Source: a virus. From it: a DNA stretch of 64,000 nt. Position 1 is the stretch's first letter; every line of letters begins with the position of its first letter. The stretch is taken from IMG/VR virus record IMGVR_UViG_3300047557_001498, positions 32,001 to 96,000 of that record; one strand, 5' to 3'. Shown here in pieces: positions 1-64,000 of this stretch. The notes beneath the pieces are model-generated. The model searched no databases. It saw nothing but the letters and a program-made list of their open reading frames with translations, and was not told the DNA's origin. The position numbers were made by a program, and so were the translations under genes.

Positions 1-546
1 TGGAACGTCAGAATCCGAATATATGTAAATATCAGCAGGACACCACTTGTCTGCTGTTATTGCCATTTCATAACCTTCCTTTATTAGTTGAACCGCCTTG
101 TTTCTCAACTTTGAATAAGTCACATCACCTCTGTCTGCATCAACTGGACCTTTGAATATCTCTTGTATTTTTTTAGCAACCGATAATGCATTATAGTAAA
201 ATGCCTTCTCTGATGATTTAACTATATCATTTGAAAGATGTGCAATAGCAGTTATTACCAAACCATAAGATTTTCCACCATACAAAGTATCATTTTCAGG
301 TTCAGGTAATGATATTTTTTTCTGATTGTTTTCTGGTTTACCTAATTTTTCCTCCACTACTTTAAGTTTCTGTGCAGGTAATCCTGAAAAATAGATAACA
401 AGACCTTCCTTAAATTCTGGTGTATTTGTTTCTTTTAATGCAGTGACTTCATCTATTATCTGTTCTTTCGATGATTCCCTTAAAATATCGCGTATAGATT
501 GAAGTATTATATTTTTATTTTCTAAAAGATTTTTATAGTTACCCAT
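1..546 (-). CDS. Partial (runs off window) phage protein with DKWCPADIY motif, possible PD-(D/E)XK-type nuclease
   Basis: Not in the ORF track. Manual translation from ATG at 546 is open to base 1: MGNYKNLLENKNNILQSIRDILRE...ADKWCPADIYIYSDSDVP. DKWxPADI is a motif I associate with phage restriction-endonuclease-fold proteins. Confidence 0.55.
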   Translation of the reverse strand, partial: MGNYKNLLENKNIILQSIRDILRESSKEQIIDEVTALKETNTPEFKEGLVIYFSGLPAQKLKVVEEKLGKPENNQKKISLPEPENDTLYGGKSYGLVITAIAHLSNDIVKSSEKAFYYNALSVAKKIQEIFKGPVDADRGDVTYSKLRNKAVQLIKEGYEMAITADKWCPADIYIYSDSDVP

Positions 547-1153
547 TTGAAACAACTCCAAATATTTTTCCGAACTTGTTAGTATATTTTATACGGTCTT
601 GTAGACCATTAGTTCCACCGTTTATTCTTTTTGTCAATTCAAGTATTACGGTATCATTCAATCCTTTATCGGATATAGAATTTAATTTATTTTTATGAAA
701 AAACCAAGCAGCAGATAATAACGGATATTTTTTAGCAACCAAATCTGGATTTGATATTATATCCTCGTTTACAAATTTATCAAACTCTGTATAATTATTT
801 TTTCCAGTTAATTGAATATAACCTCTGCCTCTGAATTTCCAACCATCTGCAGTTCCTTCTACTCCATTCCCCATTCTATTAGCGTATACTCTTGAAGCAA
901 TACGTTCTGGATTTCTAGCATAAGCTTCAGCAAGGCCTGGCTGCTTGAAATACTTTGGGAATACCGTTAGTAATCCTTTTGATGAATAGTTTAGATTTTC
1001 AGTATTAAATTTAAAGTTACCACTCTCGTGAGCACATTGTCCCAAAAAATGTGATAGTCTGAAAGGTGTGTTCATTCCGAATGTATCAATAACAGACTGT
1101 ATTTCATTATACACACCGTCAGGTATATTACCTTTCAATTTACTGACATCCAT
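539..1153 (-). CDS. Glycoside hydrolase family 19 endolysin
   Basis: HFLGQCAHESGNF, FRGRGYIQLTGKNNY and TKRINGGTNGLQDR GH19 motifs. Start probably MDVSK at 1153, just after the upstream stop. Confidence 0.9.
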   Translation of the reverse strand: MDVSKLKGNIPDGVYNEIQSVIDTFGMNTPFRLSHFLGQCAHESGNFKFNTENLNYSSKGLLTVFPKYFKQPGLAEAYARNPERIASRVYANRMGNGVEGTADGWKFRGRGYIQLTGKNNYTEFDKFVNEDIISNPDLVAKKYPLLSAAWFFHKNKLNSISDKGLNDTVILELTKRINGGTNGLQDRIKYTNKFGKIFGVVSNG

Positions 1154-1154
1154 C

Positions 1155-1517
1155 TTAATCACCTGTCCAATGTTCAACTCTGACTGGAACTATGATATTA
1201 TTTCCTTTTTGTTCTGGTCTTCCAGAATTATGAGTTGTATTGTAATCATCTAACTTATTACATATATCCCTTGCAATCTTTGATGCATCACGTAATAACA
1301 TTTCGGAATTACCATTTATATCGGTTGCATTGGACTTAAATCCAAATATTATATTCATTCTTGTTGTTCCCCTATTGGAAGAAAAACCACCTTTATCGTG
1401 TTCTATCTTCAATACAGTCAATGTTGGGTGACTTATTTTATAGTGAACATCTGCCTTTGAAGGACCAGTTGGTATATCTGTATTATCTTCTTTCAATATA
1501 TCTTTTAATTTAATCAT
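1155..1517 (-). CDS. Hypothetical protein with MIKLKDILKE leader (putative internal head protein)
   Basis: ORF track; leader nearly identical to that of 32390..33265. Confidence 0.6.
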   Translation of the reverse strand: MIKLKDILKEDNTDIPTGPSKADVHYKISHPTLTVLKIEHDKGGFSSNRGTTRMNIIFGFKSNATDINGNSEMLLRDASKIARDICNKLDDYNTTHNSGRPEQKGNNIIVPVRVEHWTGD

Positions 1518-1537
1518 AATCTTCTCTTTAGTTTTGT

Positions 1538-1831
1538 TTAATCAAATTGTGGATATAAACCTTCAGTTGCAATATAGTATGGAATGTAGGGTTTGCCATT
1601 GTACATATCGCCGGTATTTAAATGTATTGGATTTCCATGTTCATCTTTTGGTCTCAAATCTGGAAGAGCAAAGTGGTCACGGCCATCGCCACCAAATTGA
1701 AATCCAATCAATGAAAATAATGCCTCATGGTTTCTAACCGGTAAAACTTGTCCATTGCAATGTTCCCAACCCAACAAAACACGATTGAATTGATATGGGA
1801 ATTGCATTATTGCTCCAATGTAAATATCCAT
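1538..1831 (-). CDS. Stand-alone phage tail collar domain protein
   Basis: YIGAIMQF...GWEHCNGQVL...ALFSLIG..FGGDG..HFALPDLR...YYIATEGLYP; AGGAG RBS. Confidence 0.85.
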   Translation of the reverse strand: MDIYIGAIMQFPYQFNRVLLGWEHCNGQVLPVRNHEALFSLIGFQFGGDGRDHFALPDLRPKDEHGNPIHLNTGDMYNGKPYIPYYIATEGLYPQFD

Positions 1832-1868
1832 ACTATAACTCCTAATATATTAAATGTAAACTAACACA

Positions 1869-1876
1869 TATAAATA
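1869..1876 (-). promoter_or_regulatory. Putative late promoter TATTTATA (plus strand TATAAATA)
   Basis: Recurrent intergenic motif, 38 nt upstream of the start at 1831. Confidence 0.6.
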
Positions 1877-1888
1877 TCAATGAAATAC

Positions 1889-1923
1889 AAAATAAACAGA
1901 AATCGCCAGACATAATCTGGCGA
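1889..1923 (-). terminator. Rho-independent terminator
   Basis: TCGCCAGA-N5-TCTGGCGA stem followed by a T-rich tract on the minus strand, downstream of 1959..3131. Confidence 0.7.
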
Positions 1924-1958
1924 CTTCGTAACTCTATTAACACATGGTTATTGAGATA

Positions 1959-3131
1959 TTATTGAACAACAACCCACTCTGTTCCATTATACCAAAGTGT
2001 TCTAGATTGATTTGGCCAAAGTGTATAATCAAGGTTAGTATCAATTCCCCAAACACTATCCTTAATAGTAAGATTGTTTGCAGTTGAACCATTGAAAATT
2101 GTTACAAGTTGTCCAGTAGTTGGTGATGTGACAGTCGCAATATTGTAATCAACAGCAACACGACTAACTACCCAACGTGAATCAGATGGTAAAGATAACG
2201 GAGCGGCGGTGTAAATACCAACACTATTTGTTTTGTGATGTGGGTTTACTTCCCAAGAAATACCATTTGTACCACGAGTAGCGTATGAACTAACGGCGGC
2301 AGTTGAACTACCTTCGAGTGATGAAAGTCTCACGGATTCTGTTTTAAAATTACGATGTTCGATTGTATTATCAATCAATGATTTTGCCGTATCTGCAAGA
2401 ATTGAACGAGCGGAGTTTGTGGAAAAAGCAGATGTTGATGCGAAATCAGCATGGTTAGCATCAAAAGCAAAAGTTGATGTATCAGCTCTGAAAGAAAGTC
2501 CAGATTTTACAGCAAACTGAGCAGTATCAGATTTAGCAGAATGAGCTGCAGTTGATGCATAAGTTGCCAAATCCGAAAGAGTTGCCTTACCGGCTGCACG
2601 AGTGGTATCAGCGAATCCTGATGTATTTGAACGATTACTTATTCTAGTAGAATCTGCAAATGTTGCCGTTACAGACGAACCTGCATTTGTTGCAAACTTG
2701 GCAGTATCAGCTTTTTCAGCGTGTTTTGCAGAAACTGCATTTGTTGCATTTGTTGCAAGTTCAGCAGTTGCAGAAAACTTTGATTTAAGTGCATAAGGAA
2801 CTCTATGAAGTGGTAATCTACCTAATGTTTGTCCATTAACATACGCATATACAAAAATATTTGATTGATTTGAAACTAAAACATTATCTGGAATATCCTT
2901 CAATGTATAATTAACAATACCGTTTGATACTTCAATATCAACATTCTCCACATACCAAAGAGCAGATGTATTCAAATGTGAGTTTTCATCGAAAGTATCA
3001 TCTGCAAGATAAACAGAAAACTTTGATTGTGCAGGCGTTCCTCCTGGTACATGAGCTTGATACTGTAAACTTGTTTGTGCAGAAAGATTAACTGCAAAGA
3101 TAAACGAAAGTGCGAGAATAAAATAACGCAT
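1959..3131 (-). CDS. Secreted Bacteroidota-type Ala-rich repeat protein (YQA...VPYAL family)
   Basis: Signal peptide MRYFILALSFIFAVNLSA|Q, QYQAHV and RVPYALKS motifs, then ~9-aa A-D-T-A-type repeats. GAGG RBS before ATG 3131. Confidence 0.65.
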   Translation of the reverse strand: MRYFILALSFIFAVNLSAQTSLQYQAHVPGGTPAQSKFSVYLADDTFDENSHLNTSALWYVENVDIEVSNGIVNYTLKDIPDNVLVSNQSNIFVYAYVNGQTLGRLPLHRVPYALKSKFSATAELATNATNAVSAKHAEKADTAKFATNAGSSVTATFADSTRISNRSNTSGFADTTRAAGKATLSDLATYASTAAHSAKSDTAQFAVKSGLSFRADTSTFAFDANHADFASTSAFSTNSARSILADTAKSLIDNTIEHRNFKTESVRLSSLEGSSTAAVSSYATRGTNGISWEVNPHHKTNSVGIYTAAPLSLPSDSRWVVSRVAVDYNIATVTSPTTGQLVTIFNGSTANNLTIKDSVWGIDTNLDYTLWPNQSRTLWYNGTEWVVVQ

Positions 3132-3150
3132 AAATAAATTCCTCATAAAT

Positions 3151-3591
3151 TTAATTAAAAATAACTGTTGTTGAATAAACTGAATTGTTTTTGTTTGTTA
3201 CTCGGATGATGTAAACTCCCTTGTTAGAAAGAGTAATTGTTTCTCCGGTAAAATTAAAATAACTACCGACTGATTTTCCATTCAAATCAAATATCTGAAT
3301 GTGTTTAATGTTCTCAGCATTTACATTGAAAAACCCATTGTTTGTTGGGTTTGGAAATACTTGAACATCGAATTTTGACAGTTGGTAATCCGATTCATCA
3401 CCAACAGAAAGCGCAACTTTACTCGGAATACGGATTCCAATATGGAATCCATTGGAGTAACCGGCAATCACTTGACCAAGTGACGCATTTTTGTTTCCAC
3501 CCACTACAACCCTTTTTAAAAGGTTAGGTGAAGTTTCATTTGCTAAACCGATTGAATAGCAAATAAGAAGAGCAATGATATACTTCATCAT
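3151..3591 (-). CDS. T9SS type A (Por) C-terminal sorting domain protein with signal peptide
   Basis: Hydrophobic N-terminal signal; VQVFPNPT...IQIFDLNGK...LSNKGVYIIRV...TTVIFN matches the T9SS CTD pattern. Confidence 0.85.
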   Translation of the reverse strand: MMKYIIALLICYSIGLANETSPNLLKRVVVGGNKNASLGQVIAGYSNGFHIGIRIPSKVALSVGDESDYQLSKFDVQVFPNPTNNGFFNVNAENIKHIQIFDLNGKSVGSYFNFTGETITLSNKGVYIIRVTNKNNSVYSTTVIFN

Positions 3592-3644
3592 CGTAACTCC
3601 ATATTGGTTAATAAAAATACTTATATTTCTCTCTTTATCTAATA

Positions 3645-3675
3645 CAAATATAGAGATTTTCTATCAGATATGAAA
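3645..3675 (-). promoter_or_regulatory. Bacteroidota-type promoter (TTTC-N19-TATATTTG)
   Basis: -7 element TAnnTTTG upstream of the T9SS gene pair. Confidence 0.55.
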
Positions 3676-3704
3676 GCATTATTTTTTATTTTTGATTGGC
3701 ATTA

Positions 3705-4040
3705 TTATCTTTGTTTTGGGTTGGCATCCCTTATTATTTGTTTAATCCATTCATATACTTCTGGATTATGTGAATTTACTCGCCATTCTTGCACTGCTTT
3801 GTAATCCAAATCATTACTACCAAATGGTCTAACATCACATATTCTTGCAACGTCTCCAGTCTGGAATTGAATATGCCATGCACATTTTTCAACACCATCG
3901 AAATCATCACCGTAATCAGTAGAAAATAATGGATTACCAAACGTTCTCGTTAGATGTTTGAAATCACAACTCATAACGCCAACTTGTGGTGCCAATTTAA
4001 TTTGAATATCTTTACCTACTCGGTATTTAGGATATTGCAT
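3705..4040 (-). CDS. Hypothetical phage protein
   Basis: ORF with GAGG RBS and TATTTATA motif at 4061-4068. Confidence 0.6.
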   Translation of the reverse strand: MQYPKYRVGKDIQIKLAPQVGVMSCDFKHLTRTFGNPLFSTDYGDDFDGVEKCAWHIQFQTGDVARICDVRPFGSNDLDYKAVQEWRVNSHNPEVYEWIKQIIRDANPKQR

Positions 4041-4071
4041 AATTACCTCATTAAAATTTGTATAAATAATT

Positions 4072-4254
4072 TCACATTATTGGATTAAATGTGTTTCCAA
4101 AAATATGTGAAACTGCTAACTGTATTAAATAAAAACCAATAGCGATTGGTAGTCCTAAAACGAATACCAAAAGTATAGTTACGATAGAATAAAATAAATA
4201 CAATATGGGTGTTACTACTCCCATATAAATAAATTCCAAAAACTTGTCAAACAT
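4072..4254 (-). CDS. Small membrane protein
   Basis: 60 aa, almost entirely hydrophobic; AGGT RBS. Confidence 0.55.
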   Translation of the reverse strand: MFDKFLEFIYMGVVTPILYLFYSIVTILLVFVLGLPIAIGFYLIQLAVSHIFGNTFNPIM

Positions 4255-4269
4255 AAAAAAACCTTTGTG

Positions 4270-4566
4270 TTATATTTTAGTAATGTGATCAATGAGGTAT
4301 TTGTAGTCTACTGAATTTAGATTTACCATCCCCTTTAATATTGGCATATCTATTGTTTTCAATCTACTCTTAAAAAACATTTTTAGTTGGTCCTTTACTT
4401 GCGGATAGACTGCATTAAAAAAATCATCATCTGTAAAATCATTGGTGGATAATAAAAATGTCAATTCATCATCCACCATTGATTGTAATTCTTTTCTTAA
4501 ATCATCACTTAATGTGATGACATCTATAACAGTTCTTGTATCAAAATTCATTGTCTCTATAAACAT
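4270..4566 (-). CDS. Hypothetical protein
   Basis: ORF track; tightly packed in the operon. Confidence 0.5.
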   Translation of the reverse strand: MFIETMNFDTRTVIDVITLSDDLRKELQSMVDDELTFLLSTNDFTDDDFFNAVYPQVKDQLKMFFKSRLKTIDMPILKGMVNLNSVDYKYLIDHITKI

Positions 4567-4753
4567 TGTCTATGATATTATCAGTGTATATTACTTTTGG
4601 TTCTGTTAGATATGAAAAAGCCATACTCTTAATGTCTTCCTCTGTCATTCCTTTCTTCTTTGCTTCTTTCAAATCTTTTTTAAATATTTTTGTTTTGTTA
4701 CCATTATTTGCATAAAACGTCCATCCATCAACAAATATAAATGGATTATTCAT
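4541..4753 (-). CDS. Hypothetical protein
   Basis: ORF track; start probably MMNNPF overlapping the upstream stop. Confidence 0.5.
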   Translation of the reverse strand: MNNPFIFVDGWTFYANNGNKTKIFKKDLKEAKKKGMTEEDIKSMAFSYLTEPKVIYTDNIIDNVYRDNEF

Positions 4754-5375
4754 CATCAAAGTCCTCGTCATCTTCTAAATCGGAAAAATCTTCATCATCC
4801 CAACCTTCATCTTCATAATCGAGTTCATCTTCTTCGATGTCATCAAAATCATCATCCCAATCTTCATCATCTAATTCGGAATCATCGTAATCGAGATCAT
4901 CGTATGAATCTAATTCATAATCATCTTTCATATTGTTTTCTCCATTATAGTATTTCAAATATCCAGATACGGCACGTAAATAATCTTCCGCAATCGTTAC
5001 TTTATATTGAAGCCAATCTTCAAACATTTCTCCATCTTCTATCATGTGATAGATTCTTTCGGCATTTTCCATTATAGAAAGAAGCTGAGCCTTCATCATT
5101 TTATCTTCACCTTCTTCTTGCCCTTCAAATTTTCTATAAGCACTTGATAGTTTACTTTCAATTTGTTCTGTTATCTTTTTAGCAATCTTATATTTTTTAT
5201 AGTTCCTTTTTAACTCGGAAGCATTTTTTGATTCCATCGTTTTCTTTTTTAATGAACCCATTGTATTAACTGCTTCGTAAAGATTCTTTTGCATTTCTCT
5301 AAATTTTATGCGTGCACTTTCTTTTTTCAAAGCACTATTAACTTCTTCACGCACAAATTTTTTTAATGAACTCAT
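4746..5375 (-). CDS. Hypothetical protein with basic N-terminus and long Asp/Glu-rich C-terminal tail
   Basis: GGAG RBS before ATG 5375 (MSSLKKFVREE); last ~60 aa mostly D/E. Confidence 0.7.
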   Translation of the reverse strand: MSSLKKFVREEVNSALKKESARIKFREMQKNLYEAVNTMGSLKKKTMESKNASELKRNYKKYKIAKKITEQIESKLSSAYRKFEGQEEGEDKMMKAQLLSIMENAERIYHMIEDGEMFEDWLQYKVTIAEDYLRAVSGYLKYYNGENNMKDDYELDSYDDLDYDDSELDDEDWDDDFDDIEEDELDYEDEGWDDEDFSDLEDDEDFDDE

Positions 5376-5428
5376 TTCATTCTCCAATAATATAATATAA
5401 CTATACAGTCATAAATAAATATAATCTT

Positions 5429-6490
5429 TTAATACGAATCTTTAATCATCATCAATAGTTTTTCATTATTAAATAAAGAAAACTGACTAACTCCAAACTG
5501 ATCTGGATTTGAATAAATTTTATTACGAATTGACTGCAATACACGTTCTTTTTCAGCATGAGGTGCGTGTAAGTCCTCGATAAAATAAATTGATCCATTT
5601 TTTAATTTTGGAAAAATTGCAAGATACGATGCAAAAATATCGTGATAATTATGAGATCCATCATCAATAACAACATCAAATGTTTCAACAGATTTAAAAA
5701 TATCATCTATTAAAATCAAATCGGACTGATTTCCTATGTGCAGTGATACATTTTCGGTTCCTGTAAAGTGATCGATTACTCCCGGATTTATATCTACTGC
5801 GTATAAATTTATATTTTCGTTGTATTTATTCCACATTCTAATAGAATCCCCTTTCCATACACCAATTTCTAACATTTTTATTTTTTTGTTACTTGAGATA
5901 TATTTTTCATACGTTGTGGTGTATGAATGTGCCTCATAATAAACAGTTCCCTTATCACAAATATTTTCATTTGCAATGGTTGTTAGTGTTTCATAATTTA
6001 AATAATACCCATAGGTTTCATCACCATACAACAAATGTAACGATGGGTATTTAGTTTTCATAATTTCGTGAGTAAGATCCGGTTGTAGATGAGTCTCATA
6101 TACATTACCTTCATATTCACCCTGTTCGTAATTATATGGAACTGATATAATACATTTTATATTCTTTTCATTTATATTGTTCAATAAATTCGATGCTTGT
6201 TCATAGTTCAGATGTTCAAAAATATCACCCAATATTAAATAATCATATTCACTAAAATCGAATGAACAAATATCATCAATAAAAACATTTTGGTATTTTT
6301 CTTTTAAATTAAATTGATTAACATATGGTTCCCAAATCTCTACACAATCCAATAAATAACCATGTGGTTTTAATAAATCTGAGTATGTTCCAGATCCAGG
6401 TCCAACATCTAAAATTTTAAAATCGGTTGGTATATTTTCTTGAATATACTTTTCTACATTATTCTTAAAAATGTTAAGACTATAAGGCAT
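5429..6490 (-). CDS. Tandem class I SAM-dependent methyltransferase (two domains)
   Basis: ILDVGPGSG in the N-domain; MLEIGVWKGDS, DVVIDDGSH and YFIEDL in the C-domain (sugar O-methyltransferase-like). Confidence 0.8.
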   Translation of the reverse strand: MPYSLNIFKNNVEKYIQENIPTDFKILDVGPGSGTYSDLLKPHGYLLDCVEIWEPYVNQFNLKEKYQNVFIDDICSFDFSEYDYLILGDIFEHLNYEQASNLLNNINEKNIKCIISVPYNYEQGEYEGNVYETHLQPDLTHEIMKTKYPSLHLLYGDETYGYYLNYETLTTIANENICDKGTVYYEAHSYTTTYEKYISSNKKIKMLEIGVWKGDSIRMWNKYNENINLYAVDINPGVIDHFTGTENVSLHIGNQSDLILIDDIFKSVETFDVVIDDGSHNYHDIFASYLAIFPKLKNGSIYFIEDLHAPHAEKERVLQSIRNKIYSNPDQFGVSQFSLFNNEKLLMMIKDSY

Positions 6491-6502
6491 ATCGAAACTC
6501 CT

Positions 6503-6997
6503 TTATTTTTTTTCACTATCCTTTTTACCATCTTCCTTTTTCTTAAAAGAAACTATCTTAGTTTGTTTCTTATAGTCATCCAAATCTATCGTTGGTTCAA
6601 AATCATTTTGACTAACTCTAGTATCTAAATCAACAAATGCATCAAGAAATTTATCTTTCTTTTTCGGTATTATAGATTTTTTATTCATAAGAGGTTCTAC
6701 GGTATCAACATACTCCTCTCTTTCAGCATCACTATCAGGTTGTTTTAATTTATTCTTCAACCGTTTAGTATCTTTCGGAGAGTAAGATGTAACTCTATGA
6801 CCAAATACATCCTCTTTCACTTGATGTGGGTATTTTCCATTTTTTATTCGGTTGTATATCATTATCAATTCAACTTCTGACATATCATCCAAATGTTTTT
6901 TACCAACAGTTTTTTCACACCATGACATGAAATCCTTGTCACCATCCCAAGATACTTTCATCTTTTCTGCAATTTTATGTATTTGTTCAGGTTTCAT
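6503..6997 (-). CDS. Hypothetical protein
   Basis: ORF track. Confidence 0.6.
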   Translation of the reverse strand: MKPEQIHKIAEKMKVSWDGDKDFMSWCEKTVGKKHLDDMSEVELIMIYNRIKNGKYPHQVKEDVFGHRVTSYSPKDTKRLKNKLKQPDSDAEREEYVDTVEPLMNKKSIIPKKKDKFLDAFVDLDTRVSQNDFEPTIDLDDYKKQTKIVSFKKKEDGKKDSEKK

Positions 6998-7182
6998 TTA
7001 GTATAAGGAAATAAATCATTTAAAATTTCACGTCTTTTACTACAACCACAATCTTCCTTCCCCATTGCATGTGCAACGGATTCCGCTACCTTATCAAGAC
7101 CAACTGCGTGTGTAACTTTTGCAATAGTATCACCAAGACCCTTTGATTCTTGATTTTCCGTTTGTTGTGTTTGTTCGCTCAT
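6994..7182 (-). CDS. Small phage protein (SKGLGDT...DCGC motif)
   Basis: SKGLGDTIAKVTHAVG...EDCGCSKRREILN; AGGTG RBS. Confidence 0.65.
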   Translation of the reverse strand: MSEQTQQTENQESKGLGDTIAKVTHAVGLDKVAESVAHAMGKEDCGCSKRREILNDLFPYTK

Positions 7183-7203
7183 AGTAATCACCTTTAATTA
7201 GTT

Positions 7204-7560
7204 TTACTTTAATGTTATTAAATAACGAAGTTTATTAAATTCTGCTAACATTTCATCACGAATATTAAGCAAATCTGTATCTGTTTGTGGGTTTAATTCA
7301 TTACTCAAACTCAATAAATACATTACAGTTTCATCTATAAATGCAGTAATGTCCTTTTCATTTCTGTTGTAAACTTTGAATTGTACTGCTGGAACTCGAC
7401 CATACTTACCCATAAGAACTTCAACGAAATTATCAATAAGACCATCCATTGCATCATAAGTTCCACCGTATGCCTGATGTCTGGCGTATGATTTGGTTTG
7501 CCAGTGAAAAAATCTTAATTGTGTTTGAATTGCCACAAGTGTGCTTGCCATTTCATGCAT
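7204..7560 (-). CDS. Ferritin/Dps-like protein (DUF5856-like)
   Basis: FFHWQTKSYARHQA...YDAMDGLIDNFVE...NIRDEMLAEFNKLRYLITL; GGAG RBS. Confidence 0.75.
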   Translation of the reverse strand: MHEMASTLVAIQTQLRFFHWQTKSYARHQAYGGTYDAMDGLIDNFVEVLMGKYGRVPAVQFKVYNRNEKDITAFIDETVMYLLSLSNELNPQTDTDLLNIRDEMLAEFNKLRYLITLK

Positions 7561-7592
7561 AATATTCTCCAAAATAAAAACTTAAAGATACA

Positions 7593-7600
7593 TATAAATA
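7593..7600 (-). promoter_or_regulatory. Putative late promoter TATTTATA
   Basis: Recurrent motif upstream of the ferritin-like gene. Confidence 0.6.
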
Positions 7601-7604
7601 TGAT

Positions 7605-8390
7605 TTATTTATATTTTGAAATCATTTTTGAATTAGTATTAACATTATGTTGTGCATATTGTCCCCATTTGTATTTAAAATATTCATGGGAATCTGCTTC
7701 GGATTCTTTGGATGATTCAACTTCATCATCGGATTTCGATGAAACTGATACAAAGTGGTAAAAATGTGCGGAATAGTCTCTCAACATACGCATACCACTC
7801 AACTCACATTTCAAAAAGAAATCCCAATCAGAAACCGCACCAGCTTTTGACGGATAATTTTCATCAAATCCACCCACTCTTAAAAAATCTTTTTTAAACA
7901 TTAGTATTGGAAAAGTTGATCCCGAATCATCCATTGTGTTATTTGAAGATACCATTTCGGAATAATCCCAAAAAGAAGCCAAATCAAATGAATCTGGATT
8001 TCTACCCAAATCTTTTATGATAAACTGTTGAAACATACTAGGATATGGTTCTATTTGGTTTGGCGAAACCACTTCATTCTCTAACATATGTTCGGTTAAA
8101 AGTTTATCCCAATCTTTCGGAAAAACATTATCATCATTAACTATTAAAATCTTTTCATTCGTTGAATTGTAAACACCCATGTTAGTTGCACGGCAAGTTC
8201 CAATGTTATTAGGGATATTCAAAACTAGAATATAGTTTTCATATTTTTTTATTATATGTTTATTTTCGTTGTAAGTTCCGTCTATAACTACTATTATTTC
8301 ATTATTATTGACTTGACCACTTATAGCAGATTTTAAACATAAATCCAATACTTGTGGCGACTTATATGTTGGTATTATTACTGAAATCAT
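7605..8390 (-). CDS. Glycosyltransferase family 2
   Basis: ISVIIPTY, EIIVVIDG, NDD (DxD-like), VGGFDENY, DWDF. Confidence 0.9.
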   Translation of the reverse strand: MISVIIPTYKSPQVLDLCLKSAISGQVNNNEIIVVIDGTYNENKHIIKKYENYILVLNIPNNIGTCRATNMGVYNSTNEKILIVNDDNVFPKDWDKLLTEHMLENEVVSPNQIEPYPSMFQQFIIKDLGRNPDSFDLASFWDYSEMVSSNNTMDDSGSTFPILMFKKDFLRVGGFDENYPSKAGAVSDWDFFLKCELSGMRMLRDYSAHFYHFVSVSSKSDDEVESSKESEADSHEYFKYKWGQYAQHNVNTNSKMISKYK

Positions 8391-9113
8391 TTAGTTTACA
8401 GATAGTGTTAAAAATTTACCATTATGTTTCTCTACACCGTAACAAATAACCCTTTCCATAGCGTGTGCAAGCAAATCACTATTGGGTGAATAATTTTCTT
8501 CAAACTCCTCGTATAGTAAATCAAGATCACACCCATTGAAAAATTTATGTAGATAGTCAGACTTAACTATAAACATTGATCCTGCAAAAAAACATCCATG
8601 ATTAAAAGAATCAACATAATTCATAAGCTTATCAATTTTATCAACACAGTTCATTCTATTCACATGATCAATCGGTTCTCTATATGTATCATAGAAATGA
8701 CGCTCTGATCCAGCCATGTACACATTATCATTTTCTTCCATAAAAGAAATTATTTCATAGAATCTATCTTTTGATTTTATTAACGGTTGTACTAACTGCA
8801 TTCTCCATATTATTCCAAAATTAGATCCGAATTTTTTATCATAATACTCAGATTTTTTACCATGTATTTTCAAAATATATTCATATCCCATATCCTTTAT
8901 CTTGTTCCAAACATAAACAAAAGGACCGTAATCCATTCCTTTATTTTTTACCATAAAAACTTCTTTAGCAAATAAACGAATATCATTAGTGTATTCAGTT
9001 TCTTCATTTATAGTAACATATAAGTGAACATCATCGTTTAGCAATGGTTGTATTTTTTCTTTTAATTCGTTCCACAATTCTTGGTAATATAGATGCAATA
9101 CAATAGCTACCAT
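8391..9113 (-). CDS. Rhamnan synthesis F (RgpF)-like glycosyltransferase
   Basis: AIVLHLYYQELW, NKGMDYGPF, KIHGKKS, FFAGSMF, AHAMER motifs. Confidence 0.8.
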   Translation of the reverse strand: MVAIVLHLYYQELWNELKEKIQPLLNDDVHLYVTINEETEYTNDIRLFAKEVFMVKNKGMDYGPFVYVWNKIKDMGYEYILKIHGKKSEYYDKKFGSNFGIIWRMQLVQPLIKSKDRFYEIISFMEENDNVYMAGSERHFYDTYREPIDHVNRMNCVDKIDKLMNYVDSFNHGCFFAGSMFIVKSDYLHKFFNGCDLDLLYEEFEENYSPNSDLLAHAMERVICYGVEKHNGKFLTLSVN

Positions 9114-9122
9114 TAACACACC

Positions 9123-9749
9123 TTAAATAATTTTAGAATAAAATTCGTTTTGTTTTTCTTGTTTTTCTATGGTCTTGAAATGCAAAAGTGAAAACTCTTG
9201 TTCTTCCGGAAATGCAGAATATCTTTCAAATCCTTCCAACCTTTCGTGTACTTTATTTTTCCAATTTATATTTTCACTATTTCTATAAATTCTAGTTTGA
9301 TAATCCGGCCAATTTATTCTATCCATATCATCAAGTTTCCATCCCCATTTTTTTATATGTTCATCGGTTATGCCCTCTACAATATTCCACCTTGGTACTA
9401 ATATCATTTCAACATTTTTGTTATCATTCAATATTAGATGTAGATTATCAATTAAAAATTCAGATGGAACTTCATCTGCATCTATATTAAAAATCCATTC
9501 TTTTGAACAATGTGATTTCAAATTATTTTTAAAATCAGAGAAATTATCATTTAGTGGAAATTTTAAATAAATTAGTTTTGAGAACTTATCAATATATTCC
9601 GAAACAACATCTTCTACTTCTGATGTTAGTTTTTCAGAATCGGCCTGAATGACTACCTCATCATCATTTGATATATGTTTTAGCAAATATCCCAATAAAA
9701 GATTTAATTCTTCTGCTTCGTTGCATACTGTTATTGTGTATGAAATCAT
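9123..9749 (-). CDS. Glycosyltransferase family 2
   Basis: ISYTITVCNE, WIFNIDADE, WPDYQTRIY, VHE. Confidence 0.85.
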   Translation of the reverse strand: MISYTITVCNEAEELNLLLGYLLKHISNDDEVVIQADSEKLTSEVEDVVSEYIDKFSKLIYLKFPLNDNFSDFKNNLKSHCSKEWIFNIDADEVPSEFLIDNLHLILNDNKNVEMILVPRWNIVEGITDEHIKKWGWKLDDMDRINWPDYQTRIYRNSENINWKNKVHERLEGFERYSAFPEEQEFSLLHFKTIEKQEKQNEFYSKII

Positions 9750-11044
9750 TAAGAAATCTCCGATGGTTTTTTAATTTTAGGCAAACTTAATGTAAGTCTT
9801 TCTGCAAATTTGGGCAATCGTTCATCTAATATCTTCTTGAAATTAGTGTGCATTTTTTTATATGACCATTTTTCTTTTATCTCAATAATAGACATTTTAG
9901 ATTTTGAATGATGTTTATTGTAGTTTAAGTAGACATCTTTTAATTTTTCAGACGCAACATCATAATCAACAGTAAACCAAGAAGAACCTTCATTTATTAT
10001 AGTATTCCAAACTGCACTTTGGTGAACTCTTTCCAATTTTCCAGGCAACAATATATTATTATTTGGATTGACAAAATCAACGTGGCCACTCCATCCTGAA
10101 ACTATAACTGGTTTGCCTGACCTCATAAACTCAGCAATAGGTCTTCCATATCCTTCTCCTTTTGTAAAAGAAACAAATGCCTTAATCTTATTATGATTGT
10201 ACAAAGTATTCATTTCTTTTTCATTTAAGTCTCCAAACATTAAGTATATTTTTGGCAACTTCTTTGCATCAACCATTTTTTTTATCGAATTTATTTTATT
10301 TTTTAATTCAGTTAAAGCAGTGTTTGAAAACGTACCCATAGAAGTTTTTAGAACAAGTGCAGGTGGATATTTCGTATCTTTGAATGTTTCTAAAAATAAA
10401 TGTATCAATCCAGAAACATCTTTTCTATCTTGACGAAATTCGCCCTTTAACCAATGACCAACAAAAAGAAAACAAAAATCTTCTTTTATTTTTGACATCT
10501 GTTCACTTACAGTTGTTGATTCTCTATTTTCTTTATTAAAAATATCAGTTCTAACCCCCTCATGTAAAATTTCAATAGGTTTTTTTATTTTTACTAAATC
10601 GATTATTTCTCCAGTAGTTTTATCCCTTTTTTCATAGGAAGTTTCAACAAAAACATTCTTTGCATGATGTGATGGAACCAATACCAAGTCCATTCTATTG
10701 CAACCTTCTATCCATTCGGGAGAGCATATATTTGTTTCTATACCAGCAGTTATACCAATATTGTATTTACCCATAGGTGTAAATTCTGATGGTATGGTAC
10801 ATTGAACCCAAATTTCTGGTTTAACAACAATGGGTTCATTTGAAATTCTGGAAATTATATCGATATGTTCTGGATTTGTTTCATCTAATGCATTCATTGG
10901 GGTGTCTCCCCAATTTATAGGAACTATTTTAATTTCAAATCTGTCCATTTCTATAAGTGATGTTACTAAATCTCTTGCATGAGATCCATAACCACTAACA
11001 GTTTCTACTGGTCCACAAAATACTAAATATGGTTTATTACTCAT
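9749..11044 (-). CDS. Glycosyltransferase, GT-B fold (GT4-like)
   Basis: SGYGSHAR, FLFVGHW, RKD, KGEGYGRPIAE, WSGHVDF. Confidence 0.85.
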   Translation of the reverse strand: MSNKPYLVFCGPVETVSGYGSHARDLVTSLIEMDRFEIKIVPINWGDTPMNALDETNPEHIDIISRISNEPIVVKPEIWVQCTIPSEFTPMGKYNIGITAGIETNICSPEWIEGCNRMDLVLVPSHHAKNVFVETSYEKRDKTTGEIIDLVKIKKPIEILHEGVRTDIFNKENRESTTVSEQMSKIKEDFCFLFVGHWLKGEFRQDRKDVSGLIHLFLETFKDTKYPPALVLKTSMGTFSNTALTELKNKINSIKKMVDAKKLPKIYLMFGDLNEKEMNTLYNHNKIKAFVSFTKGEGYGRPIAEFMRSGKPVIVSGWSGHVDFVNPNNNILLPGKLERVHQSAVWNTIINEGSSWFTVDYDVASEKLKDVYLNYNKHHSKSKMSIIEIKEKWSYKKMHTNFKKILDERLPKFAERLTLSLPKIKKPSEIS

Positions 11045-11051
11045 GTTTACC

Positions 11052-12476
11052 TCAAATTAAATGTATTTCAAATTTCTTTCTTTTATTGAAATGTTCAAAT
11101 GTATTATCAATGCTTTTTATCACCCTATTTGACATTTCTTTCCTAGACATACCGACTTTTTCTTCCATAATAAACTCTCTACCTTTAAGACCGGCTTCTT
11201 TTCTCTGTTCTTTTGGTGTAAGATACCACTCATATAAAGCATCACCAATTTCTCGGTAGTCTGCTCTGTCATCAAAGATATACGGTGTTGGTACTGATCC
11301 CTGTAATGATATGTTTGAAGGCCAAACCGGCTTAACCCAACAACCGTGTTTCAACTCTGACCATATGTATTTATCATGCAAGGTATGTATTTTGATATAA
11401 TCATCGGCTGTAAAGTAGTCATTAGTTTCTGGATTTATGAAACCACATTGATCCTGCAATCCACCGGTTACATTTACAACTATTGGTACTCCACAAGAAA
11501 GTGACTCGGCAGTGCCAAGACCAAATCCTTCATTTGAAGCCATGTTTAGAACAACATCTGCCGAATTGTAAAATATATTTAATTGTTCGGGTGTTACAAT
11601 AGAATTGTTAAATAATATATTATATTCATTGCAAAGATTTTCTATAACTGCCATTAAATCCGTTCCATTGTTATCTATCGGAACTGTGTTCATAAACAGA
11701 ATACAATCATTTTTAGCATTACCACCGTTAGCATCTATTTTTTTACACAAATGTTTGTATGCAAGTATAACATCACCTGGATGTTTTCTGTTTATATTTC
11801 TATTATTCCACATGACAACAAATTTGTTTTCATTGTTATCTCTTATTTTTATTCTTTGATCCAAATATGAATCCCATTCCTTATCACCCTCTTTTATTGG
11901 AAAATATACATCGGTGTTTATACCATGTGGAACGTAAGTTATTCTATCGTTAGAAATATCTTGACCGACTTTTTTTAGTATTCTATGGTTTATACCATAA
12001 GTTTGTTTTGAAATTGCCATCAACAAATCACAACTCGAATAAGCATCAGCATTCCACATTGGATCAGTTGGTGTATCTCCTACTAATCCTGATCCATCCC
12101 AAATGTTTAGATACATTAAAGGGATTGTTGTTCTGATTTCATGTTCCATATTATACAACCAACCCCAAAATCTTGGATCTGTAAAATGTAGAATTGCATC
12201 TGGATTTTCTCTATCCATTATTTTTCTCAACATAAAAGGATCACCGTAATTATCATGGCAATATAATTTGACATAACCATCGTTTAATCCCGTAATTGAA
12301 TTACTGTCTTGTGACAAATCCATTACTTTACCTTTATCAGGATGATTTATTGCAGCACCTATCTGAACCCAATCGTATTTGTGTAAAGTGCCCAAAACTA
12401 TATCTCTTGACACAGTTGCTATTCCAGATGTAAGTCTCAAATCGTCTGACAGTAATAATATTTTTTTCTTTGCCAT
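11052..12476 (-). CDS. Glycosyltransferase, GT-B fold (GT4-like)
   Basis: LLLSDD..SGIA, VPHGIN, NRNINRK, NEGFGLGTAESLSCGVPIV. Confidence 0.9.
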   Translation of the reverse strand: MAKKKILLLSDDLRLTSGIATVSRDIVLGTLHKYDWVQIGAAINHPDKGKVMDLSQDSNSITGLNDGYVKLYCHDNYGDPFMLRKIMDRENPDAILHFTDPRFWGWLYNMEHEIRTTIPLMYLNIWDGSGLVGDTPTDPMWNADAYSSCDLLMAISKQTYGINHRILKKVGQDISNDRITYVPHGINTDVYFPIKEGDKEWDSYLDQRIKIRDNNENKFVVMWNNRNINRKHPGDVILAYKHLCKKIDANGGNAKNDCILFMNTVPIDNNGTDLMAVIENLCNEYNILFNNSIVTPEQLNIFYNSADVVLNMASNEGFGLGTAESLSCGVPIVVNVTGGLQDQCGFINPETNDYFTADDYIKIHTLHDKYIWSELKHGCWVKPVWPSNISLQGSVPTPYIFDDRADYREIGDALYEWYLTPKEQRKEAGLKGREFIMEEKVGMSRKEMSNRVIKSIDNTFEHFNKRKKFEIHLI

Positions 12477-12485
12477 GTGAAACCT

Positions 12486-13871
12486 TTATATGTTAAAAAA
12501 CTTTTGTGTTGTAGTTGATGAAACACCGTTCATGTTAATAAGCATTTTACGGTATGGTTTGAATTTGTAACCCATTTGTTCCAATGAAGAATTAAACAAA
12601 TCTTCCGAGTAATCATCTTTATTTCTTTTACCGTTTGAAACTATTGTTTGCATATCACGAACAAAGTTATTAAGTTTATTCATATCTCTTGTTAATCGTA
12701 TCAATCTCAATCTTCGTCTGTTATATTCTTCTTCATCTTGTTCTAATCTTTGAATATCCAATATAAGACTTTTTAATGAATTTTCCAAATCATTTATATC
12801 ATAAGATAAAACTAATTCAGGAAATTCTGTTCCTTTGAACAAATCAATATATGTTTTATCATAAATTGGAATAGTCATCAAGTTCTTTTCTATTTGAGCA
12901 TATTCAAATCTTGGTGTAATGAACATTCCGAAGAACGGCACTTTTGTATTTGTTGTTGATATACTAAATCTACAACCACATAAAAAGTCCATCATACTTT
13001 CCATTGTATATGTTCCTGCAAGTATCATGGGTTTATGGTTATCGAAAACTTTGAATACAGTTGGATCCAAATCAAAGTCTGGAAGAAATGTATCACTAAA
13101 AGTTTTACGAGAAACATTCGAGTGTTCCGCCAATATCTTTACATGATTGAAATAATTTTCGGGTGAATATGTGTTTCCAATGTGAACCAATTTCTTACCA
13201 GACAAGTCTCTCAGTCCCATCTTACCCATTGTTTCTACTATTGGTTTGAAGTTTCCATGGCCTTTAAATTTTGCATAGTAAGCACATTCTGAAATGTATG
13301 GTAATTCTTTTTTATCTAACCATGATTTTTCAATCCACTTGTCATAGATACTCATGTCAATATAACCACCGACTTGAAAAGTATAGTTGGAAGTTCCTCT
13401 CATTCCAATATATTCTTTCAATGCATCCACAAAGAACGGTGTGTATGTCAAATAGTAATCACTATATTTTATGAATGCCGGAACACAAATTGTATTGAAA
13501 TGCATGCCTTCATATGGATATATCTCATGGTCAAAGAATGCAGTTATAGTATTCAACTGACAATACATCTTTGCCAATTCAATCAGTCTTTCTTTATGTT
13601 CTGGTTTTCTTTTTTGAATACCATCAACATCATAGATAAATTTGTTGAGATTCAAAACAACAATATCGTATTGTTCCAACTTATTTTTCAATTTAGTTAT
13701 TTCCATTTCGGAAATATCTAAACAGTTCTGATATTCAGATTTGAAATTGTTTGTTTCGCTTGGGTTAAAATAAAAAGTATCAACACTATCAAGTGATGAT
13801 ATATTTTTGGTAAAGGTATGTATACCCCTATAAACCGAAAGGTCAATTATTGCCAACTGAGCTATTTTCAC
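12486..13871 (-). CDS. T4 DNA alpha-glucosyltransferase-like protein
   Basis: Collinear similarity to T4 AGT recalled by eye: GIHTF~GVTKF, DIVVLN~DILIIN, DHE~HDH, FKGH~WKGF, YTMESMM~YINSEML, RFEYAQIE..TIPIY~SLEYTHLE..TIPVF, YDINDLE~FDENDME. GTG start with AGGTG RBS. Confidence 0.65.
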   Translation of the reverse strand: MKIAQLAIIDLSVYRGIHTFTKNISSLDSVDTFYFNPSETNNFKSEYQNCLDISEMEITKLKNKLEQYDIVVLNLNKFIYDVDGIQKRKPEHKERLIELAKMYCQLNTITAFFDHEIYPYEGMHFNTICVPAFIKYSDYYLTYTPFFVDALKEYIGMRGTSNYTFQVGGYIDMSIYDKWIEKSWLDKKELPYISECAYYAKFKGHGNFKPIVETMGKMGLRDLSGKKLVHIGNTYSPENYFNHVKILAEHSNVSRKTFSDTFLPDFDLDPTVFKVFDNHKPMILAGTYTMESMMDFLCGCRFSISTTNTKVPFFGMFITPRFEYAQIEKNLMTIPIYDKTYIDLFKGTEFPELVLSYDINDLENSLKSLILDIQRLEQDEEEYNRRRLRLIRLTRDMNKLNNFVRDMQTIVSNGKRNKDDYSEDLFNSSLEQMGYKFKPYRKMLINMNGVSSTTTQKFFNI

Positions 13872-13926
13872 GAAACACCTAATTAAATTATCTATAATAA
13901 ATATCAAGTAAATTTACAAAATCGAA

Positions 13927-14652
13927 TCAACTTAAATAAAAATTTAGTGCATAATGGTCTTCGATTTCATTCAAATTATGTCCATGAAAATCGGTATCTT
14001 TTCTAATATACCCTTTATCGCTTCTTCTTTTATCGGCTCTACCTCTATTTTTTTTATCTTGCCATTCATCAAATGTTTTACAAAAATAATGATTTAACTG
14101 TGCGGTATCATAGTTTCCATTTTTATTAAATGGTCCAGTAAATTTTTTATGTTCGGTATTTACTATTGAAATATTGATTGGATTGTGTATATCCATTCTT
14201 ACTCTTTTATCCAATTTAACAATACATTTTATATGAATATTTATGTCAGATTGTCTTCTGGTAAATCTATTTAAAACAGAATAGTCTCCTTCAAATGATA
14301 GTCCACTATCACCAAACAATGCCCAATTTATACCTATTGACTCATAATCTGTATAATCATTTATGAAATTTTTTACGTTTGAATGTTTTTTTAAAACCAA
14401 AAATTCATCAACATCAAAAAATGCAACCCAATCGTATTTATCATAAAAATTTTGTATGAAACGGTTATATGCAGCAACTTGCATATCATCGCCGTCAGCG
14501 GGTATTTTGTATAAATTATCCATTTCAAGATGACATCGCCAATCATTTTCATAAATGAAAATATCATCAAATCCCAATTTGAAATTGTAATTTACCCATT
14601 CTTCTATGTAATTATCTTCATTTTTAGCAATACATACTAATGCAATCTTCAC
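13927..14652 (-). CDS. Glycosyltransferase family 2/92-like
   Basis: KIALVCIAKNEDNYIEEWVNY, WVAFFDVDEFL, LNHYFCKT. Confidence 0.85.
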   Translation of the reverse strand: MKIALVCIAKNEDNYIEEWVNYNFKLGFDDIFIYENDWRCHLEMDNLYKIPADGDDMQVAAYNRFIQNFYDKYDWVAFFDVDEFLVLKKHSNVKNFINDYTDYESIGINWALFGDSGLSFEGDYSVLNRFTRRQSDINIHIKCIVKLDKRVRMDIHNPINISIVNTEHKKFTGPFNKNGNYDTAQLNHYFCKTFDEWQDKKNRGRADKRRSDKGYIRKDTDFHGHNLNEIEDHYALNFYLS

Positions 14653-14667
14653 TATATTTCTCCAGAA

Positions 14668-15579
14668 TTAAAACGGCAATATATTTCTTTTATCATTAGC
14701 ACATAGTTCTTCTTTGTCATTAAACTCACAGTATTTACAATTTGAATAATCACGACCAGCTTCTGCTGGTTGTATAACATCTAAACGATATTCACCTTCT
14801 TCCGTAAAGTTGTGTGTGATAAATTCTGCAATTTCTTTTTTGATATTGTTCTGTGAAACTTTGCCATTAGATGGCTCAAATCTTTGAACCCTTTGTTTCA
14901 TTGCTTCGTATTCAGCATCTTCAATTATTTTACGTCTAAGAATTAAATACTCAATATGTATTTCTTCTGGACTAATATCATATTGTTTTGCATAATATGT
15001 TTTGTAAAGTAATAACTGTGATGTTTTTATTTTATCTGCCTTTGCCCATTTGTTCCAACCATTTGTGCTAGTTTTGAAATCGTATATGTATATTTCACCG
15101 GTCTTTGTATTACGAATCACTAAATCAAGAAATCCAACTAATTTTACTGTTGGGTGAGTTTCAAGTGGAACTATATTTATCGGAACTTCTATACCAACTA
15201 ATTCATAATCTTTCTTTTGGAAAAAGTCTGCACGATGTGCCTTAAACCAATTAAGAATTTGAACACCATCAGAATAATATTCTTTCAATTCTCTATCAGT
15301 TGAAAAGTGTTCATTATTGTTTTCTGTTAGCAATTTCTTATATTGTTCGCGAATTCCTGATTGTAACATTTCATTTACATCAAGTTTATTTGCCTCAACA
15401 ATAGATTTCTCATAGATATTTTTTACATATTCTTGCAATACTTCATGCATTACCGTTCCGAAAAGAGCAGCAGTTGATGGACGGTAACTATAATGTTTAT
15501 CAATGTAATTTAGTTTCCATCTGTGAGGACAGACTTTCCACATTTGATACTGTGAGAAAGATATTTTCCGATTGGACAT
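14668..15579 (-). CDS. PD-(D/E)XK exonuclease (Cas4/RecB-like)
   Basis: ISFSQ..W..CP, FGTVMHE, GFLDLV, YDFKTS, QLLLY, C-terminal CKYCEF...C. Confidence 0.85.
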   Translation of the reverse strand: MSNRKISFSQYQMWKVCPHRWKLNYIDKHYSYRPSTAALFGTVMHEVLQEYVKNIYEKSIVEANKLDVNEMLQSGIREQYKKLLTENNNEHFSTDRELKEYYSDGVQILNWFKAHRADFFQKKDYELVGIEVPINIVPLETHPTVKLVGFLDLVIRNTKTGEIYIYDFKTSTNGWNKWAKADKIKTSQLLLYKTYYAKQYDISPEEIHIEYLILRRKIIEDAEYEAMKQRVQRFEPSNGKVSQNNIKKEIAEFITHNFTEEGEYRLDVIQPAEAGRDYSNCKYCEFNDKEELCANDKRNILPF

Positions 15580-15965
15580 TATTTACCCCACTTGCCAGAC
15601 TGAACAAGTTGTGCAATAATACCATACACTGAAATATCTTTGAATGTATCATCAAGACTTTCGCCAACCGCATCTTGTGATCCAAACATAATCATTTGTT
15701 TGTAACGATTTATTTTATCATTGATACGGAAGAAAAGACCTTGTAAAGAAAGTTTACGGTCTTGTTCTTTTTCAAGTGTGCTACCCATAGATATATTATC
15801 TGGACCATAATTACTTTGTTTTGCACAAAACAATTCATATTGAGTTTGTTGAATACGTTTAAATTCAGCAGTCATAATTGGAAACTTTTCTTCCATTTGT
15901 CTAACAACATCTGATTGTTTTACACCCAAATCTCTTTCTGATATAGACATTTTTATATTCCTCAT
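15579..15965 (-). CDS. Nucleotide modification associated domain 1 (Nmad1/DUF1599-like)
   Basis: KQSNYGPDNI, RINDKINR, ESLDDTFKDISVYGII. Confidence 0.75.
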   Translation of the reverse strand: MRNIKMSISERDLGVKQSDVVRQMEEKFPIMTAEFKRIQQTQYELFCAKQSNYGPDNISMGSTLEKEQDRKLSLQGLFFRINDKINRYKQMIMFGSQDAVGESLDDTFKDISVYGIIAQLVQSGKWGK

Positions 15966-16414
15966 TTTATGGTTTTTAATTGTTTCTCAAATTTTTTAAC
16001 ATCATCTTCTTTTGTTCCGTACATTTTTAGTATTTCAATCAGTTCATCTTGATTTTCTTTTTTTAAGAAAACGATATATGGGTATACTTCATTTCTTCCT
16101 AATTCAAAATGTTTACAGAATATATCAACAAACTCCGGCTCTATCTCAACACGAGTTTTTGATTTAATGTATTTTAAGAATATTGATTGTTTCGGGAGAA
16201 CATCGAGTAAAAGTTTATAGTAATCCCTTGAAGTTAAATCACCATTTGAATATTTTTGAAATTCATTTATCGCTTCAACGAATTGAGACTCCATTGAAAA
16301 GAAACGAGCAATCATATAATTGCTCCAAGATTTTTTATCTTCTTCTGTAAGTTCTTCCCATTTTGTTTTACGGAAAGTTATACCTTTGATGTGATCAAAT
16401 AAACTTTTACCCAT
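15962..16414 (-). CDS. Clamp loader small subunit (gp62-like)
   Basis: SLFDHIKGI, YMIARFFSM, FLKYIK; close to the clamp loader large subunit. Confidence 0.7.
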   Translation of the reverse strand: MGKSLFDHIKGITFRKTKWEELTEEDKKSWSNYMIARFFSMESQFVEAINEFQKYSNGDLTSRDYYKLLLDVLPKQSIFLKYIKSKTRVEIEPEFVDIFCKHFELGRNEVYPYIVFLKKENQDELIEILKMYGTKEDDVKKFEKQLKTIK

Positions 16415-16421
16415 TATATCC

Positions 16422-16691
16422 TCAATCGTTTAACTGTTGTCTTTTTGTTGGCATAAATTCTTCATTGATATTTCCACATTCCAAACAAGCATATGTTGGT
16501 ATTGGAATTATTGCTTCTTGTCCGGTTGGTGAAAGAAGTGCAGATAGTTTCTTAAAAAATGTAACTTCATGGAAAAATTTATTTCCACACTTTGAACATT
16601 CAATATCAGTTGCCTGGTTAATATCAACCGAAACTTGTTGCGGTTGTTGTGGTCTTTGTCCACCACCGTTAATATCATATACGCTCATCAT
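16422..16691 (-). CDS. Zinc-ribbon protein
   Basis: CSKCG ... CLECG. Confidence 0.7.
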   Translation of the reverse strand: MMSVYDINGGGQRPQQPQQVSVDINQATDIECSKCGNKFFHEVTFFKKLSALLSPTGQEAIIPIPTYACLECGNINEEFMPTKRQQLND

Positions 16692-17629
16692 TACCTCCTT
16701 TGGTCAATTTCCATAATAATTTGAATAAACATAGCCATGGCATTTATTTCATGGTCTACAACAAAACTGTCTTTATACTGTGCTTCAGCAATAATTAAAA
16801 TAATTGTAGATACGAAACCATTAGCGTATGTATCAACATTATCATAAAGATAACGAAACATTTGATTAAAGTCTCTAACATGATTGTCAGCAAGTAACTG
16901 ACGAATACCATCGAACTTTTCTTTTTTACTTTTACTTGATTTCAAAACATCAATAATAGATGAAAGATAATTGTGTTCTACCAAAGTTGTTTCATCCAAT
17001 TTCAAAACACCACCGATAACACATCGTTGAGTTGTGTTGATTACACGGCGAATATCTGGATAAGATTGATTGATAATTGTTACAAGATTATCTTTGTCAT
17101 ACTTTACATTTTCACCATCAAGAATTTTTACAAGATGTTGTGCAACTTCTTTCTTTGACGGTGGAACTATATTAAATATCTGACAACGAGACTGAATGGG
17201 ATCAATAATCTTATCTACATAATTACAAGTCAAAATAAAACGAGTTGTCTTACTGAATGTTTCTATTACATTACGAAGTGCCGCCTGGGCATTTGGTGTC
17301 ATGTAATCACACTCGTCAAGTATAATTATTTTTAGTCCACCGAAACCAATCGAAGAAGCAAACTGTTTAATTTTATCACGAACAGTATCTACCGAGTTTT
17401 CATCAGAAGCATTGATATAAATGTAATTATCTTTTGCAATAGTATTTGCAACAATCTTAGCAAGTGTGGTTTTACCACTACCGGCATCACCATAAAGAAG
17501 TAAGTGTGGAACATCACTGGTGTCAATATATTGTTGAAAGGTTGCCTTTACAGTATCGTTACCAACATAAGTGTCAAGTGTCTGTGGACGATACTTTTCA
17601 TTCCAAATTGTGTGTGAGGGGTTAAACAT
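16691..17629 (-). CDS. Clamp loader AAA+ subunit (gp44/RFC-like)
   Basis: WNEKYRP, GDAGSGKTT, INASDE, ILDECD, SRC. Confidence 0.95.
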   Translation of the reverse strand: MFNPSHTIWNEKYRPQTLDTYVGNDTVKATFQQYIDTSDVPHLLLYGDAGSGKTTLAKIVANTIAKDNYIYINASDENSVDTVRDKIKQFASSIGFGGLKIIILDECDYMTPNAQAALRNVIETFSKTTRFILTCNYVDKIIDPIQSRCQIFNIVPPSKKEVAQHLVKILDGENVKYDKDNLVTIINQSYPDIRRVINTTQRCVIGGVLKLDETTLVEHNYLSSIIDVLKSSKSKKEKFDGIRQLLADNHVRDFNQMFRYLYDNVDTYANGFVSTIILIIAEAQYKDSFVVDHEINAMAMFIQIIMEIDQRR

Positions 17630-17660
17630 AACATACCTTAATGTTTGATAAATTCATATT

Positions 17661-17691
17661 GTAATATACTAAATTTATTGATAAGATCAAA
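17661..17691 (-). promoter_or_regulatory. Bacteroidota-type promoter TTTG-N19-TATATTAC
   Basis: Upstream of the clamp loader. Confidence 0.6.
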
Positions 17692-17692
17692 A

Positions 17693-18757
17693 TTATTTTT
17701 GAAAAACAAAGATTGGCTCTCTTTTATATCCTGCACCCATGACGGCAGATAGTATCAGTTGTAGGGTATCGGTATGAGTAAAGCCAACTAAGTTGGCATA
17801 TTTTATAGTCATTTCTTCGAGGTCTTTATACTTTGGTGTGTTGGCTATATTGATTAACATATATCCACCTTTTTTCAATCCATGATAACAGTTCCGAAAT
17901 GTTCCTTGTAAGAAACCAGAACCCCAATCTTCTCTTGTTGGAAACTTATTGTATGACTGTGTTTCTTCATCTGCATATTTCTCTGTATCGAAATATGGCG
18001 GTGAAGTAAAACATAAGTCTAATGTTTCCGCCGCTGGGAGATAGTCCTCTGAACCCATCATGTTTAATTGAATATCCTTACCAAGATACTCAAAGTCATC
18101 ACGAAGTTTACAAAGTCCTTCAAATGTTTTTGTAGATGGTTCTGTTCCGATATAAGTTTTAATGTATGGTGAAGCAAGAGCACCAACCAATCTTCCACCC
18201 CAACCACAAGACATATCCCACATTACACCATCACCACCAAATTTTTTATAGATGACACCGGCTGCTGTTGGTCTGAAATTGGAAACACCTTGAACACCAG
18301 AATATATTTTTAATGATTGACGCAAACGGTTTTCTTGAAAAGAACCACCCCAATGTTTTGATAACCATTTCAAACATTTACGAATAGTCATCTTGAATGT
18401 TTGGTCATTCAAAAAATTATCCATAGGAGACATTTTAGAATTGCCACACTTTACTTCCATTGCATGAGGAAAGTATGACCACGCCAATCGAAGTCCGTTC
18501 ATGGTTTGAATTATATCACCATCTTTGAAAATAGAATCATAATCAAACTGTTGAAGTTTTCTCATGTGTTCATGTTTTTCTTGTTCGGTGATTTTCATAT
18601 ACGGATAACCATGTTTGCGGTAATACTGAAAGATACAGTCTATCGTATCATCCAATTCTCTTTTACCAGCAAAGTATTCACCCGTTTCTTTCCACAGACG
18701 AACTTCTAGCGGATCAACATCAAAAAATTTACCTAAACTTTCACTATCTACTTTCAT
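17693..18757 (-). CDS. Putative DNA amino-methyltransferase (N4C/N6A), paralog 3
   Basis: SNFRP, DMSCGWGGRL (motif I), FTSPPYFDTEKY (motif IV); start MKVDS at 18757. Confidence 0.8.
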   Translation of the reverse strand: MKVDSESLGKFFDVDPLEVRLWKETGEYFAGKRELDDTIDCIFQYYRKHGYPYMKITEQEKHEHMRKLQQFDYDSIFKDGDIIQTMNGLRLAWSYFPHAMEVKCGNSKMSPMDNFLNDQTFKMTIRKCLKWLSKHWGGSFQENRLRQSLKIYSGVQGVSNFRPTAAGVIYKKFGGDGVMWDMSCGWGGRLVGALASPYIKTYIGTEPSTKTFEGLCKLRDDFEYLGKDIQLNMMGSEDYLPAAETLDLCFTSPPYFDTEKYADEETQSYNKFPTREDWGSGFLQGTFRNCYHGLKKGGYMLINIANTPKYKDLEEMTIKYANLVGFTHTDTLQLILSAVMGAGYKREPIFVFQK

Positions 18758-18758
18758 G

Positions 18759-20381
18759 TTATGGTTTATAGAATACAAATATCGGCTCGTGTTTGAACCA
18801 CTCACCATTGAATAAAACTTTATTTGCTAGTCTTTCTGGATCAGAATTACCAATCATCTTTGTCATCAACATACACATTTTTCCTTTATATTCCATTCCA
18901 AGTGATTTCAAAATTTTTATGGAATCTTCTTCAAGGTTTATTGTTTTAGTTGCTGAAACTTTTATGTTTGCAATATTCCAACAAAGGTATCTATCGTTCT
19001 TCAAATATCTAACAGCAGTTTCAAGTGTTGGGCGAAGAAAGTTATCTCTCCAATCTGCATATTCTCCGTGTGATTTGTATGATTGAGTTTCATCGTCAGA
19101 ATACATTTCACGATTGAAATATGGCGGTGATGTGAAAACAAAATCTAACTTACCTTCATACTTTTGGAATTTAGGATTGTGTTGAATCAATTCTGAACCA
19201 TCTTGAAAAACATCATACGTGTGATCCTCTTTTACATCGAAAAATCTTGATGAAAGTGAACTACCTTTTTCACCAATGGATTTCAAATAAAAATCAGCAA
19301 GATATTCATAACGAGTTATTCCCAATTCTGGAATAGAATTGTCTGTATTAGGATCAGTTCCAACATAATGTATTGGACGACTTACAGACATTGCACCGAG
19401 TATTCTACCACCCCACCCTGCACTTGGATCATATACCGTCACCATTTCACTTGCCGGAATATGTTTCGTAAAATGTTCATACAAAAACTTTGCAGTCATT
19501 GGCGGAAAATTTACAGCAGGTTGTGAGAATGAAATACGGAATATCTGAAATGCTTGTGGAAATAACTTTGCACTCTTTTCATATACTCTAACCAAGAAAA
19601 CGTTTACTCTTGGTTCTTCACCGTCTTTTTTTATCATAAAATTATCAGACAATTCATCTATATCACCCAAATAAAAAATCATACTTTCATCAAGTATTCC
19701 ATCCTTAACAAACTCACGAATTTGATCGGCTTTGATAGTTAAATACTTTGTATATTTTTTATTGTAAGTTTCAAGTGTACACGATATTTTTGAAATACGC
19801 AAACCTTGTCCATCAAATCTACCATCACCATTCTTAAATGCTAAGAAGAAATCTCGAAGTGTTTCTCCCTCACGGAAGTATGGGTTCTTGATTTGATTTG
19901 ATGAAATGGATTTACTATACAAATACATTGAATCGTTATACAGAGTTCTACGCATAACATGATGAAATGTCTCTTTCATTTCATCGGTGAAGAAATCGTA
20001 AATAGATCGTGAAGTTTCACCGTTTGTTCCACTGGCAATTTTTGTTTTCAACATTGTTGGGAAGAATTGATTAGCTGCAGAACCGTTTTTAGAAAAATTG
20101 GCAATGACGCCGATGATGTCAGCGTCATTACCTTTTTCTGGATTATGAAAAATCTTTGAAGAATTGAATTGACGGAGCTTTGAAAATGATTGTATGATTT
20201 CTTCTTCACTTCTGCCAACAAGTGGCGGTTTACCATTTTCATCCCAATCTTTCAAAAACCTCATTCGTAAATCTTCTACCCATTCGGAAAACTTTTTATC
20301 GTCATAAGTTACCAACTCACCATATGTTATATTACATGGCCAGGACAGAACATTACCTTTTTCATAAAAATATTTTTGCAT
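18759..20381 (-). CDS. Putative DNA amino-methyltransferase, paralog 2
   Basis: VNFPP, DPSAGWGGRIL, FTSPPYFNREMY. Confidence 0.8.
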   Translation of the reverse strand: MQKYFYEKGNVLSWPCNITYGELVTYDDKKFSEWVEDLRMRFLKDWDENGKPPLVGRSEEEIIQSFSKLRQFNSSKIFHNPEKGNDADIIGVIANFSKNGSAANQFFPTMLKTKIASGTNGETSRSIYDFFTDEMKETFHHVMRRTLYNDSMYLYSKSISSNQIKNPYFREGETLRDFFLAFKNGDGRFDGQGLRISKISCTLETYNKKYTKYLTIKADQIREFVKDGILDESMIFYLGDIDELSDNFMIKKDGEEPRVNVFLVRVYEKSAKLFPQAFQIFRISFSQPAVNFPPMTAKFLYEHFTKHIPASEMVTVYDPSAGWGGRILGAMSVSRPIHYVGTDPNTDNSIPELGITRYEYLADFYLKSIGEKGSSLSSRFFDVKEDHTYDVFQDGSELIQHNPKFQKYEGKLDFVFTSPPYFNREMYSDDETQSYKSHGEYADWRDNFLRPTLETAVRYLKNDRYLCWNIANIKVSATKTINLEEDSIKILKSLGMEYKGKMCMLMTKMIGNSDPERLANKVLFNGEWFKHEPIFVFYKP

Positions 20382-21100
20382 CAGTTGTTATCCAATTTTA
20401 CTAAATAATATTTGGCTTCAAAATCATCAATATCAAATTCAACTTTTGCCAAACCTTCGGAAGAAACTTTAAGAGTTCCACCATTAAGGTCTTTATTAGC
20501 AGCAAGAATACCGTTAAAGTATTTTGCAGAGAAACTAATCGGATCAATATCACCACTTGCATTACAATCAATATCAATAGAGATACGGTTTGAATTTGTA
20601 TTTGAATAACCAAGAACAATTTGATATTTGTTCAATTTATCATTCTTCAATACCGTGAACTTTTCAATATCAGATAGTGCAGATTTTGCCTTAATGAATT
20701 TGTCAATAAATTCTTTTGTAATCGTAATATCCAATTCAAAAGGTGGCAACTCTTTTAGGTCTGGTGCAGGTGGAATTACTGCAAGGTCAGCCAACATATA
20801 ATTTACCGTAGTTGATTTGTCATCAATAGTTAATGAGAACGCCTTATCACCTGCACCGTTTACTTGAAAGTTTACTGTATTACCAAGAACTCCCAATAAA
20901 CTCACAAGCAGGTCAGTATTGTAAACTCCAAATTTCCAAGAATCTCCTTGAAAACTTTTTAACTTAACTTCACCAACAACACACTTATCATCGGAAATAA
21001 AACGAGTAGATAAACCACCGTTCATATTCCAAGCAACCGATTGAATCAACTTACCCAAGTGATACTTGCTGATAAAGTTGAGCAACTTTGATTTTTCCAT
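20381..21100 (-). CDS. Sliding clamp (gp45/PCNA-like)
   Basis: 239 aa; FGVYNTDLLVSLL, YMLADLAVI, LKVSSEGLAKVEF...YYLV; lies between PolB and the clamp loader. Confidence 0.75.
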   Translation of the reverse strand: MEKSKLLNFISKYHLGKLIQSVAWNMNGGLSTRFISDDKCVVGEVKLKSFQGDSWKFGVYNTDLLVSLLGVLGNTVNFQVNGAGDKAFSLTIDDKSTTVNYMLADLAVIPPAPDLKELPPFELDITITKEFIDKFIKAKSALSDIEKFTVLKNDKLNKYQIVLGYSNTNSNRISIDIDCNASGDIDPISFSAKYFNGILAANKDLNGGTLKVSSEGLAKVEFDIDDFEAKYYLVKLDNN

Positions 21101-21135
21101 AACAAAAATCCTTAATGATTAGAAAATAATGTATA

Positions 21136-21166
21136 CAAATATACGAAAAAATTTTGAATTATCAAA
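21136..21166 (-). promoter_or_regulatory. Bacteroidota sigma-type promoter TTTG-N19-TATATTTG
   Basis: Exact match to the -33 TTTG / -7 TAnnTTTG consensus, upstream of the clamp. Confidence 0.75.
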
Positions 21167-22076
21167 ACGAAAAAAACTTTTGTGCAACTTTTTTGTTCTC
21201 CGTTGGGAAATCCCACTTCATTGCATCATAAAAGTTTCTTAACTTGCCATCCAATTCAGATACAAATAATTCGTTGGCATCAAAATGTTCTTTGATAAAC
21301 TCAATAATTTCATCTGGATCGGAATCTCCACGAAAAGCCAACTCCTCCAAACCATATTTGTTGGCTTTTAAATAAGCAATCTTAACCTTATCACCATTTT
21401 TGATTGGAGGAAACTTTGGAGGACAACCAAATACTTTTAATAACTTATTGTAATTTATAGCAGCTTTAATATGTGATGGTGTTCCTTTTCCGAATTTACC
21501 AAGAACATCATCCGTAACCATGCTTGCATATTTTTTAATGTCTTTAATAGAAGATGTCTTTGCAACCTCTGAATACAAAACTGTATTCAGATTTCTTTTG
21601 AAAGATAAAATATTTTCATCTATGTCCTTTTTATTTTTGTCTTTGAGAATATCAACTATAACATTTTTCATAAGTTTCTGAAACGATTTTGGGAATGATG
21701 AGCGCACAATATCCAATCCTTTAACTTCTAACTTATCAACCGATACTCCATTATCTGAAATAATCCATAGTGCATATCTCTTTTTCTTTTGCCAGAAACC
21801 CGTTCTACCAATCATTTCTTGTTTAATTTCTAAACGATGTTTGTCTGTATTGAATATCTTTTTAGCAAAAACATCATAGAATTGATTAACATAATTTTGA
21901 ACTTCAGTTGCAATTTCGTAAATTTTAGGTGTCATAGAATCAATATCATTGGTATCTATTTCAGGAAATCTATTCTTAACGAGAGGCAGACAAGAAACGA
22001 AAACAGAATCCGTGTCTACATATTGAACATGATCTATTTCAACATTTTCATTTTTTATTATTTTTTTTATTTTCAT
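21162..22076 (-). CDS. Family B DNA polymerase, C-terminal subunit (motif C, thumb)
   Basis: YVDTDSVF, KKRYAL, KGLDIVRS, C-terminal QKFFSF; preceded by a basic MKIKKIIKNENVE leader. Confidence 0.9.
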   Translation of the reverse strand: MKIKKIIKNENVEIDHVQYVDTDSVFVSCLPLVKNRFPEIDTNDIDSMTPKIYEIATEVQNYVNQFYDVFAKKIFNTDKHRLEIKQEMIGRTGFWQKKKRYALWIISDNGVSVDKLEVKGLDIVRSSFPKSFQKLMKNVIVDILKDKNKKDIDENILSFKRNLNTVLYSEVAKTSSIKDIKKYASMVTDDVLGKFGKGTPSHIKAAINYNKLLKVFGCPPKFPPIKNGDKVKIAYLKANKYGLEELAFRGDSDPDEIIEFIKEHFDANELFVSELDGKLRNFYDAMKWDFPTENKKVAQKFFSF

Positions 22077-22092
22077 ATCGAATCAATATATT

Positions 22093-22740
22093 TTACAAAT
22101 TAAGAAAACTTTTATACGAACATGATATATTTGCATTGTCTAAATAGTGTTTAAATTCTACATCCGAATCTCTTTCTTCTGGTGTGAAATACCACGGTAT
22201 ATGTTTTGCCCTATAATCAACTAAACTAACACCACCGATGAATGCATCTTTTATATTGTAAACAGCAAATGTAGTATCTATCAATACATTTATCAAACAA
22301 CCTTCAAGTTCTGTTGATTGCGTTTGTCTAGATTTTTCATACGATTGTATGTGATCATAATACGGCGAATCAATCGGAACATCGTGAAAGTCTAATGTTA
22401 AACCAACCTTACCATAATCTGGAAATTTTTCAAGAATAGATATTGATTTTGTCAAACAATCTGTTGGTGTGATTGATAAATCTAAATCAGGATCTGTTAC
22501 AACATAGTAATCTGATTCTAATGAATTAACCAATCCCGAAATCCATGGTGCATGATGGCCTAAATTTTCAGTTCTAACAACTCTAATATCCGTTTCACTA
22601 TACCATTCCAAAAGAGGTTCATATGTACTATCATTATCTAAAATTATTATTTCACCGACCATATCAAACTTTGAAATGTATTCTATCATTTTTCTTGGCC
22701 ATGTCAATAAGTTTCTATTATTTATTATTACTGGAATCAT
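22093..22740 (-). CDS. GT2-like glycosyltransferase inserted between the two PolB halves
   Basis: IPVIINNRN, IIILDNDSTY, NLGH, YVVTDPDLD (DxD). Confidence 0.7.
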   Translation of the reverse strand: MIPVIINNRNLLTWPRKMIEYISKFDMVGEIIILDNDSTYEPLLEWYSETDIRVVRTENLGHHAPWISGLVNSLESDYYVVTDPDLDLSITPTDCLTKSISILEKFPDYGKVGLTLDFHDVPIDSPYYDHIQSYEKSRQTQSTELEGCLINVLIDTTFAVYNIKDAFIGGVSLVDYRAKHIPWYFTPEERDSDVEFKHYLDNANISCSYKSFLNL

Positions 22741-22755
22741 TTTTTTTCCAAAAAA

Positions 22756-24522
22756 TTATACAATATCATCTGTTTCTAAAAGTTCAGACGCCTTAACTTT
22801 TGTCAATATACCATTTCTCATTATGGATATAAAATTATTTGAATAGTATGTTCGAGTTGAATTGTCTTCCATTTTAACAATTACCTCATATCCAAGCTCT
22901 TTATTGTATTTCATGTTTATAGCAGCTTCTGTTTTTTTGATAACGGTTTGACCGGATAGAGTAACCGCTTCAGCATTATCAATATCATAAAAACGAAATG
23001 CCGGTAAACCCAAAATACCATACATAGAATTAAGAAGAATTTTTTGAACAAGTTGTCTTTTCTTGTAAAACTCATACTTTTCTGTATCACCCGCATTACC
23101 CCACTTCTTCATTTCATTTTTATACTCAACCCTCTTATCAAACCAATCAGAAAGAATTGCTGGAATAAGTCCTGTTCTTTCTGAACTATACATTACCCCA
23201 TTTGATGCAACGGTGTATTTGTATTTATCCAAAAATGCCTTTAACTTTTCTTTCGATACCGTTTCACCACCAACAATATATGCATCTACATTACCACGAA
23301 GAAATTCTTCTGCATTCCAATTCTCAATCTTAGCAATTTTTGTTTCCGGTGAAATGTTTAGTGTCATAATGATTGACGGATAAAGTGATGTTAAGTCCAA
23401 GTCATACATCCACTCATATCTACCAGGAACGGGATCCTTAACAAATGCTCCAATAAATCCCTTCTCACCACTATCTTTCAATTCTTGCATTTTTTCTTGT
23501 CTATCTGCAGGTTTGTTCGGAGCAACAACACCACCAATATGCTTCAGATATGTCAGCATCGCACCTTCAAGATACTTTGATGAATAAACAAAATCTTCAT
23601 AAGGAACATGACCGACATGAGCAATACCTCTAACTAAATCGATATATTGTAATTTCTTATCCAAATCAATTACCAACTCAACGTCAGTAATGTTGTAATC
23701 AATAAATGTATCAATATCGTTTTCCATCAAATCATCAAGATTACCCTCATACTCAACCTTACCACGACCAAGTTCTGTTATTGAAACATAATCTAATGAA
23801 TAAGATGGTAGCTCCTTATATGAGAATTTTTTGTAAACAGTCATATAATCTAACACAGATGTCCCACCTATTGTATATCGGTTTCTATATGGAGAATAAA
23901 ACATTTCACCGATAACAGAAAGATTGTTTGCTTGTTTTTTACCGAGAACACGTTTGATGCGATTATACAAATATGGAATATCGAATGCATCACAATTCCA
24001 ACCCGTCATAACATGGGGTTGAATTTCTTGAATAGCATCTATAAATTTTAATAACAAAGTTTTTTCATCGTAACATGGAATTACTGTTTTGTTATGGGTA
24101 GTTTTTGAATCTAATTTTTTTTTCTTGTCCAATACAAGAATTGTGTAATGGTCTGATGCAGAATCATGGTAAGCGATAGATGTTACTTCATTGTTACCTT
24201 GTGTTGGATCTGGAACACCTGTAATCATTTCAACCTCAATATCAAATGTCATAGTAACTATTCCATTTGACGGCATATCTGAATCGCCGTACATATCAAC
24301 GAGAATACGAGTAGTCTCTGCAATATCAGATTCAAACAAGTCTGGATCATTCTTAACAAAGTTTGTAACCTTTGATAGTTTATCACCATATAGAGAAATA
24401 TATTTACCGTTAGGATCTTTTTTGTAAGCATACGGTTTATATTCAAAATGTAATAAACCTTTGGTATCATCCCAAACCCACGCTTCTCTTGTATTTGTTT
24501 TTACGAAAATGTTTTGATACAT
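22756..24522 (-). CDS. Family B DNA polymerase, N-terminal subunit (3'-5' exonuclease, motifs A and B)
   Basis: FDIEV, GWNCDAFDIPY, YNITDV, DLTSLYPS, KILLNSMYG; no motif C; ends in a 44-aa Hint-like tail. Start MYQN at 24522. Confidence 0.9.
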   Translation of the reverse strand: MYQNIFVKTNTREAWVWDDTKGLLHFEYKPYAYKKDPNGKYISLYGDKLSKVTNFVKNDPDLFESDIAETTRILVDMYGDSDMPSNGIVTMTFDIEVEMITGVPDPTQGNNEVTSIAYHDSASDHYTILVLDKKKKLDSKTTHNKTVIPCYDEKTLLLKFIDAIQEIQPHVMTGWNCDAFDIPYLYNRIKRVLGKKQANNLSVIGEMFYSPYRNRYTIGGTSVLDYMTVYKKFSYKELPSYSLDYVSITELGRGKVEYEGNLDDLMENDIDTFIDYNITDVELVIDLDKKLQYIDLVRGIAHVGHVPYEDFVYSSKYLEGAMLTYLKHIGGVVAPNKPADRQEKMQELKDSGEKGFIGAFVKDPVPGRYEWMYDLDLTSLYPSIIMTLNISPETKIAKIENWNAEEFLRGNVDAYIVGGETVSKEKLKAFLDKYKYTVASNGVMYSSERTGLIPAILSDWFDKRVEYKNEMKKWGNAGDTEKYEFYKKRQLVQKILLNSMYGILGLPAFRFYDIDNAEAVTLSGQTVIKKTEAAINMKYNKELGYEVIVKMEDNSTRTYYSNNFISIMRNGILTKVKASELLETDDIV

Positions 24523-24523
24523 A

Positions 24524-25750
24524 TTAAACTCTCTTAAACATCCATATTGGTTCACAAAACTTTTTATCTCTATTCTTCTCGGCAAATTCTACACTATCAT
24601 CAAGGAAATGTCCGTCTCTTGTTGCAGTTCCTGCACCGGCAGAGTTTGGTCTTTTTGACATTTCCATTCCGATACAACCGATATATTCCATTCCATTCTC
24701 TACAAGGAAATCACTCATTGGGTTTGTTATCTCTAACCATTGACGACCGGTAGACCATGCAGAGTTTGTGTAAACATCTGCAATGTTTATTGCCATAATA
24801 CCACCAACTCTCAATGATGGGATGATATTACCCAATGTTTTATGTAGAAAGTTTTTATTCCATTCATCAATACCTTTATATCGAACCCAACTTTGTGTGT
24901 CTGATTGTGAATACTTCTCAACATTAAAATATGGTGGTGATGTAAACACCAAGTCAAAGTGTTCCGGATATTGTGTGAAATCGAAATCTTCTGCTGGTGA
25001 TGTATAAAAATTCGTTTTCTTTTTACTTTCAAAGAAACCTAAATTCTTTTCATAGAACTGTTTTTGTTCTTCATATATCGGATGATTTTCTACTCTTGGA
25101 TCCAAACCAACATAATGTTCGGTACAAGATGCTGCATAAAAACCAGCAAGTCTGTCACCCCATCCCATAGAGAAATCCAATACATTCTTTACACCCAACA
25201 TTTCATATAGAACTTTAGCAACATTTGGTTTAAACTGTGAACAAATGTATTTACGAAGACCTAACATGGTTCTTAATTCCGATTTACCAAGTGTTTCCAT
25301 TTTGAGTGAATACATGGAACCCATTAGTGATTTCATAAACTTATGGTTAGACCATGTTCTGGCAGGACCTGGTGAAACTGATGCATCAACTTCCCAACGA
25401 TTCTTTTGTTGAAAATAATTTGATGCATCGTTACCAGTATTCAAACGACTGAAATATAATTGTTTTCCCTCATATGTCAAAGCATATTTTGGTTCAGACG
25501 CCTTTCTTGGAAACCACTCACCTTCGGTTAGCAATTCATTCCAACGAATACCTTTGAGTTTTAGAAACTCTCGTTGTGCATCTTCAATAGTAATTTCAGC
25601 GTAAGGTAAAGGGTATGTCATTGCTATTTCAGCAAGACGATCCTTTACATATTCTTTATCGAAGTTTTCTTTTATGTATGTTATTTGTTCGGCAGTTATT
25701 GTTAGATACGGTTCCATACCGTAAAATTGTTGGAAGTAATCTTGTTGCAC
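24524..25750 (-). CDS. Putative DNA amino-methyltransferase, paralog 1
   Basis: SQFKP, DFSMGWGDRL, FTSPPYFNVEKY. Confidence 0.8.
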   Translation of the reverse strand: MQQDYFQQFYGMEPYLTITAEQITYIKENFDKEYVKDRLAEIAMTYPLPYAEITIEDAQREFLKLKGIRWNELLTEGEWFPRKASEPKYALTYEGKQLYFSRLNTGNDASNYFQQKNRWEVDASVSPGPARTWSNHKFMKSLMGSMYSLKMETLGKSELRTMLGLRKYICSQFKPNVAKVLYEMLGVKNVLDFSMGWGDRLAGFYAASCTEHYVGLDPRVENHPIYEEQKQFYEKNLGFFESKKKTNFYTSPAEDFDFTQYPEHFDLVFTSPPYFNVEKYSQSDTQSWVRYKGIDEWNKNFLHKTLGNIIPSLRVGGIMAINIADVYTNSAWSTGRQWLEITNPMSDFLVENGMEYIGCIGMEMSKRPNSAGAGTATRDGHFLDDSVEFAEKNRDKKFCEPIWMFKRV

Positions 25751-25763
25751 AAAACACCATTTG

Positions 25764-26054
25764 TTAATCTATTGAATAAAAACTACCTATTCTATCTCTC
25801 ATATCATATACAACTCTAAACTTTCTTACAAATTCATCTTGTTTGTATATTTTTGTATCATTATTATCAATAACAACGTAATCGCCCGGTAAAATTTCTT
25901 TTCCAGATTTAAATGTGAACTTGTACAACGATTCACTTACCAATGAAATAACACCGTCCCATTTATCAACAGCTTCAAGTGCAGATTCTTTTGTGCCATC
26001 AAAATGATATGCAGAGAATTTAGAGTGTAAAGGTTCGACCATCATAAAATTCAT
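25764..26054 (-). CDS. Hypothetical phage protein
   Basis: ORF track (FDGT...PGDYVV...IYKQDEF). Confidence 0.6.
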   Translation of the reverse strand: MNFMMVEPLHSKFSAYHFDGTKESALEAVDKWDGVISLVSESLYKFTFKSGKEILPGDYVVIDNNDTKIYKQDEFVRKFRVVYDMRDRIGSFYSID

Positions 26055-26059
26055 AACAA

Positions 26060-26344
26060 TTATTTCCTCATAAGTTTTTTCTTAAAATCTTTCAACCAAT
26101 CTGGATCGTTTTCAGTATCATCAATGTCATAATATGTTTTACCATCTTTTGCCATTGTCCAATTATCAGAGATTTCATCCTCATTTGGCATTAGAATTTC
26201 TTCCAAAGAATCCAAATCACCGTGAGTTGCTGCAATATGATCCTTTATATGTTTTCTGGTCTTTCTGTGAGCATGGACTTTATCATATTTTTCAGAAGAA
26301 CCTGTATTGCCTATTATAGGATTTTTTCTATATGAACGGCTCAT
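26060..26344 (-). CDS. Hypothetical protein with basic N-terminus
   Basis: MSRSYRKNP...DKVHAHRKTRK; GAGG RBS. Confidence 0.6.
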   Translation of the reverse strand: MSRSYRKNPIIGNTGSSEKYDKVHAHRKTRKHIKDHIAATHGDLDSLEEILMPNEDEISDNWTMAKDGKTYYDIDDTENDPDWLKDFKKKLMRK

Positions 26345-26361
26345 AACATAACCTCATAAAA

Positions 26362-27009
26362 TTAAAGTTGAATATCTTTCCAATTTCCGTTTGCAATAGT
26401 TTTTGTTGCCCATTTACCCATGTTGTTTGCAACTTCATAATAGTTGTAAACACCTTTTTGTTCTAACATACTATCTTCAAACACAAATGGTCTACCCTTT
26501 ACCTTTGTCATAAATTCTCCACCCTTACCCATGTTTCTATCATTAAAAGATTGTGTGTTTCTGTATCCAGGAAAAGAATTAGGACACTTATTTGTTCCAA
26601 TCAAAACAGATCCTTTGCCACCTTTTGGTATAAACAGTATAGAATCTTGCATATACTTTTCACCTAGTCTGACTAAATCTGATTTTAATGTTCCCTTATC
26701 TTTCAAATCAACAACAAAGTAAACATCCTCTTTTACTTCTTTTGCATCTTTTGTTCCAAAGTTTTCGATATAAGCACCATCAACTCTAGTTACACCATAA
26801 CCAAGAACTTCAAGATTTGCATACAACTGTCTATTTCTTTTTTTATTATCATCCAATGAATATTCTGCATCATCTGGACTACCACAACCTTCTTTTGAAC
26901 GGAATGCCGTTATTGTACCACAATCATGTTCATCCATGTGTTTTGTTAAACGAGAAAGACCACTCTCATTTACATTCTTGTTTGGTAATAAATCTTTTAA
27001 CTTTGCCAT
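26362..27009 (-). CDS. S-adenosylmethionine lyase (T3 SAMase-like)
   Basis: ITAFRS...NKKRNRQL...DGAYIE...KEDVYFV...LGEKYMQDSILF parallels T3 SAMase VSAFRS...NMSRHRHM...TGCYRE...EEKTVRV...NEWEQDCVLV as recalled. Confidence 0.7.
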   Translation of the reverse strand: MAKLKDLLPNKNVNESGLSRLTKHMDEHDCGTITAFRSKEGCGSPDDAEYSLDDNKKRNRQLYANLEVLGYGVTRVDGAYIENFGTKDAKEVKEDVYFVVDLKDKGTLKSDLVRLGEKYMQDSILFIPKGGKGSVLIGTNKCPNSFPGYRNTQSFNDRNMGKGGEFMTKVKGRPFVFEDSMLEQKGVYNYYEVANNMGKWATKTIANGNWKDIQL

Positions 27010-27038
27010 AATTTCTCTCGGTTATGAAAAACATTTAC

Positions 27039-27046
27039 TATAAATA
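27039..27046 (-). promoter_or_regulatory. Putative late promoter TATTTATA
   Basis: 30 nt upstream of the SAM lyase start. Confidence 0.6.
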
Positions 27047-27052
27047 TACAAA

Positions 27053-27559
27053 TCATTTTTTATCTGTTGAACCAAATCCACCATCGCCTCTATTACTATC
27101 AGACAGTTCTCGAACTTCTTCAAAATGAACGGTTGGGTATGGAATGATTATCAACTGAGCAATTTTATCGCCAACTTTTGGAACATTGTTTATCCATTCT
27201 TCATCAAATGGAAAACTTGGATATTCAAATCTAGCAAGAATTTCACCACGATAATTTGAATCAATAACTCCAACTGAATTTTTTAATGATACACCCGATA
27301 GTGCCTTTGTTATTGAGCTTCTTGGAAAAAGAAGTCCAACATAACCACTTGGAATTTCTACGGCAATACCTGTTCCATATTCCATGAATGTTTTATCCTT
27401 TCTCAATGATGTTGCAGTTAAATCCAAACCAGCATCACCATCTTGTGCATATCGTGGTGTTACTGCTTCAGGTACTAATTTACGAAATTTTACAGTTAAA
27501 TCCAAATTATTTTTGTAATTTAATTTGTAATTGGGAAACCATTTGCCAACCAAACTCAT
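27053..27559 (-). CDS. dut: dUTPase (trimeric)
   Basis: AGLDL, PRSS, GVIDSNYRGE, IAQLII, RGDGGFGST. Confidence 0.95.
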   Translation of the reverse strand: MSLVGKWFPNYKLNYKNNLDLTVKFRKLVPEAVTPRYAQDGDAGLDLTATSLRKDKTFMEYGTGIAVEIPSGYVGLLFPRSSITKALSGVSLKNSVGVIDSNYRGEILARFEYPSFPFDEEWINNVPKVGDKIAQLIIIPYPTVHFEEVRELSDSNRGDGGFGSTDKK

Positions 27560-27560
27560 T

Positions 27561-28310
27561 TTAACCTCCTACATTCCAAAATAATGCATCATCCGATGCG
27601 TGTTCTCTAATAAATGACCAAACTTTTGAATCGTAATAATCCGAAGATGGAAACGGTGGTTTCTCTGCGGGTTTACATTTTTGTGTGAATTTATACTTTG
27701 ATACGAAGATTTCTGCCCTACCTCTCTCTCTATCGGTAGTATTGTGACCAACTCTAACACCATATATTTTTGCATCTGGCCATGCCTTCTGTAATCCCCT
27801 TGACAGAACACCTGAACTTATACATGACCAAACTTCTTTTGGTTGTATTGGAAGTGAACTCGCAATTCTAGCAACTTCATCAATAACAACAGGATGGTCA
27901 AGACCAAATGGTAATAATTGTGAACCGGGAGTTTCTACTGCATATTTTTTAGCAACGTGTTGAATGTGTGTAAGAAATCCCATAGGAACTTCTATAATGT
28001 TTGCACCAATAGAAATTGCTTCTTTGGTTAGTGGTAGATGTTTTCCTTTCGGAATGATAACTGTTGCCTTCAATCCCAAATCTCTACAAGCATAAGCAAG
28101 TGCAACTTGAGCATAGCCAACTCTCGGTGAAGCATAAACCCATTCCCTTACATGAGATTGTGATTGAAGATAACGATATAAAAATCTTCTCTTTGTTCCA
28201 CCAGGAAGTAAGTCATCACGAACTACCCAAATGTTTTCATGTTTTTCAATAACAACATCTGGTAAAGTTACCGTAACATCTTTCGTTGGATATTGAAAGA
28301 AGTCTGACAT
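27561..28310 (-). CDS. Fold-type II PLP-dependent enzyme of the kind found in phage DNA-hypermodification loci
   Basis: VVRDDLLPGGTKRR (PLP lysine), YASPRVGYAQ, SSGVLSRGL, PFPSSDYYDSKVW, LFWNVG. Confidence 0.75.
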   Translation of the reverse strand: MSDFFQYPTKDVTVTLPDVVIEKHENIWVVRDDLLPGGTKRRFLYRYLQSQSHVREWVYASPRVGYAQVALAYACRDLGLKATVIIPKGKHLPLTKEAISIGANIIEVPMGFLTHIQHVAKKYAVETPGSQLLPFGLDHPVVIDEVARIASSLPIQPKEVWSCISSGVLSRGLQKAWPDAKIYGVRVGHNTTDRERGRAEIFVSKYKFTQKCKPAEKPPFPSSDYYDSKVWSFIREHASDDALFWNVGG

Positions 28311-28318
28311 AAATAACC

Positions 28319-28576
28319 TTACAAACTAGTGATAATTTCTTCGTAGTATTTTAATCCATGTAACCCTACAATCCTTTGAACTTCTTCTCCGTTTTTTTCA
28401 AATATTACGGTTGGAACCCCTCTAACGCCAATTTTTGATGCAGCTTCTGGATTTTCATCAACATCTATTATTTGGTAATTAGTATTTGGATATTTGTTCA
28501 CCAAGTCTCTCATAATAGGAGACAGTTGTTTACATGGTTGGCACCATGTTGCTGTGAAGTGTTTAATTTTAATCAT
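28319..28576 (-). CDS. trxA: Thioredoxin
   Basis: FTATWCQPCK, IDVDE, VRGVPT. Confidence 0.95.
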   Translation of the reverse strand: MIKIKHFTATWCQPCKQLSPIMRDLVNKYPNTNYQIIDVDENPEAASKIGVRGVPTVIFEKNGEEVQRIVGLHGLKYYEEIITSL

Positions 28577-28610
28577 AACTCATTTTAATTGTTTGTTCAA
28601 AAACTTATGT

Positions 28611-28642
28611 CAAATATACATATTTTTCAAATACCAAGCAAG
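28611..28642 (-). promoter_or_regulatory. Bacteroidota-type promoter (CTTG-N20-TATATTTG)
   Basis: -7 TATATTTG upstream of the trx/PLP/dut operon. Confidence 0.6.
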
Positions 28643-28649
28643 CAATTTA

Positions 28650-31475
28650 TTAAATAGATAGTCTGACATCGAATAATAATTCTCGTTCCATTGTCTTTTT
28701 CAAAGGTTTACTTAATTTGCCAACCGCAACTAGATTTTCATTATCGTCATACAGTCCGATAGTTGTTACATAAGTTACAGGTTCTATGTAAAAGTTTTTA
28801 ACCTTTAATCTACCTTTTCCATCTGAAGAATGTGCAAATGTTGGATTGTTTGAATAGTTGGCATGATGTGCCGGTACTCGTATGAAATAATGTGTAACCG
28901 TATCTTTAAAAGTATTTCTACTGAAAAACGAATATCCATCTTGCATTGCATTATTTATAGAATCAAATAATATCAATTCATTTTTAGCATCAACATTACT
29001 ATCAGTATCTATATTAAAGTTTAATTCTGTTACGAATTTATTTGCATCGAATATGATAATGCCCATGTTTGGATATATCTTACCGTAAGTAGTATATGTT
29101 GTATTAGTATCTGAATTACTTGCACCCGATGAATGAAATCCAGATAACAAACTTCCACTAACTAAATCGAATGAATAGTATGGGGATTCATCGAAATACT
29201 TTGTATTCGTTGGATCCTGTGATGTATCTATTAAAGTTATTATATTAGATGGATTTGAAATATCCGATAAACTTATTTGTAAATTACCCGCGTCAATTCT
29301 ATCTTTCATTGAATCTTTATCGAATTTCATAATGTATATGTGTTCTGATTCCGGAGATAAAATACCATTTGAGTAAAAAGAAAATGGAGATACATCATCG
29401 TTTGTAAATAATTTATATTGTGAATAATTTATCTTTGATGTAGTATCTTTGTCTCTTTCACCAACCTTTAATGATCCTGATCCAGATACGTGGGCATACA
29501 ATAACGAAAATTGTTTTATATCATTTTCATCGGTTATATCTGTATAGTATTTTTTAGTATCATCATTTTGTATAGAACTTGTATACATTATACTCATCGA
29601 TGGACTATTATTGAATGCACCATTAGTTTCTATAATATTTAAACCATTCAACATATCTTTTTCAAAAGACATCTTATGCAATACGGCAGGTTTAGTCATA
29701 TCGTGACAATTTGTTCTATCAATATGTCTTATTTCCAATCTAGTTGGAACTGAATTTGGTGGTACTATTCTATTTTCATAATAATAATTCCCATCATCAG
29801 GACAGACGGTGTATATGGTATCTGTATGTAGGACATCACATTCATTTGGATCATTTGGATCAATGTATGGGGGATTCTGAACAGATACTTCTATGCATTC
29901 ACACGTCTTATCTATGGAATTTCTTATTATATTTTCCCATTCCACTATAACTTGAGAAGAAGAAACTATCTTGTATTCATATTTTATTGTCCTTGATCCA
30001 TAAACCAATCCATCATCACCAACTCTACCATCGAAACATTCTTTACTTGATGTATGTTCGTAGTGAATTAGTGCATCATATGTTGCGGGTAAACCTTGAT
30101 AACATGGTCTTCCTGGTATTGGATAAAATTTAGATGTATCTTTTGATATTAAAGTATAAACATCTAAATCATTTCTTCTTCTAACATCTGTAACAACAAA
30201 TGGCAATTTAGTACAATCATCACTTGGTAATTTTTGAACACAATTTGTTTTACCACGGCAAATGTTTTCATACCCATCGTCATCCAGTCTTGTGCTAACC
30301 CTCAACCATTTTGCAGCCCTTGGCATATAATAACCCTCTGCAAAATCAGATTGTAATGGGAAACCATCAACTTCAAGTGCTAACATTACTCCATCATAAT
30401 AATCCTTCCCATCATCTAATCTAGGATTGGTTGGATCAACACTAACATTATCGAATCTGTAACCTACCCATGTTTTCCATATAGTTTGCCATATAATATT
30501 TTGTGTTATAGGATTATCATGTGTCTCTGTTCCACCATTTTGATTTACACGAATTTCATTTGAATCTAATGTGAAACCGTCCCATGTAACCATTTCTCCA
30601 AAATTATTTACAGAAAACTCACCTGCCTCAGGAACAACACCCCTTCCCTTCGGCACAGTCCCTCTTTTTACAAGTGGAACCATTTTTTTATACAATGGAG
30701 CTTCCGATAAAGTTGGTGGTTCTATTAAATCAAAAGTTATTGGACTTTCTAAATTAACATCTTGTGGTTGTGGTCTTTCTTGTTTTAATCGTGTTGTTAA
30801 ATCAACATCATTGCCGGTTGTGTTTGACTTTTGTTTAAAGTCTAAACCGGAAAGTGATTCTATTTCTTCTACTGAAAATTTGTAATACCAACTGATTTGA
30901 TTTCTATTTGATGGTAAAGTTCTAGCTGTATTTGAAAACGGAAGAAACGGAGAAGTTATTATCTGTGGTGATGATGTGGATGAACAATCATCTATACTAT
31001 ACTCTAACTGTCCGGATGCAAGTAATACATCACTTTTAATTATACCAGACATAACTTCTTCTATCGGTGTCTGTCCAATAGAATTTATTACAACCTTTCT
31101 TTTTAAATACAAATAAATGTCTGCTACCAAATCCCATCTTCCAGGTATGGTATTTCCAGCAATTATTGTATTCAATCTTATATTATTATCATCGTATATT
31201 GGAACGAGTCTTATATCACGAATAGCATATGCAATGGATCCATCCTCAAACTCACCCTTTTCTCCGAGTAAGTTTCTGATTTGCATTTCACCATCTTTTA
31301 CATATTCCGGTAAAATACCACCTTCGGAAGACGGCTTAAAATATAAACGCCAATCCGTTAATTTATTACGAGTTCCATCCTCGTTTAAAATTGGACTATA
31401 TCTTGCTTCATCTTCCGGAACTTGTATGTTTGTGCGTGGTATTCCACCTAATTTATTTCCGTAGGTAAGTCTCAT
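28650..31475 (-). CDS. Virion structural protein (tail/baseplate-associated)
   Basis: C-terminal NYSNNPTF...YVTTIGLYDDNENLVAVGKLSKPLKK...VRL, typical of large-phage structural proteins; Cys-rich middle region. Confidence 0.6.
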   Translation of the reverse strand: MRLTYGNKLGGIPRTNIQVPEDEARYSPILNEDGTRNKLTDWRLYFKPSSEGGILPEYVKDGEMQIRNLLGEKGEFEDGSIAYAIRDIRLVPIYDDNNIRLNTIIAGNTIPGRWDLVADIYLYLKRKVVINSIGQTPIEEVMSGIIKSDVLLASGQLEYSIDDCSSTSSPQIITSPFLPFSNTARTLPSNRNQISWYYKFSVEEIESLSGLDFKQKSNTTGNDVDLTTRLKQERPQPQDVNLESPITFDLIEPPTLSEAPLYKKMVPLVKRGTVPKGRGVVPEAGEFSVNNFGEMVTWDGFTLDSNEIRVNQNGGTETHDNPITQNIIWQTIWKTWVGYRFDNVSVDPTNPRLDDGKDYYDGVMLALEVDGFPLQSDFAEGYYMPRAAKWLRVSTRLDDDGYENICRGKTNCVQKLPSDDCTKLPFVVTDVRRRNDLDVYTLISKDTSKFYPIPGRPCYQGLPATYDALIHYEHTSSKECFDGRVGDDGLVYGSRTIKYEYKIVSSSQVIVEWENIIRNSIDKTCECIEVSVQNPPYIDPNDPNECDVLHTDTIYTVCPDDGNYYYENRIVPPNSVPTRLEIRHIDRTNCHDMTKPAVLHKMSFEKDMLNGLNIIETNGAFNNSPSMSIMYTSSIQNDDTKKYYTDITDENDIKQFSLLYAHVSGSGSLKVGERDKDTTSKINYSQYKLFTNDDVSPFSFYSNGILSPESEHIYIMKFDKDSMKDRIDAGNLQISLSDISNPSNIITLIDTSQDPTNTKYFDESPYYSFDLVSGSLLSGFHSSGASNSDTNTTYTTYGKIYPNMGIIIFDANKFVTELNFNIDTDSNVDAKNELILFDSINNAMQDGYSFFSRNTFKDTVTHYFIRVPAHHANYSNNPTFAHSSDGKGRLKVKNFYIEPVTYVTTIGLYDDNENLVAVGKLSKPLKKTMERELLFDVRLSI

Positions 31476-31494
31476 TATTTATTTTACTTTTATA

Positions 31495-31872
31495 TTAGAA
31501 ACAACTTGTTAATAGTGCCAACTCTTTATTATTGAATTTATTTTTTGCATATAAAAGAAGTGCAATTTTAATTGATTCGGTATATTTAGTCAAGTGTTGT
31601 GCATCAACTACTAACAATGCATCTTCTTCAAATTTTTCATATTGTTTATGAATATCTTTTATTGAGTTTAATATGGCAGTATATTGTTTTTGATCTACCA
31701 ATTTTGATAATTCAATTAAAGCAGATACCACATCGCCTTTTTCTGCGCAAAATTCTTTCATTTTTTTAACAGCGTTTTCTACTTTTGTATCAACACCGTC
31801 AGTTTCTTCTTTAATGATACCGAGTAATTTTTCCGCATCTTTCATTAACTTAACTCTTGATGAAATGTTCAT
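31495..31872 (-). CDS. Hypothetical helical protein
   Basis: ORF with GGAGG RBS. Confidence 0.65.
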   Translation of the reverse strand: MNISSRVKLMKDAEKLLGIIKEETDGVDTKVENAVKKMKEFCAEKGDVVSALIELSKLVDQKQYTAILNSIKDIHKQYEKFEEDALLVVDAQHLTKYTESIKIALLLYAKNKFNNKELALLTSCF

Positions 31873-31884
31873 CTTTTCCTCCGG

Positions 31885-32088
31885 TTATTTACGGGATAAT
31901 AAAAAATAAAGTCCAAAAAATAACAGCGCTACCGAGTAAAATATAATATCGGTAACGATGTAACTCCCTGTAAGTTTTGTCACTAAAGCAAAAGCCGCAT
32001 CGAATCCAAGCGGATTGAAAAAAGTCCCAAGTATTAAACATACTTTTGCCAACACATCTTTGTATTTTTTTGGTTTTCTTTCTGACAT
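31885..32088 (-). CDS. Small two-TM membrane protein
   Basis: Hydrophobic segments around FFNPLGFDA; late motif at 32136-32143. Confidence 0.6.
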   Translation of the reverse strand: MSERKPKKYKDVLAKVCLILGTFFNPLGFDAAFALVTKLTGSYIVTDIIFYSVALLFFGLYFLLSRK

Positions 32089-32153
32089 TACGCCATCCCA
32101 TCTGATTACCTTGTTGTTAAAAATACTATTGTAAATATAAATATGGGATAACT

Positions 32154-32180
32154 AAAAAAGGGGTGGAAATCCACCCCTTT
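32154..32180 (-). terminator. Rho-independent terminator
   Basis: Minus strand AAAGGGGTGG-ATTT-CCACCCCTTTTTT. Confidence 0.85.
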
Positions 32181-32190
32181 CATTTTTTTA

Positions 32191-32370
32191 TTATTTTTTT
32201 GCTTCTTTTGCTTCGGCAACAGATGCTTGATTATACGGTGTAATCAACTTTTTAATTGAACTTGCTGCTTTACGAGCAACAGCCGCATCTTTCTTTTTTG
32301 TTGAATTATGAGCAACTGTAAACTCATTAAATAGGTTTGTCAGTTGTTCATAAAGTTCTTGCTTAGTCAT
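32191..32370 (-). CDS. Histone H1-like (Hc1-type) small basic protein, 59 aa
   Basis: Below the ORF-track cutoff: MTKQELYEQLTNLFNEFTVAHNSTKKKDAAVARKAASSIKKLITPYNQASVAEAKEAKK; strong AGGAGG RBS; followed by a terminator. Confidence 0.7.
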   Translation of the reverse strand: MTKQELYEQLTNLFNEFTVAHNSTKKKDAAVARKAASSIKKLITPYNQASVAEAKEAKK

Positions 32371-32389
32371 AGAAACCTCCTATGTAAAA

Positions 32390-33265
32390 TTAAAGTATTT
32401 CAGGTATCGGTAGTTTTGCCTTTGTTATATTTTGTATAAACAATTCACGAATTGTCTGTCTAACATCCGAAACCTTACTTGGTTTATTAAAAACAATATC
32501 ATATAACTTTTCAAAAGATGATACATCTTCTGTTGTATATTCCTCTCCTAAAAAGAAATCTACTAATTCTTCCGGAACTTGAGTTAAAAATGTCTCACTT
32601 CCTGCAATAGTTTTTCCGGCTTTTATTATACTACCTCCTTTTCCGGCATAACTTTTTGTTAATTGATAGACTCCCCTATCGTGTCTCAATACATATTTAC
32701 GAACTTCTATTGGAATACCTGTATCAGATTGTTTTAGTATTTCATATTTGAATCCCGCAATAACAGAAGACAATAAAAAGTTTCTATATGCAGATTTATA
32801 TTTTGATTCACCCTTTGAATAATCTGGTGATGAATAAATAAATTTCGTCCAATTCATGTTACTTGATAACATAAAATCAACTTGAACTGGTTCATCAGTA
32901 ACTCTGCCGACTATGGGATATGGTATTGATACTTGTGAAAATCCGCGCAAAGGTTCAACATCATATCCCATTTCTGTTAATTTATTTATCAACCAATCTA
33001 AAACATCGCTCAACTTTAGTTTATTCACAGATGCGAGTTGATCAATGGAAACGCCTATGTCTAAATCTCCAGATAGTTGGTCTTCACTTTTTTTACCAGC
33101 ACTTCCCAATAAAAAGCAATCGGTTCCAAGTCCAATAAGACCGAGTGGTTTCAATACATCTGTCTCAATTTTTGAGACAGTTGCAGGGACTTCACTCTGT
33201 TTTATACCAACAACATCTGGAAATAAATTCCCACCTTCTAATAATATATCTTTTAATTTAATCAT
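32390..33265 (-). CDS. Pol-beta superfamily nucleotidyltransferase with MIKLKDILLE leader
   Basis: LGSAGKK...SGDLDIG (GS + DxD) and a third Asp in VQVDFM. Confidence 0.7.
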   Translation of the reverse strand: MIKLKDILLEGGNLFPDVVGIKQSEVPATVSKIETDVLKPLGLIGLGTDCFLLGSAGKKSEDQLSGDLDIGVSIDQLASVNKLKLSDVLDWLINKLTEMGYDVEPLRGFSQVSIPYPIVGRVTDEPVQVDFMLSSNMNWTKFIYSSPDYSKGESKYKSAYRNFLLSSVIAGFKYEILKQSDTGIPIEVRKYVLRHDRGVYQLTKSYAGKGGSIIKAGKTIAGSETFLTQVPEELVDFFLGEEYTTEDVSSFEKLYDIVFNKPSKVSDVRQTIRELFIQNITKAKLPIPEIL

Positions 33266-33287
33266 ATCAATAAATATAAAATATATT

Positions 33288-35141
33288 TTATTTTATCTCA
33301 CAAGCACCACCTGCACACGCAAGTTCACCTGATAAGTCTGTATTATCTTCAAGTTCAATCACCTTACTCAAATCAACATCGTGCAATGTTTCCATCAACT
33401 GATTGTATTTTTCTTCGGTAATATCTTCAAATGGTGCCTGAATATATGTTCCACCGTCATAAGGCAATACTGAAAGACCATTGAAGTGTTCTTTGTTTTC
33501 CCACATCCAATTACCAACCGCATCCCATTCATGTTCACGGATGGAAACTGTTGCAGAAATATTGTGAGTATTCATACCCGTTCTGTGTCCAGGTTTAATC
33601 CAGTTCTGATTGAACCATTTTACTCTTTCCAATAACTGCAATGGACTTTCACTACGAAGTATAGAACCATCCGGAGACTTTTGTGGAACACCAATAACAG
33701 CGGTATCATGCGGGCGGAAATATTCATCTTCAACCAATTCAGGATGATTGATTGCAAGATAAGAATAAATTGCCTCGTTCTTACCAACACGAACACGGCG
33801 TAAATAGAAATCATTGTGCCATGCATGAATACCTGATGAACAACCTAATGTTAATGATGATGTTCCAGCAGGTTTAATTGTTGTTGTTCTTGCACTACGA
33901 TTGATGCCGATTATACTAGCAACTCTTTCATTTTCTTCACGAGAAACTTTAGCAGCGGCTTTCAAATCAAACTTCTGAACTTTACCAGAACCGATGCCAG
34001 TCATACCAACACCGAGTAATGCATCTTTTTCCGTTGTTCTTTGCCAGATAGGGCGAAGATAATGGAAGTCTGTGTAGCCGGCTTGTAATGTTCCAATGAA
34101 AGAAGCGGCACGAACTCTTGCATCCAAATCTTCTTGACTTTCAACATCAGAAACATTTACCTCACATAGATTGCAGAATTGGAATGGACGAAGTGCAATT
34201 TCACAACAGGGGTTTGTTCCCCAATCTTTATCATTTGAAAGATAAATTCCAGGTTCACCTGCATTAGATAATTCTATTTTCTTCCAAAGTGATTTGAAAA
34301 ATTCTTCGGAAACTTTACTACGAAGAAGAACTGCTGAATTATTTGCTCTGCCCCTTTGTGGATTTAGTTCCCACCAATTTCCAAACTTACAAGAAATCAT
34401 ATCGTCATCATCGGCAGAGAAAAGAGAGATAAGAGCTGCACGGCGAATACCACCAGCAAGAACTGCATCTGCAATGTGACAAACAATATCGTGAACTTCA
34501 ATAGATGAAAGTTGTTCACCGTCTTGTTTCAAATCAAGTATTGCTCTAATCTTTTCGATACAGATGCGGAGTGGCTCTGGACCAGGTGCCTTACCACCAC
34601 TTGTAATCAAACGAGCTCCCTTATGACGAATATCTGAATAATCAAACCGAATGGATGAACCACCAGTAAAGTATGACTTCATCAATGCCTTAATAGAATC
34701 CGCCCAACCTTCTATTGAATCACCAATCAAAAATCTTCTTTCTTTATTCTTTGGTCTGTGGATTGGTGGGAGTTTTTCTACATGATGTTTTTGAACAGAA
34801 TATCCAACACCAGTTCCACCGAGAAGAAGAAACATAACTTCACCAAATGCACGCCAGTCATCAATAGGCAAGTATGCACAGTTGTAAATTCTGTTCGGAG
34901 AAATCTCTATGGGCTTACCACCAAACTGTAATGAACGCATTGATGGTAAGACTTTCTTATCATAGACAAATTTATAGACATTTTCAATCTCATCTTTAAG
35001 TTGTGGGTATTTTCTTTGGTGCATTTCTTTGTTTCTCGTTACCAATTCTTCCCACGTTTCCCTACGATTCTTTTCAGGAATAAAACGAGCGTATTTCATA
35101 TACACAGTAATTTCAGACAAAATTCGATTGCTAATGTCCAT
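33288..35141 (-). CDS. nrdJ: Class II (adenosylcobalamin-dependent) ribonucleotide reductase
   Basis: PSMRSL, NCAY, TNPCCEI, CNLCE, TTIKPAGT, C-terminal CAGGAC. Confidence 0.9.
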   Translation of the reverse strand: MDISNRILSEITVYMKYARFIPEKNRRETWEELVTRNKEMHQRKYPQLKDEIENVYKFVYDKKVLPSMRSLQFGGKPIEISPNRIYNCAYLPIDDWRAFGEVMFLLLGGTGVGYSVQKHHVEKLPPIHRPKNKERRFLIGDSIEGWADSIKALMKSYFTGGSSIRFDYSDIRHKGARLITSGGKAPGPEPLRICIEKIRAILDLKQDGEQLSSIEVHDIVCHIADAVLAGGIRRAALISLFSADDDDMISCKFGNWWELNPQRGRANNSAVLLRSKVSEEFFKSLWKKIELSNAGEPGIYLSNDKDWGTNPCCEIALRPFQFCNLCEVNVSDVESQEDLDARVRAASFIGTLQAGYTDFHYLRPIWQRTTEKDALLGVGMTGIGSGKVQKFDLKAAAKVSREENERVASIIGINRSARTTTIKPAGTSSLTLGCSSGIHAWHNDFYLRRVRVGKNEAIYSYLAINHPELVEDEYFRPHDTAVIGVPQKSPDGSILRSESPLQLLERVKWFNQNWIKPGHRTGMNTHNISATVSIREHEWDAVGNWMWENKEHFNGLSVLPYDGGTYIQAPFEDITEEKYNQLMETLHDVDLSKVIELEDNTDLSGELACAGGACEIK

Positions 35142-35257
35142 TTATTTCTCCATTTATTTTTTTATTAAAAACGTTGATTTGCTACTATAAAACAAAACGA
35201 TATAGTAATAACTATACCGTTTGAAAGAAAAAAATTGGGTTTTGCTAAATTATTTTT

Positions 35258-35839
35258 TTAATAGTTTCCCACATTCCATGTTTGGCCATCCCACCATTCA
35301 AAGTTGGGATAATGTGATTTGTAATGGAATTGTTCATACCACTCTCCAATATAAAGATACGGATAATCATGGTTTAACAATTCATTTATGAAAAAATAAC
35401 AAGTCATTGGTGTTATACCTTCTCTGCGAACTTTACCACCCACTACGAGTGAAAAGTAAGGTATATTGCCAAACCAATTAAGTACACCAAATACACTATT
35501 ATTAAAATAATATATTTCATGTTCAAACGATAAAACCGTGTCCAAGTATTCTTCTATTATTGGATCATATAGATACTTTGAACTTTCAAAAATTTTTCGA
35601 TAATCACCTGATTTGCTTATTCTAATCTTTGCAAGTTGGTAGTGTCTTCTTGCAGAAATAGGAGCAATTTTTACCCTTGATGACCTTGATTGATACCATT
35701 CTCCGTCTGTGGTTGGCAACCAACCCATTTCAAAAAGATATTGTGGAGTTTCATTCTCCGGTTTACAAAACAGTTCACATAAATCGGCATGGGTGTTTAA
35801 ATCATACTGACCGTTCAAATGACTGATTCGTATTTTCAT
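35258..35839 (-). CDS. Arginyl/aminoacyl-tRNA-protein transferase-like (ATE/Bpt-like) protein
   Basis: LFEMGW...WYQSRSSRV and C-terminal YLYIGEWY...YKSHYPNFEWWDGQTW resemble the ATE C-terminal motif. Confidence 0.5.
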   Translation of the reverse strand: MKIRISHLNGQYDLNTHADLCELFCKPENETPQYLFEMGWLPTTDGEWYQSRSSRVKIAPISARRHYQLAKIRISKSGDYRKIFESSKYLYDPIIEEYLDTVLSFEHEIYYFNNSVFGVLNWFGNIPYFSLVVGGKVRREGITPMTCYFFINELLNHDYPYLYIGEWYEQFHYKSHYPNFEWWDGQTWNVGNY

Positions 35840-36524
35840 TTAACCTCTCGTTATAGTGCTTTGACCGTTCTTCATTGGATTCACCGGCATCCAAATCGGT
35901 ATGGTCGTAATTCATGTTTTCCGTGTCCGGCGTAACCCATCGGTGATTCCGTTCAGCTGTCCATAGTGTATTGTTATACATTCGGTCTACTACAATATTT
36001 TGTTTTGTAGTAAATGCTGGATCGTGAAGCAAAAAACGATTATTGGGTTGTATGGCAAAATTACCATTGTCCATCATTATTACATGGCCACACTTATGCT
36101 GTGAGGGGTATTCGGAGAATAAATAATTAGTATCTCCCGAATCTGTGCTAGCAGCCCAGTCTAACGTAAATAAATATCTACCTTTGTATTCTTTTCTTCG
36201 TCTTGAAATAAATTTTACTACTTTATTTTTCAAGTACGGAAATTCTGTTGCAGATACATGATATGAAAAAGAATCCCATAAAACCAATTCATCCAATTCT
36301 TGTTCGGGCGAATCTTCTTTCCAACAAAAGGCATGAATGGGCATTCTCCACCAAATACCACCATCCTCCATAACAAAATGAAATAGTGGTGCCTGACCAG
36401 GTATTGATGACATTCCTATAATTAAACATGGAAATTTTTTATCGAACATATCTTTTTGGTCACGAAGAAAATTACCACGAACATATGCATCAATAATTGG
36501 TATTGGTGTATTTAGATAAGCCAT
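35802..36524 (-). CDS. Conserved phage hypothetical protein
   Basis: MAYLNTPIP, RMPIHAF, YLFTLDW, HKCGH, GNFAIQPNNR. Confidence 0.7.
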   Translation of the reverse strand: MAYLNTPIPIIDAYVRGNFLRDQKDMFDKKFPCLIIGMSSIPGQAPLFHFVMEDGGIWWRMPIHAFCWKEDSPEQELDELVLWDSFSYHVSATEFPYLKNKVVKFISRRRKEYKGRYLFTLDWAASTDSGDTNYLFSEYPSQHKCGHVIMMDNGNFAIQPNNRFLLHDPAFTTKQNIVVDRMYNNTLWTAERNHRWVTPDTENMNYDHTDLDAGESNEERSKHYNERLNENTNQSFERSV

Positions 36525-37876
36525 TAGAAACCTTCTAATTCTTTGAATTTTTGTGAAAGAGCTTTCTTAACATTCATATCACCTTTCATTGAAACCGTCA
36601 CACTTTGACCCATATCTGATGATGGTTCGTATATTTCAATATGACCAGTCATTGTATTTATTTTACTTGGAAATGTCATACCATCTGGACCAAAACGATT
36701 TTTAACTATATGCCATCTACCGGTTCCACCAACTTTGTCATTGAGCTTTCTTGACAGCGACATGATAAAATCCGCAATCATAATTTTGTTATATGATTCT
36801 GAAACCTTACCACCTTCGATAACATCATCTTCAAGGGCAGAACGATTTGCCTGTGAAGCAGTCCATATGGGTATTTCATAAGTTCCACCAATACCACGAA
36901 GATCCTCGTAAATATCATTCAGTTCTAATCTCTTATCGGTTGCCTTTGCAGGTCTAATCAAATCTGCATAATCAATAATAACCAAATCAGGTTTTTTACC
37001 TTGACTAATACATTTCTCAATGTGTGATGATATAGTATTTATACTTGCAGTTTTAGTTGGATAATACTTTACAATCAATTCACCTTTTAGAGTTTCCATT
37101 GTAGAACGAATTTTTTCTTGAGCGTGTTCTTCCGAAAGATTTTGGAATGCAATCTTTGTAAAATAAGCATCAAATCTTCTTGCAACATAAAATTGATTTA
37201 ATTCCAATGTATAATATATTACAGTCTTTCCTTCTTTTACGGCATTTGCCGCAATACTCACTAATCCCCAAGATTTACCGCCACCAGCAGGAGCGATAAT
37301 AACACCAAGTTCACCGGCAGACAATCCACCGTTTGTAATATCATCTACAACATTCCATCCGGTAGGGACACAAGTTCTTGCACCTTCCTCATATCTTGCA
37401 ATAATATCAACAAGATATTCGTGACCAATATCTTTGTCTGTTCCCGCTTTTAATGCAGTATCAATTTTCTTCTTTATCAAATCGTATTTACCACTCTTAA
37501 GCAAATCAACAGATTCGATGATTGCAACTTTCATCTTTTGGTTTTTACAAAACTCTAAAGTTGCGTTTTTTACATATTCCAAATCAGAACTGTCTTTATA
37601 TTTTTTTGTTTCCGTAAGAGAATCAACAATAGTAGATTTCAAAACTTTATCATCCACCGCAAGTATTTCAGATTTAAAAACTTCTGGTGTTGGTGAACTG
37701 CGATAATTGTTGTAATAAGATATAATCTTTTCAACAATCCAAGAGTTTGCCTGTGATTCAAAATAATTTGGTTCTATAATATCGGAGACTTGTTGTAGAA
37801 ATGATTTATCAGATAACAATGCGGTAATTACTTTTGTTTGAAAGGTATGACCGAATTGTGATAGATTATCCTGCAT
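36524..37876 (-). CDS. Replicative DnaB-like helicase (gp41-like)
   Basis: GGLSAGEL, APAGGGKS, YTLEL, IIDYADL, WTASQANR, KNRFG. Confidence 0.95.
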   Translation of the reverse strand: MQDNLSQFGHTFQTKVITALLSDKSFLQQVSDIIEPNYFESQANSWIVEKIISYYNNYRSSPTPEVFKSEILAVDDKVLKSTIVDSLTETKKYKDSSDLEYVKNATLEFCKNQKMKVAIIESVDLLKSGKYDLIKKKIDTALKAGTDKDIGHEYLVDIIARYEEGARTCVPTGWNVVDDITNGGLSAGELGVIIAPAGGGKSWGLVSIAANAVKEGKTVIYYTLELNQFYVARRFDAYFTKIAFQNLSEEHAQEKIRSTMETLKGELIVKYYPTKTASINTISSHIEKCISQGKKPDLVIIDYADLIRPAKATDKRLELNDIYEDLRGIGGTYEIPIWTASQANRSALEDDVIEGGKVSESYNKIMIADFIMSLSRKLNDKVGGTGRWHIVKNRFGPDGMTFPSKINTMTGHIEIYEPSSDMGQSVTVSMKGDMNVKKALSQKFKELEGF

Positions 37877-38912
37877 TTTTATTCCTAAACTTGTTTAATT
37901 GTGTAAAATTCTTTTTCAACCATTCATCCCAATCTGCAATTATTGATTGCAACTTGTCTTGTAAATATAATTTACCCAACTCCACCGTATTCATTGAATC
38001 TATCTCACCATCAACTAAACCACGAATATTTGATTTATGACTCTGTGAAATATCAACATCATGTAATTGCATGATGTCATAATTCGTTTGTAGTTTATTT
38101 GTACTATGTTTTAGTGTTTGAAGTGCCTTTAATTTACCATCATATAATTTACAAATTTCTATGAACTTTTCCAAATTTATTTTTTCTTTTTCCGATAATT
38201 GTGGGAAATGTTTTTTAATTGTTGTTTCGCCAACCCCATGAATACCAGAAACATTATCACTTTTATCACCCATTAGTGCCTTGTATATGATATAATTCTC
38301 ACACCATATACCAGTTTCTTCGAGTAGATTTTCTGGATTATACATCTTCTTTTTGGTTGGCAAATACACATTCACTTTATCTGAAACTAATTGTAGGAAG
38401 TCTCTGTCATTAGAAAGTATTACTACTTTTTCTTTGAAATACGAAGAAAGATATGCAATAACATCATCTGCTTCTATATTGTCTATCATTATTATAGTTA
38501 CCGGCAGATTTTGTAAATAAGCAAAAACACGCAACATTTGATGTTTCATTGCCGCCTGTTCATCATCAATACCTTCAAACCCGACAACACGGTTCAACTT
38601 TGATTTTATTGCCCTACCTTCTTTGTAGTTTGAATATATTTTTTTCCTTCGATGTGAACCACCCTTTCCATCAAAGACAACAACAACCCGCGTTGGATTT
38701 ACCATGCGGATTGTTGCTCCAAGCGACTTTAAGAATCCAGATAGACCACCGACATGAATACCATCTTCGTTCAATGTTGGGATGGCAGAAAAGGTGCGTA
38801 TGAAAAGATTCATCCCATCAACAATCAAAACCTTACTATCACGATGTAGGTTTACTTGTTCGGCGTTTTCTGTTTCTATTTCTTGTAAAAGTCTTTGATA
38901 TTTTTTGTTCAT
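37866..38912 (-). CDS. 5'-3' exonuclease / T4 RNase H-like flap nuclease
   Basis: LIVDGMN, VFDG, YKEGR, EADD, SNDRDFLQL, GDKSDNVSGI. Confidence 0.92.
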   Translation of the reverse strand: MNKKYQRLLQEIETENAEQVNLHRDSKVLIVDGMNLFIRTFSAIPTLNEDGIHVGGLSGFLKSLGATIRMVNPTRVVVVFDGKGGSHRRKKIYSNYKEGRAIKSKLNRVVGFEGIDDEQAAMKHQMLRVFAYLQNLPVTIIMIDNIEADDVIAYLSSYFKEKVVILSNDRDFLQLVSDKVNVYLPTKKKMYNPENLLEETGIWCENYIIYKALMGDKSDNVSGIHGVGETTIKKHFPQLSEKEKINLEKFIEICKLYDGKLKALQTLKHSTNKLQTNYDIMQLHDVDISQSHKSNIRGLVDGEIDSMNTVELGKLYLQDKLQSIIADWDEWLKKNFTQLNKFRNKNAG

Positions 38913-38944
38913 TGTAACCAATTCCATATATCGTTTTATCAATA

Positions 38945-38975
38945 CTAATATACGAAAATAATATGACATTGCAAA
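38945..38975 (-). promoter_or_regulatory. Bacteroidota-type promoter TTTG-N19-TATATTAG
   Basis: Upstream of the exonuclease-helicase operon. Confidence 0.65.
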
Positions 38976-38977
38976 AT

Positions 38978-39003
38978 AAAAAAAGAGAATCGGATGATTC
39001 TCT
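38978..39003 (-). terminator. Rho-independent terminator
   Basis: AGAGAATC-N4-GATTCTCT stem plus T7 on the minus strand. Confidence 0.7.
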
Positions 39004-39043
39004 CTGTATAATTCTTAATTGGCTATTAGTTAATAATCGTTTA

Positions 39044-39460
39044 TTAAATATAATCATTTGCCGATATGCCTAATTTTGGAGCCAACTCGCGTATTTCTTG
39101 TTCTATCTCTCTTGATTGTTGAGGTCCAGCATATTCTTCATTGTAAATAACCAACCTTGATAATTCATGCACCATTTCAAAAAATGCATTACCTTTCATT
39201 TTTTTTATTTGTTGCTCTAATGGTTTCACTTGCTTTTCAGCATCTGTTGCTTCTTCTCCCCAACTTAATTCCTCTGTTTTACGGTAATACACATAATCTT
39301 TAATCAATTCTTTTATATCATTATATTGATTAGGTGTTTCAGGAGATATTTTTTCAATCGGTGCATTTCCGAAAGGTGCCTCGTTTATTTTTTTGTTAAA
39401 CTTTTCATGTATTGATCTTCCTTCTTGCACTAGATCCTTTACTTTTATCGTCTTACTCAT
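39044..39460 (-). CDS. Hypothetical protein with IKVKDLVQE leader (putative internal head protein)
   Basis: GGAG RBS; late motif at 39494-39501. Confidence 0.65.
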   Translation of the reverse strand: MSKTIKVKDLVQEGRSIHEKFNKKINEAPFGNAPIEKISPETPNQYNDIKELIKDYVYYRKTEELSWGEEATDAEKQVKPLEQQIKKMKGNAFFEMVHELSRLVIYNEEYAGPQQSREIEQEIRELAPKLGISANDYI

Positions 39461-39531
39461 ATCAAATACTCCAAAAAAAATACTCTATTTGAATATAAAT
39501 ATGGGGATAAACAAATTTACCCCCAATAAAA

Positions 39532-40680
39532 TTATACTTCATCTTGTAGTAATGGTTCATCTGAAAGAGTTACATCATCGATTCTGGCTTCATCCAATTT
39601 CTTGTATTTCATAATTACCTTATCAGCAATTTCATCATATACTATATCGTATAATTCAGCATCACTCATAATCTTTTCAACAAATTCTTTGGATTGAAAT
39701 TTGATAACTTCTCCAGAACGTTTGTCTGTCCATGAATACCAAGCACCAGATTGAGATACAAGGTTGTGTTCTTTCATAACAGTAAGCCAACTACTGTAAT
39801 CATCAATACCACTATCAAAGTAAACCTCATATTCACACTCTCTCAATGGAGGACCACAACGATTTTTAACTAACTTTGCCTTAACTCTCGAACCAACAAT
39901 TTCATCACGACCTTCTCTCTTTGCCTTGATGGCACCGATTGAAGACAGACGAAGACGAACAGATGCATGGAAAGGAATACCTTTACCACCAGGTGTTGTC
40001 CAAGGATCAGAGAATGCTGGGGCATTCAATTTCTGACGAAGTTGGTTTGTGATAATCAAACAAATACGCTCTCTACCGATAAGATTTGTAATCTTTCTCA
40101 TTGCCTTTGAAATGATAAGTGCCTTTGCCGTAGCATAACCATCCTTATCAAAATCTGCAGCCATTTCTGTTTTAGTGGATGCACCGGCGATTGAATCAAT
40201 TACAATAGTTACCAGTCTATCTTTATCGGATGAACGAACTTTGTCAATGATAACATCAACTGTTTCAAAAATATCTTCTACGGTTTCCAATGGAATGTAT
40301 AACATATCTTTTAAGTTCAAACCGATTGCAGTTAGATATTCGGTAGCAATAGCATTCTCGGTATCAATATAAACTGCAAGACCACCTTTCTTTTGTGTGT
40401 TTAGAAGTGCATGGGCTGCCAATAGAGATTTACCAGATTGTTCGAGACCTGTTATTTCAGATACACGACCAACAGGAAAACCACCATACTTACGATTGGA
40501 AATAGCCAAATCCAACATGGTTGAGCCAGTTCCTACCCATTCTTTTACTATCGTAGGTGCATCACTATCACCTTCAAGAAAGTAAGCGGTCTTAACATTT
40601 TGTGTTTTGAATTGTTTATTTATAGTTTCGGCAATGACTCCACCGAGTTCATCGGATAAATCACTTTTTGATTTTGCCAT
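39532..40680 (-). CDS. uvsX: RecA/UvsX recombinase
   Basis: GRVSEITGLEQSGKS, YIDTE, VIDSIA, TNQLR, TPGGKGIPFHASVRL. Confidence 0.95.
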   Translation of the reverse strand: MAKSKSDLSDELGGVIAETINKQFKTQNVKTAYFLEGDSDAPTIVKEWVGTGSTMLDLAISNRKYGGFPVGRVSEITGLEQSGKSLLAAHALLNTQKKGGLAVYIDTENAIATEYLTAIGLNLKDMLYIPLETVEDIFETVDVIIDKVRSSDKDRLVTIVIDSIAGASTKTEMAADFDKDGYATAKALIISKAMRKITNLIGRERICLIITNQLRQKLNAPAFSDPWTTPGGKGIPFHASVRLRLSSIGAIKAKREGRDEIVGSRVKAKLVKNRCGPPLRECEYEVYFDSGIDDYSSWLTVMKEHNLVSQSGAWYSWTDKRSGEVIKFQSKEFVEKIMSDAELYDIVYDEIADKVIMKYKKLDEARIDDVTLSDEPLLQDEV

Positions 40681-40693
40681 AAAACACCCTTAA

Positions 40694-41455
40694 TTAAAAT
40701 AAGTCATCAAATGTAACACCAATATCATCGGTAGATGTAGCTGGTGTTTCTGATTTTGTTTCTTTCTTTTCTTCTTTGTAATTGAGATCTTCAGCAGGTT
40801 CATCTGATTTACCCAACCATGTTTGTAATTGAATTTTCAATTCATCATAAGTTGGTTCAGGATAAAGTTCTGTGATTTTGGATTGTTCTTTTATTTTTTC
40901 AATAACCGATTGATCCTCTGTTACTACCGTTTCTTTTGGTTTGATTCTGATTGTTGTTTCTGCATAATCTCTGCCAGTTTCTTCTGGTGATTTTACAGTT
41001 ACAACAATATCTCTACCGGTTTTCAAATCAGATAAATCACCGTAATCAGGATCAGCAAAGAAACCAAGAAGTTCTTGATAAAGTTGTTTACCAAATCCCC
41101 AAAACTTTACACCTTCATTTTCTTGTCCACGAATGATAACAGGAACATAAACTCTCATTTTTGGTTCAAGTTTTCTACCCATAATCCAATCACTCTTATC
41201 GCCAGTTTGTTTCAGTTTTTCTGCAAAGTCTACGATTGGATCAGGTCTACCAAAAGACACAGGTGAAAGAATTGAACGCTTACCGAGATTGTAGTGAAAA
41301 TACATTTCTAAAAATGGATTCTCTCTGTTATGGATATAAGGAACAATACGGATTTGGTGTTCACCGGGTTCGGGTTTCCAAAGATTAGATGTGCGATTGT
41401 TTGTGTTTTTTAAAGAGTTCAAACGACTCTTGATTGCATCTAAGTTAATACTCAC
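40694..41455 (-). CDS. Single-stranded DNA-binding protein (gp32-like)
   Basis: LWKP, IRIVPY, GVKFWGFGK, DYGDLSDLKTGRDI, acidic tail ending FDDLF; GTG start with AGGAG RBS. Confidence 0.85.
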   Translation of the reverse strand: MSINLDAIKSRLNSLKNTNNRTSNLWKPEPGEHQIRIVPYIHNRENPFLEMYFHYNLGKRSILSPVSFGRPDPIVDFAEKLKQTGDKSDWIMGRKLEPKMRVYVPVIIRGQENEGVKFWGFGKQLYQELLGFFADPDYGDLSDLKTGRDIVVTVKSPEETGRDYAETTIRIKPKETVVTEDQSVIEKIKEQSKITELYPEPTYDELKIQLQTWLGKSDEPAEDLNYKEEKKETKSETPATSTDDIGVTFDDLF

Positions 41456-41519
41456 GATGTAACTCCTAATGTGTAATAAAAATAATGATTAACCACTAAT
41501 GGTTAATGTTTAATGTATA

Positions 41520-41551
41520 CTAATATACGAATTTAATATTTAATAAGCAAA
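41520..41551 (-). promoter_or_regulatory. Bacteroidota-type promoter TTTG-N20-TATATTAG
   Basis: Upstream of the ssb-uvsX operon. Confidence 0.65.
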
Positions 41552-41558
41552 TTTTATT

Positions 41559-42392
41559 TTATTTTTTTAATAAGTTTTTCAACTTAATGCCAACCGATTC
41601 AGGAAGTTTTTCAGTATTGGTGGCACTATTCTTCCAATCCGGAGCATCGTCTGTCTGTGGCATTACCTCTCTGGATGGAGCACCATCTACCGGCTGATTA
41701 TTTTCATTCATCTTTTGAACATTAGACCAAATATAGTTGGCAATCTTTTCTGAACTATCACCTTTTTCATATTTTGCAAAGACATCAATAACCTCATCTG
41801 TTATATTGTCTACAACATATTTTTTCAATACTTCTTCGCTTATAGTAAAAAGATTTATGCCACCACCTTCTGCACTTGGTATTTTACCCAATTCTGCACC
41901 GATACCTAATTGAGTTGTTTTCAATGCTTCGATTGGCTTTTTTATATTTGTCAAATCTATTGCCTTTATTTTTGCATAAGGATTTATACAATACACCTGT
42001 GACCAACGATGATGGCCGTCTATAACAAATTGTCCTCCACCTCCAGTAACTATCGGTGTGTTATTCACCGTAACTATGCCACCACGAAGATACGATTCTA
42101 CATTAGAAGCATTTTTTAATGGATAACTCAATGATTTACTCAATACAACTTCGTTTTGAGTTGGCTTTAATTTGATACATTGAGGAGCAATACTCGATGT
42201 CTTAACTGGAGATTCAGATGACAATGACTTAATAGCAGCCAAAAATTTTGGATCATCTATATTATCACCCAATTCTTTTACAAAAGTAACATAATCTTTT
42301 TTCAAAATACGTTTTAATTCTTCTTTTGCATCATCTTCGTTTATTCGTATTTCATTTAAAATACTTTTCAGTAATGGCAATTTGTTTGACAT
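41559..42392 (-). CDS. ParB/Srx-like domain protein
   Basis: LKPTQ, PIV, VIDGHHRW; LLKSILNE leader and C-terminal IKLKNLL. Confidence 0.7.
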   Translation of the reverse strand: MSNKLPLLKSILNEIRINEDDAKEELKRILKKDYVTFVKELGDNIDDPKFLAAIKSLSSESPVKTSSIAPQCIKLKPTQNEVVLSKSLSYPLKNASNVESYLRGGIVTVNNTPIVTGGGGQFVIDGHHRWSQVYCINPYAKIKAIDLTNIKKPIEALKTTQLGIGAELGKIPSAEGGGINLFTISEEVLKKYVVDNITDEVIDVFAKYEKGDSSEKIANYIWSNVQKMNENNQPVDGAPSREVMPQTDDAPDWKNSATNTEKLPESVGIKLKNLLKK

Positions 42393-42406
42393 ATCCCTTC
42401 CAAATA

Positions 42407-43093
42407 TTATTTACGAATTAAACCAGATATTTTTTTGTCCGTTAAACTACGTCTTACCATTTCTTTTATTTTTTTACGCAATTTATTTTGATGATATTTA
42501 CTTATCTTACTTTCTTTTTTAACTGGCTCTGGTTGTTCTTCCGATGAAGTTTCTGTATCATTTGTCTTTGGTTCTTCATTTGAATCTGGTTCTTCTTCAG
42601 TTTCTTCTTCAGATTTCATACTAGACAAAAGTTTTGATTCTATCTTATCTGATATTGTCTGTGAGGTAGATTCCAAAGCGGGTAACATTTTTTGAACAGT
42701 TTGATTATCTTCATCTGTTAATTTTTGTTTTATGTATATTCCTATCTTTTTGATAAGTTTTTTTACATCTTTATCTCTTTCAGTCTTTTCCGGTTCGGTG
42801 AATGGTTCTGATAATAAAGCATTTAGAGAACGATATAATATTTTTAATGTACCGTCACCGTGAAATCTTGAACTTATAGATTCGAGTTTTGTTCTATCAT
42901 CTTTCTTTTGATATTGTTCAGATTGGGAAAATGAATCATACCAATTTATGAGTTTGTTCATTTTCACATCAGGAAAAATATATGTCATCATACTACGATT
43001 GTTTTGTAATATTTCCGTAGAATCTATTACAGCAATATAGTCTATAAAATTTTCATTTGATGATTCGATTTCTTCTTTCAATGATTTTTTCAT
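42407..43093 (-). CDS. Hypothetical protein (acidic linker, LRKKIKEMVR helix)
   Basis: ORF track. Confidence 0.6.
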   Translation of the reverse strand: MKKSLKEEIESSNENFIDYIAVIDSTEILQNNRSMMTYIFPDVKMNKLINWYDSFSQSEQYQKKDDRTKLESISSRFHGDGTLKILYRSLNALLSEPFTEPEKTERDKDVKKLIKKIGIYIKQKLTDEDNQTVQKMLPALESTSQTISDKIESKLLSSMKSEEETEEEPDSNEEPKTNDTETSSEEQPEPVKKESKISKYHQNKLRKKIKEMVRRSLTDKKISGLIRK

Positions 43094-43102
43094 TTTGAAT
43101 CC

Positions 43103-43429
43103 TTATGGTATCAAAGATATTATGTTCTTTGGTTGAGTTACATATAAACTTATACTAGTTTGTTTGTTAAAAAAATGTAACTTGTTTCCCATTGCTTTCT
43201 TATATTCATATCCTAATTTTTTTAAGACATCTACAATTTGTTTTTCTGTATAATAACTACCATCAATTCTGTTGTCTGGAAGAATTGCAAGTTTTTCCAA
43301 TTCACCTTTTAATTCTTGAAAAATAGTCTCAAATCCGTTACCTTCTGAAACTTCTAATTTTTCCATAAGTTTTTCCATAACACGATTTGTTATTTCTTCA
43401 ACTAACATATTGTACTTGATTTTGCTCAT
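43103..43429 (-). CDS. Hypothetical protein
   Basis: ORF; late motif at 43466-43473. Confidence 0.6.
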   Translation of the reverse strand: MSKIKYNMLVEEITNRVMEKLMEKLEVSEGNGFETIFQELKGELEKLAILPDNRIDGSYYTEKQIVDVLKKLGYEYKKAMGNKLHFFNKQTSISLYVTQPKNIISLIP

Positions 43430-43484
43430 ATTTTTTCTTATTTGTTTAAAAAATTAAAATATACATATAAATATGTCATACTAA

Positions 43485-43904
43485 TTAAATTGTATAAACT
43501 TTGAGTAGTATTATTTTAACAACTTTGAAACCATCTTTATTTTTTAATAGGGCACAATTTCTATATCTTTCCCATTCGATAGGATATGTTTTATCTAATA
43601 TACCATTGTTTAAGTTCATAATCAATTCATTCAAAGCATTTATAGTATAAATCGTATTAGTTTCACGCTTTTGATGAACCATTATTGAGTTGGGTAGGAA
43701 TTTTTTGTAACTATCCATTACAACATTATAGGATAGTATACAATCTTCTTTTAGATCAAAAGTTCTAAAAAGAAATACTTTATTATTCAAAATTGAAAAT
43801 GTATCTTTTATATCACGAATAGTGTTATCTATTTGGTGTTTGCGTGTAAATGTACATACTAATTGTGTCTTCAATACCTCTCTCTCTATTTTTTGAAATT
43901 TCAT
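43485..43904 (-). CDS. Conserved phage hypothetical protein
   Basis: LVCTFT, SYNV, HQKRETNTIYTINALN; late motif directly upstream (43909-43916). Confidence 0.65.
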   Translation of the reverse strand: MKFQKIEREVLKTQLVCTFTRKHQIDNTIRDIKDTFSILNNKVFLFRTFDLKEDCILSYNVVMDSYKKFLPNSIMVHQKRETNTIYTINALNELIMNLNNGILDKTYPIEWERYRNCALLKNKDGFKVVKIILLKVYTI

Positions 43905-43921
43905 TACATATAAATATGTTT

Positions 43922-45133
43922 CTAAATTTGCAGAATACTACCAAAAGTATCACCTGTGTAAATTTTTACTGACATATTATCAGTCTCGAAAGCACGGTGA
44001 AGAACATCTATCAAATCCATTTCATCTGGATGAATGTCAAAAATAAAAGCATCATACAGATACATCATAAATACTGATTTTTTATTCTTCAAATGTGGTA
44101 AAATAGTTTTTATCTTACGGACATTGTATTCAGTTTCTAATGATTGAAGAAAATAATTGAATAATTTATTCGGTGTTACATCTTGAATATCACGAAATAT
44201 CTTTTCATAAAACCATGATTTCACTTCTGATTCATTTTCATATTGTTCGTATAAAGTATCAATCATTGCTTGAACAGTTTGAAAAAACGGATGTCCCATA
44301 AATTCAGAAGTTATTGTGCCATAAATATTTTGAAACACCTTACCTTTGAATTGGTCATAATCCATGTCAATTCCTAATTCATTCCGTATCTGTTCGTATG
44401 GATGATAGTCGAAATGATAATCCAATATCTTTGCCAATAACTTTATGTGAAAGGCATCATAATCAAATTGAACAATTTTACCACCTTCAAACCGTGAACG
44501 AATTTTATCACGAGTTCCATCTTTCTTATTCATGGCTGCGAAATTAAATCCACCCCAAGCATTACTTGGTCTGCCAGTTGCAGTATACCACATATAGTTT
44601 TGTTTTTTTATCTCATCACCAACAAGGATATGATTTTTTTCTATCTCATGGAATACTTCTATGAAATCATTACAATAGTTCACACATTTTTCTTTTTTGA
44701 ACTCAAATGGTTTTAATCTCAATACATATTTTGCAATACCTCTTGCCCATTCTAATTGATTTGCAAGTGGAATAACATGGCCTAAATCTTCTATCTTGTA
44801 AAACTTGTTAGCAAGATAATCCATACCTTTTGGATAAAATTCTTGTGGATTGATAGGTGTTGTTGCATAATAATGTAGGTATGAGTTTATATCAAAACCA
44901 TCATTGAAATCATTATTCACCAATACTTTTTTGTTGAACACAAGTGATTTTGGATGTAGTTTTATTTCTTGTAGGGTTATATCGGTATCAATTTCATCCG
45001 GATGCGTAAAATTGATATATCTATCTTCTCCAATTCCGAATGCCAGATAAAGACCTACGATAGCGACTTCTGATTGGTGTTTGTTGGCATTACTTGTGAT
45101 TGGAACACAAATGCAAGGTTTGTCTTGGAACAT
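43922..45133 (-). CDS. Compact family A DNA polymerase-like protein
   Basis: TATGRPS, motif A FDYDAFH, motif B KGKVFQNIYG, NYFLQS, motif C YLYDAFIFD. Confidence 0.75.
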   Translation of the reverse strand: MFQDKPCICVPITSNANKHQSEVAIVGLYLAFGIGEDRYINFTHPDEIDTDITLQEIKLHPKSLVFNKKVLVNNDFNDGFDINSYLHYYATTPINPQEFYPKGMDYLANKFYKIEDLGHVIPLANQLEWARGIAKYVLRLKPFEFKKEKCVNYCNDFIEVFHEIEKNHILVGDEIKKQNYMWYTATGRPSNAWGGFNFAAMNKKDGTRDKIRSRFEGGKIVQFDYDAFHIKLLAKILDYHFDYHPYEQIRNELGIDMDYDQFKGKVFQNIYGTITSEFMGHPFFQTVQAMIDTLYEQYENESEVKSWFYEKIFRDIQDVTPNKLFNYFLQSLETEYNVRKIKTILPHLKNKKSVFMMYLYDAFIFDIHPDEMDLIDVLHRAFETDNMSVKIYTGDTFGSILQI

Positions 45134-45138
45134 AATTA

Positions 45139-45795
45139 TTATACATCGTATACGGTATATTCAAAAAAATTCGTAACTACTTCTGCTAATTTAGGAAATT
45201 TTTGTGAATGCCGCAAGACAATTCTTTTATTTGTGTCAAATACTCCAGGTGTAACTAAAAGACCATTTTCAAAAACATCGTACTGTGGACCATCCAGTTT
45301 CCACTTAAACTCCAACAATCCATATAAACTTTGATTTATTCCGGCATTTGTAACTTTGTATAAACTTTTTTGATTGTCACTTATTTCAAGAAAAACTCTA
45401 TTTGGCTCATTCCTTTTGTATACGAAGTATCTGTCCATCACACCCTTTAACAACTCAGCATCTGTTGTTTTTCTTTTTATAGCTCTAGGTGCCTTATATC
45501 TATTTGTATTGTAAACACCACTACTCATTATTTCTTTTTTTTGACCATTTGAATTTATGTAGTTTTTTGTATCAATATATTCAAAAAAAGATTCATCTCT
45601 ATTTCTATATGTAACAAGTTTTTTTGAAGTTTTTGCATTCCATTCTGGACCGGTAAATGTTTCTCCAGTTATGTATCTGTGATATAAACCACGATATTCT
45701 TTCCAGTCTTCAAGTGTCATCCATTCTTTACCTTGTGTATAAAGATTCTTTTGAATTTGACTGTCTGGATAATATAATTTATTACGGTAATTCAT
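45139..45795 (-). CDS. Hypothetical (probable virion) protein
   Basis: YYPDSQI..NLYTQGKEW..YRGLYH; in the tail operon. Confidence 0.6.
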   Translation of the reverse strand: MNYRNKLYYPDSQIQKNLYTQGKEWMTLEDWKEYRGLYHRYITGETFTGPEWNAKTSKKLVTYRNRDESFFEYIDTKNYINSNGQKKEIMSSGVYNTNRYKAPRAIKRKTTDAELLKGVMDRYFVYKRNEPNRVFLEISDNQKSLYKVTNAGINQSLYGLLEFKWKLDGPQYDVFENGLLVTPGVFDTNKRIVLRHSQKFPKLAEVVTNFFEYTVYDV

Positions 45796-45810
45796 TTTTT
45801 ACTCGAAAAA

Positions 45811-48800
45811 TTATTGACGATTTACTTCTTCACGATTCGGACCATACACATCCGTTCTAGAATCGGGAAGTCTTTTATCATCAGGTAAAGGATTTGCAGT
45901 AACTTGAATGCCAGTTAAAGGACTATCTAAACTCAATCTTGCAGACGTGTTTAATGTTGTTTCCCAAGTAGACGGTGTTACCTTGTGTAAAATTTTGGTT
46001 ACAGTAAAGACCATATCCCAATCAACATTATAGTGTCTTGGTATCATAGTTGTTTTCAATACATCACCAAATTTAAATCCATTGATACCGTCAATCGTTA
46101 CTGTAAATTCAACTGGATATATTGCTTTATTCAACCAATGCCCACCTACACCAATACTACGACCACTTTGATACATTGGCTTCGTTGTCAATCTTTTAAA
46201 TTTTGTTAAAATAGATCTATAATTATCACACCATTCTTGTGTGAATCCTTGTGTTGCAACTGCATCTTCTTCTTTTGTTTTGTCTTTACTGTTTAAATCA
46301 TATTGCTTTTCATATTCTTTGTTATCTCTATCAATCGGTCTTATTACGTTTCCATCGCCACTATATGGTTTTGCTCTAAAATCACCACCTTTAGCATTCG
46401 ATTCTTGTCCTCGAGCTGCAATGTAAGCTGAAAATGCTAATTCTTTTGGAGGTTTTGATGATATTTGAACATTTTTTATTAAAGGTTTGAATATTGTTGC
46501 CTCAAAAACAAACGGTTTAACTGAATATATGTCATCATTTAATTCAAAATCTGTTAAATTATCGGTTCCCAAATTTTCACTTGCTTTTATAGTTTGTGAA
46601 TGTTTTCTCGCTATGTGAGTATCTTCTAATGATAAAACGGACATACCTTTAATTACAGAATTTCCCAATTCTTGAGGTCCTGTATATTTGGGAGATAATT
46701 TTTCAGGTTCTGTAAACAAGTGTGAAACTAATTGGTAAGTATCACCGGATGCTGCATTTATCTCTCTAATTATTACATCAAATAAACTTGTTATATTTTT
46801 GTAAGATATATTTGTTGCATTATCTATTAAAAATTCTCTGTATACTTTCAATATCAAATTTATACCTATCAGTATATTGCCTATATTTATTACGTCATCT
46901 TCTATTCTTATCTTTTTTCCGCCGGTTTCAATTATATTTGCACCTTGTATTTCGGGTGAAATATCTTTTTTTATTTCAAATGTTCTTAAAAAATCAGAGT
47001 ATTCATTATCATAGAACGGGTTAAATGTTTGATAACCACCCATTGATATATCTGGAAAATAAACATTTTGTGGATATGCCGATTTTACATCAGGTTGATA
47101 TTCTGTTTCATTATTTTCACACATTATTCTAAATTTTTGAAAGTTATATTTTTTAGCTTCTTCACCTTCTTCAAATGTTTCCATCATTTTATTTGCAAAT
47201 TCAACCAAATCTTTTAGTGTGATATACCAATAAGTTTGTCCAACTAAATGTGATTGATATTGTTGCGATTGTGATGGATCAGCGCCAGTTCCAGTTCCAT
47301 CACTTCCACCACCAGCACCATCAGCACCACCATCGGATGAACCACCATTTTGATTATTAGCGTTATTCAATCTTTCTTGATATGCAGTTGATTTTACTTT
47401 TATCAAGTCCTTAACCGTATCTACTCCAGTTTTTTTCTGTTCTTCTCTGGCATCTATTAACTTTTGAACAAATTTTGATGTTTGAGCTGATTTACGAATT
47501 GGTATTTCTTCATTTTTTGCACCTTTAAGATCGTATGAAATGTTGTCTTGAATACTCTTTACATCAACTCCACCAACAAATCTAGTTGGAGGATAATCTT
47601 TTTCAAAGTCTTGACGAACTTTATTGTTATCGGTCTTAAAAACATCTGCAGTAGAAATTCTACTTTGGAATGTTTTGAGTTCTGATATTTCACCATCCAG
47701 TCTTTGTTTTTCTTCCGGTGTAACTTTTTCTGCAGGTTTTTTGTCATCAGTTTCAGCATCCGTTCCTTCTTTTTTATTTTTTACCGGTTCTTGTCCAGAT
47801 AATGCAAATTTTTGAGCGGCATCTATGTATTCGTTTAATCTTTTTTCAAGTTCTGTGGAAGGACTTTGAAGTGTATTTCCGTTGTAAACATAACTTGTTT
47901 TATTCGTTCTACCTGATTCAAATAGTTCTAAAAGTGTTTTTGCATTTTCAGAAGATTTACCATCTAAGGCATCTCTTAAAGATTTCGTTGTTCCTAATTT
48001 TTGAAAAAATTCGTCCCAAAGATTTATCATTGTAACAACTTTATCTTGTTGACCAGAATAAGAATCTACCAAACATATTGTTAAATTGTCTGGCCAAAAA
48101 TATTTATCTCTCTCAACTTTATTAGTTTTTTCATCGTGATAGAAAAATTGACAATATTGTGATCCAAATCTACCGAGTTCAGCGTTTTTATTATCACCTG
48201 ATCTATTTTTATAGATTGCTGCTATTTTAACCTCTCTCAATTCTTGAGCAGCTAATTGTGCAATTTTTCTTTTTATGAATAAAACTTTTGAATCTAAATC
48301 CGATTTTGAATTTATTTTATCAATAAAATCATTGAAATCATTTAATTTTAAATCATCTATTAGTGGAAATCCGGGTTCATTACCATTTTTATGTGAATCT
48401 AACCTTGCACGAGTTTCCCAAACTCTTTCTTTTGGAGCATTTCCGTTTGAATCTGGTTTTAAAACATATCTAGATATATTTGATTTTGAAAATCTATCTT
48501 TCCATTTAGCAATCCACTCACCATTAGTATCTCCATTATTGGAAACAAATTGTCTTAAAAACTCCCTTAATTGAAAAGATGCAGCAGGTTTGGCTTGTGT
48601 TCCGCCTGCACCTTGTTCGTTCCAATAAGTTGCTCTATAATCACCATCGGCTTTTGGCACCGATGCGGTCACTCCACCATCTGTATCTGTAAATATACCT
48701 TCAGCTAATGATGGTGGTAGTTCTTGAAACGTTTCTACGATAGCTTCTACTTGTTGTTGAACAATTTCTTGTTGTTCTTGTGCTCGTTCTTGATCATTCA

Positions 48801-49728
48801 TAATCAATCTTCCAGCAGCTGCATCTTCAAATGAACTACCAACAACTGTTGGTAAACCTATCTTAAAATAATTAAAAATTCCAGATTTTGTATTTTCTTT
48901 TGGTAAAAATTCAGCTACACCTGTTGCAGAAACATTTAAGGTTTCTCTATTTGCAAGCAAATCTCTTGTTATTATTGTTATTATATTCGTTTTTGGTGGA
49001 AGTGGTCTTCCCGTTGGATCAAGAACAACATCCGGATCACCGTCTTTTAAATCGAGAACTGTTTGTTCTCCAGATAAACCAAGTGATAACGTTGATGGAG
49101 CAACGATTTGAACTTCAGCGGTTATAGAAGTGTTCTGATTAAATGACCAGTTAAATCCATAAATGATTCCAACGAACTCTAATTTATTAACCTTTGGATC
49201 ATATGCTGGTGTAGACCAACCAAAACCAATATTTACTCTATTTCCAGGTGTAAAAAATATTCTCTGAATTGCTTCTAGTGCAAAACCATCAGGAAGCATA
49301 CCGGGAAAGAAAGTAAATCCAAATTTACCTTTTAATAATGCACCCCTTTGTCCTTCATTTGATATTTCTATATGTGTTAGTAATGGGTAGTTCGGTACAT
49401 TTCTTTCAGAATCATACAATGTTAATCTGCCTTGACCATCGGAATTTGTTTTTATACCGTCTCTTTCGCTCAAATCAAATCCCAAAACTATCGGCAAATC
49501 TCTACCATCTTCTTTACTAAAAGTTTTTGATGTTACATATGCCCAAGGCATTTTTTGATAAGGCCATTCTATTGAATTTGATAGTCCAGTTCCAAGACTA
49601 TTATTTATACCAGTTCTTGTTTTTGATCCGTAGTATTGTGCGCGTTTGTACATTTCCGCACGAACACTTGGCGTAACATCTAAATAATAAGGATTTATGT
49701 AAGTATCCAGATTATCAAAATAAGGCAT
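45811..49728 (-). CDS. Baseplate hub / tail-associated protein
   Basis: C-terminal PVEFTVTIDGINGFKFGD...FTVTKILHKV...WETTL resembles hub proteins; GGAGG RBS before MPYF at 49728. Confidence 0.6.
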   Translation of the reverse strand: MPYFDNLDTYINPYYLDVTPSVRAEMYKRAQYYGSKTRTGINNSLGTGLSNSIEWPYQKMPWAYVTSKTFSKEDGRDLPIVLGFDLSERDGIKTNSDGQGRLTLYDSERNVPNYPLLTHIEISNEGQRGALLKGKFGFTFFPGMLPDGFALEAIQRIFFTPGNRVNIGFGWSTPAYDPKVNKLEFVGIIYGFNWSFNQNTSITAEVQIVAPSTLSLGLSGEQTVLDLKDGDPDVVLDPTGRPLPPKTNIITIITRDLLANRETLNVSATGVAEFLPKENTKSGIFNYFKIGLPTVVGSSFEDAAAGRLIMNDQERAQEQQEIVQQQVEAIVETFQELPPSLAEGIFTDTDGGVTASVPKADGDYRATYWNEQGAGGTQAKPAASFQLREFLRQFVSNNGDTNGEWIAKWKDRFSKSNISRYVLKPDSNGNAPKERVWETRARLDSHKNGNEPGFPLIDDLKLNDFNDFIDKINSKSDLDSKVLFIKRKIAQLAAQELREVKIAAIYKNRSGDNKNAELGRFGSQYCQFFYHDEKTNKVERDKYFWPDNLTICLVDSYSGQQDKVVTMINLWDEFFQKLGTTKSLRDALDGKSSENAKTLLELFESGRTNKTSYVYNGNTLQSPSTELEKRLNEYIDAAQKFALSGQEPVKNKKEGTDAETDDKKPAEKVTPEEKQRLDGEISELKTFQSRISTADVFKTDNNKVRQDFEKDYPPTRFVGGVDVKSIQDNISYDLKGAKNEEIPIRKSAQTSKFVQKLIDAREEQKKTGVDTVKDLIKVKSTAYQERLNNANNQNGGSSDGGADGAGGGSDGTGTGADPSQSQQYQSHLVGQTYWYITLKDLVEFANKMMETFEEGEEAKKYNFQKFRIMCENNETEYQPDVKSAYPQNVYFPDISMGGYQTFNPFYDNEYSDFLRTFEIKKDISPEIQGANIIETGGKKIRIEDDVINIGNILIGINLILKVYREFLIDNATNISYKNITSLFDVIIREINAASGDTYQLVSHLFTEPEKLSPKYTGPQELGNSVIKGMSVLSLEDTHIARKHSQTIKASENLGTDNLTDFELNDDIYSVKPFVFEATIFKPLIKNVQISSKPPKELAFSAYIAARGQESNAKGGDFRAKPYSGDGNVIRPIDRDNKEYEKQYDLNSKDKTKEEDAVATQGFTQEWCDNYRSILTKFKRLTTKPMYQSGRSIGVGGHWLNKAIYPVEFTVTIDGINGFKFGDVLKTTMIPRHYNVDWDMVFTVTKILHKVTPSTWETTLNTSARLSLDSPLTGIQVTANPLPDDKRLPDSRTDVYGPNREEVNRQ

Positions 49729-49729
49729 A

Positions 49730-50062
49730 TCACCTCCGGGTATTGTAATCAAATAACAATGAAGATATACCGTCCATTGTTTCATACGGTATAGTTATCG
49801 GTATTCCTTTTGGAACGGCAAGTGTCCCCTTTCCTAAATTATTTGCCCTAGCAATAACAAACCAAAGTCTTTCGTCACCATAAAATTCTTTTGCAAGTAA
49901 ATCTAATCTATCACCATCTTGTGTTGTTATTACCGTCCCATTTCCAGATCTGATAAAACTTGGATATAACGTTGTTGATTTTCTTCTAACGGTTCTTTCT
50001 GTTCCATCCGAATCTATTTTTTTAGCATCTTTTATTGTATATGTGTATTCATATCTATTCAT
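49730..50062 (-). CDS. LysM-like baseplate/tail X-type protein
   Basis: GDRLDLLAKEFYGDERLWFVIARAN...GIPITIP. Confidence 0.8.
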   Translation of the reverse strand: MNRYEYTYTIKDAKKIDSDGTERTVRRKSTTLYPSFIRSGNGTVITTQDGDRLDLLAKEFYGDERLWFVIARANNLGKGTLAVPKGIPITIPYETMDGISSLLFDYNTRR

Positions 50063-50084
50063 AGTTTAATCCTTTGTTATATCC

Positions 50085-50092
50085 TATAAATA
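50085..50092 (-). promoter_or_regulatory. Putative late promoter TATTTATA
   Basis: Upstream of the LysM-like gene. Confidence 0.6.
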
Positions 50093-50129
50093 TCATCTTC
50101 ATTAGTAATTTTTATTTTATAGTAATAAA

Positions 50130-53100
50130 TCAAGTTTCGTTTGGATCAACAGGTTGTGCTGATCTAGGTCTGTATGTATATGCACCAAAATTATTTGGGG
50201 ATCCAGCAACAGGAGTTTTGTATCTAGATGTTGCACTTGTTGTACTTAAATCATAACCACGAACACGATTTCCTTTTGTAGCCCATTTTGTTCTCCATGA
50301 TACACCCCCATCTGCAATCCACCATTCTCCATCAACTTGTTCAGAAAATGCCTTATATTCTTCGGGTATAACCGCAATACCACCGATACCGGTATCTGGT
50401 ACAAATTTATGAGTAAAGTATTGTGGACCAACCAACCAAAATTCTGATTTATCTCCGATTTCTTTTCTACTACATGATGTAACCGCAGGACAACCGGTTG
50501 CCTTTTTAGGATCAACTACAAGTTTTACATCACAACCGGCTTGATCTTGATTCTCTAAAATAATTTCTATTCTTCTATTTTTAGCATCAGAAGGCGGTAT
50601 ACCCTGAATTAAACTTGTTATACCAGCCCCTCTTGATTGTATTCTATTTTCATCAACACCTTTTGCTATCAATAAATTTTTAACAGTTGTTGCTCGACTA
50701 TTACTTAATTTCATATTGTATAATGCATATCTTTCATATGCATCTTTTTCTTTTGGTAGTTTAAAATCAACTTCTTGACTCGCATGACCTACTAAAGTTA
50801 TTTTTGAATTTTTACAGTCATTCAACATCCAATTTGCCAATTGATCAATGACTGCATTTGATGAATCCGTTACGTATCTATCTTCATCTGTACAGAAATT
50901 TATTCCACATAGATATTTTTCTACCGGCTTTTTAGGTGCTGGTTCTGGCTTTGTTTCTTGTTTTTTCTCCTCCGGTTTTGGTTTCTTTTCCGTAAGATCA
51001 ACTATTGCACATAATCCGGTATTCATTGGGTGTTTGAGTGGTAAATCATCAAATGTTCTGAAGTAATTAACTCTATCACCGTGAACTGGAACAAGGCCTG
51101 TTTCTAAAGATCCATCTTCTGATCTATCATCAAATAATGAATAGAATACACAATCCCACTCTGGACGATAGATATTGAATGTAACAAAAGTACATTGAAC
51201 ATTTATAGTCTTTGGTAATTCTAATGCTCCTGGCATTGACAATGCCTTTATCAAATTTCCTTCTGCATCTTTTTTAGAGAAATCCCAATCTTCTCTCAAC
51301 TTAGCAGTTTCCCAAGTTGTTTGTGTATTATCAAATGTATATGTTAATGTAGATAAAAATCCAGGAAACTTCCTATACAAATTACCAAGATTCAATCTAA
51401 CCACAGGAGCTTTCATAAATCCGTTATCAGTATATTCGGGAGCAGTCCATGATGCTAACATATTTAATTTACGCCAACTTGCCTTCAATTCATCCCTCGT
51501 TCCTATATGAACTGTAAATCCAAAGTTTATATCCCTTTCATATCCATCATAAGAATAAACTGGATCAGCACGACCAATATATTTTATAGGTGTCCACGAT
51601 GGTTTGTGGTTATCAACGATAGTATCAATATATGCCCTAAAAACTATTGCTTCCGTTGGTTTATATTCAGAACCTTTTAGATTTGCTCCAGTAAAATAGA
51701 ATTGAACTAGATCTTCAGCAGCACCAACCGAATCTCCTTTACCGTCTTGAAAAGCATTTTTATGTTGTTCGTATACATATTTAGAACTCAAATCGGTTGT
51801 TGATCTTTTCCAATCTATAATGTTTATTCTATCTCCTCTAAACTTTGGAACTTTGAATACAAGTGACTCAGCAGTACCATTTTTCTTTGCCATATCAAGT
51901 AATTTTTTTCTATATTGTTCAGTAACATCCTTTTTTAATGTTGGGTATGCCGCATATTTGTAATTACTCATTACAGCACTATCTTTTAATGTAAGTGATC
52001 CATCAGCATTTTCAGTCCAAATACCGGTTCCTCCAGAACCACTTGGTATTAGTGATGTGTATTGGATGGTGCTAACATAAACCTCACTTCTTAAATTTCC
52101 AGGTTCCCCTTCAGATCCAATTCCAAATCTATCTTCCAGATTATTATTTTTGAAATTTATTACTTTTGGGCTAGAACTAAATGTTCGAGTAGAATTATCT
52201 GCCTCCAATCCAGATCTAAAATCTTGTAATTTTGTAGTATCTGTTATGGCATCAAAAGTTTCCTCACTACGTACCAATCCACTATAATTGCTTGTTTTGT
52301 AATTTTTTATAGGTGAATGATCATTTTGAATAACTTTTGCTGTATCTAAAAATCCTGTTTTATCTGCTATATCAGCGAATGATGGTGTTTTAGTCGTATC
52401 ACGAACTCTATCGCTAGGATTTGGATGTTTCCATTGTTCAAATCCTTTTTCATATAATCTTCTTGCTGTTGCCTTTTGAATACCATACGGAACTGGAGCA
52501 GGTGTTTCATATGGATTTGCACCTTCCATTCTTCTACTTGCACCAGCACTTGAATATGTTTTTCTTATTTTTTGAATATAATTTTTTAAAGCAACTAGTG
52601 TTCCACCAAATTCTTCGTCTGTAACATATGCATCATCATTGAAATCATTATTTCTATCTAATGGATTTCCTGGATTACTTGCATTACTTAATATTAAATC
52701 ACCATATTTGTTAATAGACTTTTGAAATACATTTCCAGTATTTACTAAATTATCCTGTACACTTGTTGGTGAGAAAAATACTTCTCTATCAGTTCCCTTT
52801 TCTATACTTTCTTTTGTTGGAAAATATCCAGTAGAATTTATGCCCTTGTATGGATGGGTTGCACGATTTATAGTAGTTCCAAATAATCCTAGAAAAGAAT
52901 TAGGACCACCAAATATCGTAGATAATCTTTGTATTTTTGTATCAGTTGATATTTGTGGAAGATTTGTAGAACTATTAACATTGTATTTTAATTTTTGTCT
53001 TACGCCTCCACCCGAATTTAATTGCGGAGCACCGTTTTCTAATAATAAATTATTATCAACTATTACTATCGGTTTGTAAGAATCTGGTAATAATTCTTTT

Positions 53101-56100
53101 GTCAAAGATACTAAACGGTTGTAATCACTTGTTCTGTTAAAAAATCCAGGTGATGTAAAATCTTCAAAGTCTCTATTATCAGTATTTAATTGACGAGTAA
53201 CGGCTATATCTTCATATGCACCCTCACCATACATAAGAACACCATGACGAGCAAATCTGGTATTTATTACAGCATTCCTACCAAATGTATTAAGTGGAAC
53301 GGATAGTGGATTGTATATGTTTGTCCAATTTATTCCAAGAACTCCACCCGGTAAACCAGTAGCACCGGCTATACCTAACAATCCAGTTCCAGTATCAACC
53401 ATTGGATTCATAAATTGCAATCCTATTTGTTTTGCATTCCACAATAATCCTTTCGGTGATAACAAGAATTTAGTAATACGTTTTGTATCAAGAATTGAAC
53501 GAACTACATTTTTAACCAATCCACCACGAACAATTCCTTCATCAAATGATTGTGCAGAATCAAGGAAACTTATAGCACTATTTATATTATTCTTTATAGA
53601 ACTTAAATCAATAGTTCCTGTACCTGGAAGATTTACAGAGTTTGGTATACTGTTTATAGCACGTAGAGATGAAATTAAATCTTTATCTTCACCGTTCAGA
53701 GATGTATCTATAAATGGTTGAGGATATGTTGTTGATGTGTTAAATGAATCCCTTACCAAATTATATTTTGAATACTGATAATCGATGTGTGATTTGTATA
53801 AAACTCCATTGTAATATGGTAATCCATTGAATGATCTATTCAATGCAACAACTTGTGCCGCAGTTAAACCATTTGCACCAATGGTAGAAAATGGTTGTGT
53901 TGCTGTATTTGGATTTCCGGTATTTGCCCAAACTGCCATTTCACCATCAACATATGTTGGTCTTGAATCAATACCACCACCTAATGTATATCGGTTCACA
54001 TCCATAAATGGAACGACTATTGACGGATTTATTAAGAATGCAGCACCTGTTGTTAAATCAACAAGTTGTCCTGAAGACTTACCTCGTCTTCTGAATCCAG
54101 TTATATTGAATCCATACTTCTGAACATTTACAACAGGAGATTGATTATCTAATGTTGCTTTGAATCCTGATATTGATTTTCCACCAAAACTCAAAGGAGC
54201 ATATTGCTCCAAGTTGCTAGTTTGTAATGGTTGTAGTAATTGTCTAAATGTACTCAATGCAAATCTTTGTACTCTTTGTGGAAATCCTTGTAAACCCAAT
54301 ATATTAGGACTAAACATTGGATTTATTATCGGATATGCAGTTCCATCGAATTGAGACATATTTACCATGAATCCAAATCTATTTCCTTGTGTAAACCCAA
54401 AGAATCTAGTTGCTCTCATTGAATATGGATCAGTACCATCCCAATCAAACTGTGTTGATCCAGGAGTTATGTTTACCCCGCCTGATGTAATCGGTTGTCC
54501 TTGATTTGTATTTGCATACGATGTTGCTTCTAATGGGGTGGCAAATGTATGAAAACCTCTCCAAGTTGATATATTATTACGGTCAAAATACCCATTCGGA
54601 TTGTTTGCATCATTCGTAGGTGCTTGATTTCTTGTTCCATCCCAATCGAATTGTGTTGTTCCAAGCGGTCCACCAATAAGAGTAACACCCCCACCTGCAA
54701 CCGGCTGACCTTGACCGGTGTTTGTATACGAAGTAGGTTCTAACGGTGTTGCAAATGTATGAAAACCTCTCCAAGTAGATTGATTATTTTGATCAAAATA
54801 TCCATTAGGATTGTTTATGTCATTAGTTGGTGCTTGATTTCTTGTTCCATCCCAATCGAATTGTGTTGAACCCAATAGTCCACCAATAAGAGTAACGCCA
54901 CCACCTGCAACTGGTTGTCCTTGAGCAGTATTTGTATATGAGGTTGGTTCAAGTGGTGTTGCAAATGTATGAAAACCCCTCCATGTTACAATATTATTCG
55001 CATCGAAATAACCACTTGGATTGTTTACATCATTCGTAGGTGCCTGTGATCTAAAACCATCCCAATCGAAATCGGAAGTTCCAACCCCAAGTGGTCCACC
55101 AACAAGAGTAACTATTGTACCGGCAATCGGCTGTCCTTGGTTAGTATTGGTATATGATGTTGCCTCTAATGGAGTAGCAAATGTATGAAATCCTCTCCAA
55201 GTGAATCTGTTAGTTATGTCAAAGTAACCATTTGGATTGTTTATGTCATTCGTAGGTGCTTGATTCCGCAATCCATCCCAATCAAATTGTGTTGATCCCA
55301 ACTGTCCACCGATAAGAGTTACACCAGGTCCTGTTACTGGTTGACCTTGAGCAGTATTTGTATATGAAGTAGGTTCTAATGGTGTTGCAAATGTATGAAA
55401 ACCTCTCCAAGTAGATTGGTTGGTTATATCAAAATATCCATTCGGGTTATTAGCATCATTTGTTGGTGCCTGTGATCTAACGCCATCCCAATCAAAATCA
55501 GTAGTTCCAACGCCAATTGGTCCCCCAATTAGAGTAACTCCTGATGTAGTAACGGGCTGACCCTGATTTGTGTTGGTATATGAAGTTGGTTCAAGTGGTA
55601 AAGCAAATGTATGAAATCCTCTCCAAGTGAATCTGTTAGTTATGTCAAAATATCCATTGGGATTGTTTATGTCATTTGTAGGTGCTTGGTTTCTAGTTCC
55701 ATCCCAATCGAACTGTGTTGATCCGAGAAGTCCACCGATAAGAGTTACACCTGGTCCTGTTACTGGTTGTCCTTGTGCAGTGTTTGTATATGAAGTTGGT
55801 TCAAGTGGTAAAGCAAATGTATGAAATCCTCTCCAAGTGAATCTGTTAGTTATGTCAAAATATCCATTGGGATTGTTTATGTCATTTGTTGGTGCTTGGT
55901 TTCTAGTTCCATCCCAATCGAACTGTGTTGATCCGAGAAGTCCACCGATAAGAGTTACACCTGGTCCTGTTACTGGCTGTCCTTGAGCAGTGTTAGTATA
56001 CGAAGTAGGTTCCAGCGGTGTAGCAAAAGTATGGAATCCTCTCCAAGTTGATTGATTGGTTATGTCAAAATAACCATTCGGATTGTTAGCATCATTTGTT

Positions 56101-58742
56101 GGCGCTTGTGATCTAACCCCATCCCAATCAAAATCAGTAGTTCCTGCACCAATAGGTCCTCCGATTAAAGTAACACCAGATGTAGTAATCGGCTGTCCTT
56201 GGGCTGTATTCGTATATGATGTTGCTTCTAATGGAACAGCGAATGTATGAAAACCCCTCCAGGTAAATCTATTTGTTATGTCAAAATATCCATTGGGATT
56301 GTTAGCATCGTTTGTTGGTGCTTGTGATCTAATACCATCCCAATCAAAATCAGTAGTTCCTGCACCAATAGGTCCACCTATCAGAGTAACACCTGAAGTT
56401 GTAATCGGTTGTCCTTGAGCGGTATTGGTATATGAAGTTGCTTCCAATGGAGCAGCAAATGTATGGAATCCTCTCCAGGTAAATCTATTCGTTATGTCAA
56501 AATAACCATTCGGGTTGTTTATGTCATTTGTTGGCGCTTGATTTCTCGTTCCATCCCAATCGAACTGTGTTGAACCTAACAAACCACCTATCAGAGTTAC
56601 ACCAGATGTAGTAACTGGTTGCCCTTGAGCAGTGTTTCTATATGAAGTTGCTTCCAACGGAGCAGCAAATGTATGAAATCCTCTCCAAGTATGTTGATTG
56701 GTAATATCAAAATATCCGTTGGGATTGTTTATATCATTCGTAGGTGCTTGGTTTCTCGTTCCATCCCAATCAAAATCAGTAGTTCCCGCACCAATAGGTC
56801 CACCTATCAGAGTTACACCAGATGTTGCAACTGGTTGCCCTTGAGCAGTATTGGTATATGATGTTGCTTCTAATGGAACAGCGAATGTATGAAAACCCCT
56901 CCAGGTAAATCTGTTAGTTGAATCGAAGTAACCGTTTGGATTATTTATATCGTTAGTTGGTGCCTGTGATCTAATACCATCCCAATCGAACTGTGTTGAT
57001 CCGAGAAGTCCACCGATAAGAGTTACACCTGGTCCTGTTACTGGTTGCCCTTGAGCAGTGTTAGTATATGATGTTGCTTCTAATGGCGTAGCAAAAGTAT
57101 GGAATCCTCTCCAAGTTGATTGATTGGTTATGTCAAAATATCCGTTGGGATTATTTATATCGTTAGTGGGGGCATCCGCACGAACACCATCCCAATCGAA
57201 TTGTGATGATTCTGGAATATACTTTGTATCATATATCTGTGCAAATTTGTGGAATCCTTCGGTAGTAAATTGAACTATTCTGTCAAAATAATTAACTTCA
57301 GGAGCATCTTGTGGTGTACCATCCCAATCAAATCTTGAAGATTCATTTACATATTTACTATCATATTCTACAGCAAATGTATGGAATCCTTCTTTCGTAT
57401 TTGCACCAGTCAAATCGAAATAATTTACACGAGGAGCATTTTGTCTTACACCGTCCCAATCAAATTCAGATGAATCTGTTTTATACTCTGTGATAAACTT
57501 TTGAGCAAAAGATGTGAAACCACTCTTTGTAAACTTATTTGTATCATCGAAATAATTTACAACGGGTGCATTTTGTCTTACACCGTCCCAATCGTAAGCA
57601 GATGCATCGGGTTTATATTTACTATCAAATTCAACAGCAAACGCTTCAAATCCATCCGTTGTATATTGATTTGTTATATCAAAATAATTTGCCTCTAATA
57701 TCGTTTCATATCCGAGATTAGATGAATTATTTACATATTCAGATTGTAACGGTTGAATTTTTTTTGTAAAACCGTCAGCATTTGTGTTATCAAAATAATC
57801 AACTATACTATCTTTTGAATTTGAAAGTGAAGAATTTTTATCAGTCTCATGTCTTCCGGATAATACAGTTTGCTCTGGATTCGTTAAATCTAAAATACTA
57901 TCTGATATTGCCAAGTCTGATATTTGACCGTTATATCTTGTAGTATCAACTTTTTCTGTTATCTCTCTGTTTTCTATTCTTGACTGAGTTCTATATTTTT
58001 CGGGTGTTCTATCTATATTTAAAATACTATCCGATAAAAGTTTATTGCTACTTGCATTTACAATAAATTCCCTTGAACTAAATCCCTTGTCCAAATCAAC
58101 ACTCTGTCCTTCCCTATTATATGTTAATGGTATATTATTTAGAGTGACATCGGGATTTTGTATATTATCAGTTGCATCATCTGGATTAACTGTTAAATCT
58201 GGAGATTGTCTTTGTCTTTCATAAGTTAATGGTATATTATTTAAAGTAACATTTGGATTTACTATATTACCAACTTCCGAACCATTGTCTATGACTTCGA
58301 CATTTGATTGATTGTTATTAGTTCCTTGTTGTGTTCTTGCAATAACAACATCGGATTTGTTTATACTACTTTGTACTACATCTTTACTTATTCTTGAAAA
58401 AGAAGAAACTATATTTTCAAGTGGTACTCTGGAAGGTGATCCAAAATTCGTTTCTATATTTTTTGGTGAATATTCCGAAACTGCATTTATCAATACTTCT
58501 TGAAATACATTTTTTATAGTATCATCTAATTTAGTATCTTTTAATTTACCAACTAAATCAATATTACTAGGAGTTCTAACTCCAGGTCTATTATCTATTA
58601 AACCGTCTGTTATAGGTTTATATGAACCGAAGTTATTATCATAGGAATTTCGCGTTTGTGAACTTTTGGGTAAAGTGGTAGTTGGTTTCGGCGCATTATA
58701 CCGAAACTTTGACAAATCAGATTTTAAATCTAGCAATGACAT
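50130..58742 (-). CDS. 2870-aa tail/baseplate protein with tandem repeats, tube-initiator-like domain and C-terminal OmpA-like domain
   Basis: Lies between tape measure and LysM genes; FRAYI...YIGRADPVYSYDGYERDINF; ITLVGHAS...NMKLSNSRATTV..LL...G...NRRIEI. Confidence 0.7.
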   Translation of the reverse strand: MSLLDLKSDLSKFRYNAPKPTTTLPKSSQTRNSYDNNFGSYKPITDGLIDNRPGVRTPSNIDLVGKLKDTKLDDTIKNVFQEVLINAVSEYSPKNIETNFGSPSRVPLENIVSSFSRISKDVVQSSINKSDVVIARTQQGTNNNQSNVEVIDNGSEVGNIVNPNVTLNNIPLTYERQRQSPDLTVNPDDATDNIQNPDVTLNNIPLTYNREGQSVDLDKGFSSREFIVNASSNKLLSDSILNIDRTPEKYRTQSRIENREITEKVDTTRYNGQISDLAISDSILDLTNPEQTVLSGRHETDKNSSLSNSKDSIVDYFDNTNADGFTKKIQPLQSEYVNNSSNLGYETILEANYFDITNQYTTDGFEAFAVEFDSKYKPDASAYDWDGVRQNAPVVNYFDDTNKFTKSGFTSFAQKFITEYKTDSSEFDWDGVRQNAPRVNYFDLTGANTKEGFHTFAVEYDSKYVNESSRFDWDGTPQDAPEVNYFDRIVQFTTEGFHKFAQIYDTKYIPESSQFDWDGVRADAPTNDINNPNGYFDITNQSTWRGFHTFATPLEATSYTNTAQGQPVTGPGVTLIGGLLGSTQFDWDGIRSQAPTNDINNPNGYFDSTNRFTWRGFHTFAVPLEATSYTNTAQGQPVATSGVTLIGGPIGAGTTDFDWDGTRNQAPTNDINNPNGYFDITNQHTWRGFHTFAAPLEATSYRNTAQGQPVTTSGVTLIGGLLGSTQFDWDGTRNQAPTNDINNPNGYFDITNRFTWRGFHTFAAPLEATSYTNTAQGQPITTSGVTLIGGPIGAGTTDFDWDGIRSQAPTNDANNPNGYFDITNRFTWRGFHTFAVPLEATSYTNTAQGQPITTSGVTLIGGPIGAGTTDFDWDGVRSQAPTNDANNPNGYFDITNQSTWRGFHTFATPLEPTSYTNTAQGQPVTGPGVTLIGGLLGSTQFDWDGTRNQAPTNDINNPNGYFDITNRFTWRGFHTFALPLEPTSYTNTAQGQPVTGPGVTLIGGLLGSTQFDWDGTRNQAPTNDINNPNGYFDITNRFTWRGFHTFALPLEPTSYTNTNQGQPVTTSGVTLIGGPIGVGTTDFDWDGVRSQAPTNDANNPNGYFDITNQSTWRGFHTFATPLEPTSYTNTAQGQPVTGPGVTLIGGQLGSTQFDWDGLRNQAPTNDINNPNGYFDITNRFTWRGFHTFATPLEATSYTNTNQGQPIAGTIVTLVGGPLGVGTSDFDWDGFRSQAPTNDVNNPSGYFDANNIVTWRGFHTFATPLEPTSYTNTAQGQPVAGGGVTLIGGLLGSTQFDWDGTRNQAPTNDINNPNGYFDQNNQSTWRGFHTFATPLEPTSYTNTGQGQPVAGGGVTLIGGPLGTTQFDWDGTRNQAPTNDANNPNGYFDRNNISTWRGFHTFATPLEATSYANTNQGQPITSGGVNITPGSTQFDWDGTDPYSMRATRFFGFTQGNRFGFMVNMSQFDGTAYPIINPMFSPNILGLQGFPQRVQRFALSTFRQLLQPLQTSNLEQYAPLSFGGKSISGFKATLDNQSPVVNVQKYGFNITGFRRRGKSSGQLVDLTTGAAFLINPSIVVPFMDVNRYTLGGGIDSRPTYVDGEMAVWANTGNPNTATQPFSTIGANGLTAAQVVALNRSFNGLPYYNGVLYKSHIDYQYSKYNLVRDSFNTSTTYPQPFIDTSLNGEDKDLISSLRAINSIPNSVNLPGTGTIDLSSIKNNINSAISFLDSAQSFDEGIVRGGLVKNVVRSILDTKRITKFLLSPKGLLWNAKQIGLQFMNPMVDTGTGLLGIAGATGLPGGVLGINWTNIYNPLSVPLNTFGRNAVINTRFARHGVLMYGEGAYEDIAVTRQLNTDNRDFEDFTSPGFFNRTSDYNRLVSLTKELLPDSYKPIVIVDNNLLLENGAPQLNSGGGVRQKLKYNVNSSTNLPQISTDTKIQRLSTIFGGPNSFLGLFGTTINRATHPYKGINSTGYFPTKESIEKGTDREVFFSPTSVQDNLVNTGNVFQKSINKYGDLILSNASNPGNPLDRNNDFNDDAYVTDEEFGGTLVALKNYIQKIRKTYSSAGASRRMEGANPYETPAPVPYGIQKATARRLYEKGFEQWKHPNPSDRVRDTTKTPSFADIADKTGFLDTAKVIQNDHSPIKNYKTSNYSGLVRSEETFDAITDTTKLQDFRSGLEADNSTRTFSSSPKVINFKNNNLEDRFGIGSEGEPGNLRSEVYVSTIQYTSLIPSGSGGTGIWTENADGSLTLKDSAVMSNYKYAAYPTLKKDVTEQYRKKLLDMAKKNGTAESLVFKVPKFRGDRINIIDWKRSTTDLSSKYVYEQHKNAFQDGKGDSVGAAEDLVQFYFTGANLKGSEYKPTEAIVFRAYIDTIVDNHKPSWTPIKYIGRADPVYSYDGYERDINFGFTVHIGTRDELKASWRKLNMLASWTAPEYTDNGFMKAPVVRLNLGNLYRKFPGFLSTLTYTFDNTQTTWETAKLREDWDFSKKDAEGNLIKALSMPGALELPKTINVQCTFVTFNIYRPEWDCVFYSLFDDRSEDGSLETGLVPVHGDRVNYFRTFDDLPLKHPMNTGLCAIVDLTEKKPKPEEKKQETKPEPAPKKPVEKYLCGINFCTDEDRYVTDSSNAVIDQLANWMLNDCKNSKITLVGHASQEVDFKLPKEKDAYERYALYNMKLSNSRATTVKNLLIAKGVDENRIQSRGAGITSLIQGIPPSDAKNRRIEIILENQDQAGCDVKLVVDPKKATGCPAVTSCSRKEIGDKSEFWLVGPQYFTHKFVPDTGIGGIAVIPEEYKAFSEQVDGEWWIADGGVSWRTKWATKGNRVRGYDLSTTSATSRYKTPVAGSPNNFGAYTYRPRSAQPVDPNET
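54430..57690 (-). repeat. In-frame coding tandem repeat: ~13 units of 210/216 bp plus ~3-4 units of 132 bp
   Basis: Plus-strand CC(A/G)TCCCAATC (DWDG) recurs at about 54437, 54637, 54847, 55057, 55273, 55483, 55699, 55909, 56119, 56335, 56551, 56761, 56977, 57187, 57319, 57451, 57583. Confidence 0.95.
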
Positions 58743-58761
58743 ATTTTTTCCTATTGTTTCC

Positions 58762-58769
58762 TATAAATA
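58762..58769 (-). promoter_or_regulatory. Putative late promoter TATTTATA
   Basis: 20 nt upstream of the giant tail gene. Confidence 0.6.
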
Positions 58770-58778
58770 TGATTTCTA

Positions 58779-61700
58779 TTAGATACCACCATACTTTTGA
58801 AGACCAACTTCTTTATTTTTTCTAAAATCAATTTCACTACTTATCGCTTCAACAGTTCTCTCTCCAATCTTTATGTATGTTGGTTGAGATGCCATATTTC
58901 CAATAATAGCAATTAACTTATCTATTTTTTGCTCAAGAGCAACTGTATTCACATTTACAGATACACCCGACTGATTTGTTGTTCCGCTGCTATTTTTACC
59001 AGAAGAAACGGTTGATGTTGTTGATGAAACGGTTGATGTTTTTGCACCCTCTCCTCCACCAAATCCAAGGAAAGATTTTACACTACCAAATAAAGATCCG
59101 GCTGCACTTGAAACGGTGGATAATAATCCAGGATTTGTTATCTGTGTAACTCTTTCTAATTTTGCAACATCTAACTTTGATAATTTTTTACTCAAATCGG
59201 CAATACTATTTGAGACAGATGATATACCACTAGCGAAAGAATATATTTTTGAATTGTTTACTGAATCAAATGTTTTAACTACAAATGGTAACATCATGTT
59301 TCCACCCATTTTTACAAATGTTGAAAGACTTTCACTCAATGTTACTATTGATTTTGCAACTTGATTCACCGCCTTTGATGCCTGCCAAGTTCTGTCTCCA
59401 CCCAAAATTTGCATTTGTTCATTTAGTTTTTTTATTTCCTCTGCAGATTGTCTTGATAAACCGGCGGCTTGCTGTGCCATTGCCTGTTGTGGTTTTTGTT
59501 GTTGAGCGGCCTGTTGTTTTTTCTGTGCACCTTGTGGTGAATCATCATCTCCTGGTAAAAAGTGCATTAGTCCTGATATTGGGTTTGCTAAAATATCACC
59601 TGCCAATGATAGGTATTCACCTTTTTTATATTTTTCATGTTGTCTTGTATAATTTTGATAAAGTCCTTTTGTAATATTTTCTTTATCCATTCCAGGAATT
59701 AAACCAAACAATCCACTCATTGTCATTGATTCTAACGCACCTCCTAATACACCAGATGCAACTTGTTTATTTGTAACAGGTGCTCCCTTTTTAACTAAAC
59801 CAGCATTTTGTAAGGTTTTATTCGCATCCATTCCTCCGGTAATTCCTTCATATGCAGTGATTGCCGCTCCAATATATGGCAGTTTACGGGCAATGCTGCT
59901 CAAAGGTTTCATAACTTTTGAAAAAATTCCAGCCTTAGATCCAATATTTGCAACATCGTCTGATGAAGATAATGCGGTTTTACCAATATCATCTATACTA
60001 GATGATGCAGTTTTAACAGTTTTAGTTGTAGTTGCACTTGGTTTCAATTTAATATCATCAACTTTATCTGCAACTTCTTTTGTTCCTTTTGCCCAATTTT
60101 TTAATCCTTCCCATCCAGATTTGAGGGTATTTTTAAGAGCATCTCCCATTTTTCCAATACCCCAAGTTATCAACCCTTTAACACCGAAATAACCAGCAAT
60201 CGTTGCTAATATGTTCGTCATGCTAAACCATTCTGCATTTAAAGATTTAACAGTTTTTGTTACTTTATTTCCGTTCTTATCTATTTCAGTTATCTGTTCT
60301 GATTTTATTATACCTAACCATTCCATTAACTGCATAACTGGTTGTAATAATCCCATCAATACCATTGCTATATTTTTTACTATTTTTAAAACTTCAAGTC
60401 CAGTTTCTACCAGTCCTGGTAATGATTTAGCAAGAGTTTCAACTATTTTTTTTACTTCTGGTTTCAATTCATCATAAGTTTTATGTAATTCTTTTACTAC
60501 CGGCATCAATGTATCTTTTAATTCAGTTTTTATTTTTTCCATATCATCTTGGAATCTTTCGCTTAAACTTGCTCCTTCTTTTGCTTTAGTCTCACCAAGA
60601 AGAAATCCGGCTGATCCTCCATCACCAACTGCCTTCTTATTTTGTTCTTGCATTTTTTGAATAGCTTTTAAACTGTTTTTACCAAATTGATCTTGTAATT
60701 GTCCAAGTCTTGCTACTTGTTCAGTAAATTCTTCCGGACTTATTCCAAATAGTTTTGCTGCAGCTCCTTTGGCTGTTCTGGACATTCCTTTTAATTTTGA
60801 ACCAAATTTATCTATGTAATCATCATACATTTCCATTTGTAATTTAAATGCCTTATCGTCTTCACCCATGTCTACGGCATATCTATATGCATCCATTTGT
60901 CTATGATGAACACCGGTCAATACCTCCACGGTGAATTGATCTTCTAAACTAGATTCAACATCTAATGCCGATGCTATTGCCTCGTGAAACATCTTTAAGT
61001 CTATACCCATTACTTTTGCCTGACCAGCAAATGCTGCCAATTCCCTAACTGATCCCTTGAATCCCAAAGCAATAGTTTGTGGAACACTTGCAATCGCCTT
61101 GAACGCCTGTCTCATGCTTAATATATTTTTATTGACACCACCGGCGGCTTGTGCCATCTTATCCATACTAACTCCCATTGAGTTAGATATTTTGTAAAAG
61201 TTTATTGCTTCCTCGTTTGTTAATTGCCATTTTTCTCTTAACAATGTAATACCCTGAAGCATTCCATTTTGTAAAGAAGCACTCTGCAATCTTTCCAATG
61301 ATGTACCATATTCTTCTGTTAAATCTTCAAGTGTTTTTGCCAATTCTTTTACATTAACACCGACAACATTCATACGAAGTGACAACTTTCCAAGAGTGCT
61401 AAACAATGCCTCAGCTCTAGATCTACTAATAGAAAATTGTTTACTTAAATCTGCAATATCTTGATCCAATTCAAATACTACACCAATCAATTTTTTTACT
61501 ACCGTTACCAACAAAGAGAATATCCCCATCAAAGCCATACCAGGTAAAGCAAGTGCAAATCCCTTAGCAGCAGTTCCCCAATCCTTTATAGTCTGTTTTA
61601 TTGTTTTAGTTCCATCAAGAATCTTCCCTAATCCCATTTTGTTCATTATGAATGCACCGCCCGGTACAGCAGCAAGAAATCCTATCATTGCAGCCCTTGA

Positions 61701-62555
61701 TTCTTTTGCAGATTTTGCCTTTTCCGCCATTTGTTGATTGATTTGTTTCAATTTCTGAAACTCTTTCATTTGATCATCAACGAGCTTTCTTTGTAGGACA
61801 TATCTTTCTGCACCAAGTTTCTTTGCATTCAAATCTAATCTGACAGATTGTTCTTTTAAGTCTTTTTCTAATTGGTATGTATCTATTAACTCATAACCCT
61901 TCTTCTTCATGTTTTCCATATTATCTACTATCTTTGCAGATAATGCGTCTATACCGGAAGCATTTTTTACAGTTTCACCAAGAGTTTTTTCAAATGCCTG
62001 TGTTTCTTCTTTTGTACCCTTAAAAAGTTTTTTTATTTCCGTTGTTTTATCTGCAATTTGAGATACTGCCTGACCTGATATTTTTAATGCTTGTGCCTTT
62101 TTTAAAACACTTTCATTAACAGAACGCATTAGTATTGCAGATTTCTCTTGTAATCCACCAATTTCTTTTTCATATGATTTTTGTTTTTCGTATAATTGAT
62201 TTCTTTCTTGTTGTTTTTTTAATCTTTCCGTTTCCCTTTTTGCTATTTTTTCAAGTTCTTTGTTTTCTTCTTTTATTTTTTTGTTTAAGTCTTCTTTTAT
62301 AGACTGTTCTTTTTCTTGTCTTTTTAAACTTTCTTTTTCTATCTTTTCTATCTGGCCCATAATGCGATAATATTCATTACGATTTTTAGATCTAACGGCA
62401 TCTAACTTTGCCATTTTTTCTAAGAAATCGGCTGATTTTTTATCTTCGGCTGCAATTTGTTTTTTAACAGCAAGTATGTTTTTTTCTAACTCAAACAGAA
62501 GTTTTTTTAATTCAACAACCGTTGTTGGTAATTGAGTGGGTTTTTTCTTTGCCAT
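58779..62555 (-). CDS. Tape measure protein
   Basis: 1258 aa, helical/coiled-coil, Ala/Gly/Lys-rich with hydrophobic stretches; directly follows the chaperone pair. Confidence 0.8.
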   Translation of the reverse strand: MAKKKPTQLPTTVVELKKLLFELEKNILAVKKQIAAEDKKSADFLEKMAKLDAVRSKNRNEYYRIMGQIEKIEKESLKRQEKEQSIKEDLNKKIKEENKELEKIAKRETERLKKQQERNQLYEKQKSYEKEIGGLQEKSAILMRSVNESVLKKAQALKISGQAVSQIADKTTEIKKLFKGTKEETQAFEKTLGETVKNASGIDALSAKIVDNMENMKKKGYELIDTYQLEKDLKEQSVRLDLNAKKLGAERYVLQRKLVDDQMKEFQKLKQINQQMAEKAKSAKESRAAMIGFLAAVPGGAFIMNKMGLGKILDGTKTIKQTIKDWGTAAKGFALALPGMALMGIFSLLVTVVKKLIGVVFELDQDIADLSKQFSISRSRAEALFSTLGKLSLRMNVVGVNVKELAKTLEDLTEEYGTSLERLQSASLQNGMLQGITLLREKWQLTNEEAINFYKISNSMGVSMDKMAQAAGGVNKNILSMRQAFKAIASVPQTIALGFKGSVRELAAFAGQAKVMGIDLKMFHEAIASALDVESSLEDQFTVEVLTGVHHRQMDAYRYAVDMGEDDKAFKLQMEMYDDYIDKFGSKLKGMSRTAKGAAAKLFGISPEEFTEQVARLGQLQDQFGKNSLKAIQKMQEQNKKAVGDGGSAGFLLGETKAKEGASLSERFQDDMEKIKTELKDTLMPVVKELHKTYDELKPEVKKIVETLAKSLPGLVETGLEVLKIVKNIAMVLMGLLQPVMQLMEWLGIIKSEQITEIDKNGNKVTKTVKSLNAEWFSMTNILATIAGYFGVKGLITWGIGKMGDALKNTLKSGWEGLKNWAKGTKEVADKVDDIKLKPSATTTKTVKTASSSIDDIGKTALSSSDDVANIGSKAGIFSKVMKPLSSIARKLPYIGAAITAYEGITGGMDANKTLQNAGLVKKGAPVTNKQVASGVLGGALESMTMSGLFGLIPGMDKENITKGLYQNYTRQHEKYKKGEYLSLAGDILANPISGLMHFLPGDDDSPQGAQKKQQAAQQQKPQQAMAQQAAGLSRQSAEEIKKLNEQMQILGGDRTWQASKAVNQVAKSIVTLSESLSTFVKMGGNMMLPFVVKTFDSVNNSKIYSFASGISSVSNSIADLSKKLSKLDVAKLERVTQITNPGLLSTVSSAAGSLFGSVKSFLGFGGGEGAKTSTVSSTTSTVSSGKNSSGTTNQSGVSVNVNTVALEQKIDKLIAIIGNMASQPTYIKIGERTVEAISSEIDFRKNKEVGLQKYGGI

Positions 62556-62593
62556 CAAATACTACCAAAATCTAATAAAAAAGTCTACATATG

Positions 62594-62601
62594 TATAAAT
62601 A
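62594..62601 (-). promoter_or_regulatory. Putative late promoter TATTTATA inside an inverted repeat
   Basis: AGTCTACATAT-GTATAA-ATATGTAGACT (62582-62609). Confidence 0.6.
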
Positions 62602-62614
62602 TGTAGACTCTAAA

Positions 62615-62851
62615 TTATCTCGGCATATTGATGTTAGGTTTGCTTATTTCTTTTCCAGATGAATTTTCATATTGTTTTCTTTCTTCTTCGATAGCATCAG
62701 ACATCATTTTTAAGTAATATCTTCTTAAATATATTGGCATCTGATATACTTCTGTGAAATTAAATCCACCTTTTCCTGCATAACACATGGAAAATATTTC
62801 TTGGTGTAAACCTAACCTATACTCAGGAGGTAGGCCAAAAAAAGGAGACAT
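62615..62851 (-). CDS. gp51-like baseplate/tail assembly chaperone (possibly a frameshift extension of the upstream gene)
   Basis: LHQEIF...FNFTEVYQMPIYLRRYYL; overlaps the upstream gene across a T7 run. Confidence 0.65.
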   Translation of the reverse strand: MSPFFGLPPEYRLGLHQEIFSMCYAGKGGFNFTEVYQMPIYLRRYYLKMMSDAIEEERKQYENSSGKEISKPNINMPR

Positions 62852-63695
62852 CCATCGGGATGTCCAACTCCTTCACTTCACCTGTAGCATTTGATATAAA
62901 TGTAAATTTCATATCCATGTCAGGAGATATTTCACGCATATACTTTCTAAATGCCCTTGAATCGAGGGCAAATAGTTCATTATCAACGAAATGATTTATT
63001 GCAGCTCGGCCTCTTTCACCATCAACTGCAATAATAATATGTTTGAGTCTTGTTGTCAATTCCTTATCAATACCAGTTTTAATGAATGATTTATTTGATG
63101 CCTTTAATTCGGCTTGAATATCTTTTTCCAGTTGATGTGTCATCAGTCTAAAAGTTACCGTTCTTTTTGAATTTGGTAAAGTAAAATCAAATTCATTTTT
63201 ACGGTTCTCAAATAAGCTAAAATCGACCTCCTTGTGCTCAATTTGAGATAAATCTATGGTTACAATTTGTTTATCTTCGGGGGAAAAAGGATCTTCAATT
63301 TCTACTGTATAATCATTCCCATATCCTAATATTCTTGCGGCCATCATAATTGCATTTTTATCACCGGCATAAATATCACCATAATTGACAGGAGTAACAA
63401 TCAAAGACTCAAACAATTTGTCTAATACAACACCTTGTTTAATGAGATTCTGTGATGTTAAAATGTCTTCTTCTCTTGCAGTCATATATTTCATTTCAAT
63501 AAATCCATCTGCAAGTGGATGGTCTATTGGGTAAACTAATCCTTTTGAAGGCAATGGTATCACCTCTGTTGGAAAGTTTGTTTTTTTTACGTCTTCTTGT
63601 TTGTGTTGAGAGAGAAGTCTCTCTTTGATTTCGGCATCTGACATTTCAGAATTTAGTTCTTCCGAAATATTATATCCATTAGCTAATTGTGACAT
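62823..63695 (-). CDS. gp26-like baseplate hub / tail assembly chaperone
   Basis: LPSKG..YP, MTAREEDIL, GDKNAIM.AARILGYG, FTLP, DSRAFRKY, C-terminal FFWP. Confidence 0.75.
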   Translation of the reverse strand: MSQLANGYNISEELNSEMSDAEIKERLLSQHKQEDVKKTNFPTEVIPLPSKGLVYPIDHPLADGFIEMKYMTAREEDILTSQNLIKQGVVLDKLFESLIVTPVNYGDIYAGDKNAIMMAARILGYGNDYTVEIEDPFSPEDKQIVTIDLSQIEHKEVDFSLFENRKNEFDFTLPNSKRTVTFRLMTHQLEKDIQAELKASNKSFIKTGIDKELTTRLKHIIIAVDGERGRAAINHFVDNELFALDSRAFRKYMREISPDMDMKFTFISNATGEVKELDIPMDVSFFWPTS

Positions 63696-63742
63696 AATAT
63701 AATCCTATAACATTTTTTAAAAAACAATATATCGTGTGTTAC

Positions 63743-63750
63743 TATAAATA
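63743..63750 (-). promoter_or_regulatory. Putative late promoter TATTTATA
   Basis: Upstream of the gp26-like gene. Confidence 0.6.
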
Positions 63751-63754
63751 TGAT

Positions 63755-64000
63755 TTAATTGGAAATATACCAATCAATAGTTGATTTAAGTCCATCTTCA
63801 AACTTTATTAAGGGTTTCCATCCCAATTCTTCTTTTGCTTTCGATGAATCTATCGCATATCGTCTATCGTGACCTAATCTATCTTTTACATATTCTATTT
63901 TAGCAGACCATTTATCCATGATAGATAAAATTTTTCTTACTAATTCACCGTTAGACCACTCATTATCTGATCCAACATTGTAAACTTCACCATTTCTACC
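63755..64000 (-). CDS. rfbB: dTDP-glucose 4,6-dehydratase, 3' end (partial)
   Basis: Manual translation: GRNGEVYNVGSDNEWSNGELVRKIL...YVKDRLGHDRRYAIDSSKAKEELGWKP..FEDGLKSTIDWY. Confidence 0.88.
   Translation of the reverse strand, partial: GRNGEVYNVGSDNEWSNGELVRKILSIMDKWSAKIEYVKDRLGHDRRYAIDSSKAKEELGWKPLIKFEDGLKSTIDWYISN

Follow-up and report, generated by a model that had tools for sequence, protein, structure and literature searches.

A glycosyltransferase (GT) encoded by an uncultured T4-like phage has at its C-terminus the short Lys-Phe-Phe peptide that also closes the phage's own DNA polymerase, suggesting that the enzyme probably rides the phage sliding clamp and would modify DNA at the replication fork. 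That a transferase with the fold of T4 alpha-glucosyltransferase (AGT) gained a polymerase-type tail and docks on the clamp is the best joint explanation, one that sequence comparison and structure prediction lead us to consider rather probable. The analysed window is a stretch of 64,000 nucleotides (positions 32,001 to 96,000 of the IMG/VR record IMGVR_UViG_3300047557_001498), which includes the replication module. The phage has a G+C content of about 32%, its nearest isolate is the Microcystis phage Mel-JY01, and the contig is about 65% complete. The first-pass annotation had proposed that methylation, glycosylation and a PLP-dependent step are recruited to the clamp by FF motifs, and all FF peptides quoted in it are present on the minus strand when re-read from the sequence. 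The gene order PolB, clamp, clamp loader is common to this phage, Mel-JY01 and T4, and the replication features are as follows.

22756..24522, minus strand: PolB N-terminal half, exonuclease and start of the polymerase domain (Pfam DNA_pol_B_exo1, DNA_pol_B)
21162..22076, minus strand: PolB C-terminal half, gp43-like, 304 aa (Pfam DNA_pol_B)
21165..21188, minus strand: PolB tail VAQKFFSF, putative clamp-interaction peptide (position and conservation)
20381..21100, minus strand: gp45-type sliding clamp, 239 aa (phrog_223 'DNA polymerase processivity factor', E 1.4e-8; gene order; ESM Atlas neighbour)
16691..17629, minus strand: clamp loader large subunit, gp44-like AAA+ (Pfam AAA, DNA_pol3_delta2)
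15962..16414, minus strand: clamp loader small subunit, gp62-like (phrog_225, E 1.4e-10)

The clamp is assigned to the gp45 type because of the PHROG profile match, the gene order and the ESM Atlas, in which a neighbouring cluster carries gp45-slide_C (score 0.96); for this protein, searches of Pfam and of PDB (by sequence and by profile) and an hhalign comparison with T4 gp45 are all negative or insignificant. Residues 17-291 of the PolB C-terminal half align with residues 617-892 of RB69 gp43 (903 residues), and since the alignment ends at residue 892, the last 13 PolB residues lie opposite the RB69 clamp-binding peptide, a position equivalent to that of the RB69/T4 gp43 peptide, in agreement with the proposed role of the polymerase FF tail. 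The pattern A[QEK]KFF[SNT]F-COOH is kept in 66 PolB homologues (47-94% identity), while the residues directly upstream diverge; the Mel-JY01 polymerase ends in SKFFNFK and T4 gp43 in SLDFLFG. The A-x-K-F-F-x-F-COOH end is thus a well-supported candidate for the counterpart of the gp43 tail, which inserts into the hydrophobic patch of gp45-type clamps.

The glycosyltransferase carries a similar end.

12486..13871, minus strand: GT-B glycosyltransferase with a T4 AGT-like fold, 461 aa (AF2 model and structure search)
12504..12542, minus strand: hypervariable Ser/Thr-rich linker, residues 444-456 (entropy and pLDDT)
12489..12503, minus strand: tail KFFNI-COOH, residues 457-461, putative clamp-docking peptide (invariance)

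A gene start at 13907 was rejected in favour of the GTG at 13871 (461 aa), which matches public gene calls. The protein does not match any Pfam or PHROG family, and the top PDB matches of its AF2 model (pLDDT 80.7, pTM 0.84) in Foldseek are all T4 AGT (E 1e-11). The VIA superposition with T4 AGT reaches Z 25.7 (rmsd 3.8, 359 residues) and spans residues 1-400 of AGT, whereas the next-best GT-B structure scores Z 20, so that the AGT-like label given earlier is correct as far as the fold is concerned. The protein ends in TTQKFFNI (12489-12512, minus strand), and KFFNI is invariant in 39 distinct sequences, among which no other 13-residue window of the protein varies as much as the preceding linker (mean entropy 0.59 versus 0.17 overall). 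The pLDDT falls below 50 from residue 448, the tail being predicted to be disordered. The C-terminal extension carrying KFFNI has about 49 residues; remote homologues (20-28% identity) stop before the tail, and a 60%-identical homologue ends in SKFFSES. Being invariant, placed behind a hypervariable disordered linker and missing from remote homologues, the tail behaves as an appended docking peptide.

The proposed mechanism is that an AGT-fold transferase gained KFFNI-COOH at the end of this extension, past the fast-evolving Ser/Thr linker, and that the tail would dock on clamps loaded at the fork or left behind it. In this way the enzyme would be kept on freshly synthesized DNA by a DNA-bound clamp, as proposed for T4 alpha-GT. 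The analysis directly shows the motifs with their conservation and enrichment, the fold and the gene order, from which we infer docking on the clamp, a DNA acceptor and a coupling to replication. The AGT-like gene heads a seven-gene glycosyltransferase cluster, whose other members are listed below.

13927..14652, minus strand: GT-A glycosyltransferase (Glyco_tranf_2_4 / GT92-like; Pfam), just upstream of the AGT-like gene
7605..12476, minus strand: five further glycosyltransferase genes downstream, namely GT2, RgpF-like, GT2 and two GT1/GT4 (Pfam)

This cluster could build a glycan on an acceptor other than DNA. The GT-A protein ends in ALNFYLS here and in ALDFFNSH in two related loci (L045 and L046), an FF-like end that gives a weak hint of a tail. 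Genes for a dCMP/dUMP hydroxymethylase, ThyX and TET/JBP were not found on the contig, and as the contig is about 65% complete and shows no hydroxymethylase or TET gene, the "hypermodification" of the first-pass annotation is unproven.

The tails were counted in the phage's own proteome (131 ORFs) and in its relatives (80 loci, 264 protein families). KFF within the last seven residues occurs in 6-7 of the 264 families versus 0.10 expected, and [FY]F-x-hydrophobic at the exact C-terminal end in five versus 0.41 expected (P 7e-5), an enrichment of 10- to 60-fold, so C-terminal FF tails exceed chance. FF in the first 14 residues is found in 15 families versus 8.1 expected (P 0.02), and the four-residue motif at the N-terminus in two versus 0.6 expected, which is not significant. 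In the related loci, a like C-terminal end recurs on six or more unrelated enzyme families. The DNA enzymes among them are methyltransferases of the N6/N4 type (32 of 40 N6_N4 methyltransferases) and of the Dam type (a D12 methyltransferase), two nucleases (Endonuclease_NS and GIY-YIG) and a GNAT protein. The well-annotated carriers all act on DNA, and in loci L049-L067 the tailed methyltransferase genes lie between the PolB and clamp genes. The idea that modification enzymes share the polymerase tail therefore gains ground from these relatives, where canonical DNA methyltransferases and nucleases end likewise. In G002, a complete genome of the sister clade, PolB is the only protein with the tail, and the window's own methyltransferases do not carry it at their C-termini.

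These methyltransferases and the PLP-dependent enzyme have their FF peptides at N-terminal or internal positions.

18759..20381, minus strand: MT540, SPPY amino-methyltransferase, 540 aa (Pfam N6_N4_Mtase, 29.6 bits)
19233..19259, minus strand: MT540 internal loop peptide SLSSRFFDV, residues 375-383 (low-confidence loop, conservation)
20364..20381, minus strand: MT540 N-terminal MQKYFY (conservation)
17693..18757, minus strand: MT354, SPPY methyltransferase paralogue, 354 aa, previously called MTase 17693 (Pfam N6_N4_Mtase, 30.4 bits)
18716..18739, minus strand: MT354 N-terminal SLGKFFDV, residues 7-14 (conservation)
24524..25750, minus strand: MT408, SPPY methyltransferase paralogue, 408 aa (Pfam N6_N4_Mtase, 24.5 bits, just under the cut-off; alignments)
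25028..25045, minus strand: MT408 NLGFFE, matching the MT540 peptide in loop position (conservation)
27561..28310, minus strand: PLP-dependent enzyme, PALP / threonine-dehydratase-like, 249 aa (Pfam PALP; phrog_7093, E 9e-38)
28290..28310, minus strand: PLP enzyme N-terminal MSDFFQY (conservation)

Alignments identify MT354, MT540 and MT408 as paralogues, and the MT540 model has a class I SAM-methyltransferase fold. The strongest of the N-terminal and internal motifs is SLSSRFFDV of MT540: residues 373-380 have a pLDDT below 50, with the FF at the ordered edge of the loop, and 112 homologues retain FF[DNQ][VT] while the residues on either side vary. The MT540 N-terminus is conserved as K[YH][FY]YE[KR]S down to 44% identity and is predicted to be a coil (pLDDT about 70). 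MT354 most likely starts at the ATG at 18757, which puts SLGKFFDV at residues 7-14; the peptide is near-identical to the MT540 loop peptide at a different location in the protein, MT354 itself being without that loop. Its orthologues keep KFF[DN][VI], some having KFFNI, but the motif falls within a conserved 25-residue block aligned with the start of the paralogues' common domain, which makes it ambiguous as evidence for docking. MT408 orthologues (49-98% identity) keep [FW]F[ED], and PLP-enzyme orthologues (63-95% identity) keep FF[QED][YF] with variable flanks. The SLSSRFFDV loop, the SLGKFFDV N-terminus and the LGFFE loop of the three methyltransferases may dock on the clamp by analogy with the T4 ligase loop, less certainly than the glycosyltransferase tail.

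The wider reading, that all six enzymes dock through C-terminal, N-terminal or internal FF motifs as one methylation, glycosylation and PLP hypermodification machine, seems to us rather unlikely. Every motif listed in the first-pass annotation is indeed conserved in orthologues, SLx[KR]FFDV stands at different places in two paralogues (loop and N-terminus), suggesting a portable module, and gp45 binding by an internal motif has a precedent in the T4 ligase loop. The pattern [KR]FF[DNSTEQ][FIVY] has four matches in the phage's own proteome versus 0.8 in shuffles, being PolB, the glycosyltransferase and two methyltransferases and nothing else, but the pattern was chosen post hoc. With conservation but no statistical enrichment, the N-terminal and internal motifs are only plausible as docking peptides; against the single machine stand also the conserved block around the MT354 motif, the lack of a modified-base pathway on the contig, and the PLP enzyme, which looks like a small-molecule PALP enzyme with no DNA link. 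The clamp recruitment proposed in the first-pass annotation is thus partly supported: the C-terminal tails of PolB and the glycosyltransferase are backed by position, invariance, enrichment and the T4 alpha-GT precedent, and the N-terminal and internal motifs are weaker candidates.

We consider it very unlikely that the tail binds another replisome hub (clamp loader, gp32-like SSB or helicase) or is a sorting or degradation signal. Such a role would fit the basic-aromatic KFF motif, unlike the acidic-hydrophobic one of T4, and a review of T4 late transcription notes that tail similarity and attachment sites differ among T4-related phages (PMC2988020). The PolB tail, however, coincides exactly in position with the clamp-binding peptide of RB69, and both the place of the relatives' tailed methyltransferase genes and the DNA-directed activity of the well-annotated carriers point to the clamp. 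We give the least credence to a resemblance without function, in which phenylalanine is simply common in an AT-rich genome, the glycosyltransferase tail arose by chance or as a recombination remnant, and the methyltransferase FF residues belong to the protein core. In the own proteome, generic [KR]FF (12 versus 9.5 shuffled) and FF[polar][hydrophobic] (10 versus 7.2) are indeed near the shuffled rate, and the PolB and glycosyltransferase tail-coding stretches have 14 identical nucleotides in common. Only these 14 are shared and the flanking DNA shows no similarity, which argues against a duplication scar; the C-terminal enrichment across the 264 families, the invariance of KFFNI beside the most variable segment of its protein and the occurrence of like tails on unrelated enzymes speak likewise for a functional tail.

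Among solved structures, T4 AGT (PDB ID 1XV5, 1Y6F) matches the 461-aa protein best, along its full length but at an identity of only 13-15%. In T4, alpha-GT but not beta-GT co-purifies with gp45 (PMC13216743; Sommer 2004 as cited there and in PMC6024577), and alpha-GT is proposed to work immediately behind the fork (PMC13216743, PMC6024577). T4 AGT ends in FDIITK without a polymerase-like tail, whereas the phage enzyme has its 49-residue extension with one, so the gp45-binding precedent does not involve the KFF motif; a 5-hmC pathway was not found on this contig.

In T4 DNA ligase, a flexible internal loop that is dispensable for the fold copies the polymerase tail (GLDFLFD versus SLDFLFG) and binds gp45 with a Kd of about 11 uM (PMC6212786). 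The putative MT540 docking peptide SLSSRFFDV likewise lies in an internal loop, one modelled with low confidence and missing in the paralogue MT354; this loop is shorter than that of the ligase and is carried by a methyltransferase. In animals, the PIP box of DNMT1 recruits a DNA-modifying enzyme to PCNA through a short linear motif; that case involves another clamp, another class of motif (Qxx[ILM]xx[FY][FY]) and another domain of life, and the tails described here do not fit the PIP consensus.

A further parallel is with the C-terminal tails of gp43, gp33 and gp55, which bind gp45 and are interchangeable, the gp55 tail being placed on a divergent linker (PMC2988020). A search for a gp55 homologue for this comparison found none. 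As in T4 and RB69, the polymerase and other putative clamp clients have in common a short hydrophobic peptide that forms the very end of the chain and follows a flexible divergent linker, although the tails are basic-aromatic here (K-F-F-x-[FI]) and acidic-hydrophobic there (SLDFLFG or LFDMFDF). Besides the polymerase, the T4 clamp clients in this comparison are the transcription factors gp33 and gp55, whereas in this phage they would be, as judged from sequence, DNA-modifying enzymes.

The clamp neighbourhood lies on a 115-kb IMG/VR contig of an uncultured T4-like phage, which is about 65% complete; the window covers bases 32001 to 96000 of this contig, and relatives reach 177 to 197 kb. Among isolates, Microcystis phage Mel-JY01 is the closest, with 61% identity in the C-terminal half of PolB, and T4-like phages are more distant PolB relatives. 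All genes at 12.4 to 28.3 kb of the window are found on the minus strand.

Gene order in the neighbourhood of the clamp gene; positions are those of the window
Minus strand: thioredoxin
Minus strand: 249-aa PALP-family PLP enzyme, N-terminal MSDFFQY
Minus strand: dUTPase
26362-27009, minus strand: SAM-lyase-like protein
Minus strand: two small ORFs
Minus strand: MT408, 408-aa SPPY methyltransferase
22756-24522, minus strand: PolB, N-terminal half
22093-22740, minus strand: 215-aa inserted ORF
21162-22076, minus strand: PolB, C-terminal half, ending in VAQKFFSF
20381-21100, minus strand: 239-aa clamp
Minus strand: MT540, 540-aa SPPY methyltransferase
Minus strand: MT354, 354-aa SPPY methyltransferase
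Minus strand: gp44-like clamp loader
Minus strand: zinc-ribbon ORF
Minus strand: gp62-like subunit
Minus strand: Nmad1-like protein
Minus strand: PD-(D/E)XK nuclease
Minus strand: GT-A glycosyltransferase
12486-13871, minus strand: 461-aa AGT-fold protein
Minus strand: five more glycosyltransferases

The 215-aa ORF, which splits PolB (21162-24522), has a faint GT2-like match (E 0.02) and a homologue in 0 of 80 related loci. PolB is unsplit in most relatives, with 838 to 896 aa, and a separate C-half ORF is also found in three of the loci (L038, L039, and L076). The three SAM-dependent methyltransferase genes begin 0.6 kb away from the SAM-lyase-like gene (Pfam S-AdoMet_lyase, E 1e-10). Relatives, in contrast, encode a SAM synthetase close to the clamp loader (locus L050:4873-6027, and also in the Mel-JY01 annotation). 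The window further encodes a gp32-like single-strand DNA-binding protein (40694-41455; phrog_1192, E 2e-16) with the acidic/hydrophobic end TFDDLF.

The clamp matches the PHROG family of phage processivity factors (phrog_223, E 1.4e-8) over residues 56 to 185, and gp45-slide_C is found in a neighbouring cluster of the Atlas with a score of 0.96. The gene lies between the polymerase and clamp-loader genes, in the order PolB, clamp, methyltransferases, gp44-like, and gp62-like, and the neighbourhood around the clamp gene is the same in Mel-JY01 and T4. The search against Pfam matched no family, the phmmer and profile searches against the PDB yielded no match, and the hhalign alignment to T4 gp45 is collinear but insignificant (E 0.056). 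We call the clamp gp45-type because of the PHROG profile, the gene order, and the Atlas neighbour. A search with T4 gp55 as the query, intended to provide an internal positive control, found no homologue in this genome, in Mel-JY01, or in a complete genome of the sister clade (G002).

The C-terminal half of PolB aligns to residues 617 to 892 of the 903 residues of RB69 gp43, therefore placing its last 13 residues opposite the 11-residue RB69 peptide, which was crystallised on the RB69 clamp (PMC2988020). Around homologues of the clamp (51 to 98% identity), we collected 80 IMG/VR loci. The end A-[QEK]-K-F-F-[SNT]-F is found in 66 PolB homologues (47 to 94% identity), where the residues directly upstream diverge, and the Mel-JY01 PolB ends in SKFFNFK. 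The tail is basic and aromatic, whereas that of T4 is SLDFLFG. From the sequences, we infer that the PolB tail is the clamp-interaction peptide of this lineage, and its docking to the clamp is predicted with high confidence.

An aromatic/hydrophobic C-terminal peptide is common to PolB (QKFFSF) and the 461-aa protein (QKFFNI) and is conserved in both. Neither peptide fits the eight-residue PIP-box consensus, Qxx[ILM]xx[FY][FY], which has glutamine at position 1 and the aromatic pair at positions 7 and 8; here, the pair is found at positions 3 and 4 after the glutamine.

The 461-aa protein does not match any Pfam family (hmmscan against Pfam-A with an E cut-off of 0.01), including the AGT family (Pfam ID PF11440; PMC13216743), nor any PHROG family. 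Its relatives comprise 33 close homologues with 77 to 100% identity, a single one with 60%, and six that are remote, with 20 to 28%; Mel-JY01 has no homologue. The AlphaFold2 model (pLDDT 80.7, pTM 0.84) folds into a GT-B glycosyltransferase, and chains of the T4 alpha-glucosyltransferase take the first nine places among its Foldseek matches (E 1e-11 to 8e-10). VIA-align superposes 359 to 366 residues with AGT at an rmsd of 3.8 and a Z score of 25.1 to 25.7, followed by the next GT-B structure with a Z score of 20. The label "AGT-like", given in the first-pass annotation, thus holds at the fold level despite an identity of 13 to 15% in the structural alignments.

Residues 1 to 412 of the model span AGT residues 1 to 400, leaving residues 413 to 461 as an extension past AGT, of which residues 448 to 461 have a pLDDT below 50. 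Among 39 distinct full-length sequences, residues 444 to 456 form the most variable 13-residue window (entropy 0.59 versus 0.17 overall), and the last five residues, KFFNI, are unchanged in 39 of 39. The homologue at 60% identity ends in SKFFSES, and the remote homologues terminate ahead of the tail. This pattern of an invariant end, a variable disordered linker, and absence from remote relatives is typical of short linear motifs that have been acquired, and we consider docking of this tail to the clamp likely. A duplication scar could also account for the resemblance to the polymerase; the tail-coding DNA of the two genes has 14 nucleotides in common with dissimilar flanks, and we therefore rejected this explanation. 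Two of the remote homologues, P0157 and P0159, end in SRKLF and EPGLF, recalling bacterial beta-clamp-binding ends such as QLGLF. For the remote homologues P0157 to P0159, no genomic contexts were found in IMG/VR, and a metagenome scan yielded only the family of this phage.

In relatives, the tail is also found on other enzymes. Clustering of the 1,220 ORFs in this genome and the 80 loci resulted in 264 families, where KFF is found within the last seven residues in 6-7 families, compared to 0.10 expected from interior frequencies. The pattern [FY]F-x-hydrophobic at the exact C-terminal end is found in 5 of the 264 families, compared to 0.41 expected (P 7e-5).

Families carrying the C-terminal tail
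PolB
461-aa AGT-fold glycosyltransferase
Canonical N6_N4 DNA methyltransferases: 32 of 40 members; ends QNYFQF, NSYFEF, NKFFE, RKFFEWK, DFFDYQK
D12 (Dam-type) methyltransferase: end KFFEYKK
Endonuclease_NS: end KFFGGF
Protein with a weak GIY-YIG match: end EKFFQFN
GNAT: end EKFFQF

Of the carriers that could be identified, nearly all are enzymes acting on DNA, as would be expected of a clamp toolbelt, and many of the tailed N6_N4 methyltransferase genes are located between PolB and the clamp gene. The sister-clade genome G002 is without the glycosyltransferase, and PolB is its only protein with the tail.

Outside the window, the contig of this phage encodes a 234-aa protein (G000:C1:19362-20066; L108:863-1567) with weak HNH matches below the cut-offs and EKFFDW 15 residues before an acidic C-terminal end, which may, by its sequence, be another tail-bearing nuclease. 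A 220-aa protein, also outside the window (G000:C1:13537-14199; L084:1538-2200), ends in GVFFKF, fitting the polymerase tail pattern, and matches no Pfam or PHROGs family. A 639-aa cytidylyltransferase-like protein of Mel-JY01 (L088:11243-13162) ends in SYFKFK, mirroring the KFFNFK of the Mel-JY01 PolB.

The remaining FF motifs are located at N-termini or inside the proteins. The three methyltransferase paralogues and 32 relatives share invariant SPPYF and GWGGR motifs. The scores of MT354, MT540, and MT408 against the Pfam N6_N4_Mtase family (Pfam ID PF01555) are 30.4, 29.6, and 24.5 bits with a cut-off of 26.7, and the MT540 model folds into a class I SAM-dependent methyltransferase, with DNA as the candidate substrate. 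The most interesting motif of this set is the MT540 internal SLSSRFFDV at residues 375 to 383, where residues 373 to 380 of the AlphaFold2 model (pLDDT 82) have a pLDDT below 50. FF[DNQ][VT] is conserved in 112 homologues with variable flanks, and MT408 has [FW]F[ED] at the loop position. The MT540 loop would parallel T4 DNA ligase, which binds gp45 (Kd about 11 uM) through an internal loop that is disordered and dispensable and has a copy of the gp43 tail at its centre (PMC6212786). MT354 is without this loop and carries a nearly identical SLGKFFDV at its own N-terminus; its orthologues keep KFF[DN][VI], in some cases as KFFNI. This peptide lies inside a conserved block of 25 residues aligned to the start of the domain common to the paralogues and may therefore be structural. 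The MT540 N-terminus K[YH][FY]YE[KR]S is conserved down to 44% identity, and the orthologues of the PLP enzyme, which resembles a small-molecule enzyme (PHROG annotation "threonine dehydratase"), keep FF[QED][YF] with varying flanks. The clade with a clamp of about 54% identity has a tandem duplication of the MT540-type methyltransferase (L070:10714-13994 and L073:6013-9296), and the G002 orthologue of MT540 has an extra C-terminal WANFYIS.

Short aromatic motifs could occur by chance. Across the proteome of this phage, [KR]FF[DNSTEQ][FIVY], a pattern chosen post hoc, is found four times compared to 0.8 in shuffled sequences, and only in PolB, the AGT-fold glycosyltransferase, MT354, and MT540. 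We dropped chance as an explanation for the internal motifs of MT540 and MT408, as these are conserved and found in a low-confidence loop. FF within the 14 N-terminal residues shows hardly any enrichment (15 families versus 8.1 expected), and enrichment of the four-residue motif near the N-terminus is not significant across the families, so that it is conservation which argues for the N-terminal motifs as putative docking peptides. We regard clamp docking as tentative for the MT540 loop and the MT354 N-terminus, doubtful for the MT408 loop, unlikely for the N-terminus of the PLP enzyme, and quite improbable for that of MT540.

The AGT-fold protein heads a cluster of seven consecutive glycosyltransferase genes (window 7605-14652), described as GT2, RgpF-like, GT2, GT1, GT1, AGT-fold, and GT2_4/GT92-like, with DNA or a glycan as the candidate acceptor. 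Mel-JY01 has a related glycosyltransferase cluster behind its own PD-(D/E)XK nuclease. The search for hydroxymethylase or modified-base genes on the contig, at about 65% completeness, yielded no Thymidylat_synt, Thy1, or Tet_JBP match. In G002, a 232-aa protein encoded about 5 kb upstream of PolB (L087:1486-2184) matches the thymidylate-synthase family weakly (25.9 bits) and may be a hydroxymethylase; its gene has no homologue on the contig studied here.

The first-pass annotation had proposed that FF motifs recruit methylation, glycosylation, and a PLP-dependent step to the sliding clamp for replication-coupled modification. All peptides quoted there exist in the sequence, confirming the observation, and the FF motifs of PolB, the AGT-fold glycosyltransferase, MT354, MT540, MT408, and the PLP enzyme are conserved among homologues. 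Two gene starts were corrected, with the 461-aa gene starting at GTG 13871, in agreement with public gene calls, and the methyltransferase assigned to 17693 probably at 18757. The proposed recruitment is partly supported: the conserved and enriched C-terminal tails speak for it, and the unenriched four-residue pattern of the N-terminal motifs against it. More broadly, a portable FF peptide at C-termini, N-termini, and disordered loops might be a general clamp address label, recruiting a modification toolbelt to newly replicated DNA. This would comprise the AGT-fold glycosyltransferase, three amino-methyltransferases, possibly the PLP enzyme, and, in relatives, Dam-type methylases, nucleases, and an acetyltransferase, yielding a glycosylated base without a recognisable hydroxymethylase. 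We consider this full extension rather improbable.

Much work on clamp toolbelts has dealt with polymerases, ligase, and late transcription factors. To our knowledge, clamp binding has been reported for a single DNA-modification enzyme of phages, the T4 alpha-glucosyltransferase. The AGT-fold enzyme described here bears an explicit candidate docking peptide copying that of its own polymerase, and in relatives methyltransferases and nucleases do so too. If the binding holds true, the tail would provide a simple sequence rule to find replication-coupled DNA-modifying enzymes in uncultured phages, explain the protection of phage DNA from host restriction right after synthesis, and mark the 461-aa family, today without annotation, as a DNA glycosyltransferase.

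Binding of gp45 by the T4 alpha-glucosyltransferase was described by Sommer et al. (2004, as cited in PMC13216743 and PMC6024577) and confirmed in a 2026 pull-down, in which the beta-glucosyltransferase remained unbound (PMC13216743; see also PMC6024577). The T4 alpha-glucosyltransferase itself has no gp43-like end, so that the motif found here does not copy the arrangement in T4. The new element is a polymerase-like tail on an AGT-fold glycosyltransferase, akin to T4-type clamp clients and to the interaction of the T4 alpha-glucosyltransferase with gp45.

Follow-up and report, generated by a model that had tools for sequence, protein, structure and literature searches.

The sole family B DNA polymerase (PolB) of this phage is encoded in the window (the whole 64,000-nt stretch of DNA analysed here) by two minus-strand genes (22756–24522 and 21162–22076) that flank a GT2-like gene of 215 aa. 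The explanation that best accounts for the observations overall, and that is probably correct, is a two-subunit enzyme in which a tail on the N-half and a leader on the C-half are non-splicing docking remnants of a split intein. A mobile cassette would have entered a palm surface loop ~13 codons ahead of motif C and broken the gene there, bringing, in order, DNA for the tail with a stop codon, a cargo gene, and a new start followed by DNA for the leader. The source of the tail would be the last ~45 residues of an Aes123-PolB1-type intein N-fragment (IntN), a stretch that, as judged by homology to the gp41-1 structure, begins at strand beta3 and reaches the canonical split point, while the leader would stand at the place of beta6, the first strand of the C-fragment (IntC). 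The pair would most likely carry out only the 'capture' step by which split inteins assemble, and none of the chemistry, with the acidic beta3-like strand of the tail pairing with the basic leader and docking the halves. Ligation is unnecessary because every polymerase residue is present on one half or the other, and with nothing to ligate the enzyme would therefore be a two-subunit polymerase.

A first-pass annotation made from the letters alone had read the polymerase as split between two genes, and the ORFs and their minus-strand orientation bear this out (Table 1). Pfam matches score above the curated cut-offs on both halves, with PF03104 (the exonuclease domain is present) and PF00136 positions 27–217 in the N-half and PF00136 positions 218–355 in the C-half, such that the two PF00136 stretches are contiguous across the break. 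The motifs DLDLTSLYPS, KILLNSMYG and YVDTDS were all found, and the adjacent same-strand ORFs amount to one gene of the relatives with zero residues missing. The true start of the N-half is the ATG at 24522 because homologues begin MYQNI; a longer ORF opening with TTG at 24585 was set aside as an artefact on the same grounds. The C-half ORF opens with MKIKKIIKNENVEIDHVQYVDTDS. With regard to joining at the RNA level, zero Rfam families, and hence zero group I introns, were found in 20500–25500 (E up to 1).

Table 1. Features of the split PolB locus, in window coordinates.
Feature	Position	Strand	Basis or remark
N-half polymerase part: N-terminal domain, 3'-5' exonuclease, palm motif A, fingers motif B	22891..24522	-	ORF and Pfam; ends ...AINMKYNKELG
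44-aa tail YEVIVKMEDNSTRTYYSNNFISIMRNGILTKVKASELLETDDIV, split-intein N-fragment remnant	22759..22890	-	Follows ...YNKELG; absent from unsplit relatives
N-half TAA stop	22756..22758	-	Sequence
15-nt spacer TTTTTTGGAAAAAAA (coding strand)	22741..22755	-	Following ORF stays in N-half frame
215-aa GT2-like (GT-A fold) gene	22093..22740	-	Pfam, feature and structure matches
16-nt spacer ahead of C-half start	22077..22092	-	Without terminator-like site on the minus strand
C-half leader MKIKKIIKNENVEI, basic, Ile-patterned	22035..22076	-	Candidate equivalent of IntC first strand beta6
C-half polymerase part: palm motif C (YVDTDS), thumb, C-terminal QKFFSF, stop codon	21162..22034	-	PF00136 218–355; ~90% identical to L003 C-part
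Whole insertion vs nearest unsplit relative	22034..22896	-	863 nt replacing 19 nt (blastn vs L003)

The nearest relatives (97% identical) carry PolB as a single gene of 838 aa, and the polymerase part of the N-half is 97% identical to residues 1–543 of the unsplit protein of one of them, L003. By blastn the window and L003 are collinear, with 91–93% identity on both flanks and a break at 22897/22033 in the window and 7625/7645 in L003. Since these relatives are unsplit, the window holds an 863-nt insertion that adds the 44-aa tail and a leader of ~14 aa. The earlier proposal that both peptides are insertions held against the unsplit polymerase of Mel-JY01 and 40-odd IMG/VR contigs, the tail being a pure insertion and the leader replacing a loop of 4–5 residues (KTDDT/TIGK in unsplit relatives). 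The break falls between ...YNKELG and ...DHVQYVDTDS and leaves motif C whole in the C-half, so that it lies not at the pol-c intein insertion site (YxDTD|S) but ~13 codons upstream, where the first-pass annotation had placed it at several residues. Sliding identity to L003, L026 and L061 shows a slight dip beside the break only and is uninformative on a co-conversion tract. In tblastn the leader pairs with the N-side sequence MKYNKEL, though with identity at only 12 of 21 bases of AT-rich DNA, and an origin of the leader as a duplication of that sequence may be considered, an idea kept alive by P0188 (MKIKKINKELG...).

The evidence supports an intein derivation of the tail, whose homology is to the distal portion of the N-fragment of a split intein. 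When a profile of 28 tails was compared by hhalign with a profile of the N-parts of 21 pol-c inteins, the match had a probability of 93.5%, a P of 2.3e-7 and a score of 39.5, as against a mean of 8.8 (sd 1.7, maximum 15) for 150 column shuffles and 21.3 for the reversed alignment. The tail aligned on the last 48 IntN positions, both sequences ending at a stop codon. The matching intein family is that of Aes123 PolB1 (PDB 9HTH, E 7e-8), and the beta3 motif of the tail, YEIELE(D/S)G, is nearly identical to its counterpart in intein P0131. The first-pass annotation had likened the tail to distal N-fragments such as those of gp41-1 and NrdJ-1; the homology stands, but the nearest inteins are of the Aes123-PolB1 type and not those two. 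The structural comparison with Hint domains that it had suggested agrees, in that an AF2 model of the tail (pLDDT 82–88, four to five strands) searched against 48,161 chains returned Hint domains as all of the top 21 matches (Z 5.0–2.6), covering the second half of IntN (e.g., gp41-1 37–85 and Npu DnaE 44–95), though the model is not independent of the sequence likeness. In Foldseek the only low-rmsd matches were inteins (1.4–1.8 Å over 42 residues, 9HTH among them), with E-values of 0.9–5, none significant. These E-values and the Z scores (≤5.0) are weak in absolute terms, which is to be expected of 44 residues. Hint families were also among the nearest clusters by ESM features.

It is quite unlikely that the resemblance is convergent, in which case the tail would be a small beta-rich domain inserted in one PolB subfamily, retained in cis in the polymerase P0009, and the gene would have broken there later. 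Such a reading could draw on the lack of any match between the tail and Pfam at E up to 10, on a sequence-profile search of the PDB that gave two chance-level matches and no Hint domain, on the Foldseek E-values, and on P0009 itself, a PolB that is unsplit and has a tail-like segment as part of a 79-aa insertion. This insertion, taken whole or as its second half, gave no signal when compared with a profile built from six complete inteins of the pol-c site, and block F/G-like motifs once considered in it were dropped on that result. Against convergence, the profile-profile P value lies far beyond the shuffled and reversed controls with a co-terminal alignment, the best fold matches are Hint domains without exception, the beta3 motif is shared almost exactly with P0131, and the match occurs in the same gene, at a neighbouring site and with the same fragment-gene-fragment layout as the split inteins of Aes123 and L062.

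What the tail does not retain is the chemistry of splicing. As had been noted from the letters, the junction is without Cys or Ser, the TxxH of block B reads YSNN, and blocks F and G and the terminal His-Asn with its nucleophile are missing. Nothing matches block A or blocks F/G, and the 44 + ~14 residues fall short of the ~130–150 of a complete Hint fold with blocks A, B, F and G. Hint homology was found for the tail only, and the leader directly joins ...VEIDHVQYVDTDS, which is polymerase sequence in unsplit relatives, with no C-terminal His-Asn followed by Cys, Ser or Thr at +1. At the junction the window has Y, and the 28 tails have a range of residues (Y/D/C/E/K and others); the equivalent of the block-B Thr is mostly Y/K/D and that of the His is D/E/S/N/T/Q/A/R, never His. 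These observations support the loss of splicing chemistry across the whole tail family.

Only a marginal chance can be given to the split gene being in decay or non-functional in this phage, or to the halves being covalently joined by an unusual reaction. A search of the 115-kb record found no second PolB; the record is only ~65% complete, and a further polymerase may therefore lie elsewhere in the genome, which would leave room for decay, as would the additional 5-nt break within DTDS in L026 and L060, which reads TAATG in the L026 type. However, both ORFs are intact in the window, carry all motifs and are 90–97% identical to intact relatives, and selection is purifying. Covalent joining would have to proceed with no nucleophile, TxxH or block A, F or G, and with ~58 residues left of a fold of ~130–150.

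Among 35 C-half clusters the leader is conserved as M-K-I-K-K-I; K2 and I3 hardly vary, I3 and I6 are both conserved, and the net charge of the leader is positive in 34 of the 35. AF2, given only the C-half, leaves the leader disordered. By its position, pattern and charge the leader could be IntC-derived; when it was compared with IntC by hhalign, only shared extein residues aligned and there was no statistical support for homology. Of the earlier claim that a dead split intein was kept as an assembly module, the tail homology, the lost chemistry and the conserved insertions stood, and the link between leader and IntC was left unsupported by profile alignment. Charge complementarity is observed on both sides of the break: tails are negative at the beta3-like strand in 25 of 28 cases, and the true inteins of the Aes123-PolB1 family with both parts known have beta3 and beta6 of opposite net charge in 8 of 8, in either polarity, Aes123 among them. 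The polarity in the window is the reverse of that in Aes123 and the same as in the family members P0082, P0255 and P0131; tail/leader pairs are known for four lineages only. The window's own beta3-like strand is weakly acidic (−2), which counts against docking by charge.

A beta3-beta6 charge zipper has been described for gp41-1 and Npu DnaE (bioRxiv 10.1101/546465). In the description of the capture step given there (Beyer et al. 2019, and Shah et al. 2013 as cited in it), the strand pair and the second pseudo-symmetric unit, with complementary charges, are said to start association, and it is this arrangement that the tail and leader would resemble. Capture there leads on to folding of the full Hint domain and splicing, whereas in the window it would be the end point.

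Purifying selection acts on the tail, whose dN/dS is ~0.05 (0.06/1.12, L026 vs L061) compared with 0.06/1.70 in the adjacent polymerase. Tails occur in about 28 of the best 150 clusters at 50% identity (at least 28 N-half clusters) and leaders in 35 of 120 homologues of C-half length, and the two peptides are found at the same site in polymerases that are merely 36–77% identical. A tree of 44 polymerases has 10 split entries and takes 10 changes to account for the split state, and in it the window is nested among unsplit relatives with 99% support, a patchy distribution that supports the peptides belonging to a cassette scattered over the polymerase tree, which would have spread by homing. The tail appears confined to this gene: a tail-profile search of all proteins >90 aa gave 12 matches, all PolB N-halves, the phage's own record holds a single copy, and among 50,697 phage records tblastn matched the tail to LR756508 only. 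Scans with P0018 and P0131 for more loci returned only unsplit or too-distant polymerases.

These data also bear on a rather unlikely alternative in which the tail is intein-derived yet both peptides are passengers, kept for solubility or folding, for the efficiency of an A-rich start or as part of the cassette, and the halves join at the polymerase's ordinary interface. Whereas genuine IntN fragments are in part disordered until they bind, the tail folds confidently alone in AF2 and therefore could be an autonomous small domain. P0009 retains the tail-like segment in an unsplit enzyme, which means that the segment can exist without a break. The break lies in a loop with large native interfaces on either side, and the Lys/AAA-rich leader is like many strong starts in AT-rich phages. 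Furthermore, intein-less split gp43 and NrdA function as complexes, as discussed in PMC2677866, and as other split polymerases and Aeh1 NrdA assemble without intein parts (PMC2677866), the native interface may suffice. Conversely, purifying selection on the tail equals that on the neighbouring polymerase, the tail is conserved across polymerases just 36% identical, tail strand and leader keep opposite charges throughout the family in the manner of the covarying charges of true inteins, and a mere A-rich start would not need the conserved I3 and I6.

The closest known system is Aes123 PolB1, a naturally split, cysteine-less intein of T4-like Aeromonas phages (JN377899; 9HTH; Humberg et al. 2025, PMC11923092). 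It lies in the same gene and has the layout N-fragment piece, free-standing endonuclease gene, C-fragment piece; the N-fragment of its family lines up with the tail over the final ~48 residues and stops at the same point, the fold matches include 9HTH, and its beta3 and beta6 strands are oppositely charged. In contrast to the window, the Aes123 intein lies in motif C (YxDTD|S), ~13 codons downstream of the window break, and it splices, its 120 + 39 residues including Ser1, TxxH, blocks F/G and HN+S; the 44 + ~14 residues of the window include none that are catalytic. True pol-c inteins can share one gene with a tail/leader split (L002 and P0255).

Fractured genes (Dassa et al. 2009, PMC2677866) are similar in that an essential replication gene lies in adjacent same-strand ORFs with Hint-derived new ends, an endonuclease-like gene separates the pieces (here, in relatives of the window), and close relatives hold unsplit alleles. 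They differ in that their inteins are complete and trans-splice, whereas the Hint of the window is reduced to one unit that cannot splice and the middle gene is glycosyltransferase-like. Genes in pieces described as intein-less include Aeh1 nrdA-a/mobE/nrdA-b and gp43A/gp43B of Aeromonas phages 44RR and 25 (Edgell, Karam and Petrov groups), in the form in which PMC2677866 reports them. These are split replication enzymes that act as non-covalent complexes after invasion by an endonuclease cassette, as the window polymerase would, with breaks at other sites in that account; in Aes123, for instance, gp43A/B1 is broken upstream of motif B.

In the window the gap between the halves holds a GT2-like ORF, which has PF00535 as its only Pfam match (E 0.022), a feature score of 0.99 to viral GT2-like clusters and a TM of 0.88 to bacterial GT2. 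A search of the phage collection gave no match to this gene, and in relatives it was not found within 6 kb of PolB. Genes for NUMOD3 endonuclease-like proteins, putative nucleases, occupy the gap in L026, L060 and L061; the L026 protein showed no similarity to the Vsr-type endonuclease of Aes123. The window cassette is without an endonuclease, which counts against the preferred explanation. There is perhaps an even chance that a widespread mobile cassette uses a chemistry-free, pseudo-symmetric split-intein unit as a protein clasp, such that it breaks an essential polymerase at a new site and the phage survives, the break serving as a cargo slot that is filled here by a glycosyltransferase.

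Inteins are usually viewed as selfish elements that either splice or are lost. Here, part of an intein has apparently been retained for another job, which would be a clear reuse of a protein part of a mobile element; a split polymerase with the ends of a dead split intein has no published description in the literature searched. If true, this would account for the ability of an endonuclease cassette to cut into an essential gene where splicing is impossible, and would mean that evolution has by itself turned intein fragments into a module for heterodimerisation and nothing else. It predicts a small docking pair (~44 + 10 residues) that binds non-covalently, has been optimised by nature and exists in many diverged variants; such a pair could serve as orthogonal protein tags. 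For annotation, PolB 'fragments' that end ...ELxETDEII or start MKIKKI would be the halves of working enzymes and not pseudogenes.

Tail and leader, the peptides at the new termini of the split polymerase in the window, appear to derive at least in part from a split intein. The family B DNA polymerase (PolB) occupies two ORFs on the minus strand, and the ORFs with their contiguous PF00136 positions bear out the first-pass annotation of a polymerase in two genes. The exonuclease domain lies in the N-half together with polymerase motifs A and B, and past ...AINMKYNKELG this half runs on for another 44 residues (the tail). The C-half reads MKIKKIIKNENVEIDHVQYVDTDS at its N-terminus, the first ~14 residues being the leader. 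A longer ORF from a TTG at 24585 was rejected as an artefact because homologues begin MYQNI. The ORF between the halves is flanked by spacers of 15 and 16 nt, and no terminator-like site was seen on the coding strand there. No second PolB match was found in the 115-kb virus record containing the window, and no Rfam family, and thus no group I intron, was detected at the locus. The N-half and the GT2-like ORF share a reading frame, separated at 22741-22758 by TAA and five codons (FFGKK), such that read-through of the stop at 22756-22758 would yield an N-half/glycosyltransferase-like fusion.

Features of the split polymerase locus, its neighbours and related contigs
Feature	Coordinates	Strand	Details
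N-half	22756-24522	minus	ATG at 24522, stop 22756-22758; PF03104 and PF00136 positions 27-217
C-half	21162-22076	minus	motif C and thumb; PF00136 positions 218-355
Middle ORF	22093-22740	minus	215 aa; GT-A/GT2-like fold
Methyltransferase-like gene	18759-20381	minus	540 aa; SPPY-motif N6/N4 DNA methyltransferase-like; PF01555
Methyltransferase-like gene	24524-25750	minus	408 aa; SPPY-motif N6/N4 DNA methyltransferase-like; PF01555
239-aa gene	20381-21100		directly downstream of C-half; adjoins PolB in relatives too
TAATG insertion	L026:8870-8885		L060 identical; proteins P0160, P0164, P0166, P0167

That both peptides are insertions, as had been proposed, is confirmed by alignment with unsplit PolB. 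Microcystis phage Mel-JY01, the nearest relative in culture, has PolB as a single gene reading ...YNTELGTIGKDYIQYIDTDS, and more than 40 IMG/VR contigs encode unsplit enzymes of 837-842 aa in which the site reads ...YNKELKTDDTDYVQYVDTDS, the best of them 97% identical to the N-half. The DNA of L003, the nearest unsplit relative, is collinear with the window at 91-93% identity on either side of the break, and window positions 22034-22896 (863 nt) stand in place of 19 nt. The tail is therefore wholly extra, the leader replaces a loop of 4-5 residues, and the polymerase residues are complete.

Elsewhere PolB is split at this point, with tails and leaders of recognisable homology, in L026/L060 and L061 (contigs with a 77% identical polymerase), in the metagenomic proteins P0001 and P0002, and in the 484-kb phage LR756508 (36-45% identical). 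When 1.8 billion cluster representatives were searched with a profile, ~28 of the best 150 matches were N-halves ending in such a tail, with the consensus h-x-h-E-L-E-D-G ... V-x-V-x-R-N-G ... A-x-E-L-x-E-T-D-E-I-I-stop; matches to the tail profile among all longer proteins were confined to PolB N-halves. An M-K-I-K-K-I start is present in 35 of 120 C-half-length homologues; K2 and I3 hardly vary. In a comparison of L026 with L061, the tail (dN 0.06, dS 1.12) is on a par with the adjacent polymerase (dN 0.06, dS 1.70), and between the window and L026 it evolves at ~2x the polymerase rate, yet is clearly constrained.

True inteins interrupt motif C of related polymerases (YxDTD|S...HN|S), some of them contiguous and others naturally split. 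A complete split example (L062) has a 118-aa N-fragment, which matches the Aes123 PolB1 split intein (PDB 9HTH, E 7e-8), and a 46-aa C-fragment; the Aes123 record is laid out as gp43B1+IntN / endonuclease / IntC+gp43B2. The suggested resemblance of the tail to the distal part of such N-fragments held up in profile comparison: hhalign of 28 tails against 21 N-parts gave a probability of 93.5% (P 2.3e-7, score 39.5, 48 columns), against scores of 8.8 +/- 1.7 (maximum 15) for 150 column shuffles and 21.3 for the reversed alignment. The tail maps to the last 48 N-fragment positions, and both end at a stop codon; a six-sequence tail profile aligned the same region of the single Aes123 protein (P 6.5e-4). 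The AlphaFold2 model of the tail (pLDDT 82-88, four to five strands) is not independent of the sequence signal. In a structure search other than Foldseek, across 48,161 representative PDB chains, its top 21 matches were all Hint domains, including the Pho PolII, PI-PfuI, KlbA, Npu DnaE, NrdJ-1, gp41-1 and Aes123 inteins and hedgehog, and spanned the second half of the N-fragment (Z 5.0-2.6, modest in absolute terms, as is unavoidable at 44 residues). Foldseek with the tail model returned no significant E-value; its low-rmsd matches (1.4-1.8 A, 42 residues) were inteins only, 9HTH included. Hint families also lie near the tail in language-model features. Judged from sequence and predicted structure, the tail is a piece of a split-intein N-fragment.

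The chemistry of splicing is missing, as was anticipated. No counterpart of block A, F or G, the terminal HN or the +1 nucleophile was found in the tail and leader sequences compared. The residue that follows ...ELG is not fixed (Y, D, C, E, K...), the block-B T equivalent is mostly Y/K/D, and the H equivalent is mostly D/E/S/N and never His. Only ~58 residues of a Hint fold are left; the fold requires ~130-150 (PMC11923092).

What is left would correspond to the part by which split inteins associate. In the gp41-1 structure, two pseudo-symmetric units make up the Hint fold, the natural split point falling within the second, and beta6, the first IntC strand, runs antiparallel to beta3 as a 'charge zipper' (bioRxiv 10.1101/546465), believed to initiate fragment association (bioRxiv 10.1101/546465; PMC11923092 on charge segregation). 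In the alignment, the tail extends from beta3 to the canonical split point, and the leader takes the position expected for beta6. The net charges of beta3 and beta6 are opposite in each of the eight true pol-c family inteins with both parts known (six basic/acidic; P0082 and P0255 acidic/basic). The beta3-like strand is acidic in 25 of 28 tails and the leader basic in 34 of 35, and the motif YEIELEDG of many tails is close to YEIELESG of the intein P0131. The simplest reading is that tail and leader would serve as the associating module of a split intein and go no further, without splicing, their pairing clipping the halves into a two-subunit polymerase. Sequence comparison gave no statistical support for descent of the leader from IntC; it could in part be a duplicated ...MKYNKEL... 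segment, or in part a favoured start sequence. Residues 1-22 of the C-half are disordered when it is modelled alone. The tail might instead act as an autonomous domain. P0009 is a PolB of 918 aa, unsplit, with an insertion of 79 aa (residues 541-619) at the exact break site that is tail-like over its first 42 residues. The rest of this insertion (IIDFIRKVHKHEF...SRLHEN) matched nothing searched, and P0009 may represent either a re-fusion or the ancestral state.

LR756508 and P0255 have true pol-c inteins alongside the tail/leader break in one polymerase, so the remnant is an element of its own at an adjacent site and not a decayed resident intein. The LR756508 inteins are complete and lie in motifs B and C (LR756508.1 257000-269500, ORFs 2364-5417 and 8423-10288), that in motif B ending ...IGQ|S, not HN. 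Polymerases combining the break with complete inteins also include P0119, P0130 (a third intein near the exonuclease domain) and P0003 (an intein after GWNC).

Between the halves, L026, L060 and L061 encode a protein of 296-320 aa bearing NUMOD3 motifs (three or four), as is usual in free-standing homing endonucleases; in LR756508 the gap is filled by four unrelated ORFs, a deaminase among them. A quick IQ-TREE search on 44 polymerase N-parts gave a tree in which the ten tail-bearing rows require ten state changes, at least six forced by well-supported branches, and the window is nested among unsplit relatives (99% support). Homologous peptides on a patchy tree indicate that the cassette was repeatedly transferred, repeatedly lost, or both; on these sequence comparisons, the tail/leader unit is a cassette of scattered occurrence that is probably mobile.

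Fractured genes (PMC2677866) have working split inteins and endonucleases, whereas the window keeps a non-catalytic Hint part only. The Aes123 PolB1 element (PMC11923092) is a known split intein, and genes in pieces without inteins are known too; the window differs from both in retaining this part at a break where splicing could not occur and is not required. Within what was searchable, full-text searches on split phage DNA polymerases with inteins and on inactive or remnant inteins brought up no account of such remnants. Aeromonas phage Aes123 (JN377899.1) has its polymerase divided over three genes. No intein is present at the gp43A/gp43B1 break, upstream of motif B, and the split intein with its Vsr-type endonuclease gene is at the second break only.

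In the L026-type relatives, an extra 5 nt (TAATG) separate the Thr codon of YVDT|DS from the Asp codon and break the C-half a second time, yielding a 22-aa peptide (MKIKQIIRKENVHVDHVAYVDT) and then MDSVFVS... from an overlapping ATG. Several clusters 70-81% identical to the window C-half begin in like manner, and the break is therefore no sequencing error. The ribosome may bypass the gap; alternatively, the enzyme may comprise three chains, or the inserted TAATG may be a scar shielding the site from the endonuclease. At the same position, P0232 has QI inserted in frame.

The methyltransferase-like genes flank the polymerase-clamp block of the window, and L026/L060 have the same 385-aa and 540-aa neighbours. 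The clamp identity is a guess: the 239-aa gene, without a match in a Pfam search, is a candidate sliding clamp from position alone. The C-half ends in QKFFSF (21162-21185), kept in split and unsplit relatives, which resembles the C-terminal clamp-binding peptide of T4-type polymerases.
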